Shown one piece after another: positions 1 through 64,000 of a DNA stretch of 64,000 bases (positions are counted from its first letter, which is position 1; each line of letters begins with the position of its first letter). The notes beneath the pieces were generated by a model. It was not told the origin of the DNA, ran no database searches, and was given only the letters and a program-made list of their open reading frames with translations. The DNA comes from Nageia nagi (Eukaryota > Plantae > Pinophyta): assembly GCA_050084985.1 (NCBI GenBank), contig JBITNC010000001.1, forward strand, positions 140,740,001 to 140,804,000, given 5' to 3'. Both the position numbers and the translations under genes were made by a program.

Positions 1-1078
1 TGATTAAAGAAAAATTATGGATTCTTCCAAAAATCAATAATGCTATCATGATTCTAATAGTTCAAAATGGTCAATATCATGCTTATATGACTTATTTATC
101 GACCAAAGTCATATAGGGTCAACATGAGTCAAATTAATACTTATGCAAAAAATGTTATGATGTGCAAAAAAAAAATCTTTAACAATTTTCATGATGCAAA
201 ATGATTATGTTTGATGTTAATTGATTGTGAATCAAATATACAGATATGATATGAATATTTCCACATTGTTAATGACATTTTTCTATTATAAATTCTTTAC
301 AGATTGGGCATACTACAAATCCCTAAATATCTATTTGAAAATACCATTACTCCACAAATATGCACTATAATAGAAATGTTGAACAAAATTGCAAAAGACA
401 TGGTTACAAAATTATGTGAAAATAACGTTGTTAATAGCGTATGTTTACTTTGAAAATCAATAAAGCCAATCAATTCAATGTGATCAAATGTGCAAAATTG
501 ATAAATAAGGCCAATGTATATTTGAATATTGGGTACTTTTTATGAAAGCCAATTAAAATTATCTCAATGATGGATGAAAAATTCAATGTTATGCTAAAAA
601 ATATTTTCAATCCCATGGTCACTCAATGAGCAAAATCTCTTGCAAATTGCAAGTTATTCCAAGCTTGAGGCATCAAAGGACCTCATTAGCTTAATAATAA
701 TGGTTCAATAGAACTATGTGTCTCAGTGACCATAGTGACACAATGGATATTATATTTATTTCATCCTTGATATTTAAATTGATTATTCTTTCATTGGATG
801 TGATCTACGCAAGTATTATATTAGATTGTTCTCCAAAAGGTACTATTCGAAAGAGTAGGAACCAAATAGAGGTACTCTCCTCATACATGGAATTTGATTT
901 TTGGCTTAATTCCTCAAAGAAGTGACAAGACCAAAAGGGGGTAGAATACATATCATACTCAGCATATCAATCAAAAAAGGGAAGTCCACTTTATTATTGG
1001 AAAATTTCTTCTCTTATCTAAACTTCTTTGGATTATGGAATTTCAATGTTTTTCATTTCATATCCAAAGAGGGAAAAA

Positions 1079-1784
1079 TGTAGACACCTAAAAATAATTT
1101 ATTATTTATTTAATAAATCATATTTAGACTTCCTAATTGACTTATTGCAATATTACAAATATTAAGATAAATTTTATATTAAAATGCAATGCCATGTGTT
1201 ATATTAAATGCTATATCATTTATCATGGTTCATATTTTAAAATATCTGGAATACAACAATGATTATATTATTGCTATATGTTGGCCTTCACTTCTTTCTA
1301 TGTCTTTACAGGCTATATATGCAAGTGGAATAGGTTGACCTCCATAGAACAAACTATTTGATATGACAAGATCTCTGATAGGTGGATTTCTATCATAATC
1401 TTCATCAAGCAATGATGTCTCTTAATGCCACCTATTATGAGAAATTGTTATAGTCTAAGCTCTAAAACTTTTTATCTTTTATGCACTCTATAATTCATCA
1501 ATTCAATGATGTTAATGACATGTGTCTTGAGGATCGAGGGTTCTAGATTTTGGTAGCCGAGTTTATTGATTCATGCATATGAATATCTATCACAAGCTCA
1601 CCTCCAATTTGATCCCAATCCTTTGAAGATTCATTGCCATTTGCTTTTGAGGATTGTACGTACAATTCATATTAGGTGCATGCTTTTCATGTATATTTGT
1701 TGTATTTGATATAATGTACATATCTATGTATTCTTATATTATATACCATTTATAAATTGTATTTTACATAATTTAGTGTCTATA
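1079..1784 (+). mobile_element. Degenerate 3' LTR of a Gypsy (Tat/Ogre-like) retrotransposon
   Basis: Purine tract AAAGAGGGAAAAA immediately followed by TGTAGACACCTAAAA (1079); inverted end GTGTCTATA near 1776-1784; start motif resembles the LTR start at 60748. Confidence 0.5.
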
Positions 1785-2110
1785 CCATGGATGAATTATT
1801 ATACATGCATTATTGAATTTCTTAGTTGTGTAAGTTATATTGAGGAAGCTTTGAACTTTATTGCCAAAATGCCCATAAAATGTGAGTTTTATAATAAGGT
1901 ATAAACATCCATTAAATAGTATTTAAAACTATTTTTCATCAAATGTTATGGTTGCAAAATATAATGGATGCAAAATGTGGAAGAATACACAAGCCTTGGG
2001 AATCATTTGTCAACATGAGTGATGCAAGCATGGTGTCATGGACTACAATGGTTGGAGGATATACAATTCATGATTGCAATGAGAATATCCTTAAACTCTT
2101 TCATATGATG
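1785..2110 (+). pseudogene. PLS-class PPR gene fragments (decayed)
   Basis: Translations YYTCIIEFLSCVSYIEEALNFIAKMPIK and MDAKCGRIHKPWESF...MVSWTTMVGGYTIHDCNENILKLFHMMK match PLS-PPR consensus (HYACMVDLLGRAG.LEEA..FI..MP; MYAKCG.I..A...F..M...VVSW.AMI.GY..HG); no intact ORF. Confidence 0.7.
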
Positions 2111-2589
2111 AAGCTACACTTGGGAATTAAAAATGCACCTAGATATGTTTTGATTCATTTCCTTTATAGTCACTCTTGTTTAGATCAAGGGTTTGAAATC
2201 CCTTTGAAATGGTTCAAAATAATTTCTTCTTAAATTTGTGGGTTTGAAATGGTTGCTTTGTGGCTTTGACTTCATGATACTTTGAAATGGTTTCCCCCTT
2301 CATTTTTGTTTCCTACAATAGGGGCTTAATATCCCAAAATTTATTTTTAAGGATATTTTTAATGATGGTTCAAAATCACCCTTTTAAGTATATTATCATG
2401 CTTATAAATCGTCATAAAATTTTTAATCATTGTAAATAGTTTTACAGTCTTTATTTTTTAAGGGCAATATTAAACTATTCTTTTATGTTATATGATGTCA
2501 TTTAATAACCATTGTAAAAAATCATAATATTATTACCACCCTTAATGCCCTTTTTGGTATAATGTTACATAGTTCTTATTCCATATTAT

Positions 2590-3800
2590 GAATTATTTAC
2601 CATAAAAATAGCTTTAAAATTTTCATCACAAAGTTGTCCAAAACATAATAAGTTATATTTGAGATAAAATTGTAATATGTATTATAAATATTATTTACCT
2701 TGCTTGGTATCCACCTTTTTCATAACTTTTGATGTAACTTCTAAGGATTTCTTATCAGCAAGATTGATCTAAACCTTGTACTTCTCAATTGTATTAAAAT
2801 TTAATTCTCTTTTCCCTTTCATTTGGTTGAAATATTATAAATATAAATACCAATTTTTTAGAGAAATATTTTCAAGTATTTCATACATTAATAAATTTCT
2901 TGAATTATCATCCTTATTAGCATTTAATATGCTTTCTTTATTTTCTTGGTAATCTTAAATCTATATTCTTTATCAAATACATTTTGCAATAGTAACATTG
3001 GATAGTTCTCTTATCAAAATTTTATCTTTCTCTACCATTATGGCCTCCTTTCCCTTTACAGAAGTTCTAAATTTTCTTCTCATTTGTCCTTAGAAGCTTG
3101 AATTCGTACCATCATTCTTTGAAACTTTTTCTTTTGAGGAAAAAACTTGCATTATACCTTCACAAAATACACCTTCTAATATCTCTTAATATGGCATGAG
3201 ATAGCCTATAATATGATTAAATTTCAAATTGTTATATCCTTTATTTGTAATTATGATGGTTATATGGTTCCACATAGGTGTTAGAGTTATCCAAAATTTC
3301 TTCACAATAACCTTTTTTTCCAACCTTCATCTTAGAGTGACCATTTTATTAACCACATCTTTTACTTTAACATAATATTGACTTCCTACTCATTGATTAT
3401 TGTGTTATTAAACATTAAAGCTCTCTTTTCAATATCCAAAATTGATAGCATTTACTTGATTAGGACCTTGGTAATCCTAATTAAGAGTCTATTAAATCTA
3501 CACTTCATATAAATAAGCTCTTATGAATAATTGACTGAATACAATATAACATTAAAGATTTTTTCTTCTTGGGCTCTTTTTTGCTTGCATATCAATTTAA
3601 GGAATAATATTCCAATCTTTTGGGTCATTATAACAAGAATCAATTATATCATATAAATTTTCATCAATTAAAATATCCTCATTCTAATGATCCAATAATT
3701 AAAATATTACCCATTGAATTATAGAATAGAATTAGAATTTGTATTAATGTTCATTAGTGACTAAAAAAGGTCAATAGGACTGTAAAGTAGGACATATATA
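2590..3800 (-). mobile_element. Very old Ty1/Copia gag-protease remnant
   Basis: Minus strand gives a DKRTIQCYYC zinc-knuckle-like segment (~2970-3010) and a KSLEV...LLCFGQL-like Copia protease region (~2600-2780), with many stops. Confidence 0.45.
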
Positions 3801-5303
3801 AAGCAACAGGAGTGCCTAGTGCAACTCCAGAGGAAATAAAATAAGAAAAATAATAAACAAAATATAAATAAGGACTATGAATCAAGGATTTATCCCAACA
3901 TTCAAGGGTGCAAAGAATTTAGTAATATAAGAGTTTGATGTCCTCATAGATGGTTCATGTTGGAGTCAATGATGAGAGATTCTTGTTGTATCTCCATGAT
4001 CACCTTAGCATTTCTTGATCATGGATTCTAAAGGTTGGAAAAATTAAGTGATAAGTCAGGATCCTATTATCCTATGCAAACTGTTACTAAGTAGTTTTTT
4101 TCTGAGATTGAATAATTCTTAGATAAAAAGGGCAATGCATCTTTGGTCTTCATAATTAATCCAAGACTTCAGTGTATGGATGTATTTGAATAAGCAATAA
4201 TATCTACCTCGTATCTCATAGTAGATTAGACAAGTGAAAATGAAATGCTCCTCAAATTCCATATCAAGATTTCATAATCTACAAATACGCTGATCTCTGG
4301 GGAGGTGATGATTTATCTCAATATGTAGCTAGTGGTAGCAAACTCATAGCTGAGCTAAAGGAAACCTAAGGTTATGCGATATTTGTATCAAGTTATATTT
4401 TAGAGTAGTGATCAAACCATTCTCTATTTGGAGATAAAAGTGAGAGTAATGGATCAATTTTGGTGAAAGAGGTTCTTTTGGATCAGTCCAAGTAGTTTTT
4501 ATATATGCTAAGTAGATCTCATCTCAAATTTCCTTATTGGAATATGGTGTATTACTTAATGACTAAGTAGGAGGAAGTTTCATGATTTCTAAGCTAAGAG
4601 TTTGAACTAGAGTAGTAGTTTGAGCTTACCAACAATTCTTGACCCCTTGATTGGCCAACTGTATGGAGGATTACAATGCTAAATATGGATATCTTCTCAT
4701 ATCTAACATATAATGGAATCTACATAGTAAAGAAACAATATGAAATAATGTAGTTGTAAATAATGGATGAGAACTAGACTCAGATAGAATGATGGGATGT
4801 GGAATAATTCTTTTGGAATGAATGAATTTGGACAATATTAAGATGAGTACCCTTTCAATATGAGACCAACCCAACTATCTAAGGCTAGGTACCTAAACTT
4901 CACAACCATAGAGCAATGTGGGGGTAACAAGGGTGTGAAAGAGTTTGATCTTCGTACTAATATCCTAAATTTGGAGCTTAAAGCATTTCTTATCCAAAGA
5001 GGCTAAGGAAACATACCCTTTGTTTAACCTTGCTTAAGATAGAGGGATCATGTTGAAGGTAGGTGCTATGAAAGGAACTCTCACATATGTGTATGATATG
5101 ATAATCTCAATAGCTTTCCCTTTATATATGATGTGAACAAGAGAGAGATATTTCTTGGGCAAATTGAATGTCATTATATTTGGTTTATGGAGATTAACTT
5201 CTAATCCATGTAATTCAGAGTAAGTGCCAAGTATGTCTAGTTGTTATTGAAGTCCTCTTATTGCATGTGACATTAGGATAATATCATTAGCAAATAGTAA
5301 AAT

Positions 5304-8300
5304 TATTGGAATGTATAATGCATTATTGTAAAGGTTTGTATAAATCCTCTTTGTAAATTCACTAATCCTTAAAGGTATCATTAGATACCTTAAGTATTTA
5401 AGTGAATATAATAATGTAACTTATCCTACACTCCATGTCACGAGCATGCCCCTTAGTTAAAAGGGAGTGCATGTCATGCCTTTGTACATTGGGTAAAAGG
5501 GTGATCCAAAGAGGGATTTTGGGCTATAAATAAAAGGCCCCTCTTTGTGAACATACACCAATTGTGAAGTAAAGTTATGCTTTAGGATAGTGATTAGGAG
5601 ATGAGTAGGAGAATTGTAAGAGGTTCATATTTGTGAATGAAGTAAGATCTAGTTAGTGAATGTACTCCTAGTTGGAGGAACCATTTTACATCTTGAGTTA
5701 TCTTTGTGAGATTATCTTATTTAAGTTATTTAGATGTGAGTTTGAGCTTTCATGATATCTTGGGGTTGTTTATGTTATATTTCAACTCCTTCATTTGGTA
5801 TTAGAGCTCTTTAAAAGCTCATCTTCACATCCTTGGTGTGGAAGCTCTTCTTCTTGGTGTTCATCTCTTCATTTCATTGTTGAGAAAATGGAATACTCCT
5901 TTTTACCTAAACATATTGTATATAATTCAAACTTTGGGATATGGGAACCTTGGATGAGAGCTAAATTATAGCCAAGGAAGCTTTGGCAAACAATGAATGA
6001 GAAGCTTGTTGCTCCTATAGATGAGAAGGCACTTGAGGCCTACAACACAAAGAATGAGTTGAAAACCTCCATGATTTTTCATGCAATATCAGATGATGTG
6101 CTCCTGATGATTTCAACTTCAACCTCAGCAAAGGAAGATTGGGATAAGCTTAAACAAATCTACCTTGGATCTAAGTTTTTTAGAAGGTTTATCATAATTC
6201 AAAAGTAACTTCAATCTCATTAAGGGGAAGATGAAAATGTTGCCATCTACTTGAATAAAATCATTGACCTTAAGACCCAACTTGTTACTTTTGGATGCAA
6301 TTGGATCAATGATGAGTTCATAGTATTCAATGTTCTTCAAAGTTTGGTAACTTTATGATGGTTATTGAGATTAGGCTTGATGATGAAGAAAAAGTCTTCT
6401 CCCTTGATAACCTCTCTAAGCTCCTATTGAAGCATGAAAAAACTCTCAACAAAAAGGTGTTGATCTCTTCTCCAAAGGACTATAATGTTGCTCTAGGAGC
6501 AACAAAAACTCCTTTCAAGAAGAAGTTCAATCATCATAAGAAATCTAATCCTTCTTCCTTCAAAAGTTTTAAGAATAGGGGAAATAACGGTAACCACAAC
6601 AACTTGTTCAAGCAAAAAGATGGAAAAGGCAAGATAAATAAACCAAATCCTAAGGTAAAGTTTGATAGAAATTGTAACTTTTATGGCATCCAAGGTCACA
6701 AAGAGGTTGACTGCTACAAAAAGAAAAGAGAGGAAAAGAACAAGGTCAATAGAAATGTAAAGAACTTCAAAGGGAAGAAGAATATAAAATCTGGATTTAC
6801 TGCTACACTCTACTCCACATCTCATACTTTTTTATCTAATTAGATTATTGACTTTGGTTGCACTAATCATCTATGTTTTGAAAAAGATAAGTTTGAAAAT
6901 TTTTACAAGTATAGAAAAGATGCAATTATGATAGGTGATAATTATATCCTTGAAGTCCAAGGAATTGGGAATGTGTGGATTCATGGGAAGGTTCTTGATA
7001 ATGTGCTCTATGTTCCTAAGTTTAGGATGAACCTTCTCTTCATGATCCAAGTTGCAAAAAAAGGGTACTCATTTGAGTTTGACTCATAATCTTGGTGTAT
7101 TGAGAAAGGAATTGCCACATTGATTAAAGGGTTAGTAAAAGATGATCTCTACATTGTGGATCAAGTTCTAACAAAGATGTGTCTTGCTACGAATGTGTAT
7201 TATAGAGGTGATTTTTGGCACCAACATTTAGAAAACCTTAACCATAAGAGTATTCAAGTCATGAAATACCAAGAACTTATGGAAGGTTTACCTTCAATTG
7301 GTCTATGTGAGAAGTGCATCCTTAGCAAGATGAATAGATAAAAGTTTGAAAAAGATAGGGCAATAAGAGCATCTTAACCTCTTCAACTTGTGCATGTAGA
7401 TTTGATGGGTCCATTTCAGATTAAGTTATTTGAAGGAACATCTTATATCTTAACCTTCATCAATGACTTCAGTAGGATGACTTTTGGCTATCTACTTGAG
7501 CATAAGGATCAAACCTTTAAGAGTTTTAAGAATTTTAAGGACTTAGTTGAAAATCAAAATCAAGATGATGAGATCAGATAATGGTAGAGAAATATCAATA
7601 ATGAGTTCAATGTCTATTGCACTAAGTATGGAATCAAGAGGTAGTTTACAATTCAAATATACATCCCATGTACCTAAATACTTTTCTTATCACCAAGAAC
7701 TGTAGATGTAGAATGACATTATTGAGGCTTATTTTCTTTTCTAAAATTAAGCCTTCACCTAGATGCCTACAAGGTGTAGCCTAGGTACTACCAATCCTCA
7801 ACTAGTTCACATTAGGTAGTATTATACTCTCACAAGGAGAAGTACCAACTATTTTCCAAGGTTATGATGTATATTAGATCAACCAAATTATTAATCTTGA
7901 TTAGGTTTCAAGTTGTCCTTCTAGGTTATTAGGATTAATCCTTGAATGGACTTGCAAGCATGTGGTATCAAAAAGATGCAGTTGTGATGGGTGATAATTC
8001 TATCCTTAAAGTCTAAGGAATTGGAAGTGTGTTGATTCATGGAAAGGTTCTTGATAATGTGCTCTATGTTCCTAAGCTTAGGATGAACCTTCTCTCCATG
8101 ATTCAAGTTGCAAGAAAAGGGTACTCATTTGAGTTCAACTCACAATCTTGATGCATTAATAAAGGAATTACCATGTTGGTTAAAGGGTCAGTAAAAGATG
8201 ATCTCTACATTGTAGGTCAAGTTCTAAAAAAGATGTGTCTTGCTACAAATGTGTGTTCTAGAGGTAATATTTAGCACCAATGTTTATGGCACTTTAACCA

Positions 8301-10190
8301 TAAGAGCATTCAAGTCATGAAAGACCAAGAACTTATGGAAGGGTTGCCTTCAATTTCACCTTTAATTAGTCTATGTGAGAAGTGCATCCTTGGCAAGATG
8401 AATAGACAAAGGTTTGAAAAAGATAAGGCAATAAGAGCATCTCAACCTTTTCAACTTATGCATTTAGATTTGATGGGTTCATTTCAGACTAAGTCACTTG
8501 AGGAAGCATCTTATGTCTTGACCTTCATCGATAACTTTAGTAGGATGACTTTTGGCTTTCTACTTGAGTAAAAAGATCAAACCTTTAAGAGTTTCAAGAA
8601 TTTTAAGACCTTATTTGAAAATTAAACTAACTTTAAAATCAAGATGTTGAGATTAGATAATGGGGGAGAATATAACAATAATGAATTCAATGTCTATTGC
8701 ATTAAATATGGAATTAAGAGGTAATTTACAATTCCATATACTCCTAAGCAGAATGATTTTGTTGAAAGGAAAAATAGGATAATTATGGAGATGGCTAGAT
8801 GAATGTTGGGTAATATTCCTAGTTTCTTATGGGGTGGAGCTATAAGCACTACTATTTACACCTTGAATAGGTGTCCCACAAAAGTCATTCAGGGTAAAAC
8901 TCCTTTTAAAGCATGGTCAAAAAGAAAACCTAACATTTTTCACTTTAGGGTGTTTAGTTGTGAAGCATTCTCCTACATTATTTTTAAGAAAAGGAAAAAG
9001 TTAGACAAAAGTGCTGAAAAATGCATATTTATGGGTTATGATAGGTAGCATAGAGGCTACAGGCTCTACTCTCCATCCTATAAAGGAGTGTTGATTTCAA
9101 GGGATGTAAAGTTTAATGAACTTCCTGAAGAATCTATTTATAATGAAGATGTGGATGATCCAGATGACTCATCAGTTACACCTAGTTGGTTGGATATTAT
9201 CATAGACAAGTCACCTTAGGAGAGAAATTCTCCAACACAAAAGGTAACAAGGAGCATGACCTTGAACAAATCCTTATTTTTCAAAATTGATAATAAGAAT
9301 GAGCTCTCATCTTTCCAAGAAGCTTCTAAGCACAAGTGCTAGATGAAAACCATGAAAGTGGAGTATGAGGCACTTATGAAAAATAAGACTTGGAATTTGG
9401 TTCCTTATCCTAATGAGAATAATGTGGTTGGCAATAAGTGGATCTACAAGGTCAAGTACAATTTAGTTGGGGACATTGAAAAATATAAGGTAAGGTTAGT
9501 AGCCAAAGGTTTTGCTCAAAAATATGATGTTGATTATGAGGAAACCTTTGCTCTTGTGACAAAGATGCTCACTATTAGAATTATCCTTACTTTTTTTACA
9601 GCTCAGGGATGGAAACTTTTTCAACTTGATGTTAAGAGTGCATTTCTTAATGGTGACTTAGATGTGGGAATATTCATGAATCATCTAGAAGGGTTTATTA
9701 TAGAAGGTAAAGAGTAATTTGTATGCAAGCTAAAGAAGTCATTGTATGGACTTAAGCAAGCACTTAGAGTCTGGTACAAGAAGATTTTAGGGTACCTTGT
9801 AAATATTAGATTTTTCAAGTGTTTTTTTACTCTGATTTATATGTGTTCAATCATGGAAAAGACATGGTTTTAATTCTCCTTTATGTGGATGATCTTTTGA
9901 TTACTAGAAATAATGATTCAATCATTCAAGAGTGCATATACAAACTTAAGGTAATGTTCGAAATGATTGATCTTGGTCTCTTGCATTACTACCTTGGAAT
10001 GCAAGTATATCAATACAAGGATTGTACCTATCTCAATCAATCCAAGTATATATCAAACATCTTACAGAAGTTTGGAATGGAGGAGTGTAGACATTTTGTG
10101 ATCCGTATATCTCATAGAATCATTATTTCTTTTTGCTCCAACTCTTAGTTGGCTAATGCTACAACTTATAAGAAATTAATTGGTAGTCAT
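5304..10190 (+). mobile_element. Ty1/Copia element A (5' LTR, PBS, degenerate gag-pol, 3'-truncated in RT); intron-less leader form
   Basis: LTR ~5304-5793; PBS TGGTATTAGAGC 5796-5807 (tRNA-iMet type); gag ATG 5888; zinc knuckle; integrase HxDLMG..TFIDxFSR; RT ..LVAKGFAQ..QLDVKSAFLNG..YVDDLL; many stops; ends ~10190 without RNase H or 3' LTR. Confidence 0.93.
6915..8740 (+). repeat. Internal ~750-bp direct duplication of protease-integrase region in Copia A (6915-7655 and 7971-8740), separated by an inverted leader-intron fragment
   Basis: AAAAGATGCA(A/G)TT..GGTGATAATT..GGAATTGG..ATTCATGG..GGTTCTTGATAATGTGCTCTATGTTCCTAAG occurs at both 6915 and 7971 and homology continues to ACAATTC at ~7650 and ~8730. 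Confidence 0.9.
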
Positions 10191-10194
10191 CACT

Positions 10195-12190
10195 CACAAA
10201 CATTAATGATTGATAATTCAGCTTGAAGGCTCAAAGCTTGACATTATGTTGAACGAATTGGCTAAGGCTTAGAGCAACCAGTGGGAGCGGCATCTCTAAT
10301 CCAAGCTTTTCCATTTCAAAGAATGTCCCATTTACTTTGTTTACTTGCTTCTAATATTTTATTTCTATTGTCTTTAAATTCTTCTTATTGTAATCTAGTC
10401 CAATCTTCATCAAGATAAATCTTGTCAATCATACTAAAAATAATTTTCTTAGACTTAAGGGCCTCTAGCCTATCCTGTAGAGTGCGAAAATGCAAGATCA
10501 AAGAGTTGTCCTCTATAAACCATGCCCTTTCTGGTAGAATATATTTTTGGCCTAAGGTATTGTGCAAAAATTAAGTGGCCATTTTCATTGGATCCCCTTG
10601 ATCTTGATCTTTTAGGCCTCTCACACAAAGGTTCAATGATTTAAATTGCCTCTGACATTCCTCAACAAACTTAACTTGAATAACTACATCTACTAGAGGG
10701 GGAGTTTTATGTATTTATTAACTTTCAACACTTGAACCCATTTTGATTCTGCACTTGCTGTCTCCAACTTGGTTGCTAGATTTTTCTAGTCTTCTCTATT
10801 TGCAGAGAGCTTAGCACAAAGATTAGCGATATCTTTCACATTTACAGTATTGAATTTATAGGTCATGTTCTTTTTTTATTCTTACAACTTACATTGAGTT
10901 TGGTATGCATTCTGGTAATCTCTTGTTTGATGCTAGGAGAAACATCTTAAAGCTTGGCTACCATGTCTTTTAGCTTGGAAATGTGCTCAGCTTATGCATG
11001 GATAGTAATTTTCTGTTAAGAGGCTTAAAGGGAGATTTCTAATAAACACTTCTTAAGGAGATCAAGCTTAGATTGAAACCCTTGTTCAAGCAGATCCATC
11101 CGTTCTTGCATATTAGAATTTTGGATTCTAGCCTTAACCTTCGATCCCATGTTAAATGCAACCCCTTTTTTTTTAAATCATGCCCTAATACATCTAAGAA
11201 ATCCCTACAACCTTAGCAAATTAGCCAAATGCCTTCGTAGATTAGCTAGACAACCTTCGTAGTTCAGAATTATTTAGGATTATCCCTTCTCAGCCCCACA
11301 TGCTTGGCGAACTGGCGAAAGGGGGTTGACAAGTGATGATTCAAAACAACCAGAGCCCTAACACAAAGTCATTCCCCTTATATAGGGAAAAAGTTGTTAT
11401 TTTTAGCATAGCATCTAAATCAATAACTTAGTTAATAGTTAGAAATATCAACTCTCTCCACTTAGAGACTAGTAAGGCTTTGATGCCATTAGTGGATTTT
11501 GATCTTCTAAAATAACACAACTTACACCTTCACAAAATAATATATAAAAAAATAACTCATGCATAAACATAATTTTTTTAACATAAATATGGTATTTTGT
11601 GCGTGGATAGTAATTTTTTATTCAAAGACTTGAAGGGAGATCTCTAATAAATGCTTCTCAAGGAGTTCAAGCTTAGATTGAAACCCTTTTTCAAGTAGAT
11701 CCATTCGTTCCTGCATACCAAAATTTCAGATTCTAGCCTTAACCTTCGAGCCCATGTTAAATGCAACCCCCTTTGTAAAATCATGCCCTAATACATCTAA
11801 GAAATCCCTACAACCTCAACATATCAGCTAGATGCCTCCGTAGATTAGCCAAACAACTTTCACAAGTAAGATGCCTCCATAGATAAGGAATTATTTAGGA
11901 TTATCCCTTCTTAGCCCCACACACTTGGAGAAAGGGGGTTGACGAGTGACAATTCAAACCAGCCAAATTCCTAACACAAAGTCGCTCCCCTTATAGGGAA
12001 AAAGTTGTTGTTTTTGGCCTAGAATCCAAATCAATAACTTAGTCAATAGTTAGAAATATCAAGAATACAAAGTCTCTCCACTTAGAGACTAGTAAGGCTT
12101 TGATGCCACTTGTGAATAATGATCTTCTAAAATAACACAACTTACACCTTCACAAAATAACATATAAAAAATAACTCATTCATAAACATA
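10195..12190 (-). mobile_element. Non-autonomous LTR-type element remnant with LINE-ORF1-like coding relic; ~600-bp tandem duplication (10996-11570 / 11601-12190)
   Basis: Both repeat units contain GCTTTGATGCCA (minus-strand PBS-like TGGCATCAAAGC); minus-strand peptide NLCVRGL...DRLEALKSK...IYLDEDWTRLQ resembles the non-LTR ORF1 motif NL.I.GL...IYI.EDLT. Confidence 0.55.
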
Positions 12191-13111
12191 GAGCATAAAA
12201 TGGTTACCTTTTATTAATTATTATGGAAATAAAAAGAAAAATAAGTTCCACTTAAAATCCAACTAATATACACCTAATCTATTACAATACTTTCTTATTG
12301 TGAAATTTGAAAATGATCCTTTAATATTCCTTTTAATTACATTTACTACATAACTATCACAATAGAGAAAATATATTGTTACTTTTTTCATTTTTTGAAA
12401 TTTAATATACACTTTACTTTAACTTTGTTCAATTGAGATAAATTTAAATACTTAAATAATATCCTCTTATGCTTGATATAATTATGTATATTATTATCTA
12501 AGGTGTATGGACTTGTACAACAATTTATTTTTTTATTAAAAAAAAAATTGCAATAATTGACTAACTAATTTATCAATTTTACCAATGAAAATTTAAATTT
12601 AAACGTATATATTATGTTTATTTAAGATTCAAAACCCTAAACATATGATTATAGACTTGATTAATTCAAAATACTTACATAAACGAGAATATAAAAGTTC
12701 AAATTATATCAACTCACATTCATATAAAAAGAACGTCCTTATCATTTGCACTCATTGAATTCTAATATAAGCATTAATTTATTAGGGAACACATTTGAAT
12801 AAGAAACTTTATTGCAGACTATATTCTCATCAACGATATTGTTAAAAACCATATTCTCTACAATCGCATTGCATTATCATGATCGTCTATACCAAAAACT
12901 CCAAATAAAATAGAAACAAATAATATTTAACAACAATAAAATTAATTTTATAATTATAAAAATCAATTCCATAATTATACCTCACTTTGCACTGATTAAA
13001 CAGAGAACAGTGTTGTTTGTATCATTTATATTATTTCTGTATCAGAAAGTTTAGGTTAATGTAAACCCTGTGTTTTCCAGCTTTGCGGGGATTCGAACTC
13101 TCGACCGCCCA

Positions 13112-13365
13112 ATGGCAGCAGAGAAACGTAGTAGAAGTAGCAATCCAACTGCAAGATCTCCATCTTCATCTCCAATTCGACCTAGCTTCAGCAGATCACC
13201 GGTTCGAACCACATCCAAATCTCCCAATTCCAAACAGCAGGAGAGCGGCTGTAGAAGCAGCAGCAAAGATCTAAGCATTGATATCTGCAAGGATTTCACC
13301 AAACGGCGCTGTAATCGTTTGGACTGCAAATACGCGCATCCGCCTGCTGTTATGGCCGTTGAACA
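13112..13365 (+). CDS. Muscleblind-like tandem CCCH zinc-finger protein, coding exon 1 (Ser/Arg/Pro-rich N-terminus + ZF1)
   Basis: GC-rich ORF MAAEKRSRSS...DICKDFTKRRCNRLDCKYAHPPAVMAVEQ (C-x7-C-x4-C-x3-H); predicted GC donor CA|GCAAAT at 13366 joins in frame to exon 2. Confidence 0.85.
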
Positions 13366-15509
13366 GCAAATATTAATCTTTTTCTTCCATACATTTTTGC
13401 TTTTCCGATCATACTCTTAATCTTTCCAACTAAAGGTTTGAGAAAATGCAGCAATGGAGGTACATAAATTAGCAAGGAGTTCTGTTGAAATGGAAACACA
13501 ACAACTTTATTTTGTATATCTAGGACGGTTGTGTCCCAATTTAGTGCTTGGAGAACTACATTAGGCATTACACAGTTTAGGGTTGCTTGTAAGGTTTGAA
13601 TTTGGGCTTTAGGATTGTAAGGGCCTCAATTTAGCACTCAGAGAACTAGTAAACTACTAACTTTTGTTTGGATGGGTATGCTCAATATGACTTTTCTCCC
13701 TTTCATTTAATTTTCAATCGGCTATATCTCTGTATAATTGAACACTGAATTCAGCCAACAATACAGCACATAAATGAAATTACATGGTTCATGCGCCTGC
13801 TTTAGCTAGAAACCGTATTATGTTTGCAATAGCTCTACCACCCCTTCCATTGACAGGAGCTGCAATTTGTTGTATGGCTGGAACTGTGCCTATGACTTAA
13901 GTAGGCACTCTGAAATGTTTCATTGTTGGGGGAAAGTTGAAAACTCCTTTCCTATGAGATGTCCGCTGTGATTACTCACTCTCAAAACAATGCATGACTT
14001 CCCATTACATTCATTGTCTCCTCATTTACACCTCTTTGGTGTGTTTATAGGTTATACTTAGCAGTTGTGTCTCTGCATTCTGCTGAAAAAGAATTTAAAA
14101 CATTTACTAGCATATTTTTATTATTCGTTTAAGAATGATCAACAAACAGTGACCTTCAATGTTATCATCATCCATATTTATATTATCCAAATGCACTTAA
14201 AAAGCTGCATTACTAAGTTATTACTATATGACTTTGATGATAAAAGTCTTCAAGCCTTTGTTTGTTGCTTGATTTATGTTTTCCCTTTTGAAATGGTTAT
14301 GATTAGAAATACTCATTTAAGAACATGGCTTTCCAAAACTGTTGACATCTAAGTTTGATAGGCCTCCAATAACACTCAAAGGGCAATGACTTCTTCTTAA
14401 GAAACTTCAGAATCTTCAGCTAGAATAATTGGACTCTATAGACTTAAAAGAAAGATTATCCTTACAAAATCCTCATTACACACATGACTCACATCATCAA
14501 GATAATGCATTTTACCGTCATTGTGGACACTAACATGGCCCCCCATCATCAAGGATAGAAGGTCCAAAAAGCTTACCATGATCTTCTTAATGGTGCTTCC
14601 AAAACTTTGAAAAGTTGACTTAACATCTTGAAAACTAGCCTTATTGTCCTCAAAAAATGTTTCTGGTTTTACTAGAAATTGAATACATACACAGGCCTTC
14701 AAATATAAGAGCATATCTAAAAATCAAACATACATCATGACCATCTCGAGACTCTATAAACATACATGCATCAGTCAAACCTCTTGATGTCTCAATAAGT
14801 TCATAAAATAGACGATCATGATCAACAATTTGATACTCACTCATGTGGTGTTTATTGTAGCCTTGTAACATTAAAAAGGCAGTTATTTTCTCGACCCAGA
14901 AATTGGTTTTTGATGTGTTAAGGGTCAGTAGTCAATGTTTGCAAGTGAAAGGAAGAAGAAAATTCATCCTTAGGCTTAGAGGTTCCAAAGTGTGCTTAAA
15001 AATATATTTAAGACATGGGTATATGATAATATAAGGTCCCAGAAATAGGAAAAGAAAAAGTGTCTTTTTCAATGTGGAAGATTGAAAGACACTCAAGGGG
15101 TAAAGCAATACAAGTGTCATCTTCTCATAAAGCAAGAAAATTACTCAGATATTTGGAGAAGATTCAAAGAAAAAGGATTTCAGATTTTTCAATATGGATA
15201 ATAGTAATTATGAAGTGTTTTTTGGATTTACTTTTGTAATGGGTATCTTCAAGTTAAATTTCCAGTGCAAAATGCGGGTGAGATGTCTTCAAGTTTCTAT
15301 GTTTGAGATCTGATTATTATTTTCAAATCTCGGTGGAATTTGTGGTGAAGATTGTTGCATATAGTATCTTGGTTGTTGCTTCTCTAGCTAAAAGAGAAAT
15401 TTGGATTAGTTATACTTTGCAATCAAATATTTTGTCAGAGGATTAAAATCGCTAAGCATAATTTTTTAATATCATTTTCGTCATCTAGATAGGGAAAACA
15501 ATTTATTAG

Positions 15510-15513
<4 letters not shown>

Positions 15514-15556
<43 letters not shown>
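15514..15556. repeat. (TA)n microsatellite at insertion site of Copia C
   Basis: ~21 TA units directly abutting the LTR. Confidence 0.95.
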
Positions 15557-15558
<2 letters not shown>

Positions 15559-18500
15559 AAAATTGCAAATTGATTGTTCTCATTACATTAAACAAATGTT
15601 TACATCAAGTATATATAGTTTTGTGATCATAACTGAAATACCAAAAGACTACAAATCTACTGTTTGAGAATGGTATTCTCATGTACAAATACAACCAAAT
15701 AAAGATCAACTAAATTACTACAAAATAGTCATGAAATCCTTCTAGAATACACACCAAGCCACTACAATATAATCACACATGTTCTAGACTATCATAACTG
15801 CAATCCACATGAAGTATGCTGCTCACAAATAAAAAAAAAACATGAATTAAATGGACAAACTGGAAAACTGCCAAAAATACTTACGAAATGTGCATGCTAT
15901 GAAGAAATGCCCCCACGTTTTGGAAGTGAAATGCATTGGGTACAAAATGCACATGTGTTTCCTGATGAAATGCCCTAGGTCTTCGCATTTTTTTAGTAAC
16001 TGGACAAAATATATAAAAAACAAGTTGAATTGCTTGGTCACTTAGTTCAATTCTCAACATTCTCCCCTTTGATGTTGAGTGGACTTACTAGAGAGTTCCT
16101 CAACTTCAAAAATTGAGCTTTGATAATCCCTTTTGTGAAGACATCAACAATGTTATCTTGGGTGTTACAATGTCTTAGCTCAATTCTATTTTTTTCCACC
16201 ATGTCATAAATGAAGTGGTACTTCATATCCAAATGTTTGGACTTCCTGTGGTAAATTGGGTTCTTTGCCAACTAAATGGCACTTATGTTGTCACCAAAAA
16301 AGATAGTTGGACCATATTGTTTCTTACCAATTTCTTCAAATACTTTTCTAAACCACAATGCTTGAGCACTAGCACTTGTGATTGCAATATACTAAGCTTC
16401 TGTAGAAGATAGAGTAATTGTACTTTGTTTTCATGAACTCCATGTAATCATTCCAAGCCCAAGACTAAAGCAATCCCTTGATGTACACTTTCTATCATCT
16501 AAATTACTTCCCCAATCCGAATCACTAAAGCCAACTAGTTTCACATCATCTTTTTTGAAATAATGAATACCAAAATCAGTTGTACCTTTCACATACCTCA
16601 GAATTCTTTTAGCTGCTTTCAAGTGGATTTCAGAAGGGTCACTCATATATCTTGATACCAGTGAAACAAAATGTGCAATATCTGGTCTAGAATTTGTGAG
16701 AAACATCAAGCTCCCAACAATCCTTCTATAAGTGGTCATATCAACTTTGTCAATCCCATCATCCTTACACAATAACTCACCATGAGCTATTGGTGTTGGA
16801 ACTAGTTTACTATTCTCCATGCCAAATTTCTTCTACATATCATTAGCATATTTAATTTGAAAAATAAAGATCTCACCTTCTCTTTGATACACCTCCATAC
16901 CAAGGAAATACTGCGTCAAACCTAGATCTTTCATTTCAAACTCTTGCATAATTGCATTTTTGAAATCATCATTTATCTTTGAACAACTATCCATGTAAAT
17001 GAAATCATCAACATATAAACAAACAAGAAGAATTTCATTAACTTCTTTCATGAGATATAGGGTAGGTTCACTCTTGCTTCTTGTGAAGCCATGTTGATGG
17101 AAGTATCCATCAATCCTTGAATACCAAGCTCTTGGAGCTTGCTTGAGGCCATACAAGGTCTTCTTCAATCTATACACAAAATCTTCTTTTCCTTTTATTT
17201 CAAAACCTTAGAGGTTGTTGCACATAAAGTTCTTCGTCCAAATAGCCATTCAAGAATGCACTTTTAAAATCCATATGATGTATCTTCCAACCTTTATGGG
17301 TAGCTAAAGAAAGTACCAACCTTATTGTTTCTTGTCTTGCCATCGATGCAAAAGTTTCCTCATAATCAATGGCATACATTTGTGTGAATCCTTTTGCCAC
17401 AAGCCTTGCCTTGTGCTTCTCAATTTTCCCATCACTGCTATACTTGGTCTTGTAGACCCATTTAGAATCCACACACTTTTTGCTTTTTGGAAGCTCTACA
17501 AGCTCCCAAGTATCATTCCTTTTTATGGAATTGATTTCCTCTTCCATTGCTTTCATTCACAAATCATTAGTACATGCTTGTTCATAACTAGATGGTTCTA
17601 ATTCAACACTAGTCATCAAAGCATAGTTAACAACATCACTTCTAGGTTCACCATTATCATCATCACCCTACATTCTCAAATTTTCAAGTCTTGTCACAAC
17701 TTGATCTATCTCTTGTGCTTGGCTTCTTGTAAGTCTTCTTTGAAATTTTGTGTCTAACAATTGATAAGATGGATGGCTTGAAAGTGTTCTCTTACCTTTC
17801 TTTGTCTTCACACTATTTGGAGAATCATCATCACTCAATGAAGGGCTTGAAGAAGAACTTGTAGATGAGCTCTTTGTTGGACTTGGAATGGAAATTTGCT
17901 TGCTGGCTTGAACATTGGACTGCACATTTGAGGGGCTTTTACCATTGGATTCATCATCAATATGGAGTTTTTGATGACCATACATTCCCCCTTCCCCCTT
18001 CATCAAAAATTACATCTTTAGAAACAATAATCTGCGAGTTTTTGGATTATAAAGCCTATAGGCTTTGGTATTCTCATAATACCTAGTAAAAATGCATGCC
18101 TCACTTTTTGGATCAAGCTTTCTTCTTTGTTCATCAGGTATATGTGCATAAGCTAAGCAACCAAAAAATTTGAAATGATTTAAATTTGGTTTCTTTTCAT
18201 ACCATGCTCACATGGAGTGATGTCTTCTAAGATGCTAGTAGGACTACTATTCAAGATGTAGACTGCTGTCCTAACCGCATCAGCCCACTATATATTGCTC
18301 AATCTCTTTGTTTGTAGCATGCTCCTTGCCATCTCAACAACTATTCTATTCTTCCTTTCGGCCACTCCATTTTGTTTTGGAGTGTAGGCAATTGTGAGTT
18401 GCCTTTTAATTTGACAATCTTTACAAAATTGGAGAAATTCATTTGAACAAAATTCTCCACCTCTATCAGTCTTTAAACATATTACATAGCATCCACTTTG

Positions 18501-19314
18501 GTTTTCAACATGATTTTTGAAATCTTTAAAACAATCAAATGCCTCATCTTTGGTTTTCAACAAATAGACCCAACACATTCTTGAAAAATCATTAATAAAA
18601 TTATGAAAGTATGAATTCTTACCCAAACTTTTAGTTTGCATTGGCTCACAAATGTCAAAATGCACCAATTGAAGTGCATAAGAGGCTCGCCATGCTTTCC
18701 TTTTAGGAAAACGCATCCTTGAGTGCCTAAACAAAGCACATCCTTCACACACATCTTTGTGATCCTTAACCTTAGGTAACCCATATACCATTTCTTGAGA
18801 TGTCAACAATCTCAAACTAGTGAAGTTCAAATGACCATACTTAAAATGCCATAGCCACCTTTTGTTCTCAATGGAAACATTTGCAAGTTGGAATCGCTGC
18901 CCTCCAAAGTTTAAAGGAAACAATATATTTTTACTCATAGGGACTGTTGTGACCAGCCTATTATCATGATTTTTATCAAAGATTACACACTTACTATCTT
19001 CAAAAACTAACTTGTAGTTTTTCTCCATTACTTAGTTTACACTCAACAAATTATGTTTCAAATTTGGAGTATAGTAAATATCATTTACCTTCTTTTGGCT
19101 TTCATTGGTGTTCACCTCCATGGCTTCTATGCCTTCAACTTCCAATGCTTTGTTATCTTCAAGCTTGATCTTGGACTTGTAGGAGTTGTCCATTGTAGCA
19201 AACAACTCCCCTTGTCGGTCATGTGAAGAATCCACGTCTTTTGTAAATTCTGATCAAATTTGCTATATATCAAGAACAAATTTGAGGATCCTTCTTCTTC
19301 TCCATACTGTGCAT

Positions 19315-20918
19315 GTAAGTAGTCAAGTTCTAATGAAATTCCACATTAAAAAATTCAGAATAAAATTCGATATATTAAAAATGTAGATATATGATATAAT
19401 ATAATTAAAATTTTAAAATTAAATATAATATAAAATTATTTTAAATAAATAAATAAATTAAATTCAAAATATTTTTAAAATATAAGAACAATTTATATAA
19501 TAACATTTAAATTAATAAATTTTAAATGAAAAGTGACAAATTTGAATGTATAAATTTTAAACTAAAAATTAAAGGTTGTGTATGCAGTGCAAAATGTTTG
19601 CGACTTCATGGAGTCCTCCACAAAGCGCATCCACCAAGGCAAGTGCATCCGAACACATTCGCAATCAATTGACAATCACGAAGACGCAAAACCCTTTCCA
19701 AATGTATGTCAAGTGTGGCAGCCTTGTAATGTTTTTGACAGAATGATTGAGATAAATATAGATTTGATTGTAGCTTAAAATGTATGCACTAGCCAAGTTA
19801 GGGTTTACCGTGCATTTTGAGTTTTTTTTTAATCATTTTTCATAGTGTTCCATGGGGACTCGTTTCCCATCTTGGAGGAGTTGTTTCCGCATTTTGGGAA
19901 CTTGGAAACACCTAGGGAAACGTAAAGGGAACAACTGGGTGACGTCAAGGTCAGGGAAATCGTCTCTCAATTCGGGAACGACCAGGGGACGTTCGCCATT
20001 CCCCAACCGTTCTCGGGGATGTACATCGTTCCCCAACCGTTCCCGGGGATGTTCAGTGTTTCCCAACCGTTCCTGGGGATGTCCAGTGTTCCCTCCATGA
20101 TTGGGCGTACGTAACAGGGAAAAAAGTAAAAAAAATAATATTTAACTAAAAAAAGACACTTAAAGTGCCTTGTGATGGGACCCACCCATTTTTGCACCCC
20201 TCTAACCCTAAAAAGGTCTTACAAACTCCATCTAAAAGTGATTTTGTAATCACTTTTAATTGTATGCAGCTAGAGAGAAAAAGAACAATAGTTAGTAGAA
20301 AAAAGATTACAGTAGAAGAAAAAGATAGCAGTGAGGAGAAAGAGACAACAGTTATTCAGATACTTATTTGATATTTCAGTATTTCATTATTTGACATACT
20401 CATGTCGATGTCCACTCTATGTATTGGATTCAATCTTTTAGACCATGACATTATGATTCAGACTAATTATGAGAATGACATTATGATTGTGTTTTCAGAT
20501 TTACTTTTTTTTATGATTATGTTTTGAATTTGAATTTCTAATTTCATTTCCATGTTTTCAATTTGTATACATGATTAAATTTGATAATATGATTATTCAT
20601 CATAATAATAATGAATTGGAAATGATAAAATCTTAAAAATCTGAAAATTTTGATAATTTTTACTAGTATGATATTTGTCGATCCCTAGCTGTTCCTTGAT
20701 GTTTGTTAAAAATGATCCTCTATGTTCCCTCGTTCCCAGGATGTTTGGAACACTAGTTTTTCATCATATTTTGTAGCTTAAAATGTCTGCGCTAGCCAAG
20801 TTAGGGTTTACCTTCGTTGCGCGAATTTACTCTAAGTTCGACGAATTTATTTGCCTAGGTTTCAAGTTCAACGAATTTCAAATTTCAAGTAAAAAATTCG
20901 GCAAACTTGACTACCTAG
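19315..20918. mobile_element. Non-autonomous hAT element (MITE 1) inserted in Copia C gag
   Basis: TIRs GTAAGTAGTCAAGTT / AACTTGACTACCTAG; 8-bp TSD CTGTGCAT (19307-14) / CTGTGCAC (20919-26). Confidence 0.85.
19843..20756 (+). mobile_element. hAT MITE 2 nested in MITE 1
   Basis: TIRs TAGTGTTCCA / TGGAACACTA; TSD TTTTTCA(T) on both sides; subterminal 30-bp tandem repeats TTCCCCAACCGTTCCCGGGGATGT.. at ~19999-20095. Confidence 0.85.
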
Positions 20919-23517
20919 CTGTGCACTACTCCTTGCTTTTTGGGATGCCTTCAATCTACGTTCTCTTTCATAATGACCAAACTTATTACGATAGTAACAT
21001 TGCTTGTTTTGTTTGTCACCTCTTCCTCTTCCTTTTCCTTGGGAAACACCTCTTCTTCCTCTACCTCTTCCTCTTGACGGTGATTGACCTCTTCTTTGCG
21101 CTTGGCCTCTTCCATGCCCACTTTCACTAGCTTCAACTTCCTTGGATGCAAAAGCTTTTTCTTCAACACCCTAACATTTGGAGATGTAGATTCATTTAGC
21201 CTCTCTTCATGAGACATAAGTGAACCAATTAATTGATCATAATCAAGAGTGGAAAGGTCTTTGCTCTCTTCAAGTATGATGGCCACATGGTTGCATTTTG
21301 GAAGAAGTGTTCTCAACACTTTCTTTATAACAACTTCATTTTTTATGTCTTCACCAAGAGTCTTCATTTTGTTCACTCAAGCCTTAACTCTTACACAATT
21401 TTCATCAACATTTTCTCCTTTTTGCATCTTTAGGTTTTCAAACTCTCTTTTAAGAGTTTAAAGCTTGACTTGTTCACACTCTTAATATCCATCCTTCAAC
21501 ACTTTCCAAGCTTCACTTGCTATAGTATATGAAGCTATTCTTGGAAAACTGTTGTTGTCCAAGGCTGATTGAAGGTGATAGAGTGCATAACTATTCTTCT
21601 TTTGAGGCTTCTTTTCTTGTTTTCTTGTCAATTCCTATGAGAGCATTCCAATTGGTTGGTTCTTTGTAACCTTCTTCTACAATGTCCCAAATTCCCTTGC
21701 TTATGAGTAGAGTCTTCATTGTTATACTCCAATACTCATAGTCTTCACCATTGAATTTTGGAATTGGCAATGAGTTTTGTTGGCAACCATTACACTTTGC
21801 ACAACAAGAAGTTTTGGATCACATTTTTGCATGAACTTGGTAAATCCTTACAAAAACACCCACAAGCTTTCTCTAACCCAAAGACCACACTAGCTCTGAT
21901 ACCACAATGAGAATTGCAAACTGATTGTTCTCATTACATTAAACAAATGAAGATTACATCGAGTATATATAGTTGTGATTAGAACCAAAATACAAAAGAC
22001 TACAAATCTATTGTTTGAAAATGGCTCATGTATAAATACAACCAAATAAAGATAAACTAAATTACTACAAAACAATCATGAAATCCTTGTAGAATCCACA
22101 CCAAACCACTATAGTACGATCACACATGTTCTAGACTATCATAATTGCAATCCACACGAAGTATGTTGCTCACAAATCAAGAAAAATGTGAAGAAAACAG
22201 ATAAATTGGGAAACTAGCAAAACTATTGATGAAACGCGTTTGCTCTGAAGAAATGCCCCCACGTTCTGGAAGTGAAACGCATTAGGTATAAAACGTGCCT
22301 ACGTTTCTTGATGAAACAGCTTGGGTCTTTGCTTTTTGTCAGAAACTAGATAGAATGTTAAAAAAAGTTGAATTACCTGGTCAACTCAACTCAATTCTCA
22401 ACATTTATTGAACATATTTTGTTATATGGCATGGTTCCTTGAGCATCCAACTTGAGAAAAGTCCTAGGTTGACAACCCTAGGTTGAAATGTGCTTGGGAA
22501 ATGGAGAAGAACAATAAGTAGTATTGTTATGGAAAGGAATGTATTGTGTTAGTAACACAAGAAAGTGCCCTTTAGTTGGTGTGCCAAGTATTAGTTTTCC
22601 TACAATATTAGCAATAACATAATGCATCTATGGATTGCATAGTTTTGTGTTCTGATTCACTATGCATGAGATGGTATAGATGTAATGGTTGAATAAAATC
22701 TAGGACATGCACTTAGAACAATAGTTGCATATATGCAATGTTCTAGTAGTTGTAATGTTGTTGGAATAAAACATGTCGAGTAGTGGTGAAATCCAACTAA
22801 AGGTGCTAGGGATTAGCCACATGCCCTTGCTGGCATGAATTCCAAAATTGATGTATTATTGTCATTGATTGTTTGTTTAGTCTTATGTCTGTTAATGGGA
22901 ATCCTCTTACACCCACTCTATTATGACATAAGGGTGGAGCCATATGTGAACCATTGGATATCAATGGGAAGGAACACAAATAGTGTTGACCTTTTAAGTG
23001 AGCTCTCCTTAAAAGGGTTAGAATAGCCATAATCCTTTTTCTAATAGGGTCTTTTGGTGTACATGCTTGATAAAAGGTTGCCTTTCCCTTAGATTTGCAT
23101 TAAGGTGTTGATAAAGCATGTTATGTGCTTCTTTATGTCTATATTTAGGTGTTGCTTAAGCATGCTAACTTCTTATAACATGATTTTTTTTTAGTTTATT
23201 ATGTTGTTATGTTGAACCCTAGTCTTGTAACATGTATAATATACCTTATGATTAACATAATGCTCTACCTTATAGGAATATCAATCTTGAAGCCCCTCAA
23301 AAAACAAATGGGATAATCTTTAGTATTTATGTCATCTTGAATAATCCTATGAGAGCTCAAAAGACTCGCTGCCTCCCACATGAAAGGAATTTCATCACTT
23401 CTCACATTATTGGTCTCAAAGTTTTTAACATATCAATTGAAGGAGCCACCACTTTGAGGAACAACCACTCCTAACTATAATGAGTACCATCATCCTTACT
23501 CTTGAAAGGATTTAAAA

Positions 23518-25769
23518 CTAGTGCTTGGTACGAGAAATGATTAAATCCTCAAATAAGTCAAGATATACCAAGATTCCTCACAGTTGGGGAACGGGGATAC
23601 AAGGGAACGTGTATCCAGGAATGGGGGAATGTAGGGGGTCATATTTGAAGAATGTTGGGAAACGACCAAGGAACAACAATTATAATACTAGTAAAAATTA
23701 TTGGAATTTTTCAGGGTTTTTAGATTTTATTGTTTCTAATTCATTATTATTATTATGGTATTTTATATTATCAATTTAATTATGTATACAAATTGAAAAC
23801 TTGGAATTGAAATTAGAAATTTAAAACATAATCATAAATCTGATAACATAATATGAGTCATAATGTCATTAGGTTTGAATCAAATACGTAGAGTGGACAT
23901 TGACATGAATATGTCAATAGTGAAATACGTATAACAAAATGAAAATGCCAAAACAACAACTATGACTCTATAGGCTCATTTGTTAATGGTGGTGTATCCT
24001 CCTAATCTATTGAGCTATATGATGCGCTACCCTTCTCATCAAGCCGAAGAGTATGCAATGAATCCAAACATCACCTCATCTACATCATCATCATTAGCCT
24101 AAGCTGGCCTACCTCCTCTGGATCAACATCCCATTGTGCAATTGGACTAGCCCTATACTTGGGCATAACTCTCTCACGAAGACGAAGAGAGCTATGCACT
24201 ACAACTAGCTTCTTTGCTCTGTGAGAAGAAAGTTTGTTCCTCCTCAGACTATGGATGAAGCCATAGGTAGACCAATTTTTGTTTGTAGCAGATGAATTAC
24301 CAACGTACAAACAATCATTCAAATTAGATTATGTGAGAAATAGATATTTAAGATTTCAAACAATCATTCAAATTTCAAATTGACAAATAGTCAATACTTA
24401 ATGGCATGCCAAAGGCATCTACTAACTTGAGAAAGTATGAAGTCTAGTCTCTCCAAGTAGTGCATATGAAGGCTCAACCAACCTTACTTTCTCATTTGCA
24501 TTCTTGAAGTAAGGTGAGCGTGCAAGATGAAAAGGCAAGTCATGTGCATAAAAAATATTGACACTACATCATCAGCTCTCTCTTTTTGTTGCAAGTTTAA
24601 AGCTTCAACTATGTTTTCTCTTTTTTTGGAGGGGAATGTAGGAATTGGCAAACTAGAACAGATTTGAGTTTCATTTTCTTTAACTGATGATGAGAAGGAT
24701 CCATGGGAAGCTTAGCTAGTTCTAGGAATGGGCAGCCCTAGGTCTCTAAGGCTAGCCTCTTGCACAAGCATATTGGCTTTTGCAAATTGAAATTTATTTA
24801 TATTTTTAGAATTGCTCACCCTTGTCCCTGGTTTTTTATTAAGATGTGAATCAACCCTAGTATAACTCCCTTTAAATTTAGTGGAACAAATGTGACATTT
24901 CCAAGTGCTTGCCCCCCACAATAATTTTTTTCCCAAGATCCATGTTTGTGACAAATTGTAACAAGGTTTTTTAGAATTAAATGGCCCTTCAGCAAAACGT
25001 TCTAACAGTATGGATGGACAATCATAAACTGAGGTTTTTCCTTGCACATTTTAACCCCCATTTTTTATTCTAACTCATAGCTTTGATTTTCATTCTCAAT
25101 ATCACTCATCTTGGATTTTTTTTAAAGAAACAAGTAAACTAAACAAGTAGTGAATCAAAAAAAGCTTGAGTTGTGCTTATGTTTCTTCTCCTCGTTGGCT
25201 ATTGCCTGCTACATTGCTTTCTTTTTCCTCCTTCTTGCTCTCTTTTTTCTCACTACTGTCTTTTTTTTTCTACTACTGTCTTTTTTTTTCTACTACTGTC
25301 TTTTTTCTCCCAACTGCTGTTGTTTTCCTCTCACAACTGCACACAATGAAAAATGATTATATTTTATGGGTGAAGTTTATAACATGTTTTTAAAGCTAGT
25401 TTATAATAGGGGGGTTGGGAACATTGGTGGGTCCCACCACCATGCTTTTCATGTATTTTTTTAAAAGTTAGATGCACTTTTATTTTATTTATTTATTTGT
25501 AAGTTAGACACCAAATTTCGCTACGAACACTTGGTCATCCTTGAGAACGATCAAGGAAAGACTAGGCATTCCTTGGTCGTTCTTGAGGAAGGCCAGACAT
25601 TCCTTGGACGTACCCCAAACAAGGAATTGGGTGGGAACAGTTCCCCATCCCTAGGAGACATGCACGAGAATGCATCCCAACCGTTCCCCAAAAAGGGAAT
25701 GGTTGGGAGACGTTCTCCCATACATTTACGAGTTCCCAAAACGGGGGAATGTATCCCCATGGAACATTG
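23518..25769 (-). mobile_element. Internally deleted hAT transposon (same family as MITE 2)
   Basis: Right end ATGGAACATTG; BED-finger relic WKCHICSTKFKGSYTRVDSHL (24712-25047) and hATC dimerisation relic SSATNKNWSTYGFIHSLRRNKL..AKKLVVVHSSLRL (24080-24322); both ends are reverse-complement homologues of MITE 2 ends. Confidence 0.85.
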
Positions 25770-26499
25770 ATATAATATTATTCTAATAAAAAATTTCTTA
25801 TTGAGCATACTATGGCAAAATTGTTGATAATGGACAACCTTATTGCATTGATAGATCATAGGATTAGAGAAGAGGGGACGATTATATTTGATCCATTGGA
25901 GGAGATTGATAACAAGGAAAACAAATGGTGGTACATCTTTATTAGATCTACATGTAATAGTTGTTTGAGCATGCTAACTCTTATATAATAGTTTTTTTGT
26001 GTGTTTTTGGGTTAAAAATAGTATTGTAACAACACATCAACATGTTACTTAAGGTTACAAGTCAACCTATTCTACTAACGATATAGGACCTTCCATTATT
26101 TTTCACCACCTATATTGTATTAAAATAATGTTTAAATCACAAAGTCAAAGTGAAATCAGGTAGTTTAAATACAAAGGACACCTCCCTTATATATTAGATA
26201 TGGTAGTTATTACTTTCAATTTCATTGTAGATTGTTGGTAAAATAATGTTCTGATTTCATCTATATATATATGTGTGTTTTCCTTGCTAAGAAATACATA
26301 GACAGACTGATCATTTTGATCATATTCTCTGTCTACTGTGTCTGAACTTCTGCTATTTTGATTTTTATACATGGAATCAGAGCATGTTGTGACTGTGGAC
26401 ACGTTGACTATGGATGTGTTTATGATGGACACATGTTGCCTAGATTTTGTCTGGAGCTGCTGCCTACTTCTGTCCATGCTGGTTAAGCACTTGCAGGTT

Positions 26500-29170
26500 T
26501 TTCTTAGTTAAATTCTGTCTTTTAAAAATCTCTAAATCTAATTTTTATTATGTCAAACATGAATATTTCTGGTTATAGCTTGCCAGACTCATAAATTAAA
26601 CGGGAAAAACTATGTAATCTGGACTCAAAGGTCATTATGATTATTGAAGGTAAGGAAATCAAACCCTTAGGTCCTACTAATCAAGTAGCTGATTGGGAAG
26701 GTTGTGATCAAGAAGCCTTGGCAATCATTGGGTTGTTTTGTGACTCCCCCTTGTTCAGACATATTTAGTTGTGGGGTCCGAAAGGATCTACTTGTAATAT
26801 ACTTTCTTTATGTATTGCTCTTTATGATTGTAACCTAGGATATGATACTTAATGGCTCAATGGACCCCACTATGAGCCTCAAGTGGGACGTTTCCCTCCT
26901 AAGGTTAGGTTAGGAGTATTTGTCATTCTTGGAGATCTCGATAATGATTGTGGGAATTCCAAGGTGTATTTAGCATATATTGGACAAAGGAGCATTTATT
27001 AACCCAGCGTTGAGTTTGGGAGCATCTAGACACTTGTGCCAGCTTAGGGGAGGCTTCTAGACCCCCATGTTGGGCATTGAGACCCACATTGTGCCCCTAA
27101 GTACCCACGCATGCCTCCTAGAGCCACGCATGCCTTCCTGGGTCCACGTGGAGCATAGGAGAGGCCCAGATACCCACATTGAGCTTGGATTGATCCCTAG
27201 GTGCCAACGTTGGGCCATGAGGGGAATAGATGATTTCGAGGTGCAATCCCATCCAAGGGAAGCTATATTAATCCTTGGAGCCTCATTACCGGATATACTT
27301 GATTATTATTCTCTTATACTGTCCATAGGACTTAAAGACTTAGCGGTGCTAAGCAACCTTTCCTAGATGCAGCATCTAGAGGGCATTCAAGCTGAGGGAT
27401 CATGTTTGTCTATGGTATTGGCGCAGCTTCTTACCCACTTGGTGGTATTCTGAGGTACAACTTTTACCATTCAATTGGTTATCCAGGATCAGAGGAGGGC
27501 TCCTTCAGTGGAGAGGATTTAGGTTTTGAGCATTACTGTCCCATGGTTCCGTTGTTGATCCAGTGATCGAGGGTATTCATTGTTGTGACCTAGTTGGCTC
27601 CAGAGAGGTCAACGATTGCCCCCTAGGGCTTGGTTTTGTATTGCACTGCTTCATATCATTTGTATACTACCAAGGTCAATTGGATCTCATGCTTATGTTG
27701 CATTGACTCATCTTGTGCATGCGTTGGATGATTATTGTTGTTTATGCTTGTACTTATCATACGTTGGCATTATGATGTACAGTTGATTGAATATTGCATG
27801 TTATAGCTAGATGTTGGCATCTTGGTGTTGTGAATGTGTAATATTGATGCCCTAACCCTAATGTTGCATATTTGAGGGTGTGTAGGCATGTGTTTGATGC
27901 CCTAGACCCGATGTCAGAGTTTGTTGGTTGAAATTGAGCATTTTTGAGCTGAGGTCCATTTTGGATCATCACATGTTTGTAGTTGATGATTTGATTTGAT
28001 CACTCATCTTCAAAGGAATCTCTCTTTAGTGGATGCATGGAAGACACTGAAAGAATTGTATGAAATGAAAAATGAAACCAAATTTTTCTATTTGAGAAAT
28101 CAAATTTACTCTTGTAAGATTATTGACTTCGATTCAATCTTTGCTCATTTGCATCACATTAAAGAGATTAAAAATCAGTTACTAGTAGTAGGTAAAAAAG
28201 TTGAGGATAGAAAATTAGTATCACTTTGAATAGTCTTCATGAAAGCTATCATATTTTTGTTACTAGCTTATGTCTTGCTAAGTTAACTCAACCTTTCACA
28301 TTTGAGGCATTGGTTAGACTACTTTTGCACAAAGAACAATGTATTGGTAGCTACAGTGGTAGCAACAACATGACCTTTACTTAATATTATTAGAAGAAAA
28401 ATCACAAAGGCTCTTCTATACCTATCACTAACAACACTAATAAATCTAATCCAAAAAGAAACATTGTGTAGTTACCTCAAGAGAAAAGTCATTTGGAAAA
28501 GAATTATAGGAAGTAAAAGGGAGATAAAAAGAAATCCAATGCTCATTCTTCCAATGATGATGTCACAAAGGTCTTCACTCTCAATATTGAATCTCATAAG
28601 ACATGTAATGTTTTGGTAGTTGATTCTAACAACACTAGACATATTACATTTTGTAAATATTGGTTTATTGAACTAGTTGAAGACCGATCAGACTATCATT
28701 TTGGGAGATAATAGTAAACACAAGGCTATTGGTTAAGGCAATGTTACTGCTGATCCACTTAGTTGTGGAACAATTAACATCTCTAATGTACTATATGTAC
28801 GTTCTTTCACAACAAACTTGTTTTTTATAAGCCAAACGGTAAAACAAAATTTGAATGTGATGTTTACTGCAACTAAATGTATGGTATGAAAGAATAGCAA
28901 TGTAATTGTGCAAAGTGTCCTAAGGAATGGTTTGTATAAATTTTCTAGAACTCATGAGCCTAGTTACGTGTCTTCCAATTTTTCTAACAAGCTATGGCAT
29001 GATTGTTATTGCCATTTAAACAATCACAATCTGTAGCTTAGTAATTTAAATATGGTACGTGATTGTCTCTTAGTTACGAGATGCAACAAAATTTGTCATT
29101 CTTGTGCACTAGGGAATCAAAATAGGGATAAATTTGTTCAGTCCTCTTGGTAGACTAAAGAAAAATTGGA
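26500..29170 (+). mobile_element. Degenerate Ty1/Copia D (gag-protease-pre-integrase), interrupted by a solo LTR
   Basis: UBN2-type gag DAWKTLKELYEMKNETKFFYLRNQIYSCK (27996-28229), protease-like VVDS..TRHIT, LWH..Y.HLN; homologous to Copia F on the opposite strand. Confidence 0.8.
26739..27973 (+). mobile_element. Solo LTR (1,235 bp)
   Basis: TGTGA...TCACA termini with perfect 5-bp TSD TGTTT (26734-38 / 27974-78); homologous to solo LTR at 35946. Confidence 0.92.
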
Positions 29171-29174
29171 CTTT

Positions 29175-32100
29175 CATCCAACTATAGAAGGCAAATTCAA
29201 TACAAAGACTATAGAATCTAATCTCAAAGAGAGAGAAGACAAATTGATTTAGCCAACCTACTTAGTTTGACTCAGGATTTTAAACATTATTTCTAACACC
29301 CCCTCATAATGTTTAATTCATTATCTTTAACAAAGAGAAGTTTGAATTTTTCAAACTTTTCATCACTCAAAGCTTTAGTGAGAATATCAACAATTTGATC
29401 TTTAGCAAGATAGTAAACCAACCCATTTTTTTTTATTGCACTTGCCCTCGAATGAAATGATGGTGAATTTCCACATGCTTTGACCTAGTGTGGAACACTA
29501 CATTCTTTGAAAGTTGAATATCACTTTGATTGTCACCAAACAATTGTGTAGGATCATTATGCTAAGAACCAAGATAACTGAGTAACCTTCTTGGTCGAAC
29601 AATTTCACAAGTGGTTGCAATAACAACTTTATGCTTGATCTTGGTGTAAGATAGTGAAATTGTTCCCTTTTTCTTGCTACGCCAAGAAATCACACTAGAA
29701 CCAAATGAAAAACATATCCTCGTAAAACCTAACTCAACACCAACAACAAAACTTATAACAAACCTAGTGGTAGTCAAGTAAATTAAACTTCTCATAAGCT
29801 GCCTATACATAGTAGCATCAACAATTTTATTATTTGTTTCTTTAGTCAACTTATAGCCAACTTCCATAGCAGTAGCCATGGGCTTAGTATTCTCCATATG
29901 AAAATGCTTCAATAGACTAAATGCATATTTGATTTGTGATACAAAACTGTTGTCTCCTTTGTGCCAAATCTTCATGGCAAGATAATAATTAAAAGGCCTA
30001 GATCAAACATCTCAAAGGTTTGAGAAAGACACCTTTGAGAAAGTCGAACTTGCTAGTGTCACTACTAATGATGATCAAGTCATCACATATAGTATAGCAA
30101 TGAGCATCTCATCATCTTCATGTTTGACATACCAACTATGATCATATTCACATATAATGGATCCATATGAAATTAAGTATTCATAAATGCATTAATACCA
30201 TGCCCTTGGTGCCTATTTGAGTCCATATAGAGATTTCTTTAGTTTTCAAACTATGTGCTCTTGTCCATTTTGCACAAAACCTCTTGGGTGTTCCATGAAG
30301 ACTACCTCATCAAAAATGCCATGAAGAAAGACACTCTTCACATCAATTTGATGTAGCTTCCAACCATACTGAAGTGCAAGAGAAATCATCATTCTAATAG
30401 AGGTCATTTTTGTCGCAGTTACAAACATTTTCTTAAAATCTACACCTTTGACTTATGCATAGCTTTTGGCTACAAGTTGGGCTTTGTATCTATCAATAAA
30501 ACCATCAAATTTATATTTTACCTTGTAGATCCATCTACAACCAATGGCTTTCTTATCAGGAGGTAAATCAACAAGATCCAAGTATCATTCTTAAGGATAG
30601 AGTCATGCTCATTCTTCATGGCTTTTTTGTCAATGAGCCACTTCTTTGGCTTATTGAATGATTGGGGTTCATATATGCTCATAATATTGGATGTTAATGC
30701 ATAATTGATTTCAGTATGCTTATTCCTATTCCTTTTTCTTCATTTATATTATCAACATGATAATCTTTAAATGTTTGCAAGTACCATTTTGGTAACTTCT
30801 TCTGAAGAGCAGAAGATGAAGCAGAGGGAATATTAGACAAGCCCTCACTTTCTTCAGTCCTTTCTTGACTCTTTTCTCAATCAACACTCTGAGACTTCAT
30901 TACATCTTTGCATGTAGCATTTATAATGGGGATTATGCCATCTTCAATTTTATTGAACAAGACATCTCTGTTTATTACAATCTTCTTTTCTAAAGGAGTC
31001 CAAAGTCTATAAGCTTTAGATGACTCACTATATCGAACAAGTATGCACCTTTGACTTTTAGCTTGAAGCTTTTGACATTTTCATTAGGTATATGTGCATA
31101 TGCAGTACATCCAAAAATACTAAGATTTAACATTGAAGGTTTTCTACCAATCCAAGCTTCTTCAAGAGTTATATTTTGAACAACTCTAGTAGGACTTCTA
31201 TTCAGCAGATACACAATTGTTTTAAGATCTTCACCCCAAAAGTCATTAGAGATAATCCATTCAGCAGATACACAATTGTTTTTAAGATCTTCACCCCAAA
31301 AGTCATAGAGATATTCCTAGGTTTTACCATACAACGAACCATCTCCACTACAGTGCGGTTTTTTCTTTTAGACACACCATTCTTTTGTGGAGTGTAGGAG
31401 ATTGTCAGTTGTTGTTGAATGCCATGCACTTTACAAAAGGTGATGAAGTCTTTTGAAAGATATTCACCTCCATTGACACTTTGCAAGATTTTATCTTCTT
31501 GTCAGATAATGTCTTAGATTCAACATTGAATTGCTTGAATGTTGCCAATGCATCATATTTGTTTGTCAATAGAAAAATCCAAGTTTTTCTTGTGAAGTCA
31601 TCAATGAAGGTAATGAAATACCTTGCGCCACAAAGTGAAGTGGTTTGAAATAGACCATATAGATTGGAATGAACCAACTCTAATCTATCTTTAGCTCACC
31701 TAGAGAATTGAACAAATTTAACCCTATCATGTTTCCCTAGTGCACAAAAGATCATGGACCATTTTTAAATTACTTAATAGTTGAAGACTATGGTAGTTTA
31801 AATGTCCATATCAGTCATGCCATAACTCTTGAGAAGAATCAGAAGATACAAAACCATGCTCATAATTCTTAGAGAATTTATACAAGTTGTATAAATTCTC
31901 TAGGATCCTTTGGGTAATTATGTTGTTCTTTGAGACTATGCATTCAATTATATTGAACATTACATTGATATTTTTCTTTGCCATATGGCTTATAGAGAGT
32001 AAAGAAGGTACATAAAGTACATTGTAGATGTTAACTACCTTAAACCAGGTAGATCAGTAATAACATGAATGACCAACAGCCTTGTGTTTGTTATTATCTT

Positions 32101-33400
32101 CCAAGATGATTGTTTGATTTGTGTTTACAATTAAATTTGTAAATCAATCTTTATGAAAGATAATATGCTTTGTAGCATCATAATCAATCATCCAAACATT
32201 ACTTGTTTGATGAGATCTAGGATTGATGTTGAATATCTTTGTGACATCTTTATTGGAGGAAGAAAAAGTTGACTTTTTTTTATTTTCGTTTTTCTTCCAA
32301 CAAGTCTTTTTAAGATTACCTTTCCTTTTGCAATAACTACACAACATGTCCCTTTTTGGCTTAAGTTCATTGGTGTTGTGAGTGATAGGTTTAGAAAAAC
32401 CTCATTGAAAGTTCTTTTTAGTGTGAGAGGCGAAAGCCATACTATTGCTACCATTATAGCTCCCAATCCTTTGTTCTTTGTGCAAGAAAAGTTTGGTCAA
32501 TTCCTCGTATGTGAAAGGTTGGACTCACTTTACAAGGCATAAACTAGCAACAAAAATGTGATAGTCTTCATGAAGATTATTCAAAGTAACGTTTATTAAC
32601 TCTCTATCCTCTACTTTTTCTCCTACAGCAATTAACTAATTCTTAATCTTCTTACGCTATTGTAAATGAACTAAGATTGAATCAGAAACAGTCAGTTTAC
32701 AAGAGTACATTTGATTTCTTAAATGTAAAAAGTGGTTTCATTATACAAATCCTTCAAGATTTCCATGCATTTGCTGAAGTGAGCTTGCCTTGAAGGTGAG
32801 TGATCAAGTCATCGACAACAAACAATTCAATAATTGGCAAAAAGTGTCATGATCATGACCTTCCCAATCAAGTATTGAATTAATAGGACCCGCAGGTTAA
32901 ATTTCTTTTTCTTCAACAATCATTGAGACCTTTTTCAAGGTTAGAATAGTGAGAATCTTAAATTTCCATATTACATAAATTTTTCCATTGAATTTATGAA
33001 AATCCAGTCAAATGTGGTTGGAAATGCTCACAGTTGACATGGTGAAAAATTAAATCTAAAAAAAATGTTTTTTTTTTTTTAAAACTTTGACTGCTTTAAC
33101 AAGCACGTAGAGGTCAACTACAGCTCCACACAAAAGTAAACACACTTTCAACTATATGCACAAAATGAAATAGTACTTTAACCTATATGCACAAAATGAA
33201 ATAGTAGTATATGCACTCTTAATTTTAGAGGTCTACCAACAGAAGTAAACACACTTTCAGCTGTATGCACATAATGGAACAGTAGTATATGTGCTCAAAA
33301 TTTAGCATATCTTGAGCAACAAAACACACAACACATTAAAGGGAATGCACATAGAATTTTTAGCATAACATCCAACCATAACCCTAAAAAACAAAATAGT
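29175..33400 (-). mobile_element. Degenerate Ty1/Copia F (gag-pol, PPT, partial 3' LTR)
   Basis: Minus-strand gag from ~33040; integrase (HSNLYG..YFITFIDDFTRKTW; TPQKNGVSKRKNRT), RT (LHQIDVKSVFLHG) and RNase H relics; PPT CCCCCTC from 29299 adjacent to TGTTAGAAA LTR start at 29298. Confidence 0.88.
31200..31318. repeat. 60-bp tandem duplication in Copia F integrase
   Basis: ATTCAGCAGATACACAATTGTTTT(T)AAGATCTTCACCCCAAAAGTCAT(T)AGAGATA twice in tandem. Confidence 0.95.
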
Positions 33401-35115
33401 GTGTCTGCCACTAACACATGCCACTTAGCAGGGAAATGAACTCACATGTCCTTCAGCCAGCAAGCAAAATTGATGACTTCCTTCAGCAAAAAATTATTGA
33501 TACATCTAATAGCCATGGTTGAAAACTCCAATTGTAGATGGAATCCAGAGTCCATTGATAAATCTTGGATGACCATCGGCAATCACCACAATGGGTTCCA
33601 CCACTTGGAGACTTGCAGGTCCCATTCTCTCAACAAAGTCCTTAATGACTAATATAGCTCATTAACATGTGGGCCTTCTACAAAGGGAAGGTGTTATTAA
33701 TTTCATGTGGATAATGGTGTTTGTGTTTAGCTATGAAAGCTTTTTGAATTCTCTAGAAAGATTGCCAAAATAAAACAATCCAAGTTGTACCTTGCCATCA
33801 AGTTTATCATTATTTCTAAAAAACAATATCACTGTACCAAATATTGTGAATAATGTGCTAGAGCTCAAATAACGTGAATCAAAGTCCCGGATATACTTTA
33901 CAATAGTTGCTTTTGTGCCAAGTGTTCTATTCAATAGATTGGTGAATGGCAAAAGATTGTTGTGAAACATCTTGAAGTATTCTTCTACGCATCTTGTAGG
34001 TTCCTTTGTTTCAAATCTGTGTGGGATCTCAAAAGGGAGAATGCTTCATAATATATTTTGGCCTTGCTTGCCTATTTGGAAGAGAAGAAATTCTTCTTAC
34101 AGTTATCTTTTATTTGAAATTTGGGTTTCTTGCATTTTTATGGTTCAGTTTGAAAGTTGGTCTTGTAGCAATTGTATCAGATGAATCAAGACATTAGAGA
34201 GGCTCAAATGTGAACCCTGGTGAAGATTTAAGGCTCTTAAGTTATCCTTGATGAAAATGCAACGATAAATGTTGACTTGAGAAAAAAATCAACAGACTTG
34301 AGAAAAATTCCAGCATAAATCAATGGATGAAATAAGAGCAGAGTTGATACAATCTTATAGCTTGGAGCTACAACCATTTCCAAATGTTTACCAAAGAAAG
34401 AGTGCAAGTTCTTTAGATGAGAAAACAATTGCAAAAACATGAGGAATGTATAAAAAAACGACTTTCCAGAATTCAATAGAAAGCATTGGTGCTACATTCT
34501 TGTCTTGGTTGAGATCTATGGAGTCGTTTTGGAACATGTGGGGTAGAAGTGAACTTGAAAAAAGGCTATGGAAAGCCATTTGCAAAAGAATAGTTAAATA
34601 ACTTGCAAATTAGTGTGTGGGAAAAAAAGTTTAGCGCCACATAAATACTTGGAAAAAGTTTAAAGAGGTGTCAATCCAAAGATTTGCTCTAGACGCCTTC
34701 AATCAGTGGATTCATTGTAGTAGACAAATTCAAATAGTAAAGGAATATAGCCATAAAATTGCTTCCAACATGACATACAATATATACATGGTCTAAAGCC
34801 TTGCACATGTGAAAAATTTCCTGCTGTTTCGCCTGATTCCGTGCAGAAGATAGTTAATATACCTATTGAACATGAGAATGGGGAGGTGACTAATAGAAAT
34901 AATCCATTTCAGCATGATAAGAACCATAAGGGCTTAAGTCAAAATTTTGGGAGATCATCTAAAGGAAAACTTTTTTTGTTTAAATACTATTTTAATACAT
35001 TTGCTTGTAATGTCTCTTTTTCAATTCAGATATATAAAGATTATCAAAATTTTAAAATTATGAAAATTTGTACATATGATGGTACATTGTGTTACAAATG
35101 GTTTTATTAGTATAA

Positions 35116-38100
35116 TTTTTGATCAAAGGTAAATTTATATAACAATGGTTTTTTATACAGGGCCCAAAGACCAGTATTACAAAATTTCAAAAAGATACAT
35201 CGTTTAATAAGTGAGTTTCTATACTATCCTACACCTCACTTCCACACTCGAAAGGAGTATCCATCCATCTACGATAGCCAAACAAATAGTATAGATCAGT
35301 GACATATACAAAACTATCTAATTCCATGGTCTGTCTCTCCTTGGCCATAGTGGTCTTTATCTTGTCTAGGAAGTCCTAGCCAGCCTTGATTACATTCTCT
35401 TTCACTTCAGACTTATTGACCATTGGAATACCCATGGGCATCCCCTGATGGCAGACCTCATTCTATGCAGTTTCCTCAATCTTTCTCTTGGCTTCTAGTT
35501 TTCATCATATAGAAACCTTAAAGTTTGATGCACCACATAGAATCTCCACAACTTTGAAGTAGAGGAGCCTTCTTGCGGCTGGAGAAAATAGTTGAAATTC
35601 CTTTTATCTTTTCTCTAATCTTCCTAAGGTTCAGGATGGACTTCAACATTTGATGAAACAATGTTCTTGAAGTAGTTCTGTCCATGAAAACGAAGTTCAC
35701 TTTCAACCTCATCCAAAGAGGTCAGGGCTTCAACTGCTTCCCTAATTGAGTCCTCCGAGGCTGAAGAGATAATCACTGTAGAAGGGGGTAGAGGGGACAA
35801 AAGTGGGGGTGAATGGATTGGGGAAGGGGAAAGAGGTGGAGTTGCTTGGGAGGCTTGAGTCCGGGATAGAGGAGACTTGAGAGAAGAGTGAGGGGTTAAT
35901 TGAGGTTGTGGTGAGGGAGGAGCTGGTGGCGGAGGTGGGGGAGGATGTAACACCCTCTCTTGTAAAAGATAATTAATTGTGGAATTTAAGGATTCCCTCT
36001 TGTAAATATTTATTTATGTATTTGTTGTTAGTACTTGGGATAGAAATAATAATGGTTTGTTGGATCCCACTGTGAGTCCCAAGTGGGATGTCTTCCTCCC
36101 AAGCGTAGGCTAGCATAATTTAATGTTGTTTTATGTACTTCGAGATCCTGAACATTGATTGTGGGAATCTCAAGGCCTTGTATGTACATGAAAATAGGAT
36201 CTAGGCACATGTATGACTCCTAGAAACCCAACGCATAACATGGGGGGACTTCTAGGACCCCAACATTGGACTTGGAGGCATCCCATCACACTTGGAGGCC
36301 ACGTCACACCTTAGGGAGGCTCTAAACCCCACGCATGAGCATTTATGACATGTTTAAGACATTTGAGGACCTCTAGGAGGCTAACGTTGGATAGGGGAGG
36401 CATGGATGATTTCGAGGTGATAATCTAGATCCAGGCTTGAGCTATATTAGGCATTGGAGCATCATTGCATGGATATACTAAATTTGATATTATCTCTCAT
36501 ACTATTCAATGGATATAAGTCTTGGTGCAGTGTCAACAATCTTCCCTTAGGTGCAACATCTAGGAGGGTTAGTAGGCTGAGGGATCTTGCTAATCTATGG
36601 CTAAGGTGTAGCATCTTAGTCTCGCTAGTGTTATTCCAAGGTTGTAGACCTACCATTCATTTGGGTTCCAGGGTTTGGAGAGGGCTCCTTCAGTGGAAGG
36701 ATTTAGATCTTGAGGGAGTATAGCTTTCCCATCCATTGTTCCAACAGTGATCACATTTGCATATTTGTATGCCTTAGTTGGCTCCTTGGAGGCCAACGTT
36801 GAGCCCTATTGGGCCAGTTCGGTATTGTACTCATTATCTTGCTAATTGAAGCCGTGGCATACTTGGATCTCATTCTTGTCTCATCATTGTGTGCGTTTGG
36901 TGCAATATTGTCTCATTGTGCATGACATTGGGCATTTGAGTGTTATTCTTGCTTGCTAAGTGAAACGTTAGCATTCCTGGTTTGTATTTGCATGTCTTTG
37001 ATGCCCTAGTCTAGACGTGGGTGTATATTTGATTTTATTTGATCATTAATTGGCTAATTTGCACTTGAGATTATTTTTGGGATCTTTCAGAGGAGAAGGT
37101 CGTAGTGGATGGGGAATTGGAGGCACCTGTCTAAGAGGAGCAATAGCGTGGGCTTTGCTACGAGCAAAGCTCACCAAAATTTTGATAAGACCTTGGTGAA
37201 TGGGAATTTGCCCTCTATTCCTTCTAATATAGGAGTCTAAAGAATGATAGAGAAAGAAGGGAAGATTTACTCTATTCTTACTCAAAAGTGAGCCATCAAG
37301 ATGAAATGGTAGCCACCCACTTCGGAATGATGCCCTTATAGAGTGAAGAGCTTGCACAGAGCTACGACTACACTGTTCCATGGGTAGCACAAGGAACTGA
37401 CCAAGTAACTTGATTTCTGCTTGAACGACATAGGTTCCCCTTTATCAAGAAAGTTTTCAATGTCTTTCAGTGACATCCTCACATTCTTGGAGTGTCGAAT
37501 TCCATCGTTCGACATGTCCGTAGTTGCTGCTATCATCTCCATGTTAATTGTGAACTGTAACCCATCTATGGTTACACATCCTTCATCCCATGAAATTGCT
37601 ACTTGGCAAGACCAACCTTTGTTGCCACCCTGAAGCGAATCGATGAATCCACGGATCCTGCCATTGCACAGGATATCCTAGACCACAGGGTATTCTCTAA
37701 AACCTGTCCCATCTTTTAGGTTCTAATCTTTTCTACTCCAACATTTCTTCCCTAGAAAGGAATTTACAAATAGGTTTCTCAAGCCGATGAATGATAAATA
37801 TAGCCATGCAGGGCCTTACACAACCTTTATTACCCCCAAGGTGCCGCCACCTCATGATACCCATATTGATCATCCAATCTATTATCTTCTCAATGGTCCA
37901 GACCGACTTGATCCATGCCTTAACTATAGTCGGATAGGGGAGGCATCATTTTTCTTTGACAAGACTTGTGCAATAATTATCGAAATTGCTCTATTATGTG
38001 AAACTTGCAGATTTCAGCTATGGTGACACATTGTTCACCTTCTTGCATGATTCTCATGTATGAATCATGTTATGAGTTTGAGATTCATGTGAATCGTCAT

Positions 38101-38524
38101 TCATCTCCCACTCCCTAGCGGTAGAGTCCTCATTAGACCCATTTCTCCTTAGGTGCCAGTTTTCGTTGACCATACCTTTGATTTTTCATGCTAGTGCCTT
38201 GGGCCTCATGTGTAAATCTTTAAATATTCTCCTGTTGTGTTCCTTCCAAATTTCCCATATTGTGTATGGGAAGAGGAAGCACCACCACAACTTATTGTCT
38301 TTTTTTATGGGAGGAGGCCAACTAGTGATCGCTTCCTGAATGGACTCCTTTAACCAACCCATGTTTTCCTCCAGGTATTCCCTCCACACATCCTTAGCAT
38401 ATGGACACGTCGGGAAGAGGTGACCCACTGATTCCTTTGTTACTACCAATCCTTTTTTCCTTAGATTGTCTATTGTTAGGATTTGTTTGCGAAAAGCTAG
38501 CTAGAGGGAGTGGGCGACTTTTGG
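35116..38524 (-). mobile_element. 5'-truncated L1-type LINE with an extra ORF between ORF2 and the 3' tail
   Basis: ORF2 C-terminal zf-RVT relic (ILTIDNLRKKG..ESVGHLFPTCPYAKDVW..WEIWKEHNRRIF, 38186-38520); plant-LINE-like 3' end ..AAATTTACCTTTGATCAAAAA ending at 35116; second degenerate ORF ~37760-35300. Confidence 0.7.
35946..37089 (+). mobile_element. Solo LTR (1,144 bp) inserted in the LINE extra ORF
   Basis: TGTAA...TTTCA termini with perfect TSD GAGGA (35941-45 / 37090-94); same family as 26739-27973. Confidence 0.9.
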
Positions 38525-39309
38525 GGTGATAAATTGCAGTGTTTAGGAGATCAGTTAGGGTTTGGAGGTAGTTTTTGTTATTTGGCTGTTATTTCTATTT
38601 GTTGTGATCTCAACTAGGATTTGTTCGTGAAAGAAAATTAATAAAAATACAAAAATATTTCATATTTGTTTGGTTTTGTTAGAAATTCTATTTTGGTATT
38701 TGTTTTTGTGTTTGGCACATTATAGTGGTATCAAAGTTGTGATCTTGCCAATATGAGGGGTTTATTGATGGTCCATCCATATAACACAATTGGAAAAGGT
38801 AATATTGCAGGAGATATGATTAACATTGACGAAAGGAGACCTCCTAGTCTTGAAGAATCCTTGGCATCAATGTTGCAAACTCATGAAACCCTAATAAAAA
38901 CTCAAAATTCCACGTGATAAATGCAGAATACCATGCTGAATATGATGAAACCGAATGGAACAAGGTCAACGTGAATCAGGGGAGGCCATACAAAAATCTC
39001 TCTAAGAGATTGCTACAAATCGTAGAGGCCTACAACATCAAAGATCTGAACCAATTAGATCCAAGCTTGGCATGAAGAATCTATATCTGCACATAGAGCA
39101 ACGGAGTAGCAACAAGAGGAGGTAAAGAATGAGGAATTGAAATCAGGCCTTGAAGAGAAAATTCATGGACCTAGATTTGAGGAAATAGAAAAGGCAGCAG
39201 TAGATCAAGTGGAAGACATTCTTGTGGATGCTAAGATTGGTGGAGATGCCCTAATCCTACTGGAAAAAGGTTTCTTGTGCACCATGCAGACGAGATCTAC
39301 ACCATTTGA

Positions 39310-40980
39310 TCAGCCATTTTATCAGAGAGCAGTGCTGGCTCCTGCACTAGATGGTTGTGATATTATTGGCAAAGCCAGGACTGGAATTGGAAAGACATTG
39401 GCATTTAGAATTCCAATAATAAAACAACTAACTGAGGAAATGAGGAGAAAAATATGCTAAGGAAGTCAAGGAAACTTCCTCAATCTTTGGTTTTAGCACC
39501 CACAAGAGAATTGGCAAAGCAAGTAGAGAAGGAATTCAAAGAGTTTGCACCTTTCTTGTCGACAGTTTGCATTTATGGTGGTGTTTCATATAACGCTCAA
39601 CAAAATGCAGTTTCCCGGGGTTTTGAAATTGTTGTGGGAACGCTTGGAAGGATCATAGATTTGGTTAATAACAAAAGTTTGAAGCTTGATGAAGTTTAGT
39701 TTTTGGTTTTGGATGAAGGGGAACAGATGCTGGCTGTTGGGTTTGAAGAGGATGTAGAAGTTATAATGGGTAAGATTCCAAATCTATGACAAAGTATGCT
39801 TTTCTCTGCAACAATGCCAGCTTGGGTTAAAAAACTGGCAAGGAAATACCTGAACAACCCTATGACAATTGACTTTGTTGGTGATAGTGAAGAAAACTTG
39901 GTTGAAGGAATCAAATTTTATGCAGTCACAACAACAACCACCTCCAAAAGGTCCATTCTATCGGATCTCATTACAGTTTATGCAAAAGGTAGCAAGACAA
40001 TTGTGTTCACTCAAACTAAACGTGATGTTGATGACGTTTCATTAGCTTTGGGTAATAAGATTCCTTCTGACGCCTTACACAGTGCTATTTCTCAGCATTC
40101 ACAAGAGAGGACTCTGTCTGGGTTCCGTGAAGGGAAATTCTCAGCATTGGTTGCAACAAATGTTGCTGCACGTGGACTTGACATTCCTAATGTAGACCTA
40201 ATTATACACTATGAACTTCCAAATGACTTAGAAACATTTGTTCATCGATCCGAGCGTACTGGGCATGCTGGAAAAGAAGGTGTTGCAATTATGATGTACA
40301 CAAGCAATCAAAGAAGAACAATGCAATCTCTTGAACTTGATGTTGGCTGCAAGGTTGAGTACATCAGTCCTCAAGTAGAAGATGTTTTAGCATCATCATC
40401 ACACCAGATTGCCAATGATATTGAGAGAGTGTATCCATAATTGATAGAAATTTTCCTTCCAACTGCAAGCAAATTGATGGAAGAAAAAGGTACCAATGTG
40501 CTCGCGGAAGCATGGCCCGTTTAAGTGGCTTTAGCCAACCTCCATCTTCTCGATCTCTCATCACTCACGAAGAGGGAAGAGGGATTGACAACTTTGCAAA
40601 TGATTAGGGAGTCAGCAATGGTGAATGGTGGGCGACCTCTTTCTGCAAGAGTTGTTATGGGTATCTTATCTGAAATATGGCCCCCAGCTGTAGACCAAAT
40701 TAGGAAGATTTGTTTGATTGATGATTCAAAAGTTGAAGAAGCAGTCTTTGACTTGCCAGAGAATGTTGCAAACGAGCTTCTTGTGAAGCAGTCAAGAGCA
40801 GGTGTTTCAATATCAAAAATTGCTAAGTTGCCTATACTTGAAGATGATGAGCCTCCAAGTGATTGATATGACAGATATTCAGGTAGAAGTAAAAGCCCAC
40901 GGAGTTTTAGAGGTGGGAGAGGAAGAAGTAGCAGCTGATTTTCTAATAGCTGGGACAACTATGGAGACACTTTCAAAGGG
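39310..40980 (+). pseudogene. RH3: Processed (intronless) copy of chloroplast DEAD-box RNA helicase RH3
   Basis: [38 protein letters not shown] (decayed DEADQML), [31 protein letters not shown], and GUCT-like C-terminus LSARVVMGILSEIWP..AVFDLPE; frameshift ~39450 and stops at 39697, 39788 and 40438. Confidence 0.88.
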
Positions 40981-41469
40981 TACGAGCTAAATTTCAGAAT
41001 TGATATGCAATATAACAGCAGTTCATTAAGTTGGCATAATTTTGATATTCATGAGAATGATTGGAAGAAACAAGTTTGGGTAATTGCTGGGTTAGATGTT
41101 AAAACTCTTGAGATTTGGAATCCTGGTGAAATCATGTCTATGATCAGTGTATTGCAGTATAGTGGAAGCTCTTTAAAATCAAATCAGTTGCATGAACCTG
41201 TATAAGTGGGTGACCTTAAAGATGCAATCACATTGTTATTTTCTACTTCACTTGAGAGCCCTTATTTCTACATTGATGCTATTACCTTTTCATTTGTTGA
41301 TTATCCAGCTTTGCATGAGCTTGCAATTAGGTTTGCTGTAACCAATATTGTGGGCACTGCCTATTCATTGTGAGGAGCTCACTTTGTGCTGCTGTTTGTT
41401 ATCAAGAAGTTTGTTCACAGCTTCAAAATGCGACTCTTATTCATGAAAAGGAGTTTCCAGGAAATGTCA

Positions 41470-41880
41470 GTATTATACTTGAGAATTTGCCATGGAGTGA
41501 TAGTGAGAATTTAGCAGAAGTTAATATAATGAAGCCACAGATATCACGACTGGTTAAAGGTGATTATGAGTCTCGGATCTTAATGATGAAGACTTTTGGA
41601 CGCTTGCGTATGCCTGACAGGGGCAAGGAAATAGAAGCAACAACAGAAACCATCTCAATACTTATAGAGATGATGAACAGTGAAGATCATGAAGGATATC
41701 TTGCAGCAATTAATGCTCTTGAAAGTTTGTCATCTGTCCTGTTCATAAGCAGAATAGTTGATAATGTTGGAGGTCTTCAAGGTCCTCGTCAAGCAACTGA
41801 ATTCTGCAAAATCTTCAAAAAAATTTAAAACAGGTGCCGCACATGTACTGGCTAACATATTCAGTGCCACTGTAAATGAC
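41470..41880 (+). pseudogene. ARM-repeat (PUB43/44-like U-box protein) fragment captured in element E
   Basis: ENLAEVNIMKPQISRLVKGDYESRILMMKTFGRLRMPD, TISILIEMMNS..AAINALESLSS and AAHVLANI resemble plant U-box ARM repeats. Confidence 0.55.
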
Positions 41881-41899
41881 TATGCAGGAAAGACTTATC

Positions 41900-42180
41900 T
41901 TAAAAGTGCATTTGAGGCAATTTGGAAGATGGGAGACCATTCTATTTTGATAGATATCATCAGCGTTCTTAATGAAAAAAACACAGTTTTCATATTGGAG
42001 ATTTGTGCAGTTATTCTTCCATTGTTTACAGATTTGCTCAAAAGCGGAATTGACAGGTACCTCAACGAGGCTTTAGGAATGTTGCTTGTTTTAGTCAAAT
42101 TTTTTGGTGATGTCATATGTGCAATCAGGAATGCATCCCCTTCTGTAGGAGTTGATATTCAAGCAGAAGAAAGACTAGAA
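41900..42180 (+). pseudogene. Katanin p80 C-terminal (con80) domain fragment captured in element E
   Basis: KMGDHSILIDIISVL..LEICAVILPLFTDLLKSGIDRYLNEALGMLLVLVKFFGDVI..SPSVGVDIQAEERLE matches the plant katanin p80 C-terminus; contiguous (intronless). Confidence 0.8.
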
Positions 42181-43759
42181 GAAATATTGATCAGGCTACA
42201 AACCACTGATAAGGAAATTGAGTCTTAAGAAAGACCTAAATGCTTTGTACAAATGTTTTGAACAGTGCAACATTGAGAAGAAAGTGGTTGAAGAGAAAAT
42301 GTACCAGTTTGAATCTTTAGCATGCAAGAAGATTGATGAGGTTGTTGTTTATGAAGCAATTGTGAACTGGATATTTGAACAACATTTTGAGATGGAAGAC
42401 TTTGGTTGGAAGAAGACATACAAAGAGTTTGTGGGCAAACATTTCATGGCTGCGTTTTGTGTTAATTACGCATGGAGCATTGTTGTTGATGCTGATATAC
42501 TATTGATTTGGGACCCTAGGATTACAGTTGATTTCCATTGGTTTAGTTAGACAATGCCAAGAATTGTGTTCTGCATTGCTTAAGGACAAGCAATTTCTGA
42601 AGGGGAGGATTGTAATGTCCCTAAATAATTCTAGCATTGTAAATATGTTTTTTTTTGGTGTTTTGTGTGTTGGGTGTCATTGAGGGTATTTTGTCATATT
42701 TCGAGGCTAAAATGAGAGTTGTAAGGGTAAATAAATGTGTTGTGTGCTAGTTCAAATGTTAGTATATGGGTTAGGAAAGTTATTTAAGTATTTGGATTGA
42801 GTTTTGGATTAGAAAAAGATATTAATTTATGTCTCTATGTGGAGTGCCGTTTTTGTATTATGTTTAAGAGATCTCAACGCAAGATTATATCGTAGCCCTC
42901 AGATCTTGTGTGTACGAGATCTAATCTCAATCCTTCATAATTAGATCTAAGGTTGGGATTTATCCTAGCATTAGGTTTAAGGAATAAAAGAGCTTAAAGA
43001 CTTCATTTTGTGTGTTTTGATGATTTGGAGATTGAATTGGGAGAACTTTAAAGAATTCTTATACTCATAGGGATAACTGGAAATATCTCTCTGAGTTTGC
43101 GGGGTTCCTATTGGATTTACTCTAGTGGAGGCTAGGCCAGGCCAGCTAGCTCTCTACCTATTTACATCTGACAAACCTAGCTAGGGTTTATGATTTGAGC
43201 ATAATTGTGAGCAAGATTGGAGGATATATTGTTGAAGGAAATTATATCAAGCTAAGAGAAGGACAATTAAGGAGTTTTGAGCATTGTTTCTCATACAGGA
43301 AGCCTTCATAGCTAGACATTAGCCTCTAGGAGGCATATTTGCGTGTAGAATAGGCTAAAACTACTTTAGCCAGCCAAACGCCTGCCTCTCAGGAAAGGTT
43401 TTGCATCTCAGAAGGGTCAGATCAGCCTATGTCAGTGTGACATTAGCTTCTTAGGGTCATATTTGAGGGTTTTGAAGGTCAAAGTTTGCTAGAATTACCA
43501 AATGTCTCATGCATTAGGGCAAATTGGTGATAAATTGCAGTGTTCAAGAGCTCAATTAGGGTTTGGAGGTAGTTTTTGTTATTTGGCTGTTATTTCTATT
43601 TGTTGTGATCTCTGCTAGGGTTTATTTGTGAAAGAAAATTAATAAAAATTACAAATATATTTCAGATCTGATTTGTTTTGTCAGGAATTGTATTTTGGGT
43701 ATTTGTTTTTGTGTTTGACACATTACATCTCCTTCAACAATTGACAATTTAAATTTTGT

Positions 43760-44400
43760 CTCAACTTTGTAGCTCTAGTGGATGTGGGCATGATTGGGGT
43801 ATATTTGAGAATATACACTCCAAAATGCACAATAGGTCAGCTCAAGAACAATTGAACAACTTGATGTACGTGCATTATTTCATAAACAAATAGATGGAGT
43901 TGATTGTGGAATGATTAATTTGAAAGAAATTGATTCCTCCTTTGAATAGTTCATAGAACTTGGAAGCGATGTCTTGGAGGATGAAGATGTGTAAACTCCT
44001 TGAGGCTGATATAACACATGAAATTGAAATCATGAAAAAAGAATCAACAACATTAGTAGTAGCAACAAGGAAACATTACAAAAGAAGGGCACATGGTTGA
44101 TGCTTAAGGCAAAAAACACTGGATTATGTATTTTTTAAAAATTGAATCATCCGTTTTGAAGACTCTTACTAAACATTTTGTTATGTATTTTGAAATTTGA
44201 TGTGATATACAAAAAACATTTTCGTATGTATTTCTCATTTTTAATGCAAAAAAACAATGTCTACTTAATCTAAATTTTTTTTTTCTCTTTTTTTGCTGTA
44301 TAATTTTCATTTTTTTGTTGCATATTTGTTGAATTGTTGATTAATCTTCGAATTGACCAAATGATTAATTACCGAATTCATTTTTTTGACTTGAGTATGA
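43760..44400 (+). mobile_element. hAT transposase 3' remnant
   Basis: CSSSGCGHDWGIFENIHSKMHNRSAQEQLNNLMYVHY = decayed CSSSGCERNWS.FE.IHSK.RNRL hATC motif. Confidence 0.75.
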
Positions 44401-45043
44401 TATTTTATTATGGTCAAGGGATCATGATTCTAAGGTTCCAAACAGGGAAAGCAATTAAATTATTTGGGGTAGAAATGACTTTGTTAGAATTTGTAATGAA
44501 ATATTGTGAATATCTAAACTCCTTGTAAGTTCAATTAATCACTTAAAGGATATGTAGATACCTTAAGGGATTAATTGAATTCTTTATTATGTGTGGACTT
44601 TGACCTAACCATGGGGTTAGTTGGTAGGTTAAAGTTAGGTCACACATTTATTGTAACCCTAACCTTACCCTTGGGTTAAAGGGAGGTTAGGGAGGTGCTC
44701 TCAAGCTATAAATAGAGGGCCTCTCCTCTTGTAACATATCTAAGTTTTGGAGTAAGAATACTCTACTAGTTTGTGTAGGAGAGAGGAAGAGAATAGTTGT
44801 AAGAGCGGCATACTTGAGAATTGAGATACTAGTTGTGGATGTACTCCCAAGGAGGGAGGAACCACATTACACTTGTGTTATCTTGTGTGAATGTTGTGTG
44901 ATTGAGCTTCCTAGTCTTGGACCTTGAGGATTAGAGTAGTGCTAATTCTCTCAATTGGTATCTAGAGCTTGGTGTGGAAGCTCTTCTACATTTTGGAGGT
45001 TCTTCATCCTTCTTCATTCCTCATCTTACACCCCATTGGTGAG

Positions 45044-48000
45044 GTAAATTTTAAGAGAAGGTATAAATTTCCTCCTCATTTGGTTATCTTAATGGATTAT
45101 TACATTAAATACTAACATATTTTGTGAGATATTGGAGCTTATTTTTTGCAAAATATGATCAAAATTGGCAATGCAAGTATTTTTTTTGCTAACCTCTTAT
45201 GTTAGTAGCATTTTTTTTACAAAAATGCTTAATACATGATATACCTTTTTTTTAAGAGGATACTATGCAATGCAAGTATTTTTACTAACATTTTGTTTGT
45301 TAGTAGTATTGATTAATAACTCTATTACAAGCATTGCCAAAGTGTAATAGTTACATAATACTTTATTTTTTCTCTAAATTGTCTTTTTTTTGCAAAATTT
45401 TAATGCAAATAGAGGGAAATAATTTCTAGAGGCAATTTTTTTAAAAATTTTAAAGTAAACATAAATGAAAGTTCATTTATTTTTTGCAAAAAAAAAGGAG
45501 GGCTAAAAATAGAAATATAATGCTTTTAACCTCTAGTGTGCATTTTTTAAAAAGGCAGCTCTCAATATTTTTTTATTCAAAATTTAGATTTTTTGAGAGC
45601 AATATTTTTATATAATATATTTTTCAAAAATACATTTAAGGGGTGATGGATTAAATCATATTATAAAAATATGTTCTAGGGGCCAAGTAAGTTAAGTGGG
45701 CGCGCTTCGTCGCCTCGCGCACAGACTCCTCCTCCCGCCCACATCTGCCTCCTCCCGCACACGTAGGGTTTGAACATTGACTCATCGCAATGCAGTCTTT
45801 CAAAGCAATGATCGCAAGAAATGAACAAAACAGAACATTGAAAGGGTCTGTAAATTGTTTGACAAGGTGCATGCTGCAGACAAGCTTCGTGGACTGTAAT
45901 GATCGCAGGAAATGCACAAAACGGATACGTTGAAAGGAATGATCAACTGTTCTTGGTTGCAAAGGAATGAAACTCTCGTATTGTCAATGTGTCATCACCT
46001 GTAATTTGTATTGACATACATTCTGACTGCAACACTTTGGCCAGGAACAAGGATTCCGTGAGAATGACCCTCAAACAAACTATCAATGCGCGTCCCATAC
46101 AAAACCACAAACCCTTACGAAGACTAGTGAAGGTTGTAGCCCTTTACCAAGATGTGGATATGTATATGGATATGGATATGCCAACATCAATCGACATGGA
46201 AGCCATCACCTCCGAGGAAGAGTTTGATAAAGTCTTGGCTCAAGCCCAATAGCGTTCACAACCTATTATAATCGACTGAAACATTACCTGGTTCATCTGC
46301 ATCCATTTTACCATTTGGTGGTTCCTCTTTGGAAGAAAGTACGAGAAATTCAATAAGCTCATCCACTACCTCGCCAGCCAGGTCACTCCGCACGCCTCCG
46401 CGTCTCCCTCGTGCGCATGCTTCCTCCTCTCTCTGCTCTAGCACTCTCCTCCCTCTCCTCCTATGCAAGCCTCCTCTTCCTCCTTCCCCAACACCTCCAC
46501 AAGCTGTCCTCTACATGCCTTCATGCAGGTCATCCTCCTTCCCACGGTCAAGGTTGATGGCTGCCAACTTCTTGCAAGTCTTCTTAGTCACTTTAATGCA
46601 CTTAAATGCATTATGTTTGTTTAGTTGACTACTTGCATTTTTGCTCTTCCAAAAGCAGCGTATGCTTTTCTTGGTGGAAGAAAAAGGGGGGGGTCATATT
46701 TTTACAACTAAAAAGCATTTAATTGTTTTTTGACTTAGGAGTATTTTTTTATTTTTTAGTGCTTGAGGTAGGAGAAGCATTAAAATTGCATGAAGTAGGG
46801 GTATGGGTCTCCTTCTTTTTCCATTTAATTCTTGGAGACTTGGTAAGTGGTGAATATTTTTAACTTATTTTAAGTTAAACTTAGCTTATTTTTAAAAAAA
46901 TGCTTAGAATATTTTAATATTGCATGTTTAAATTACTAAGGTGCACATGCAATTTTTTAATGCTAACCTCTTAGCATTTTTTTTCTAAGCATAGTAATTT
47001 AGTCTAAGCATGCTATTTTTTAAGTAAATAAGGGAAATTTTTTTACTTAAAATGCATACTTATAAGACAAGTCTTAGCATACAATTTTTTAGGGATAAAA
47101 CTTTAAGTGAAAAGGGGGGAATTGGTATAATTTTTACTCAAATTTTATCTAGATCTTGCATGCTAGACTTGTGATGCATGTCTCTTTATCTTGTAAACCT
47201 TATCTAGATATTGCATGCTAGACTTATGATGCATGTATCTTTATCTTGTTTGAAGAATAAAACATGCTTAGGACTTAAATTTTTAAGTTAAATAATGCAT
47301 GATGCATGATTACTTAATTTTTTAAAGTCATGGAACAATGCATGTTATGAATTAAATAGTAAGTAGGACTTAGTTCTTTTTAATTCATTAAGTGCTTGAA
47401 TAAATTGAGCAAAATATACAAAATGTAAAAGTCCTTTAGGGGTTAGTACAAAACCCATTGGACTTTTGAAGTTTTTTTTTCAAGCTCGTGTGGATGATGC
47501 AATTTTACTTTACTTTATATTTTTTGCACAATTTGCTTATACTTGCAAAACGCAAATATTGAAAGTAACCCCTAAAATGAACACATCCGCACGTATTCTT
47601 CCACAACATGACTTGTTTGGGGAGCCACAAGGTGAGGATAGGGCAGACTGGAGCCCTTTTAGTCCGAAGACCCGAGTGGTGGTAAGTCCGTCTTAATTGC
47701 CCCTAAGACCTCTGTTGGATTGGACATAACTCTATTAGGTGGACAGGCATGTGTGTAGTGATACCACATGTCCGCACGTCCATTTAGGGATTATCCTGAT
47801 AACCTAGGAGGAAAACTGAAAACCTTAATCCAGATAATTAAAATGGTCGGTCCAAGATACGTCGGATCCTTGAAAAATAGTTGGTACTTCTCCTTGTGAG
47901 AGTATATTACTGACCAAGGTGAACTGGTTGAGGACTGGTAGTACCTGGGCTCCACCTTGCGGGCATCCAGGTGAAGGCCTAATTCTATACAAGAAAACAA

Positions 48001-48130
48001 CCCCAACTTTATTCTTCTACGGATCATGGTTATAAGTTTGCACATGTGGGACATGTTTACTTATGTTGATTTGTATAGATGGAAACTTGTAAAAATTTTG
48101 CATTCTTATTGCATATTTACTTTTGTACAG
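45044..48130 (+). other. Predicted spliceosomal intron in the 5' leader of Copia B
   Basis: GAG|GTAAAT at 45044 and TTTTGTACAG|ACAATG at 48130; copy A has the joined sequence CATTGTTGAG|AAAATGG at 5884/5885. Confidence 0.85.
45789..46278 (+). pseudogene. Captured 5' fragment of a chloroplast WCRKC-type thioredoxin-like gene
   Basis: PTSIDMEAITSEEEFDKVLAQAQ*RSQPIIID* resembles the segment preceding W(M)A.WCRKC in plant thioredoxin-like 3 proteins; preceded by a broken transit-peptide-like ORF from ATG 45789. Confidence 0.7.
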
Positions 48131-50445
48131 ACAATGGTTGAAACCTTCATACCCAAGCACATACTCGACGGTTCCAACTTCGGCATATGGGAACCTCGTA
48201 TGAGAGCTGAGTTACAGGCAAGGAAGCTATGGCAGACAATAAATGAAGATCTAGTTGCTCCTACAGATGAGAAGGCCCTTGAAATTTACAACTCAAAAAA
48301 TGAGTTAGCAACCTCAATGATCTATCGTGCAGTTTCAGATGACATCCTTCTCATGATCTCTTCCTCGACATCAGCAAAAGAAGCTTGGGATAGACTAAAG
48401 AAAATTTACCTTGGGTCCAAATTTTCAAAAAGGTTCACCATTCTACAAAAGTTGTTGCAATATCGTCAAGGAGAAGATGAAAGTGCCTCAATCTACTTGA
48501 ACAAAATCATTGACCTCAGGACACAACTGGTTGGCTGTGGGTGCAATTGGATCAATGATGAGTTCATGGTCTTCATCATTCTTCAAAGCCTCTCTACAAA
48601 GTTCAGTAACTTTGTCACAGTTATGGAGACTAGGCTCGATGATGAAGAAGATGTTATCTCTCTTGACAATCTTTCTAGACTCCTTCTGAAGCATAAGGAA
48701 ACTTTGAACAAGAAAATGTTGAACATTTCTCCAAAGGATAATAGCATTGCTCTAGGAGCAACCAAAACTCCTTTCAAGAAGACGTTCAAACATTATAAAT
48801 TCAAAGACAACAAATCCTCATCTACCATCAGGAAGCACGACAACTTCAAGCAAAGGAAAGCTGGATCAAGCAAACCAACACCGCAGGAAAAGTTTGATGG
48901 AAATTGTAACTTTTGTGGCATCTTTGGGCACAAAGAGTATGATTGTCGCAAAAAGAAATTTGCTCAAAAAGGCAAGGGAAATGCAAATGTGAGAAATTTC
49001 AATAATAAAAAGAAGAACAAGCATGCTGCTACTGTTGCCTACTACTCAATGACAAACTATTTCAAATGATTGGATTATTGATTCAGGATGCACTAATCAC
49101 ATGTGTTATGAAAAGGATAAGTTTGAAAATTTTCATAAGTACAACAAGGATACAGTTGTGATAGGTGATAATACAGTCCTTGATGTTCAAGGAATAGGGA
49201 ATGTGAAGATTCATGGAAAGACTCTTGATAATGTCTTTTATGTGCCTAAACTAAGGATGAATCTTATCTCCGTAATTCAGATTACAAGGACAGGATGCTC
49301 ATTTGAGTTTACCTCACACTCCTGGTGTGTTAAGAAAGGACTTGCCACTTTGATGAAAGGATCAGTAAAGAATGACCTTTATATTGTGGATCAAGTACCT
49401 TCAAAGATTTGTCTTGCTACAAATGTGTGTTCAAAAGGTAATCTTTGGCATCAACGATTAGGGCACCTTAACCACAAGAGTATTCAAGATATGAAAAATC
49501 AAGAACTTGTAGAAGGTTTACCTAATATTTCACCCACAATTGGTCTTTGTGAAAGGTGCATTCTAGGAAAGATGAATAGGCAAAAGTTTGAAAAAGATAA
49601 GGCAACTCGGGCTACTCGTCCTCTTCAGCTTGTGCATTCAGATTTGATGGGTCCATTTCAGACTAAGTCTCTAGGGGGAGCTTTTTATGTTCTGACCTTC
49701 ATTGATGACTTCAGTAGGATGACATTTGGTTATCTACTTGAGCACAAGGATCAAACTTTTGACCGTTTTAAAGACTTCAAGGCACTTGTTGAAAATCAAA
49801 CTGATTTTAAGATCAAAATGCTGAGATCTGACAATGGGGGTGAGTATAATAGCAATGAGTTTAACGATTATTGTGTTAAACATGGGATCAAGCGACAATT
49901 CACAATCCCTTACACCCCTCAGCAAAATGGAGTTGCTGAAAGGAAGAATCGCACCATTATGAAAATGGCAAGATGCATGTTGGGTAACCTTCCTAGTTTC
50001 TTATGGGGAGAAGCTGTTCACACTGCTATTCACACCCTAAATAGGTGTCCTACTAAAGCAGTTGAAGGAAAAACTCCGTATGAAGCATGGACAGGAAAGA
50101 AACCTAACATCTCACACTTCAGGGTCTTTGGTTGTGATGCATTTGCCTTCATTACCTCAGAGAAAAGAAAGAAGCTAGACAAAAGATCAGAAAAATGCAT
50201 CTTTGTGGGGTATGATAATCAGCATAGAGGTTACAGGCTCTACTCCTCATCCCATAAAACAGTCTTTGTTTCTAGGGATGTCAAGTTCAATGAACTTCCT
50301 GAGGATACGACTTCTCATGCTGAGGTGTCTGATTCAGATGATTCTACGCCTGCACCTAACTGGTTGGATGATCATGTAGGGAAGTCACCACAAGAGCAAA
50401 ATTCTCCAGCTCAGAGAATTACAAGAAGTATGACCTTGAATAAAT

Positions 50446-52779
50446 GGGAAATCCAATTTTGTACAAGTTTCATGTTTTAAGTTTTTGAAAAAAAGTGGAT
50501 TTACTCCCTCAAAATCACAAAAATTGGATCAGCCAATGGGAGAGCATGAAAATTTTCCAAATTTTTCAAAATGATCAAAATCAAAATTGGAGAGAAAGGT
50601 AGGTGGCAAATCCAAAGATGATCAACATTGCCTCTTGCAAGTTTTCAAAAAACTCAAGATTTGCCTTCCAAAGAGTTAGGGGGGAGTTTTGAAAGTTTTG
50701 GGCCATTTCACCAAAGTTCCAAACATGCCCAAAACCTTCAAAACCTGTGCCAAGCATTAAGGGGGCTTAAAAGTTGTCAAAAGTGGAATTTGTGAGCTTC
50801 ATGGGGTGCAAAATTCAATTTTACACCATTTTGGTCTTCCAAGTTCATGATTTGGACAAGAAAAACTTCTCCAATCATTGATTTGCCCTCCAAAATGGAG
50901 AAAATCACAAAAAAAAAAAGTAAAAAAAAAAGAGAAAACTTCAAAATTTCAAAATTGTGTCTCAAGATCCAAAATTTTAGAAATCAATTTTGATGATTGA
51001 TTTGAGTACCCATTTGCCTTGTGAAGAAAATTGATTTGGATCCAAAAAAGTGAAGAAAAACACAAAAAATTCTCAATATCCAAGATCTAAAAGTTGAATA
51101 TCTTCACTTTTTCAAAAAAAAAAAAAAAATGAAAAAAAATAAAAATTGGAGATCATGTGTAGAATAAGGATTCAAACACTTTGGCCTTTGAAATTTTTGA
51201 AGAAAGAGGAAAATCATGCCCATTATGCCTAGGCGCTCATTTTCCAAGTTTTCCCACCTTTGGCCTCTCTTCTCAATATTGAGAATGAGTCGAAAACTCC
51301 AAAAATGCAAAAACACCTTATGGAGCCTCCAAAATGCCCCCTCATGAAAAAGCCCCAAATCCAATGCATAAAAGCTTCAAATCCTCTCAAAACTTCCCAA
51401 AAACCTTAAAATCCCATCCTTCATCCATCCATGGGATCAAATCCACTTTTTAATTTTTTTCCAAATTTCAAACCCCACCATCTTTTTCGAAAAATAGTCC
51501 AAAAATTCACTTTTTCAGAAAATTTGCTCAAAATTCCTTCGAAATTTGCCAGAATGATTACATCAAGGGCAAATCCAGATTGAAGAAAGGAGCTCAAAAG
51601 ATTGATGAACACATCTAGAATGACGATTTGAAGCTCCAAATTTTGCCAAATTGATGCAAAATGCCTCGAAATCCATGCTAGAGGGCATCAATTTTTGTAA
51701 ATAATTTATTTCAAGCATATTTTAGTGGGATGAGTATTGTTCTCCCACTAAACTATATTGTAATCTCAATTTAGCATTTAAATTAGCGTTTTAGTGTATT
51801 TCTAAAAATTTGGGCAACGCTTGAAAATTTGACCTAATTTCGGCTATAAATAAGACGCATGGGGTCTCATTTTCACTAGAGCTCATTTTGTAAAAAAAAA
51901 AGTGAAGCTTTTGTAAGAGTGGAGCAAATTGATGCATCCTTACACAACTCTTTTACAAGTTAATACATAGTGGTTAAGGCAAAGATCGAGCTTGTTTATC
52001 CATTTGTGGTGTTGTGAATTGTTCTTTAAGGATTATCATCGTTCGTTTGACACTTTTGCATCCTTCCTTTGAAAACTCGGGAGTTTTAGGGAAAGTATCA
52101 TTGCTTTATTTTTCTAAAGTGTTGGAAACCAGTCTTTGATAGTTGCTTGGTTCATAGCATGCATGTAGATGAGGTATTCTGAATTTGTTTCCTATTTTAT
52201 GACATCAAACTAGAGGTTTACATCCAAACTCTTGTTCTTCCCACATTCTTCCACCACGTCCATTTGGTTGCATTGGTCCTACTTGCAGAGTACCGACAAT
52301 CGACATTCCTACTTGCTCCTCTTTGGAACAACTTGAACATAGTTGTTCGCAAAGCTAGATGAATTGGATGAAATCCCTAAGCTGATCCAAAAAGGATGAA
52401 CTTTTTAGACAATACTTTATCATGGTGACCAGTTTGGTATCTGACCAAGTATCCGTTTCTGTTTCACAAGTGCAATCTCTCACTTTCTAGTATTTTCTTT
52501 ATGTTTTATTTATGCTTTCAAACCCAAATACAATCGTTAAGTCCACACACAGATATTTCGAATAAACTATATACATCAAATAAAACAACATCGGTTAACA
52601 GATTGCTACCTCTCATTCCATTCCATTGAGGCTGATTCCAAAGAGGGATACCGCACTTTCTTTTATCTATCCTTAGACGAGAAACACGCTTGGTGGGCAT
52701 ACCTTAAACGTCATAATGTTGGGTCGCTGAGTAAGGTGTTTCGACAAGAGCCTTGGAGGTAAAAAGTCCTTTTCAAACA
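50446..52779 (+). mobile_element. 3' part of a long Gypsy-type LTR fused to truncated Copia B
   Basis: Abrupt switch to A-rich non-coding repeat at 50446; TATA-like CTATAAATA ~51844; LTR-like end ..AAGTCCTTTTCAAACA at 52779; no TSD. Confidence 0.6.
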
Positions 52780-54585
52780 GGGGAATTGGTAATGCATTCC
52801 TGAATATGTTGCTTGGGATCTCTTGAGTTCTGTGCGCGATTTTCAGAGGGCCAACATGATGTCTGAAGTTTTTTTTTCAAGGAACCTAGAGCACAAATAG
52901 GATGGCAAAATCGGAACAGTTCCTCTTGTTTTCCATTTATATTCAAGAAGGAATATTTGTTCTAACTTGATCACCTAAACTTGAATCAGGCTGAAATTTC
53001 AGGTTTATCCTCTTTGTGGATGTCCCTGTGCAATGTATTAGTACCTAATAAAGAATCGGGCAAAAGTTCAAATTTGCATCAGGGTCATCTTAGCTTCTTT
53101 ATCTCACTAGATGATAAGACGATTATGACTTCAATACCTTTACGTGCATGCAAGAATAAAAAAATAACTGGCAATTTATATTACGCATCTTACTATTATG
53201 CAATTTATATTACGCATCTTACAATTTAGGAAACAAAAACGGTTGATCGAAAGCTATACTTTAAATAGATTTATTGTGAAATATTCCATTATGCAGTGAA
53301 TTGTGGCAGCACAGAATGGTAATAAGTGCATGACTGACCAATTCTGGTAAATGATAATAAGTGAAATCAGATGTTGTACACGTAATCTCAAGAGAGGCTT
53401 CTATAAAAATATAAATTTGTTTTCCATTTACATAGAGATCTTGAAGTTCTATCTAACTCGAAAGGCAGTTACTTTAATGACCTACATCTAGAAGATATCA
53501 AAATCACTTTAATTGTCTTTACCATTTGGATCATACACATTTCCCACAAGTGATTGAAACATTCCAGAGTCTAAGTTATTAGCTTCGTGGATTCTAATAG
53601 GAATCTGAATATCTGGATCATGTGATCCTTGATACGAGAGGGCCAAATGGCCTAAAACTATCTGAGTTTGCAGTGTTTTTTGTTCTAAAATTTACGATTG
53701 TGGTTGACATTACTTTTGAATTGCTTGCCTTCCTGTTCTGGCATCTCATTACACTTTTCTTAGAGTTGTGGAGGACATTGAGACATTTGGTTTTCTCTTT
53801 CGCATGTGTAGGCTCTGACCCATCTCTGTCATCTTGGAAGAGCTATCTCTAAGATCTTGTTTGTCCATTTTCAACTCACATGTTGACTATGTTCTGAAAA
53901 CATCCAACTCAGTTCTTTGTGGTGCTCAAGCTCTCTTTTAGAAAATCACCTTCCAGTTGCAATCAATAAATTGAGTTTCTTGCACAGTGGACTTGATTAA
54001 GCCTTAGGGATATCTATTTTGATGAGTAACTGGTATTCTCTGACCTTATGGTAAGGGCTTTGACAGAGAAATAGTATACAGGATATTTGAGTAAGAGCAA
54101 GAGCACAAGCTGTATAGAAGGCTCTTATGTTTTCATCAGATCTCAACAATCTAAAAAACTAAATTATACGTTTTCTAGGTCCACCATAAGAAAATCAAAT
54201 ACGTAATTCTGTGAGTAGAAGAGTCATGAAAGTAAGTGCACAAAAAATCATTTTGAGCTTTTGTGAAGTAATTACTTTTGTGTTAAATCCCCATTTCACG
54301 CATTAAGTGTTTCTGTTACAATATATTTTATAAAAATATGAGTATTGACCAGGCCTTAATAGATGTACACATTGGAAGTTGGAAATGTTTGTAGGATTAC
54401 ATGCAAGTAATTTGTGAACTTTTTACAGCTGGTATATAATCTTAACTTGTGTCGATGCCTAGGATATTGTGTTAGATAGTGTGAGATTCTTTGCTAGATA
54501 GTTTCTTATTTTCTTTTTAATGACAATGATAAAACTTGATGGCAAACAGAGAGCTGCGTTGACTTCTCCGCTGCCATACTTTCAG

Positions 54586-54678
54586 GAATAAGGTGACTGT
54601 ATGCTTTGATTCTCTCCGTGACCGTTGTTTACGAGGCATTAGTTGTCGCTACTATCATCCTTCTTCACAGATTCGGGT
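54586..54678 (+). CDS. Muscleblind-like gene exon 2 (ZF2)
   Basis: TTTCAG|G..GT|GTAAGT; encodes NKVTVCFDSLRDRCLRGISCRYYHPSSQIR (cf. MBNL [22 protein letters not shown]). Confidence 0.92.
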
Positions 54679-54927
54679 GTAAGTTTTTTGTTTGATATAT
54701 CGGAATTGACATTACAATTATTGTCTTGTAAACTGTTTATGCTTTTAAAGTTCCAACACTTAAGCTTGAGTAATTAATGATAAAATAACATACAAAATCA
54801 TATAGTTCTGAGAGGAGTGGGAGAAGAATTGTTGGTTAAATCACAAGATTATTTATTTTTTCTTTAGGTGACCTTTAAATTCTTTAATGTCCAAAATAAA
54901 TAAACTTTTTACTCTCTATCTTTTCAG

Positions 54928-54991
54928 GTCATTGCAAGAAGCAGCTGGCATCCAACCATCAGCTGTTCATTTAGGCTATCAAGTTGATGTG
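54928..54991 (+). CDS. Muscleblind-like gene exon 3
   Basis: TTTTCAG|G..GTG|GTAAAT; phase-compatible, (V)SLQEAAGIQPSAVHLGYQVDV. Confidence 0.85.
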
Positions 54992-55133
54992 GTAAATCTT
55001 TCCATTGTTGTACTTTAAAGTCAATCTAGAAAAAGGATGAAATTGATTTCCATTTATTGGTCCATAACATATTCCTTAACCAACATTGGAAGAACCATGG
55101 ATGATATATTCTTTTGTTTTGTTTGTTTTCCAG

Positions 55134-55238
55134 ATCAGGCCATCAAATTTGTTCTTTGTGCCTCCTGGATTGCCACATCCGTTATCAGTTTTGACATCTT
55201 CATCTTCTTTGAAGACTTCAACCAAGCTTGCAATTGAG
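55134..55238 (+). CDS. Muscleblind-like gene exon 4 (linker)
   Basis: TTTTCCAG|ATC..GAG|GTACAT; 35 codons IRPSNLFFVPPGLPHP..TKLAIE. Confidence 0.85.
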
Positions 55239-55433
55239 GTACATTTTGTATGCTAAGGTACATGTTTTTTTCATTAATGTGAAGCTAAGGATGCTTGAAT
55301 TCAATATTTGAGTTGTACTTGCACTTCATAGATATTCTCATAAGCCATGTAAAAAATATGTTGGGATTATCTCATAAAAAGTACACAATGCCAATATAAA
55401 TAAAGAACATGAACTATACTATATTGGGCAGTT

Positions 55434-55630
55434 TTTTTTTTTTTTTTTTTATTATGGTAGAGAAGGGCTTTTGAAAGGATTCCCGCACCTTTTTACATTT
55501 AGTGTGTTGACAGTTGGTGCATATATCTGTTTGTAGAGCGTCGGACTTGTACCTAGGACTCCATTTACAACAGCTGGGAGTTTCCACACCTAAGGTTCAC
55601 CAACTCCCCTAACAAGTGTAGATCTCATAG
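55434..55630 (-). mobile_element. tRNA-derived SINE in intron 4
   Basis: T19 tail 55432-50; TSD GGGCAGTT on both sides; minus-strand B-box-like GGTACAAGTCC; ~200 bp. Confidence 0.7.
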
Positions 55631-57856
55631 GGGCAGTTCAACTTCAGAAAACATACACATTTTCTTCCATATTGGACTTTTTCCACAAGTCTCAAAGTGC
55701 AACTGATCAATCTATACAGTATAGTCACTCATTCAAAGTTATAATTAAGATCTCTTGTTATTCTTTTCCCAACTCATACTGTTATTGCCAATCTAAGTTG
55801 CCAACGACCTTATTCATCAGCATTTTTTTATCATTATTAATTATCTTGGTACTTCTCAAGCTGGTCCCTCACTTGGGACTCCTGATGAAGTTATTCTGCC
55901 GTCAGTCTTGTTAGAGTTGACAAGATTATATAATTGCTGTGGCTTGCAATTAGTCTTCATAATATTAGTTACTAATATTGTATCATATTTGACCTTCTTT
56001 TGTTAGTAATAATTAATTGATTGGATAGACCATAGATCTTCAATCTTGATGATATTATGAAAATATACTAATAATGGATTGAGCAGTTATCAATATTTAA
56101 GTTGCTTGATTGAATTTTAGCATGAACTGTAGAGAGGAGGATTTGTTTATGCTAGTGCCATTTACTTTCTTCTCCAATCTGCTGTTTCTTTGCTAGAGAT
56201 CATCCTTCTCAGTACCTGAATACATTCATGGCATAGAACTACAATAAGGATATGTATTTAATAAGCATTGCAATCCTACTCAAGAACTATATAAATGTAT
56301 TCAAAATCCCCTTTAATGCTCCCGGGGATAACTGGAGTATAACCATCACCAAATTTATTGAGGCACCTCCTTAACAGGGACCATGTTATATACCTACCTT
56401 CTCTACCCCTCTCGCTTTATTTCTCTTTCATCTACTTTCTCATCTTATGTTTACTTGCATCTCTTTTTTAGTCTGTATCCTTAACTGCTTATGGAGGAGT
56501 GCTCACCTAAAATATTTGGTGCTTTTCTTACATGTGTTGTACTTGTATGAGTATCCAAAGTCCTTTGATATGGGCACCTTTGGTACTTCTCAATGTGTCT
56601 ATTTTTTCTTGTGCTTCGATGTATCCTGGATGTAACATTGCAATATCTGGGATGGATACAGGTATAACATGGCAATTTCAGTACATATTCCAATATGCCA
56701 GTGCTCATTACTATAGAATGGATCATTATTTTGCCTGTCTTCTTGAGTTATTATGGCAATTTCATCTTTTGCCTATTGTTTGAATAAATGGAAGTATTCA
56801 AGACTTGAAGTTGACAAGATAGATTATGATCTACTAACACTGATATGAATCACTAGACGATATCTGGCTGTAGTCTCGATTGTGTCCTAAGTGGGCAATT
56901 TCAGTTGAAAGTTAAGGTAATTAATGTTGTTGGAAATATTTTAATTGCTAGAGTTGGTTTCCTGGAACAGAATGCTTTAAGATGCTTCTATCACAAATCT
57001 TACTTAAAAAATCCAATTCTGTTAATTGATTCTCATGCAAGGCTACCTTTAGAAGTTGTAATGACAGGCTTATAATACTATCCACTAGAGCGAGGCTAAG
57101 TATATGTATGTTATTTCTTCTTTACTGGATGTGTCCTTAGTGAAGGAAGGTGAATGCTATGCTGATTATTGATTGGACGGATATATTTATATCCATATCA
57201 GGAGCTGTCTCAGATTAATATCAATTAGATATATGTACGTTTTCATGCATATGTTTATATATGCATACATTTGTGAATATGTATCCTAACACGGAAGAAC
57301 ATTTACATGTAAAAACGGATCCATATCAAATCCCAGAGGTCCTTGAAAACTGCTATATCCACATCATTATCTGTCTCCATAACCTGGTAATTAAGGACTG
57401 TACTAAATTACTAGGTTTTTTATGTAACTTTGAATTATAAAAATGACTCAAGCTAGCCTTGTTAGGAATCCTCAAGTTGTGTTTATTTAAAATTGTTAAT
57501 TATGGTGGGATGAACTTTCTTTTTTCTGTTTTGTAATAATATGTTATCAATTTCTTTATCCATAATACAATCCAGGTGCATGACGTAGCATCCTTAATAT
57601 GGCATGTCCCCTACATTTCACGGTTGGAAATATTTTTTGACATTCCCCTGTACCTGAAACAAATGCATGTAGAAACTATATTTTAGATTCTCGGTGATGC
57701 ATCCTTTGAAATATTACTTTGAGTTGGCCATGTATAGTATGTAGTATACATAACTATATGTACAACAAGGGATATGTTGTGCTTGTAAATTTCGATATCT
57801 TATTAAATGTTTTTTTGTGCTTTGATCTGATATTTTGTTGTTTTTGTGTCTTTCAG

Positions 57857-57955
57857 GTTTGTAGGGATTATGTATGGGGGCATTGTGCAAGAGAACTAGA
57901 TGAATGCTGCTATGCTCATCATTCCCCAACTCCCGGGCAAGGAGACTATGCACTT
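57857..57955 (+). CDS. Muscleblind-like gene exon 5 (ZF3)
   Basis: TTTCAG|GTT..CTT|GTGGGT; VCRDYVWGHCARELDECCYAHHSPTPGQGDYAL (C-x7-C-x6-C-x3-H). Confidence 0.9.
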
Positions 57956-58891
57956 GTGGGTTTTCAACCTTTAAAATTACTTGAGATTTGCAGGTTTTGC
58001 ACTGTTTGTGGATCTTGTCATAGTGTTCTTGTTTTCTATTACCCTTTATTGAACAGCATAAAATACAAGCATATCAACCATTGTCTCTACATGTTAATTT
58101 ACTCTGTAAATTATTGTTGTTGCATAGCTTGGATACTACAAACATGTGGCATACACATGCTAAGAATGGGCATTTCAGTTTATAGCTGGGCAACTGTCTT
58201 AGTTCAACTTTTACAAAAACATTCTTCTCTATATTAAGTGTCAATATGTTTCTGCCAACTGTGACATCATGGATCTTCTTCCACTAAGGTTGCTTATTTT
58301 TGACCTGCCTCTGAATAGCAACTTTGAACTTACTAGTAACAGGGATAGCATTCTCTGTTTTTTGTTATTCTGAGTCTTCTTATTTTATGCTTTTGACAGA
58401 AATCAATCACAATGCTGCCTGAAGCTGTTATTTGGCTTCTTTGTATATTGTAGTATTCTATATGCTGCGAAGCACTATCAGAATCTTCGATGACAACCAA
58501 AATACGTAGAGTGATATTTGGGTGATTTATAGTCCATATAAAAATGTAAGTGTTTGTATTTTTCTGAAAGTTTGACTTCATAGTGAAGCTTACTAATCTT
58601 GTTATAATGCTCTTTGGCTTCAATAGAACACGTGAAAGCTTTTAAAAGGCACAAAAATTGGAATAAGTAAAATAGCTAGTGTGATTTCTTTGTTAAATCT
58701 GGTGTAGAAACTCTAATGGTCTTTTAAGAATGACTGGCCTGCAAGCTCTTTAGACCATTGCAAGGGCTCTTTTGAGTGCAAATGGTTTGGAAATGTTAGA
58801 AGGATTTAAATTTGACATGGTTGTAACTGATTTCTCACCAAGTCATTCAATAGAATGTTTTTTCTGATTCAGTTCTCTATTCAATTTGAAG

Positions 58892-58981
58892 GTCTGCAAT
58901 GATCACTTACGTGGAAAGTGTGAGCGGGATTCTTGTCGATATTTCCATACCCCAGAGCATTTAAGATCTCGCATTAGACAT
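58892..58981 (+). CDS. Muscleblind-like gene exon 6 (ZF4)
   Basis: TTGAAG|GTC..CAT|GTAAGT; VCNDHLRGKCERDSCRYFHTPEHLRSRIRH (cf. MBNL [28 protein letters not shown]). Confidence 0.92.
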
Positions 58982-59125
58982 GTAAGTATTCTGTTTTACT
59001 GTTCTACTTTGCTTTAAACTATGGCTGTGTTGTATATGTTTTGTAACTTAAAATACATGAAAATGCCATTCTGGTTATGCATATTTTGAGATTTGTTCTT
59101 GATTTTCAAAGGGGATTATATTCAG

Positions 59126-59221
59126 GTCACTGTTGGACCTGCTGCCACAATCAACTCTATTCATTGCAATTCCAGCGGAGATGCTGCTTATACATTTCGG
59201 CTGATTTCTTATGATAAACAG
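59126..59221 (+). CDS. Muscleblind-like gene exon 7
   Basis: TTCAG|GTC..CAG|GTTGAG; 32 open codons VTVGPAATINSIH..YDKQ. Confidence 0.75.
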
Positions 59222-59600
59222 GTTGAGTTCTTCCAAATTATTGAAGACTTCAATGCAATTGTGTTTAATTGAGAATAACTTTGATGCTATAATTCTGTAA
59301 TATGTTTATTGTTGACAATTTACAATGGTCAATCCTGTAGTTTCCAGAATGTACTGAACATGTTTTGTTAAAAGTAGATTGTCATCTATAACATAGAATT
59401 AGGAAAGTGTTAACGTGGTGTTTTGGCGCTGAGCTGCAAAAGATTGAACCTGTTTGTGCTTCAAGTTAAGTCTCAAGGGAAATAGCTTGGTTTGAACTTG
59501 ATGCAGTTACTAAATTTTGGTATAGGAAGGAGTCTTTTAAGTCTTTTTCCTCAATTTTATGCTTCTGATAACATGCAACCTACATTTTTGGTTTCTACAG

Positions 59601-59666
59601 TCTGTGAAACGAATTAGGACTAGAGACAATGCTGGTGATCATTTGTCAAGAGTACTGGCTTATCAT
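59601..59666 (+). CDS. Muscleblind-like gene exon 8 (donor uncertain: 59652, 59667 or 59676)
   Basis: TTTCTACAG|TCT; SVKRIRTRDNAGDHLSR(VLAYH); three in-phase GT donors. Confidence 0.6.
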
Positions 59667-59837
59667 GTGAAAAAAGTGATTTTATCTGCATCAATTTGTT
59701 TGAATCTAGGATTCTCATTATGTTTTTTGTGGGTTTCTTTGGCTTACTGAGGCTTCGTCAACAATATACATTTATGCATGTTTTCTAAGCTGCATTTTAC
59801 ATATTTAATTTTTGATTATTTCAGTCTTTATTTTCAG

Positions 59838-59925
59838 CAATATGGAGCACCAAGTTTTCAAGTTCCAGCAATTCATGGGCCACCTTTGGTGCAAGCTCCA
59901 CTTTTGCGGTCCCCAGATGTTGCGG
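59838..59925 (+). CDS. Muscleblind-like gene exon 9 (Pro/Gln-rich)
   Basis: TTTTCAG|CAA..G|GTAAAT; QYGAPSFQVPAIHGPPLVQAPLLRSPDVA. Confidence 0.7.
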
Positions 59926-60627
59926 GTAAATAAGATTTCCTTATTGATTTAAAAAGTACTTAATAAAACTTCTTTATATTAGATTGTGGATTACTTTTTC
60001 ATGGTGGATGTTTAATTGTCACTGCAAAGGTGAATGACATTTCTCTAATTTTGATCGTCACACATAATCTTTTCATTCTACCGAACTTTCTTGCTAGGAA
60101 CATGAAATGAATCCAAAGTAGGTTTGGAGTTATACCATGCACATCAGGGCTGGTGAATTAAGTGGGAATGAGATTTGATATGGCAATCTTGGTTTCAGCA
60201 ATCTTGGTTTCATATGATGGGGTGTGTAAAAAAGTCGCATATGTAACAATTCATTTTGAAAGTTTGTATGACGGATCTTCTTTGTTTATAGATTACGTAT
60301 GGGGTGTGTAAAATTTATTTTGAAAGCTTCTATGAAGGATCTTCTTTGTTTATAGATTATGGTAAGATGACATAGGTTTTATAATAGACTGAAGACATCA
60401 ATAAATCATGCAGCTATATCGTATAATACAATTTTTTTACCAATTCTATCATCATATAAAATTATGATTGCCCAAATTCTCTATGCTTTTAACCTTCTAA
60501 TTTCAAAAATATTATATCAAAATGGAAGAATAATGGTAACTACAAGGGATGATAAGCACATGAGGTATGTGGACATTATGTATGATGGAATGTCATGATC
60601 ATTATTTCATTTTGTCATTTGTCTCAG

Positions 60628-60665
60628 GTTGTCCCCCAATCAATCTTAAAAGGGGGCCTTTTTGA
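60628..60665 (+). CDS. Muscleblind-like gene probable last coding exon
   Basis: TTTGTCTCAG|GT, phase-1 compatible, (G)CPPINLKRGPF-TGA. Confidence 0.55.
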
Positions 60666-60747
60666 ATGTCTTTTGTATATGGTATGTCTAAATTTTTCTC
60701 ATGGAAAACCTTTGTACGAATCCAATGTAGATGCTTTGAGAAGGCAA

Positions 60748-63700
60748 TGTTATCACCTAAAATTAATTTATGCATTTAATTTAATACATTAGGAAATACG
60801 TGCCCGCACTTATATATCTAGTTCAAGAATATTAATGTTATTTTGGATATGATCAATATATATATCATTGACTTACTATATTCTTGTTTATGTAGGTACA
60901 CGCCGACCTAAGGAGTAGATCATATTATTATCTATATAAATAGGGATCTAATAGTAAGTCCACATTAAGGAGATACATGATCCCATATCTGGTCTTGATG
61001 ATGGCAATCTTTTAGGTGTCTCTTGACACCGCCATTCAAGGCTGGGTTTGTGTACTTCCTTATGCGAGCATCCTGACAATTCTAAGCTTATCTGAGTATC
61101 AAACTAAGACCATTGAGAGTCCATGTGGAGGCACAAAGTCAGTTCGAAATGGACTACAGTCTAGAGAATACCGTCGACGCTCCTCTATAGACGAAAGCAG
61201 ACCGTCGACACTCCTTCCGAGCACGAAATAGACCGCCCGTGGTTCTCTTTTTGGATTATCTTGCTCTACGATTTCAGGTGTAGACTCCGTTTGTTGTTGA
61301 GGCTTCGTCACTATCTTTCGTTCATCAATATCAGGTACATTCCGTGAGGTAAGTACACAAATTCAGTCTTGTTTGGTAATGTCATTTCGATTCCAGTTAT
61401 TCATTATCTTCTATATCAGCTTGTCTTGTTATAAATTGCTATCCGTTAGCTCAGAATTTACAAATAAATATATGTATCTTTTGGGACTGTAGATATTCAT
61501 TTATTTGCATTCTCGAATACACTTTTATTTGTAAACATATTTGGTGAACCCGACGTGAACCATAGTAGTGCTAAAACCTTGGGGTTTTAGTTAGGACTAA
61601 TAAGCAATTTTGTGAGCTATTTTTAGACATGGATCAGTTAAGAGTATTCTTGCGAAGTCTTTCAAGAAGAGATTTTGATGAACTCTTGGGAGATATTCAG
61701 CGTGATGGACCAGAAGCATCTAATGAAGAAGCTGACCACGGTGATGGAAGTAACAATGATAACATTCAAGCTACTATTGAGGGTATGCAAAGACAGATTA
61801 ATCAACTAGCAAGAGGATCAGTTCAGCCAGATAATTCAATTGAGTTTGGTAGCCCTCTATGCGATGAGATCCGTTTATGCATGCCACCATCGGATTATAA
61901 AGATCCCAAATTTTGTTAGTTCAGTGGGGAGGGAGATCCCAGGAGACATTTGCAAGGGTTTAAAGATGAGTGTGAGCTCAAAATTAGTGTGGATTCGAGA
62001 TTATAGGTGAAGTTCTTTCCTCATAGTTTGGAAGGAGAGGCTCGTGAATGGTTCTATTCTCTACCTGAAAGGTCAGTTACATCATTTTGAGAATTAACTT
62101 ATTTCTAGAATGGTATAAGCATAACATCAAGCACGAAGTCATGGTTTCGGATCTATGTGCTATGAGGCAAGATAGTAATGAAAATCTTGAAAGGTTTGTT
62201 GTACGGTTCAAGAAAACATGGTAGCAAATCAAAACAAAGCTCACAGAAAAAGAGGTAAACAATATTTTCAAGGATGCTGTCTTATTGTCCTTACAATCTT
62301 ATGTCATTGATTATACACATCTAGCATTTTCTGATATGACATATAAGCTATTGGAAAAAGAAAAAATCCTTGTGAAATTAGGGCTTGTGAAGTATCGAGA
62401 TGATGAGAAACCTAGGGCCAAGGATAAGCAGCTACAATCACCAAAGAAAGATAAATCCATTCATGTGGCAGAAAAGGCAGATGAAAAGAAAGAAAGGAAA
62501 TTTATAAAGTTTCCTATACCTCCCAGATTTATCTTGAAAGATCTAATGGCAAAGGGATTATTACAGCCTTCACCTAAACGAGAGGAAGATGAATCAGCAG
62601 AGAGGCCAATATGGTACAAAGAAGATAGATATTGCAAATATCATCAAACCAAGGGGCATGCCACTAATGGGTGTGGAGGCCTAAGAAACAAAATACAAAG
62701 ACTTATAAAAGATGGGTTCTATGTTTGTCCTATCGAAGTTAAAGATATAGGGGAAGAGCAGCATGTCAATGTAATTTTCCATGAAGAAGTATGTGCAGCA
62801 CTTACAAGAGGAAGATCAAGAGTAGCAACAGATCCTGTCACATGTGAAAAAAGAGCTTCCTAAAGACCCAAGAAGTTTTGACCTCATTGAGCAACTCAAG
62901 AATACACAAGCTAAAATTAGTTTCTTTGAATTACTTCAAATTTTAGAACCCTATAGAGAAATGATGAATTAGATTTTCAAGAATAGTCAGATAGACAGGA
63001 ACATCTCAATCATTGCTTTTGTGAAAAAGGCAAAAATATGGAGTAAAGGAGATGTTATCACTTTTCATCTTAGTGAAAGGCCTAGCAAGGATGTGACTCG
63101 ATTACATAATCCATTGTTTATTGAAGCAAATGCCTTTGGCAATACAGTTAAGAGATCATTGATAGATGGTGGGGTAGCTTTGAATATTACCACCACTCAC
63201 TTGCTTTCACAATTTGATCCGGTTTTATTACCTCCAAGAGAAGAGACTACCATGAGAGTTAAGGGGTTGGATGGTGTTTCAAAGAAATGTGCAAGAATCA
63301 TCACACTTCTAATCAAAGTGGAAAACAAGGTACTTCAGACCCTCTTCTACATTACAGATGGAAAACCTTCTTTTAATTTCATTCTTGGGAGACCTTGGAT
63401 AGATGACATGGAAGGAGTAGCATCCAATTTGCATAGATGCTTCAAGTTTTGTTCTGAAGGAAATGTTTACAAGATAGAAGTAGACGAGCAGATGGCCAAG
63501 CAGTGCAATTATGTTCTCCCTGAGAGATTTGTTCCGTATGATGCGGACGATGAGGCTATCCTAGCCAAGAATGATCAAATCTATAGAAAAGCGTTACAGA
63601 GAATTAATGTCAGAGATATCGGGTTTGGTTCGTACACCATCACAGATGTCAATAACATCAATCTGGAGAGAGACTTGGACGAACGGTAGGAGACTCAGGA

Positions 63701-64000
63701 AAAGGACCGCCCGTGCTCCTCTTGGCTCCATAAAGACCGCCGACGATCCTCTTTAGAGGAAATCATGGAGGAAAACAAGTGTTACATCGTTTCGTATCAT
63801 GGAGATGGTTACGATGGTCAAGTTAGTCGTTCATTATTAACACAAGAAGACGAACGGGTATGGGATGATCAAAATTGCTTTGTTATTGAATGTGAAATAG
63901 ATAATGAAAATGCAATACATGCTATAGACTTGTTTGAGAATGATGATGCTTTCTTAGAATCTATGGGTGCTAGAATTGAATATTCAGCTAGGCATGAAAA
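60748..64000 (+). mobile_element. Tat/Ogre-like Gypsy retrotransposon G (5' LTR, PBS, degenerate gag and protease; runs off window)
   Basis: LTR TGTTATCACCTAAAA..GTAAACA 60748-61537; gag FSGEGDPRRHL..LFPHSLEGEAREWFYSLP, CKYHQTKGHATNGC knuckle; protease LIDGGVALNI..FILGRPWI (63021-63689). Confidence 0.88.
61542..61559 (+). other. Primer-binding site complementary to tRNA-Trp
   Basis: TGGTGAACCCGACGTGAA is the reverse complement of TTCACGTCGGGTTCACCA, the 3' end of plant cytosolic tRNA-Trp(CCA) as recalled. Confidence 0.8.

Follow-up and report, generated by a model that had tools for sequence, protein, structure and literature searches.

The window, by which we mean the whole 64,000-nucleotide stretch of Nageia nagi DNA analyzed here, contains the first nine coding exons of a gene whose full product has about 380-400 residues and six CCCH fingers arranged in three tandem pairs. 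Judged from its sequence, the gene is a gymnosperm orthologue in the streptophyte C3H28/muscleblind-like family, which is apparently the plant counterpart of animal Muscleblind (MBNL) and is conserved and apparently single-lineage in plants. The locus is transcribed, with extensive alternative splicing. Taken whole, the explanation that we consider probable is a six-fingered, transcribed orthologue of C3H28, the MBNL counterpart, that undergoes regulated unproductive splicing.

Gene model and family membership

A search of the 64 kb in six frames for good CCCH motifs returned four fingers, ZF1-ZF4, and one chance match at 19547. All peptides quoted in an earlier sequence-only reading of this DNA were recovered on the plus strand, and the four fingers lie where that reading had placed them, as the sole such set in the window. 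All zinc ligands of ZF1-4 are kept (16 of 16), and each finger exon matches the Pfam family zf-CCCH_10. The nine exons E1-E9 have compatible phases, are collinear with gymnosperm orthologues, and form about 296 codons without a stop (Table 1). To this extent the ten-exon model proposed previously holds, whereas its tenth exon, 60629-60665, is without support.

Table 1. Features of the muscleblind-like locus in the window
Feature	Position	Strand	Evidence and remarks
Putative promoter and 5' UTR region	12600..13111	+	CpG-island-like
Exon 1	13112..13365	+	ORF from ATG; phase 2 end; homology
ZF1	13286-13339	+	CCCH motif
Exon '1b', upstream	26293..26496	+	3' end 26496 by contig; 5' end guessed from acceptor-like site
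Alternative 5' extension of exon 2	54550..54585	+	X1/X2 contigs; in-frame TGA 54560-54562
Exon 2	54586..54678	+	donor 54678 confirmed by joint; homology
ZF2	54602-54658	+	CCCH motif
Exon 3	54928..54991	+	inter-pair linker SLQEAAGIQP...; joints on both sides; homology
Exon 4	55134..55238	+	linker, ends ...KLAIE; joints on both sides, four runs
Exon 5	57857..57955	+	ZF3 (C-x7-C-x6-C-x3-H); joints; alignment
ZF3	57860-57919	+	CCCH motif
Cassette ('poison') exon between ZF3 and ZF4, 146 nt	58400..58545	+	joints, four runs
Exon 6	58892..58981	+	ZF4 (C-x7-C-x4-C-x3-H) and HLRSRI tail; joints
ZF4	58895-58948	+	CCCH motif
Exon 7	59126..59221	+	linker towards pair 3; joints; homology
Exon 8 candidate	59601..59666	+	22 in-frame codons, SVKRIRTRDNAGD...; homology
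Exon 9	59838..59925	+	last coding exon inside window; phase 1 end; joint and loose ends 59925/59928
Intron leaving window	59926..64000	+	ZF5/ZF6 exons beyond 64000

Exon 1 encodes an N-terminus rich in Ser, followed by ZF1 (C-x7-C-x4-C-x3-H) and the first 9 of the 14 residues that link ZF1 to ZF2. From Met1 onwards, it aligns with the orthologues of Cryptomeria and Picea at their N-termini, 45 of its 84 residues being identical to Cryptomeria, and it ends in a GC donor with poor flanks (CA/GCAAAT, the slash marking the joint). In the putative promoter region, the observed/expected CpG ratio is 1.1-1.36, compared with 0.29 for the whole window, so that it ranks among the top ~4% of 300-nt windows. 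(A bacterial promoter scan of the window is not meaningful for a plant gene.) Exon 2 supplies the last five linker residues and ZF2 (CFDSL motif, C-x7-C-x5-C-x3-H), with 27 of 30 residues identical to Cryptomeria; exon 6 shares 26 of 30 residues with Picea. The exon 8 candidate shares 12 of 22 residues with Cryptomeria, and likewise with Taxus; it is absent from every contig, and the joint 59221>59838 skips it. An abundant repeat at 55558-55623 was considered as tRNA-derived and rejected, as ARAGORN finds no tRNA in it.

Members of the C3H28 family were found in Mesostigma, Closterium, liverworts, lycophytes, a fern, Ginkgo, Picea, Cryptomeria, and Taxus, and in monocots and magnoliids as 'C3H28'. 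They include rice OsC3H28 (LOC_Os04g35800, 6 fingers), the Marchantia 'muscleblind', Picea sitchensis D5A899, Ginkgo Gb_26006, and Cryptomeria SUGI_0477560; the label 'muscleblind' already stands on the Marchantia and JGI records of the family. The family is streptophyte-wide, from Mesostigma to rice, rather than retained in this plant lineage as previously suggested. Its fingers follow the spacing [7,6]-14-[7,5]-~64-[7,6]-13-[7,4]-~100-[7,5]-14-[7,4], and angiosperm C3H28 members differ in having extra middle fingers.

The assignment of the window gene to this family draws on several features: (i) six fingers in three pairs, of which fingers 1-4 lie in the window, with the ZF2-ZF3 distance given by exons 2-5, and the starts of fingers 5 and 6 come from contig loose ends, (ii) collinearity, exon by exon, with Cryptomeria SUGI_0477560, Taxus, Ginkgo Gb_26006, and Picea D5A899, with the same finger order and the same linkers, and (iii) sequences outside the fingers that are common with gymnosperms, namely MA(A/G)EKR, SLQEAAGIQP, IRPSNLFF.PPGLPHPL, and QYGAP.FQVPA. 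The gene differs from the rest of the family in that ZF1 is shorter by two deleted residues, several Arg residues are lost, the introns are very long and filled with transposable elements (TEs), and the dominant transcripts contain stop-carrying alternative exons.

Identity to the Cryptomeria, Taxus, Ginkgo, and Picea orthologues is 63-69% for each, the same as between those lineages. Accelerated evolution or a decaying paralogue was therefore dropped as the main reading, being ruled out in that role by this ordinary divergence, and is kept below as a rival. The gene retains 30 of 33 family-invariant sites. Three sites that otherwise do not vary between Mesostigma and Ginkgo carry the changes G92>R, R219>C, and P338>A, and a further, almost invariant site carries R210>H. 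Lineage-specific changes in ZF3 comprise R>W, R>H, and CRYAH>CCYAH; all the Arg changes in this finger are of CpG-transition types, in a window with the low CpG ratio given above. One changed invariant residue is the Arg that follows the third Cys in ZF3; this position presumably contacts RNA in the MBNL1-RNA structure. In ZF6, the locus has CWD where orthologues have CRD.

Kinship with animal Muscleblind

The sequence-only reading had described the gene as MBNL-type and not ZC3H10-like, and this view is supported at the family level by sequence comparison. With a natural plant orthologue standing in as the full-length query, cnidarian MBNLs were matched with E 1e-55 over ~78% of the sequence, compared with ~1e-7 for ZC3H10-named proteins. 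Alignment by hhalign of the profile of the plant family, with which the window exons are collinear, to three-pair animal MBNL gave a probability of 100% and E 6.8e-70 over 319 collinear columns covering all three pairs, whereas ZC3H10-like proteins aligned by one pair only (71 columns, E 4e-14). Among solved structures, exons 1, 2, and 6, each searched singly, had their best matches in MBNL1/2 (E 3e-10, 1.4e-9, and 1.7e-12, respectively), the match of exon 6 being to ZF3/4 of MBNL1. The next family in this search and the next-best solved CCCH protein, CPSF30/CPSF4, reached E values of at least 0.005 by sequence and at least 0.14 by fold, and differs from the gene in having five unpaired fingers with another spacing.

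A tree of finger pairs was built from 66 columns without human sequences, with Caenorhabditis ZC3H10-like, Botryococcus, and Amoebophrya sequences as the only outgroups. It sets 70 plant and animal pairs apart from ZC3H10, Botryococcus, and Amoebophrya pair 2 (support 85/99), and thereby agrees with the proposed separation from ZC3H10. Plant and animal versions of pair 3 group in one clade (support 98/90); the plant-animal orthology of pairs 1 and 2 is not resolved in this tree. ZC3H10 resembles the plant family in that its CCCH fingers are of the Pfam zf-CCCH_10 type and one of its pairs aligns to plant pair 3, but it has three fingers with the spacing [7,5]-14-[7,4]-37-[7,6], is separated by a long branch, and scores far more weakly. 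The window gene has neither this three-finger spacing nor its best reciprocal similarity in ZC3H10.

The Ginkgo orthologue was used as a structural stand-in for the window protein. Its model has pLDDT >90 within the pairs, and the predicted pairs superpose on 3D2N and 3D2Q with target-normalised TM-scores of 0.84-0.87 and rmsd of 1.2-2.2 Å. The ten best Foldseek matches of this model are all MBNL1/2, and those below E 1e-3 are solely MBNL.

Three-pair MBNL proteins of sponges, cnidarians, tunicates, hemichordates, arthropods, and molluscs have the same three CCCH pairs in the same order as the plant family, with near-identical spacing ([7,6]-14-[7,4/5/6], [7,6]-13..16-[7,4], and [7,4/5]-14..16-[7,4]). 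The two groups also have in common the motifs CFDSL in finger 2 and HL(R/Q)..(I/V) after finger 4, as well as D.LPVCRDF and V.V.D..VT.CRD in pair 3. The plant family differs from MBNL in the x5 spacing of finger 2 (x4/x6 in MBNL), a ZF3-ZF4 linker of 13 rather than 15-16 residues, and unrelated inter-pair linkers. At the window locus, the second pair has the MBNL pair spacing, with ZF3 [7,6], a 13-residue linker over the homology-supported E5>E6 junction, and ZF4 [7,4]; ZF1 [7,4] and ZF2 [7,5], which a 14-residue linker would join if 13365>54586 is used, show small deviations from it. This locus differs in addition by the x4 spacing of ZF1 and the CCYAH of ZF3. A further difference concerns the invariant W of the LEV box, RD/KWLxLEVC, which precedes finger 1 of MBNL (Oddo 2016, PMC5041496). 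The window gene has KDLSIDIC at this position, keeping the hydrophobic residues at -5, -3, and -1 and lacking the invariant W, which is missing from the plant consensus as well. By homology with MBNL, each finger would bind a GC-containing (YGCY-like) element in single-stranded RNA, and the protein would regulate splicing or other mRNA processing.

Transcripts and alternative splicing

Transcript evidence was obtained from spliced contigs of four public RNA-type runs (X1-X4) from 4 studies, the run type being guessed. The contigs lack introns and thus cannot come from genomic DNA. They match the window at 100% with 0 mismatches and confirm seven junctions, so that the multi-exon gene of the sequence-only reading is real in this part, whereas its junctions 13365>54586 and 57955>58892 were not seen. 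GT..AG joints were found at 54678>54928 (in three runs), 54991>55134, 55238>57857, 58981>59126, and 59221>59838.

Contigs that continue past 59925 encode either DEDTLPVCRD (finger 5) or VDNYVTICWD (finger 6), which match ZF5 and ZF6 of the orthologues. The loose-end sequences have 0 matches in the window with up to 2-3 mismatches allowed, and none of the six frames of its 3' part contains a CCCH motif beyond ZF4. As contigs enter the finger-5 or finger-6 exons after 59925, the gene encodes six fingers, arranged as three pairs. Given that both the family and the locus transcripts are six-fingered, the previous description of a four-zinc-finger product of ~330 residues is wrong.

At the 5' end, an X2 contig reads ...CACTTGCAG joined to 54550. 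This 9-mer occurs once in the window, at 26488-26496, where a GT follows, and defines the 3' end of exon 1b. This exon is non-coding or stop-carrying, has an observed/expected CpG ratio of 0.12, unlike a promoter, and lies inside the supposed 41-kb intron; the single intron of that length claimed earlier contains at least one exon that is used, ending at 26496. The segment 54570-54585 is covered by X1 and X2 contigs, and an X2 loose end matches 54547-54569. In the contigs of the four runs, neither exon 1 nor use of the acceptor 54586 was observed; the joint 13365>54586 is predicted from homology and a weak GC donor, and X1 and X2 contigs extend upstream of 54586.

Between ZF3 and ZF4, the joint 57955>58400 was found in X1-X3 and 58545>58892 in all four runs, and in X4 a loose end at 57955 reads into the 58400-58545 exon; no run of the four contains the direct ZF3>ZF4 joint 57955>58892. 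Inclusion of this exon shifts the frame and introduces a stop after 17 codons, with an expected product of ~222 residues. The finger-5 exon is skipped in some contigs, which also shifts the frame. Each assembled isoform seen would be stop-truncated. A collection of 5.8 billion proteins contained no full-length protein of the same species in the ranges of 46-147 and 230-772 residues; the queries were exon 1 (84 residues) for 46-147 residues and the Cryptomeria orthologue for 243-772 residues.

The stop-carrying isoforms most likely reflect regulated unproductive splicing of an RNA-binding regulator. In the assembled, dominant isoforms, an extra 5' exon is spliced to an acceptor upstream of exon 2, bringing in an in-frame stop, the 146-nt stop-carrying exon separates fingers 3 and 4, and some contigs skip the finger-5 exon with a shifted frame; on this reading, E1>E2 and E5>E6, the productive junctions, would belong to minor forms, invisible in contigs. 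Poison exons are common among splicing regulators, and contigs conceal minor isoforms. Clusters of YGCY were considered as a sign of autoregulation and rejected: 4 of the 11 densest 200-nt windows lie at alternative exons, but shuffles were not exceeded, and YGCY density at alternative exons was not significant for any of them against local dinucleotide shuffles (P 0.08-0.35).

Alternative readings and biological meaning

The most serious competitor, although we regard it as unlikely, is a transcribed gene that is losing its function, or a sub-functional copy, which would make almost no full-length protein and in which a relaxation of constraint under CpG decay would explain the changed invariant residues. 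Such a gene would account for premature stops in all contigs, the weak GC donor of exon 1, the exonised intron pieces, the failure to find a full-length protein of the same species in the size ranges searched, and the residue changes at invariant or nearly invariant sites, in ZF6, and, as CpG transitions, in ZF3. The same locus, however, keeps ~296 open codons over nine exons, intact splice sites that are in use, every zinc ligand of ZF1-4, and a CpG-rich, unmethylated-looking 5' end of exon 1, and it has diverged from other gymnosperms no more than they have from one another; contigs also mask minor isoforms, and splicing regulators commonly carry poison exons.

The two other readings are both highly improbable. 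According to one of them, the gene belongs to a ZC3H10-like or another plant C3H clade, and its MBNL likeness is convergent, arising through short motifs constrained by Cys and His. The fingers are indeed short and constrained, outgroups are few, and the tree leaves pairs 1 and 2 unresolved between plants and animals; yet convergence would have to produce the support for a joint pair-3 clade, linker lengths and Cys spacings common to all three pairs, three collinear hhalign pairs (E 7e-70) against one for ZC3H10-like proteins, a similar gap in the database scores, and a Foldseek result confined to MBNL for the Ginkgo model. According to the other, the ~330-residue four-finger protein exists as an isoform with 60629-60665 as its terminal exon. 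An acceptor at 60628/60629 with a fitting phase and a stop 12 codons on speak for this exon, which lies downstream of the window sequence covered by the contig comparison (to 60569). On the other hand, all contigs reaching 59925 go on into the sequence of ZF5 or ZF6, which the window does not contain, the 12 residues of the exon are without a homologue, and the third pair is present in every orthologue.

Thus, we retain the six-fingered C3H28 orthologue with regulated unproductive splicing as the preferred reading. The family is already in databases, where annotators labelled it 'muscleblind', and this point is not special to the window locus; hence the locus adds a member and not a new kind of gene. 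What is new here is a gymnosperm member with giant TE-filled introns and unusually unproductive splicing. Our literature search found no paper describing a plant Muscleblind homologue, and a review of MBNL from 2026 is silent on plant homologues, the one text match to 'plant' being the surname Plantie in its references. Muscleblind has been called animal-only (Oddo 2016, PMC5041496).

We put forward tentatively, as a proposal somewhat short of an even chance, that the streptophyte C3H28/'muscleblind' clade is the true orthologue of animal Muscleblind, descended from a three-pair ancestor of plants and animals and keeping both splicing control through GC motifs and self-control via the stop exon that separates fingers 3 and 4. 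If it is a true orthologue, MBNL is not a metazoan invention; a plant family whose fingers correspond one by one to those of the three-pair animal proteins would push the origin of Muscleblind far below animals. Plant RNA biology would gain a candidate regulator of splicing whose Marchantia and rice members are tractable.

Exons, transcripts and extent of the gene

The four CCCH fingers claimed by the sequence-only reading are present on the plus strand, and together with one chance match at 19547 they account for every occurrence of the C-x6-9-C-x4-6-C-x3-H pattern in a six-frame scan of the whole 64 kb. Using gymnosperm proteins as tblastn queries, we identified nine collinear coding exons, E1-E9 (see table); the same search found no third finger pair within the window, and every orthologue has one. 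Since E1 is alignable with the orthologues from Met1 and lies in the most CpG-rich stretch of the window (CpG observed/expected of 0.83-1.36 at the promoter and E1, 12600-13365, versus 0.29 for the strongly CpG-depleted window), its assignment as the first coding exon is well supported.

Transcription and splice junctions were observed. Each of four public RNA-type runs (one organism, four studies) holds 6-10% of the 31-mers of 54500-60700, which is the share expected of spliced mRNA, and the Logan contigs of these runs on 54570-60569 have zero mismatches and GT..AG joints. Two alternative segments carrying stops were found: (i) the 146-nt exon between E5 and E6, whose translation gives a stop after 17 codons and a frame shift, and (ii) a 5' extension of E2 upstream of 54586, which contains an in-frame TGA. 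Skipping of E8 preserves the frame. No direct E5-E6 joint was seen in the contigs of the four runs; since contigs hold dominant paths only, a joint missing from them is not proof of non-use.

Past 59925, some contigs continue in phase into DEDTLPVCRD, the start of finger 5, and others into VDNYVTICWD, the start of finger 6, with the finger-5 exon skipped and the frame shifted. The sequences encoding both starts are absent from the window; thus, the gene extends past 64000 and has six fingers. The gene thus does not terminate at 60629-60665, the last exon of the four-finger product proposed earlier.

At the 5' side, contigs of two runs, X1 and X2, cover bases upstream of 54586, and in an X2 contig 54550 is directly preceded by CACTTGCAG. 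Within the window this 9-mer occurs once, at 26488-26496, with GT directly after it; an exon inside the supposed 41-kb intron is thus joined to an acceptor that lies 36 nt before the one assumed. The joint 13365>54586 was not observed among the contigs, which span 54570-60569, and would require a GC donor with poor flanks; yet it is the sole joint giving the conserved 14-residue linker (...VEQ|NKVTVC, compared with VEENKVTVC in Cryptomeria).

Features of the gene and its surroundings (contig exon bounds are given after correction for ambiguous bases)
Feature	Position	Strand	Basis or content
ZF1	13286-13339	+	
ZF2	54602-54658	+	
ZF3	57860-57919	+	
ZF4	58895-58948	+	
E1	13112-13365	+	
E2	54586-54678	+	end from contigs
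E3	54928-54991	+	contigs
E4	55134-55238	+	contigs
E5	57857-57955	+	contigs
146-nt exon between E5 and E6	58400-58545	+	inserted in all four runs
E6	58892-58981	+	contigs
E7	59126-59221	+	contigs
E8	59601-59666	+	homology only; skipped in contigs
E9	59838-59925	+	contigs
Copia-type gag and integrase ORFs	18288-19028, 48026-50480	-, +	rve, gag_pre-integrs, Retrotran_gag_2
Host-gene-domain ORFs, intron 1	39796-40440, 41758-42228		Helicase_C, E 6e-27; Katanin con80, E 2e-25
ORFs in last intron (192, 222 codons)	62285-62863, 63021-63689		no Pfam match

The Copia-type ORFs occupy part of the long first intron, and the Helicase_C and Katanin con80 ORFs are consistent with the element full of host mRNA fragments noted previously. 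In the E4/E5 intron, 55434-55640 holds a short interspersed repeat whose poly-T run reads as poly-A on the minus strand; ARAGORN detected no tRNA in it. Contigs of the RNA-type runs align to 55558-55623 with 3-4 mismatches, and their depth reaches about 2100; the transcript data are therefore very rich in further copies of the repeat.

The plant family and its kinship with Muscleblind

A profile-free HMMER search of 1.84 billion representative proteins with E1 gave 309 matches, most of them multi-finger, and a second search with a natural full-length match, P0016, revealed a streptophyte family. Its members include algal (Mesostigma, Closterium), liverwort (three, one a Marchantia record named 'muscleblind'), lycophyte (Selaginella, Diphasiastrum), fern (Ceratopteris) and gymnosperm proteins (Ginkgo Gb_26006, Picea sitchensis D5A899, Cryptomeria SUGI_0477560, Taxus), as well as the 'zinc finger CCCH domain-containing protein 28' proteins of monocots and magnoliids.

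Each finger exon matches Pfam zf-CCCH_10. Against all solved structures, the ZF1, ZF2 and ZF4 exons place MBNL1/MBNL2 finger domains at the top (E 3e-10, 1.4e-9 and 1.7e-12, respectively), followed by CPSF30 (0.005 or worse); judged by sequence comparison, the MBNL1/MBNL2 matches are far beyond chance. The plant spacing, [7,6]-14-[7,5]-~64-[7,6]-13-[7,4]-~100-[7,5]-14-[7,4], resembles that of many invertebrate and basal-animal MBNLs, [7,6]-14-[7,4/6]-~100-[7,6]-16-[7,4]-~150-[7,4]-15-[7,4], found among others in sponge, corals, tunicates, hemichordate, mosquitoes, lobster, snail and ticks. Profiles of 17 non-angiosperm streptophyte members and 14 three-pair animal MBNLs form a single collinear 319-column alignment across all three pairs (E 6.8e-70), whereas ZC3H10-like proteins align to the plant profile over one pair alone (71 columns, E 4e-14).

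In a tree of 76 finger pairs built by maximum likelihood (66 columns, no human sequence among the pairs), all plant and animal pairs are separated from a ZC3H10/Botryococcus/Amoebophrya-pair-2 group by a long branch (support 85/99). Together with the three-pair alignment, this split bears out the assignment as MBNL-type rather than ZC3H10-like. Plant and animal pair 3 form one clade (98/90); pairs 1 and 2 show no plant-animal resolution in this tree. In an AlphaFold model of the Ginkgo orthologue, the three pairs have pLDDT values above 90. The ten best Foldseek matches of this model in PDB are all MBNL1/2 tandem-finger domains (target-normalised TM-score up to 0.87, rmsd 1.2-2.2 A, 40-43% identity), with CPSF30 next (E 0.14). 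MBNL clusters also come first in the ESM Atlas listing, which serves as a lead only.

Many non-mammalian MBNLs, such as those of lamprey (P0006), Sycon (P0003) and tunicates (P0022, P0029), have a third pair alignable to the plant third pair, and in the two-pair proteins of Oscarella and Geodia the second pair is of the pair 3 type. MBNL-like [7,4]-16-[7,4] pairs were observed in the euglenid Eutreptiella (P0034) and in Amoebophrya, a parasitic dinoflagellate relative (P0013), with transcriptome contamination possible. These pairs hint at a wider eukaryotic range, and the MBNL pair type may long predate plants and animals.

Constraint on the Nageia copy

Several changes would fit a locus that is losing function: ZF1 is shortened by two residues (x6 to x4), ZF3 carries R>W, R>H and CRYAH>CCYAH, and ZF6 reads CWD. 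We consider such a loss unlikely, since about 296 codons are open across the nine exons, fingers 1-4 retain their full set of 16 zinc ligands, and 30 of the 33 alignable positions invariant from Mesostigma to Ginkgo are unchanged. The identity of E2-E9 to Cryptomeria, Taxus, Picea and Ginkgo (63-69%, summed per exon with exons unjoined) equals that between these lineages (64-69%), so the copy shows no acceleration.

The codons at the changed ZF3 arginines are TGG, CAT and TGC, as expected from CpG transitions of Arg codons; the lineage-specific finger 3 Arg losses are thus all of this type, in a window with CpG observed/expected of 0.29.

Predicted RNA binding and previous records

The structures and biochemistry of MBNL1 indicate that its fingers each recognise a GC step of single-stranded RNA and that a pair presents two sites back to back. 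By analogy, the plant protein would bind GC steps in RNA and influence the splicing of pre-mRNA or the fate of mRNA. The splicing pattern suggests that unproductive splicing may limit expression, as in many splicing regulators. YGCY clusters around the alternative exons did not exceed what local shuffles give.

The literature searched yielded no account of a plant MBNL homologue: plants are reported to have no MBL-resembling protein (Oddo et al. 2016, PMC5041496), and they are absent from the discussion in a 2026 review. The 'muscleblind' label already stands on public records of family members (Marchantia, JGI), and rice OsC3H28 (LOC_Os04g35800, six fingers) has been catalogued since 2008; thus, the Nageia locus is a further member of an already recorded family. 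The kinship of this plant family with MBNL is a family-level point that deserves attention and is independent of this window.
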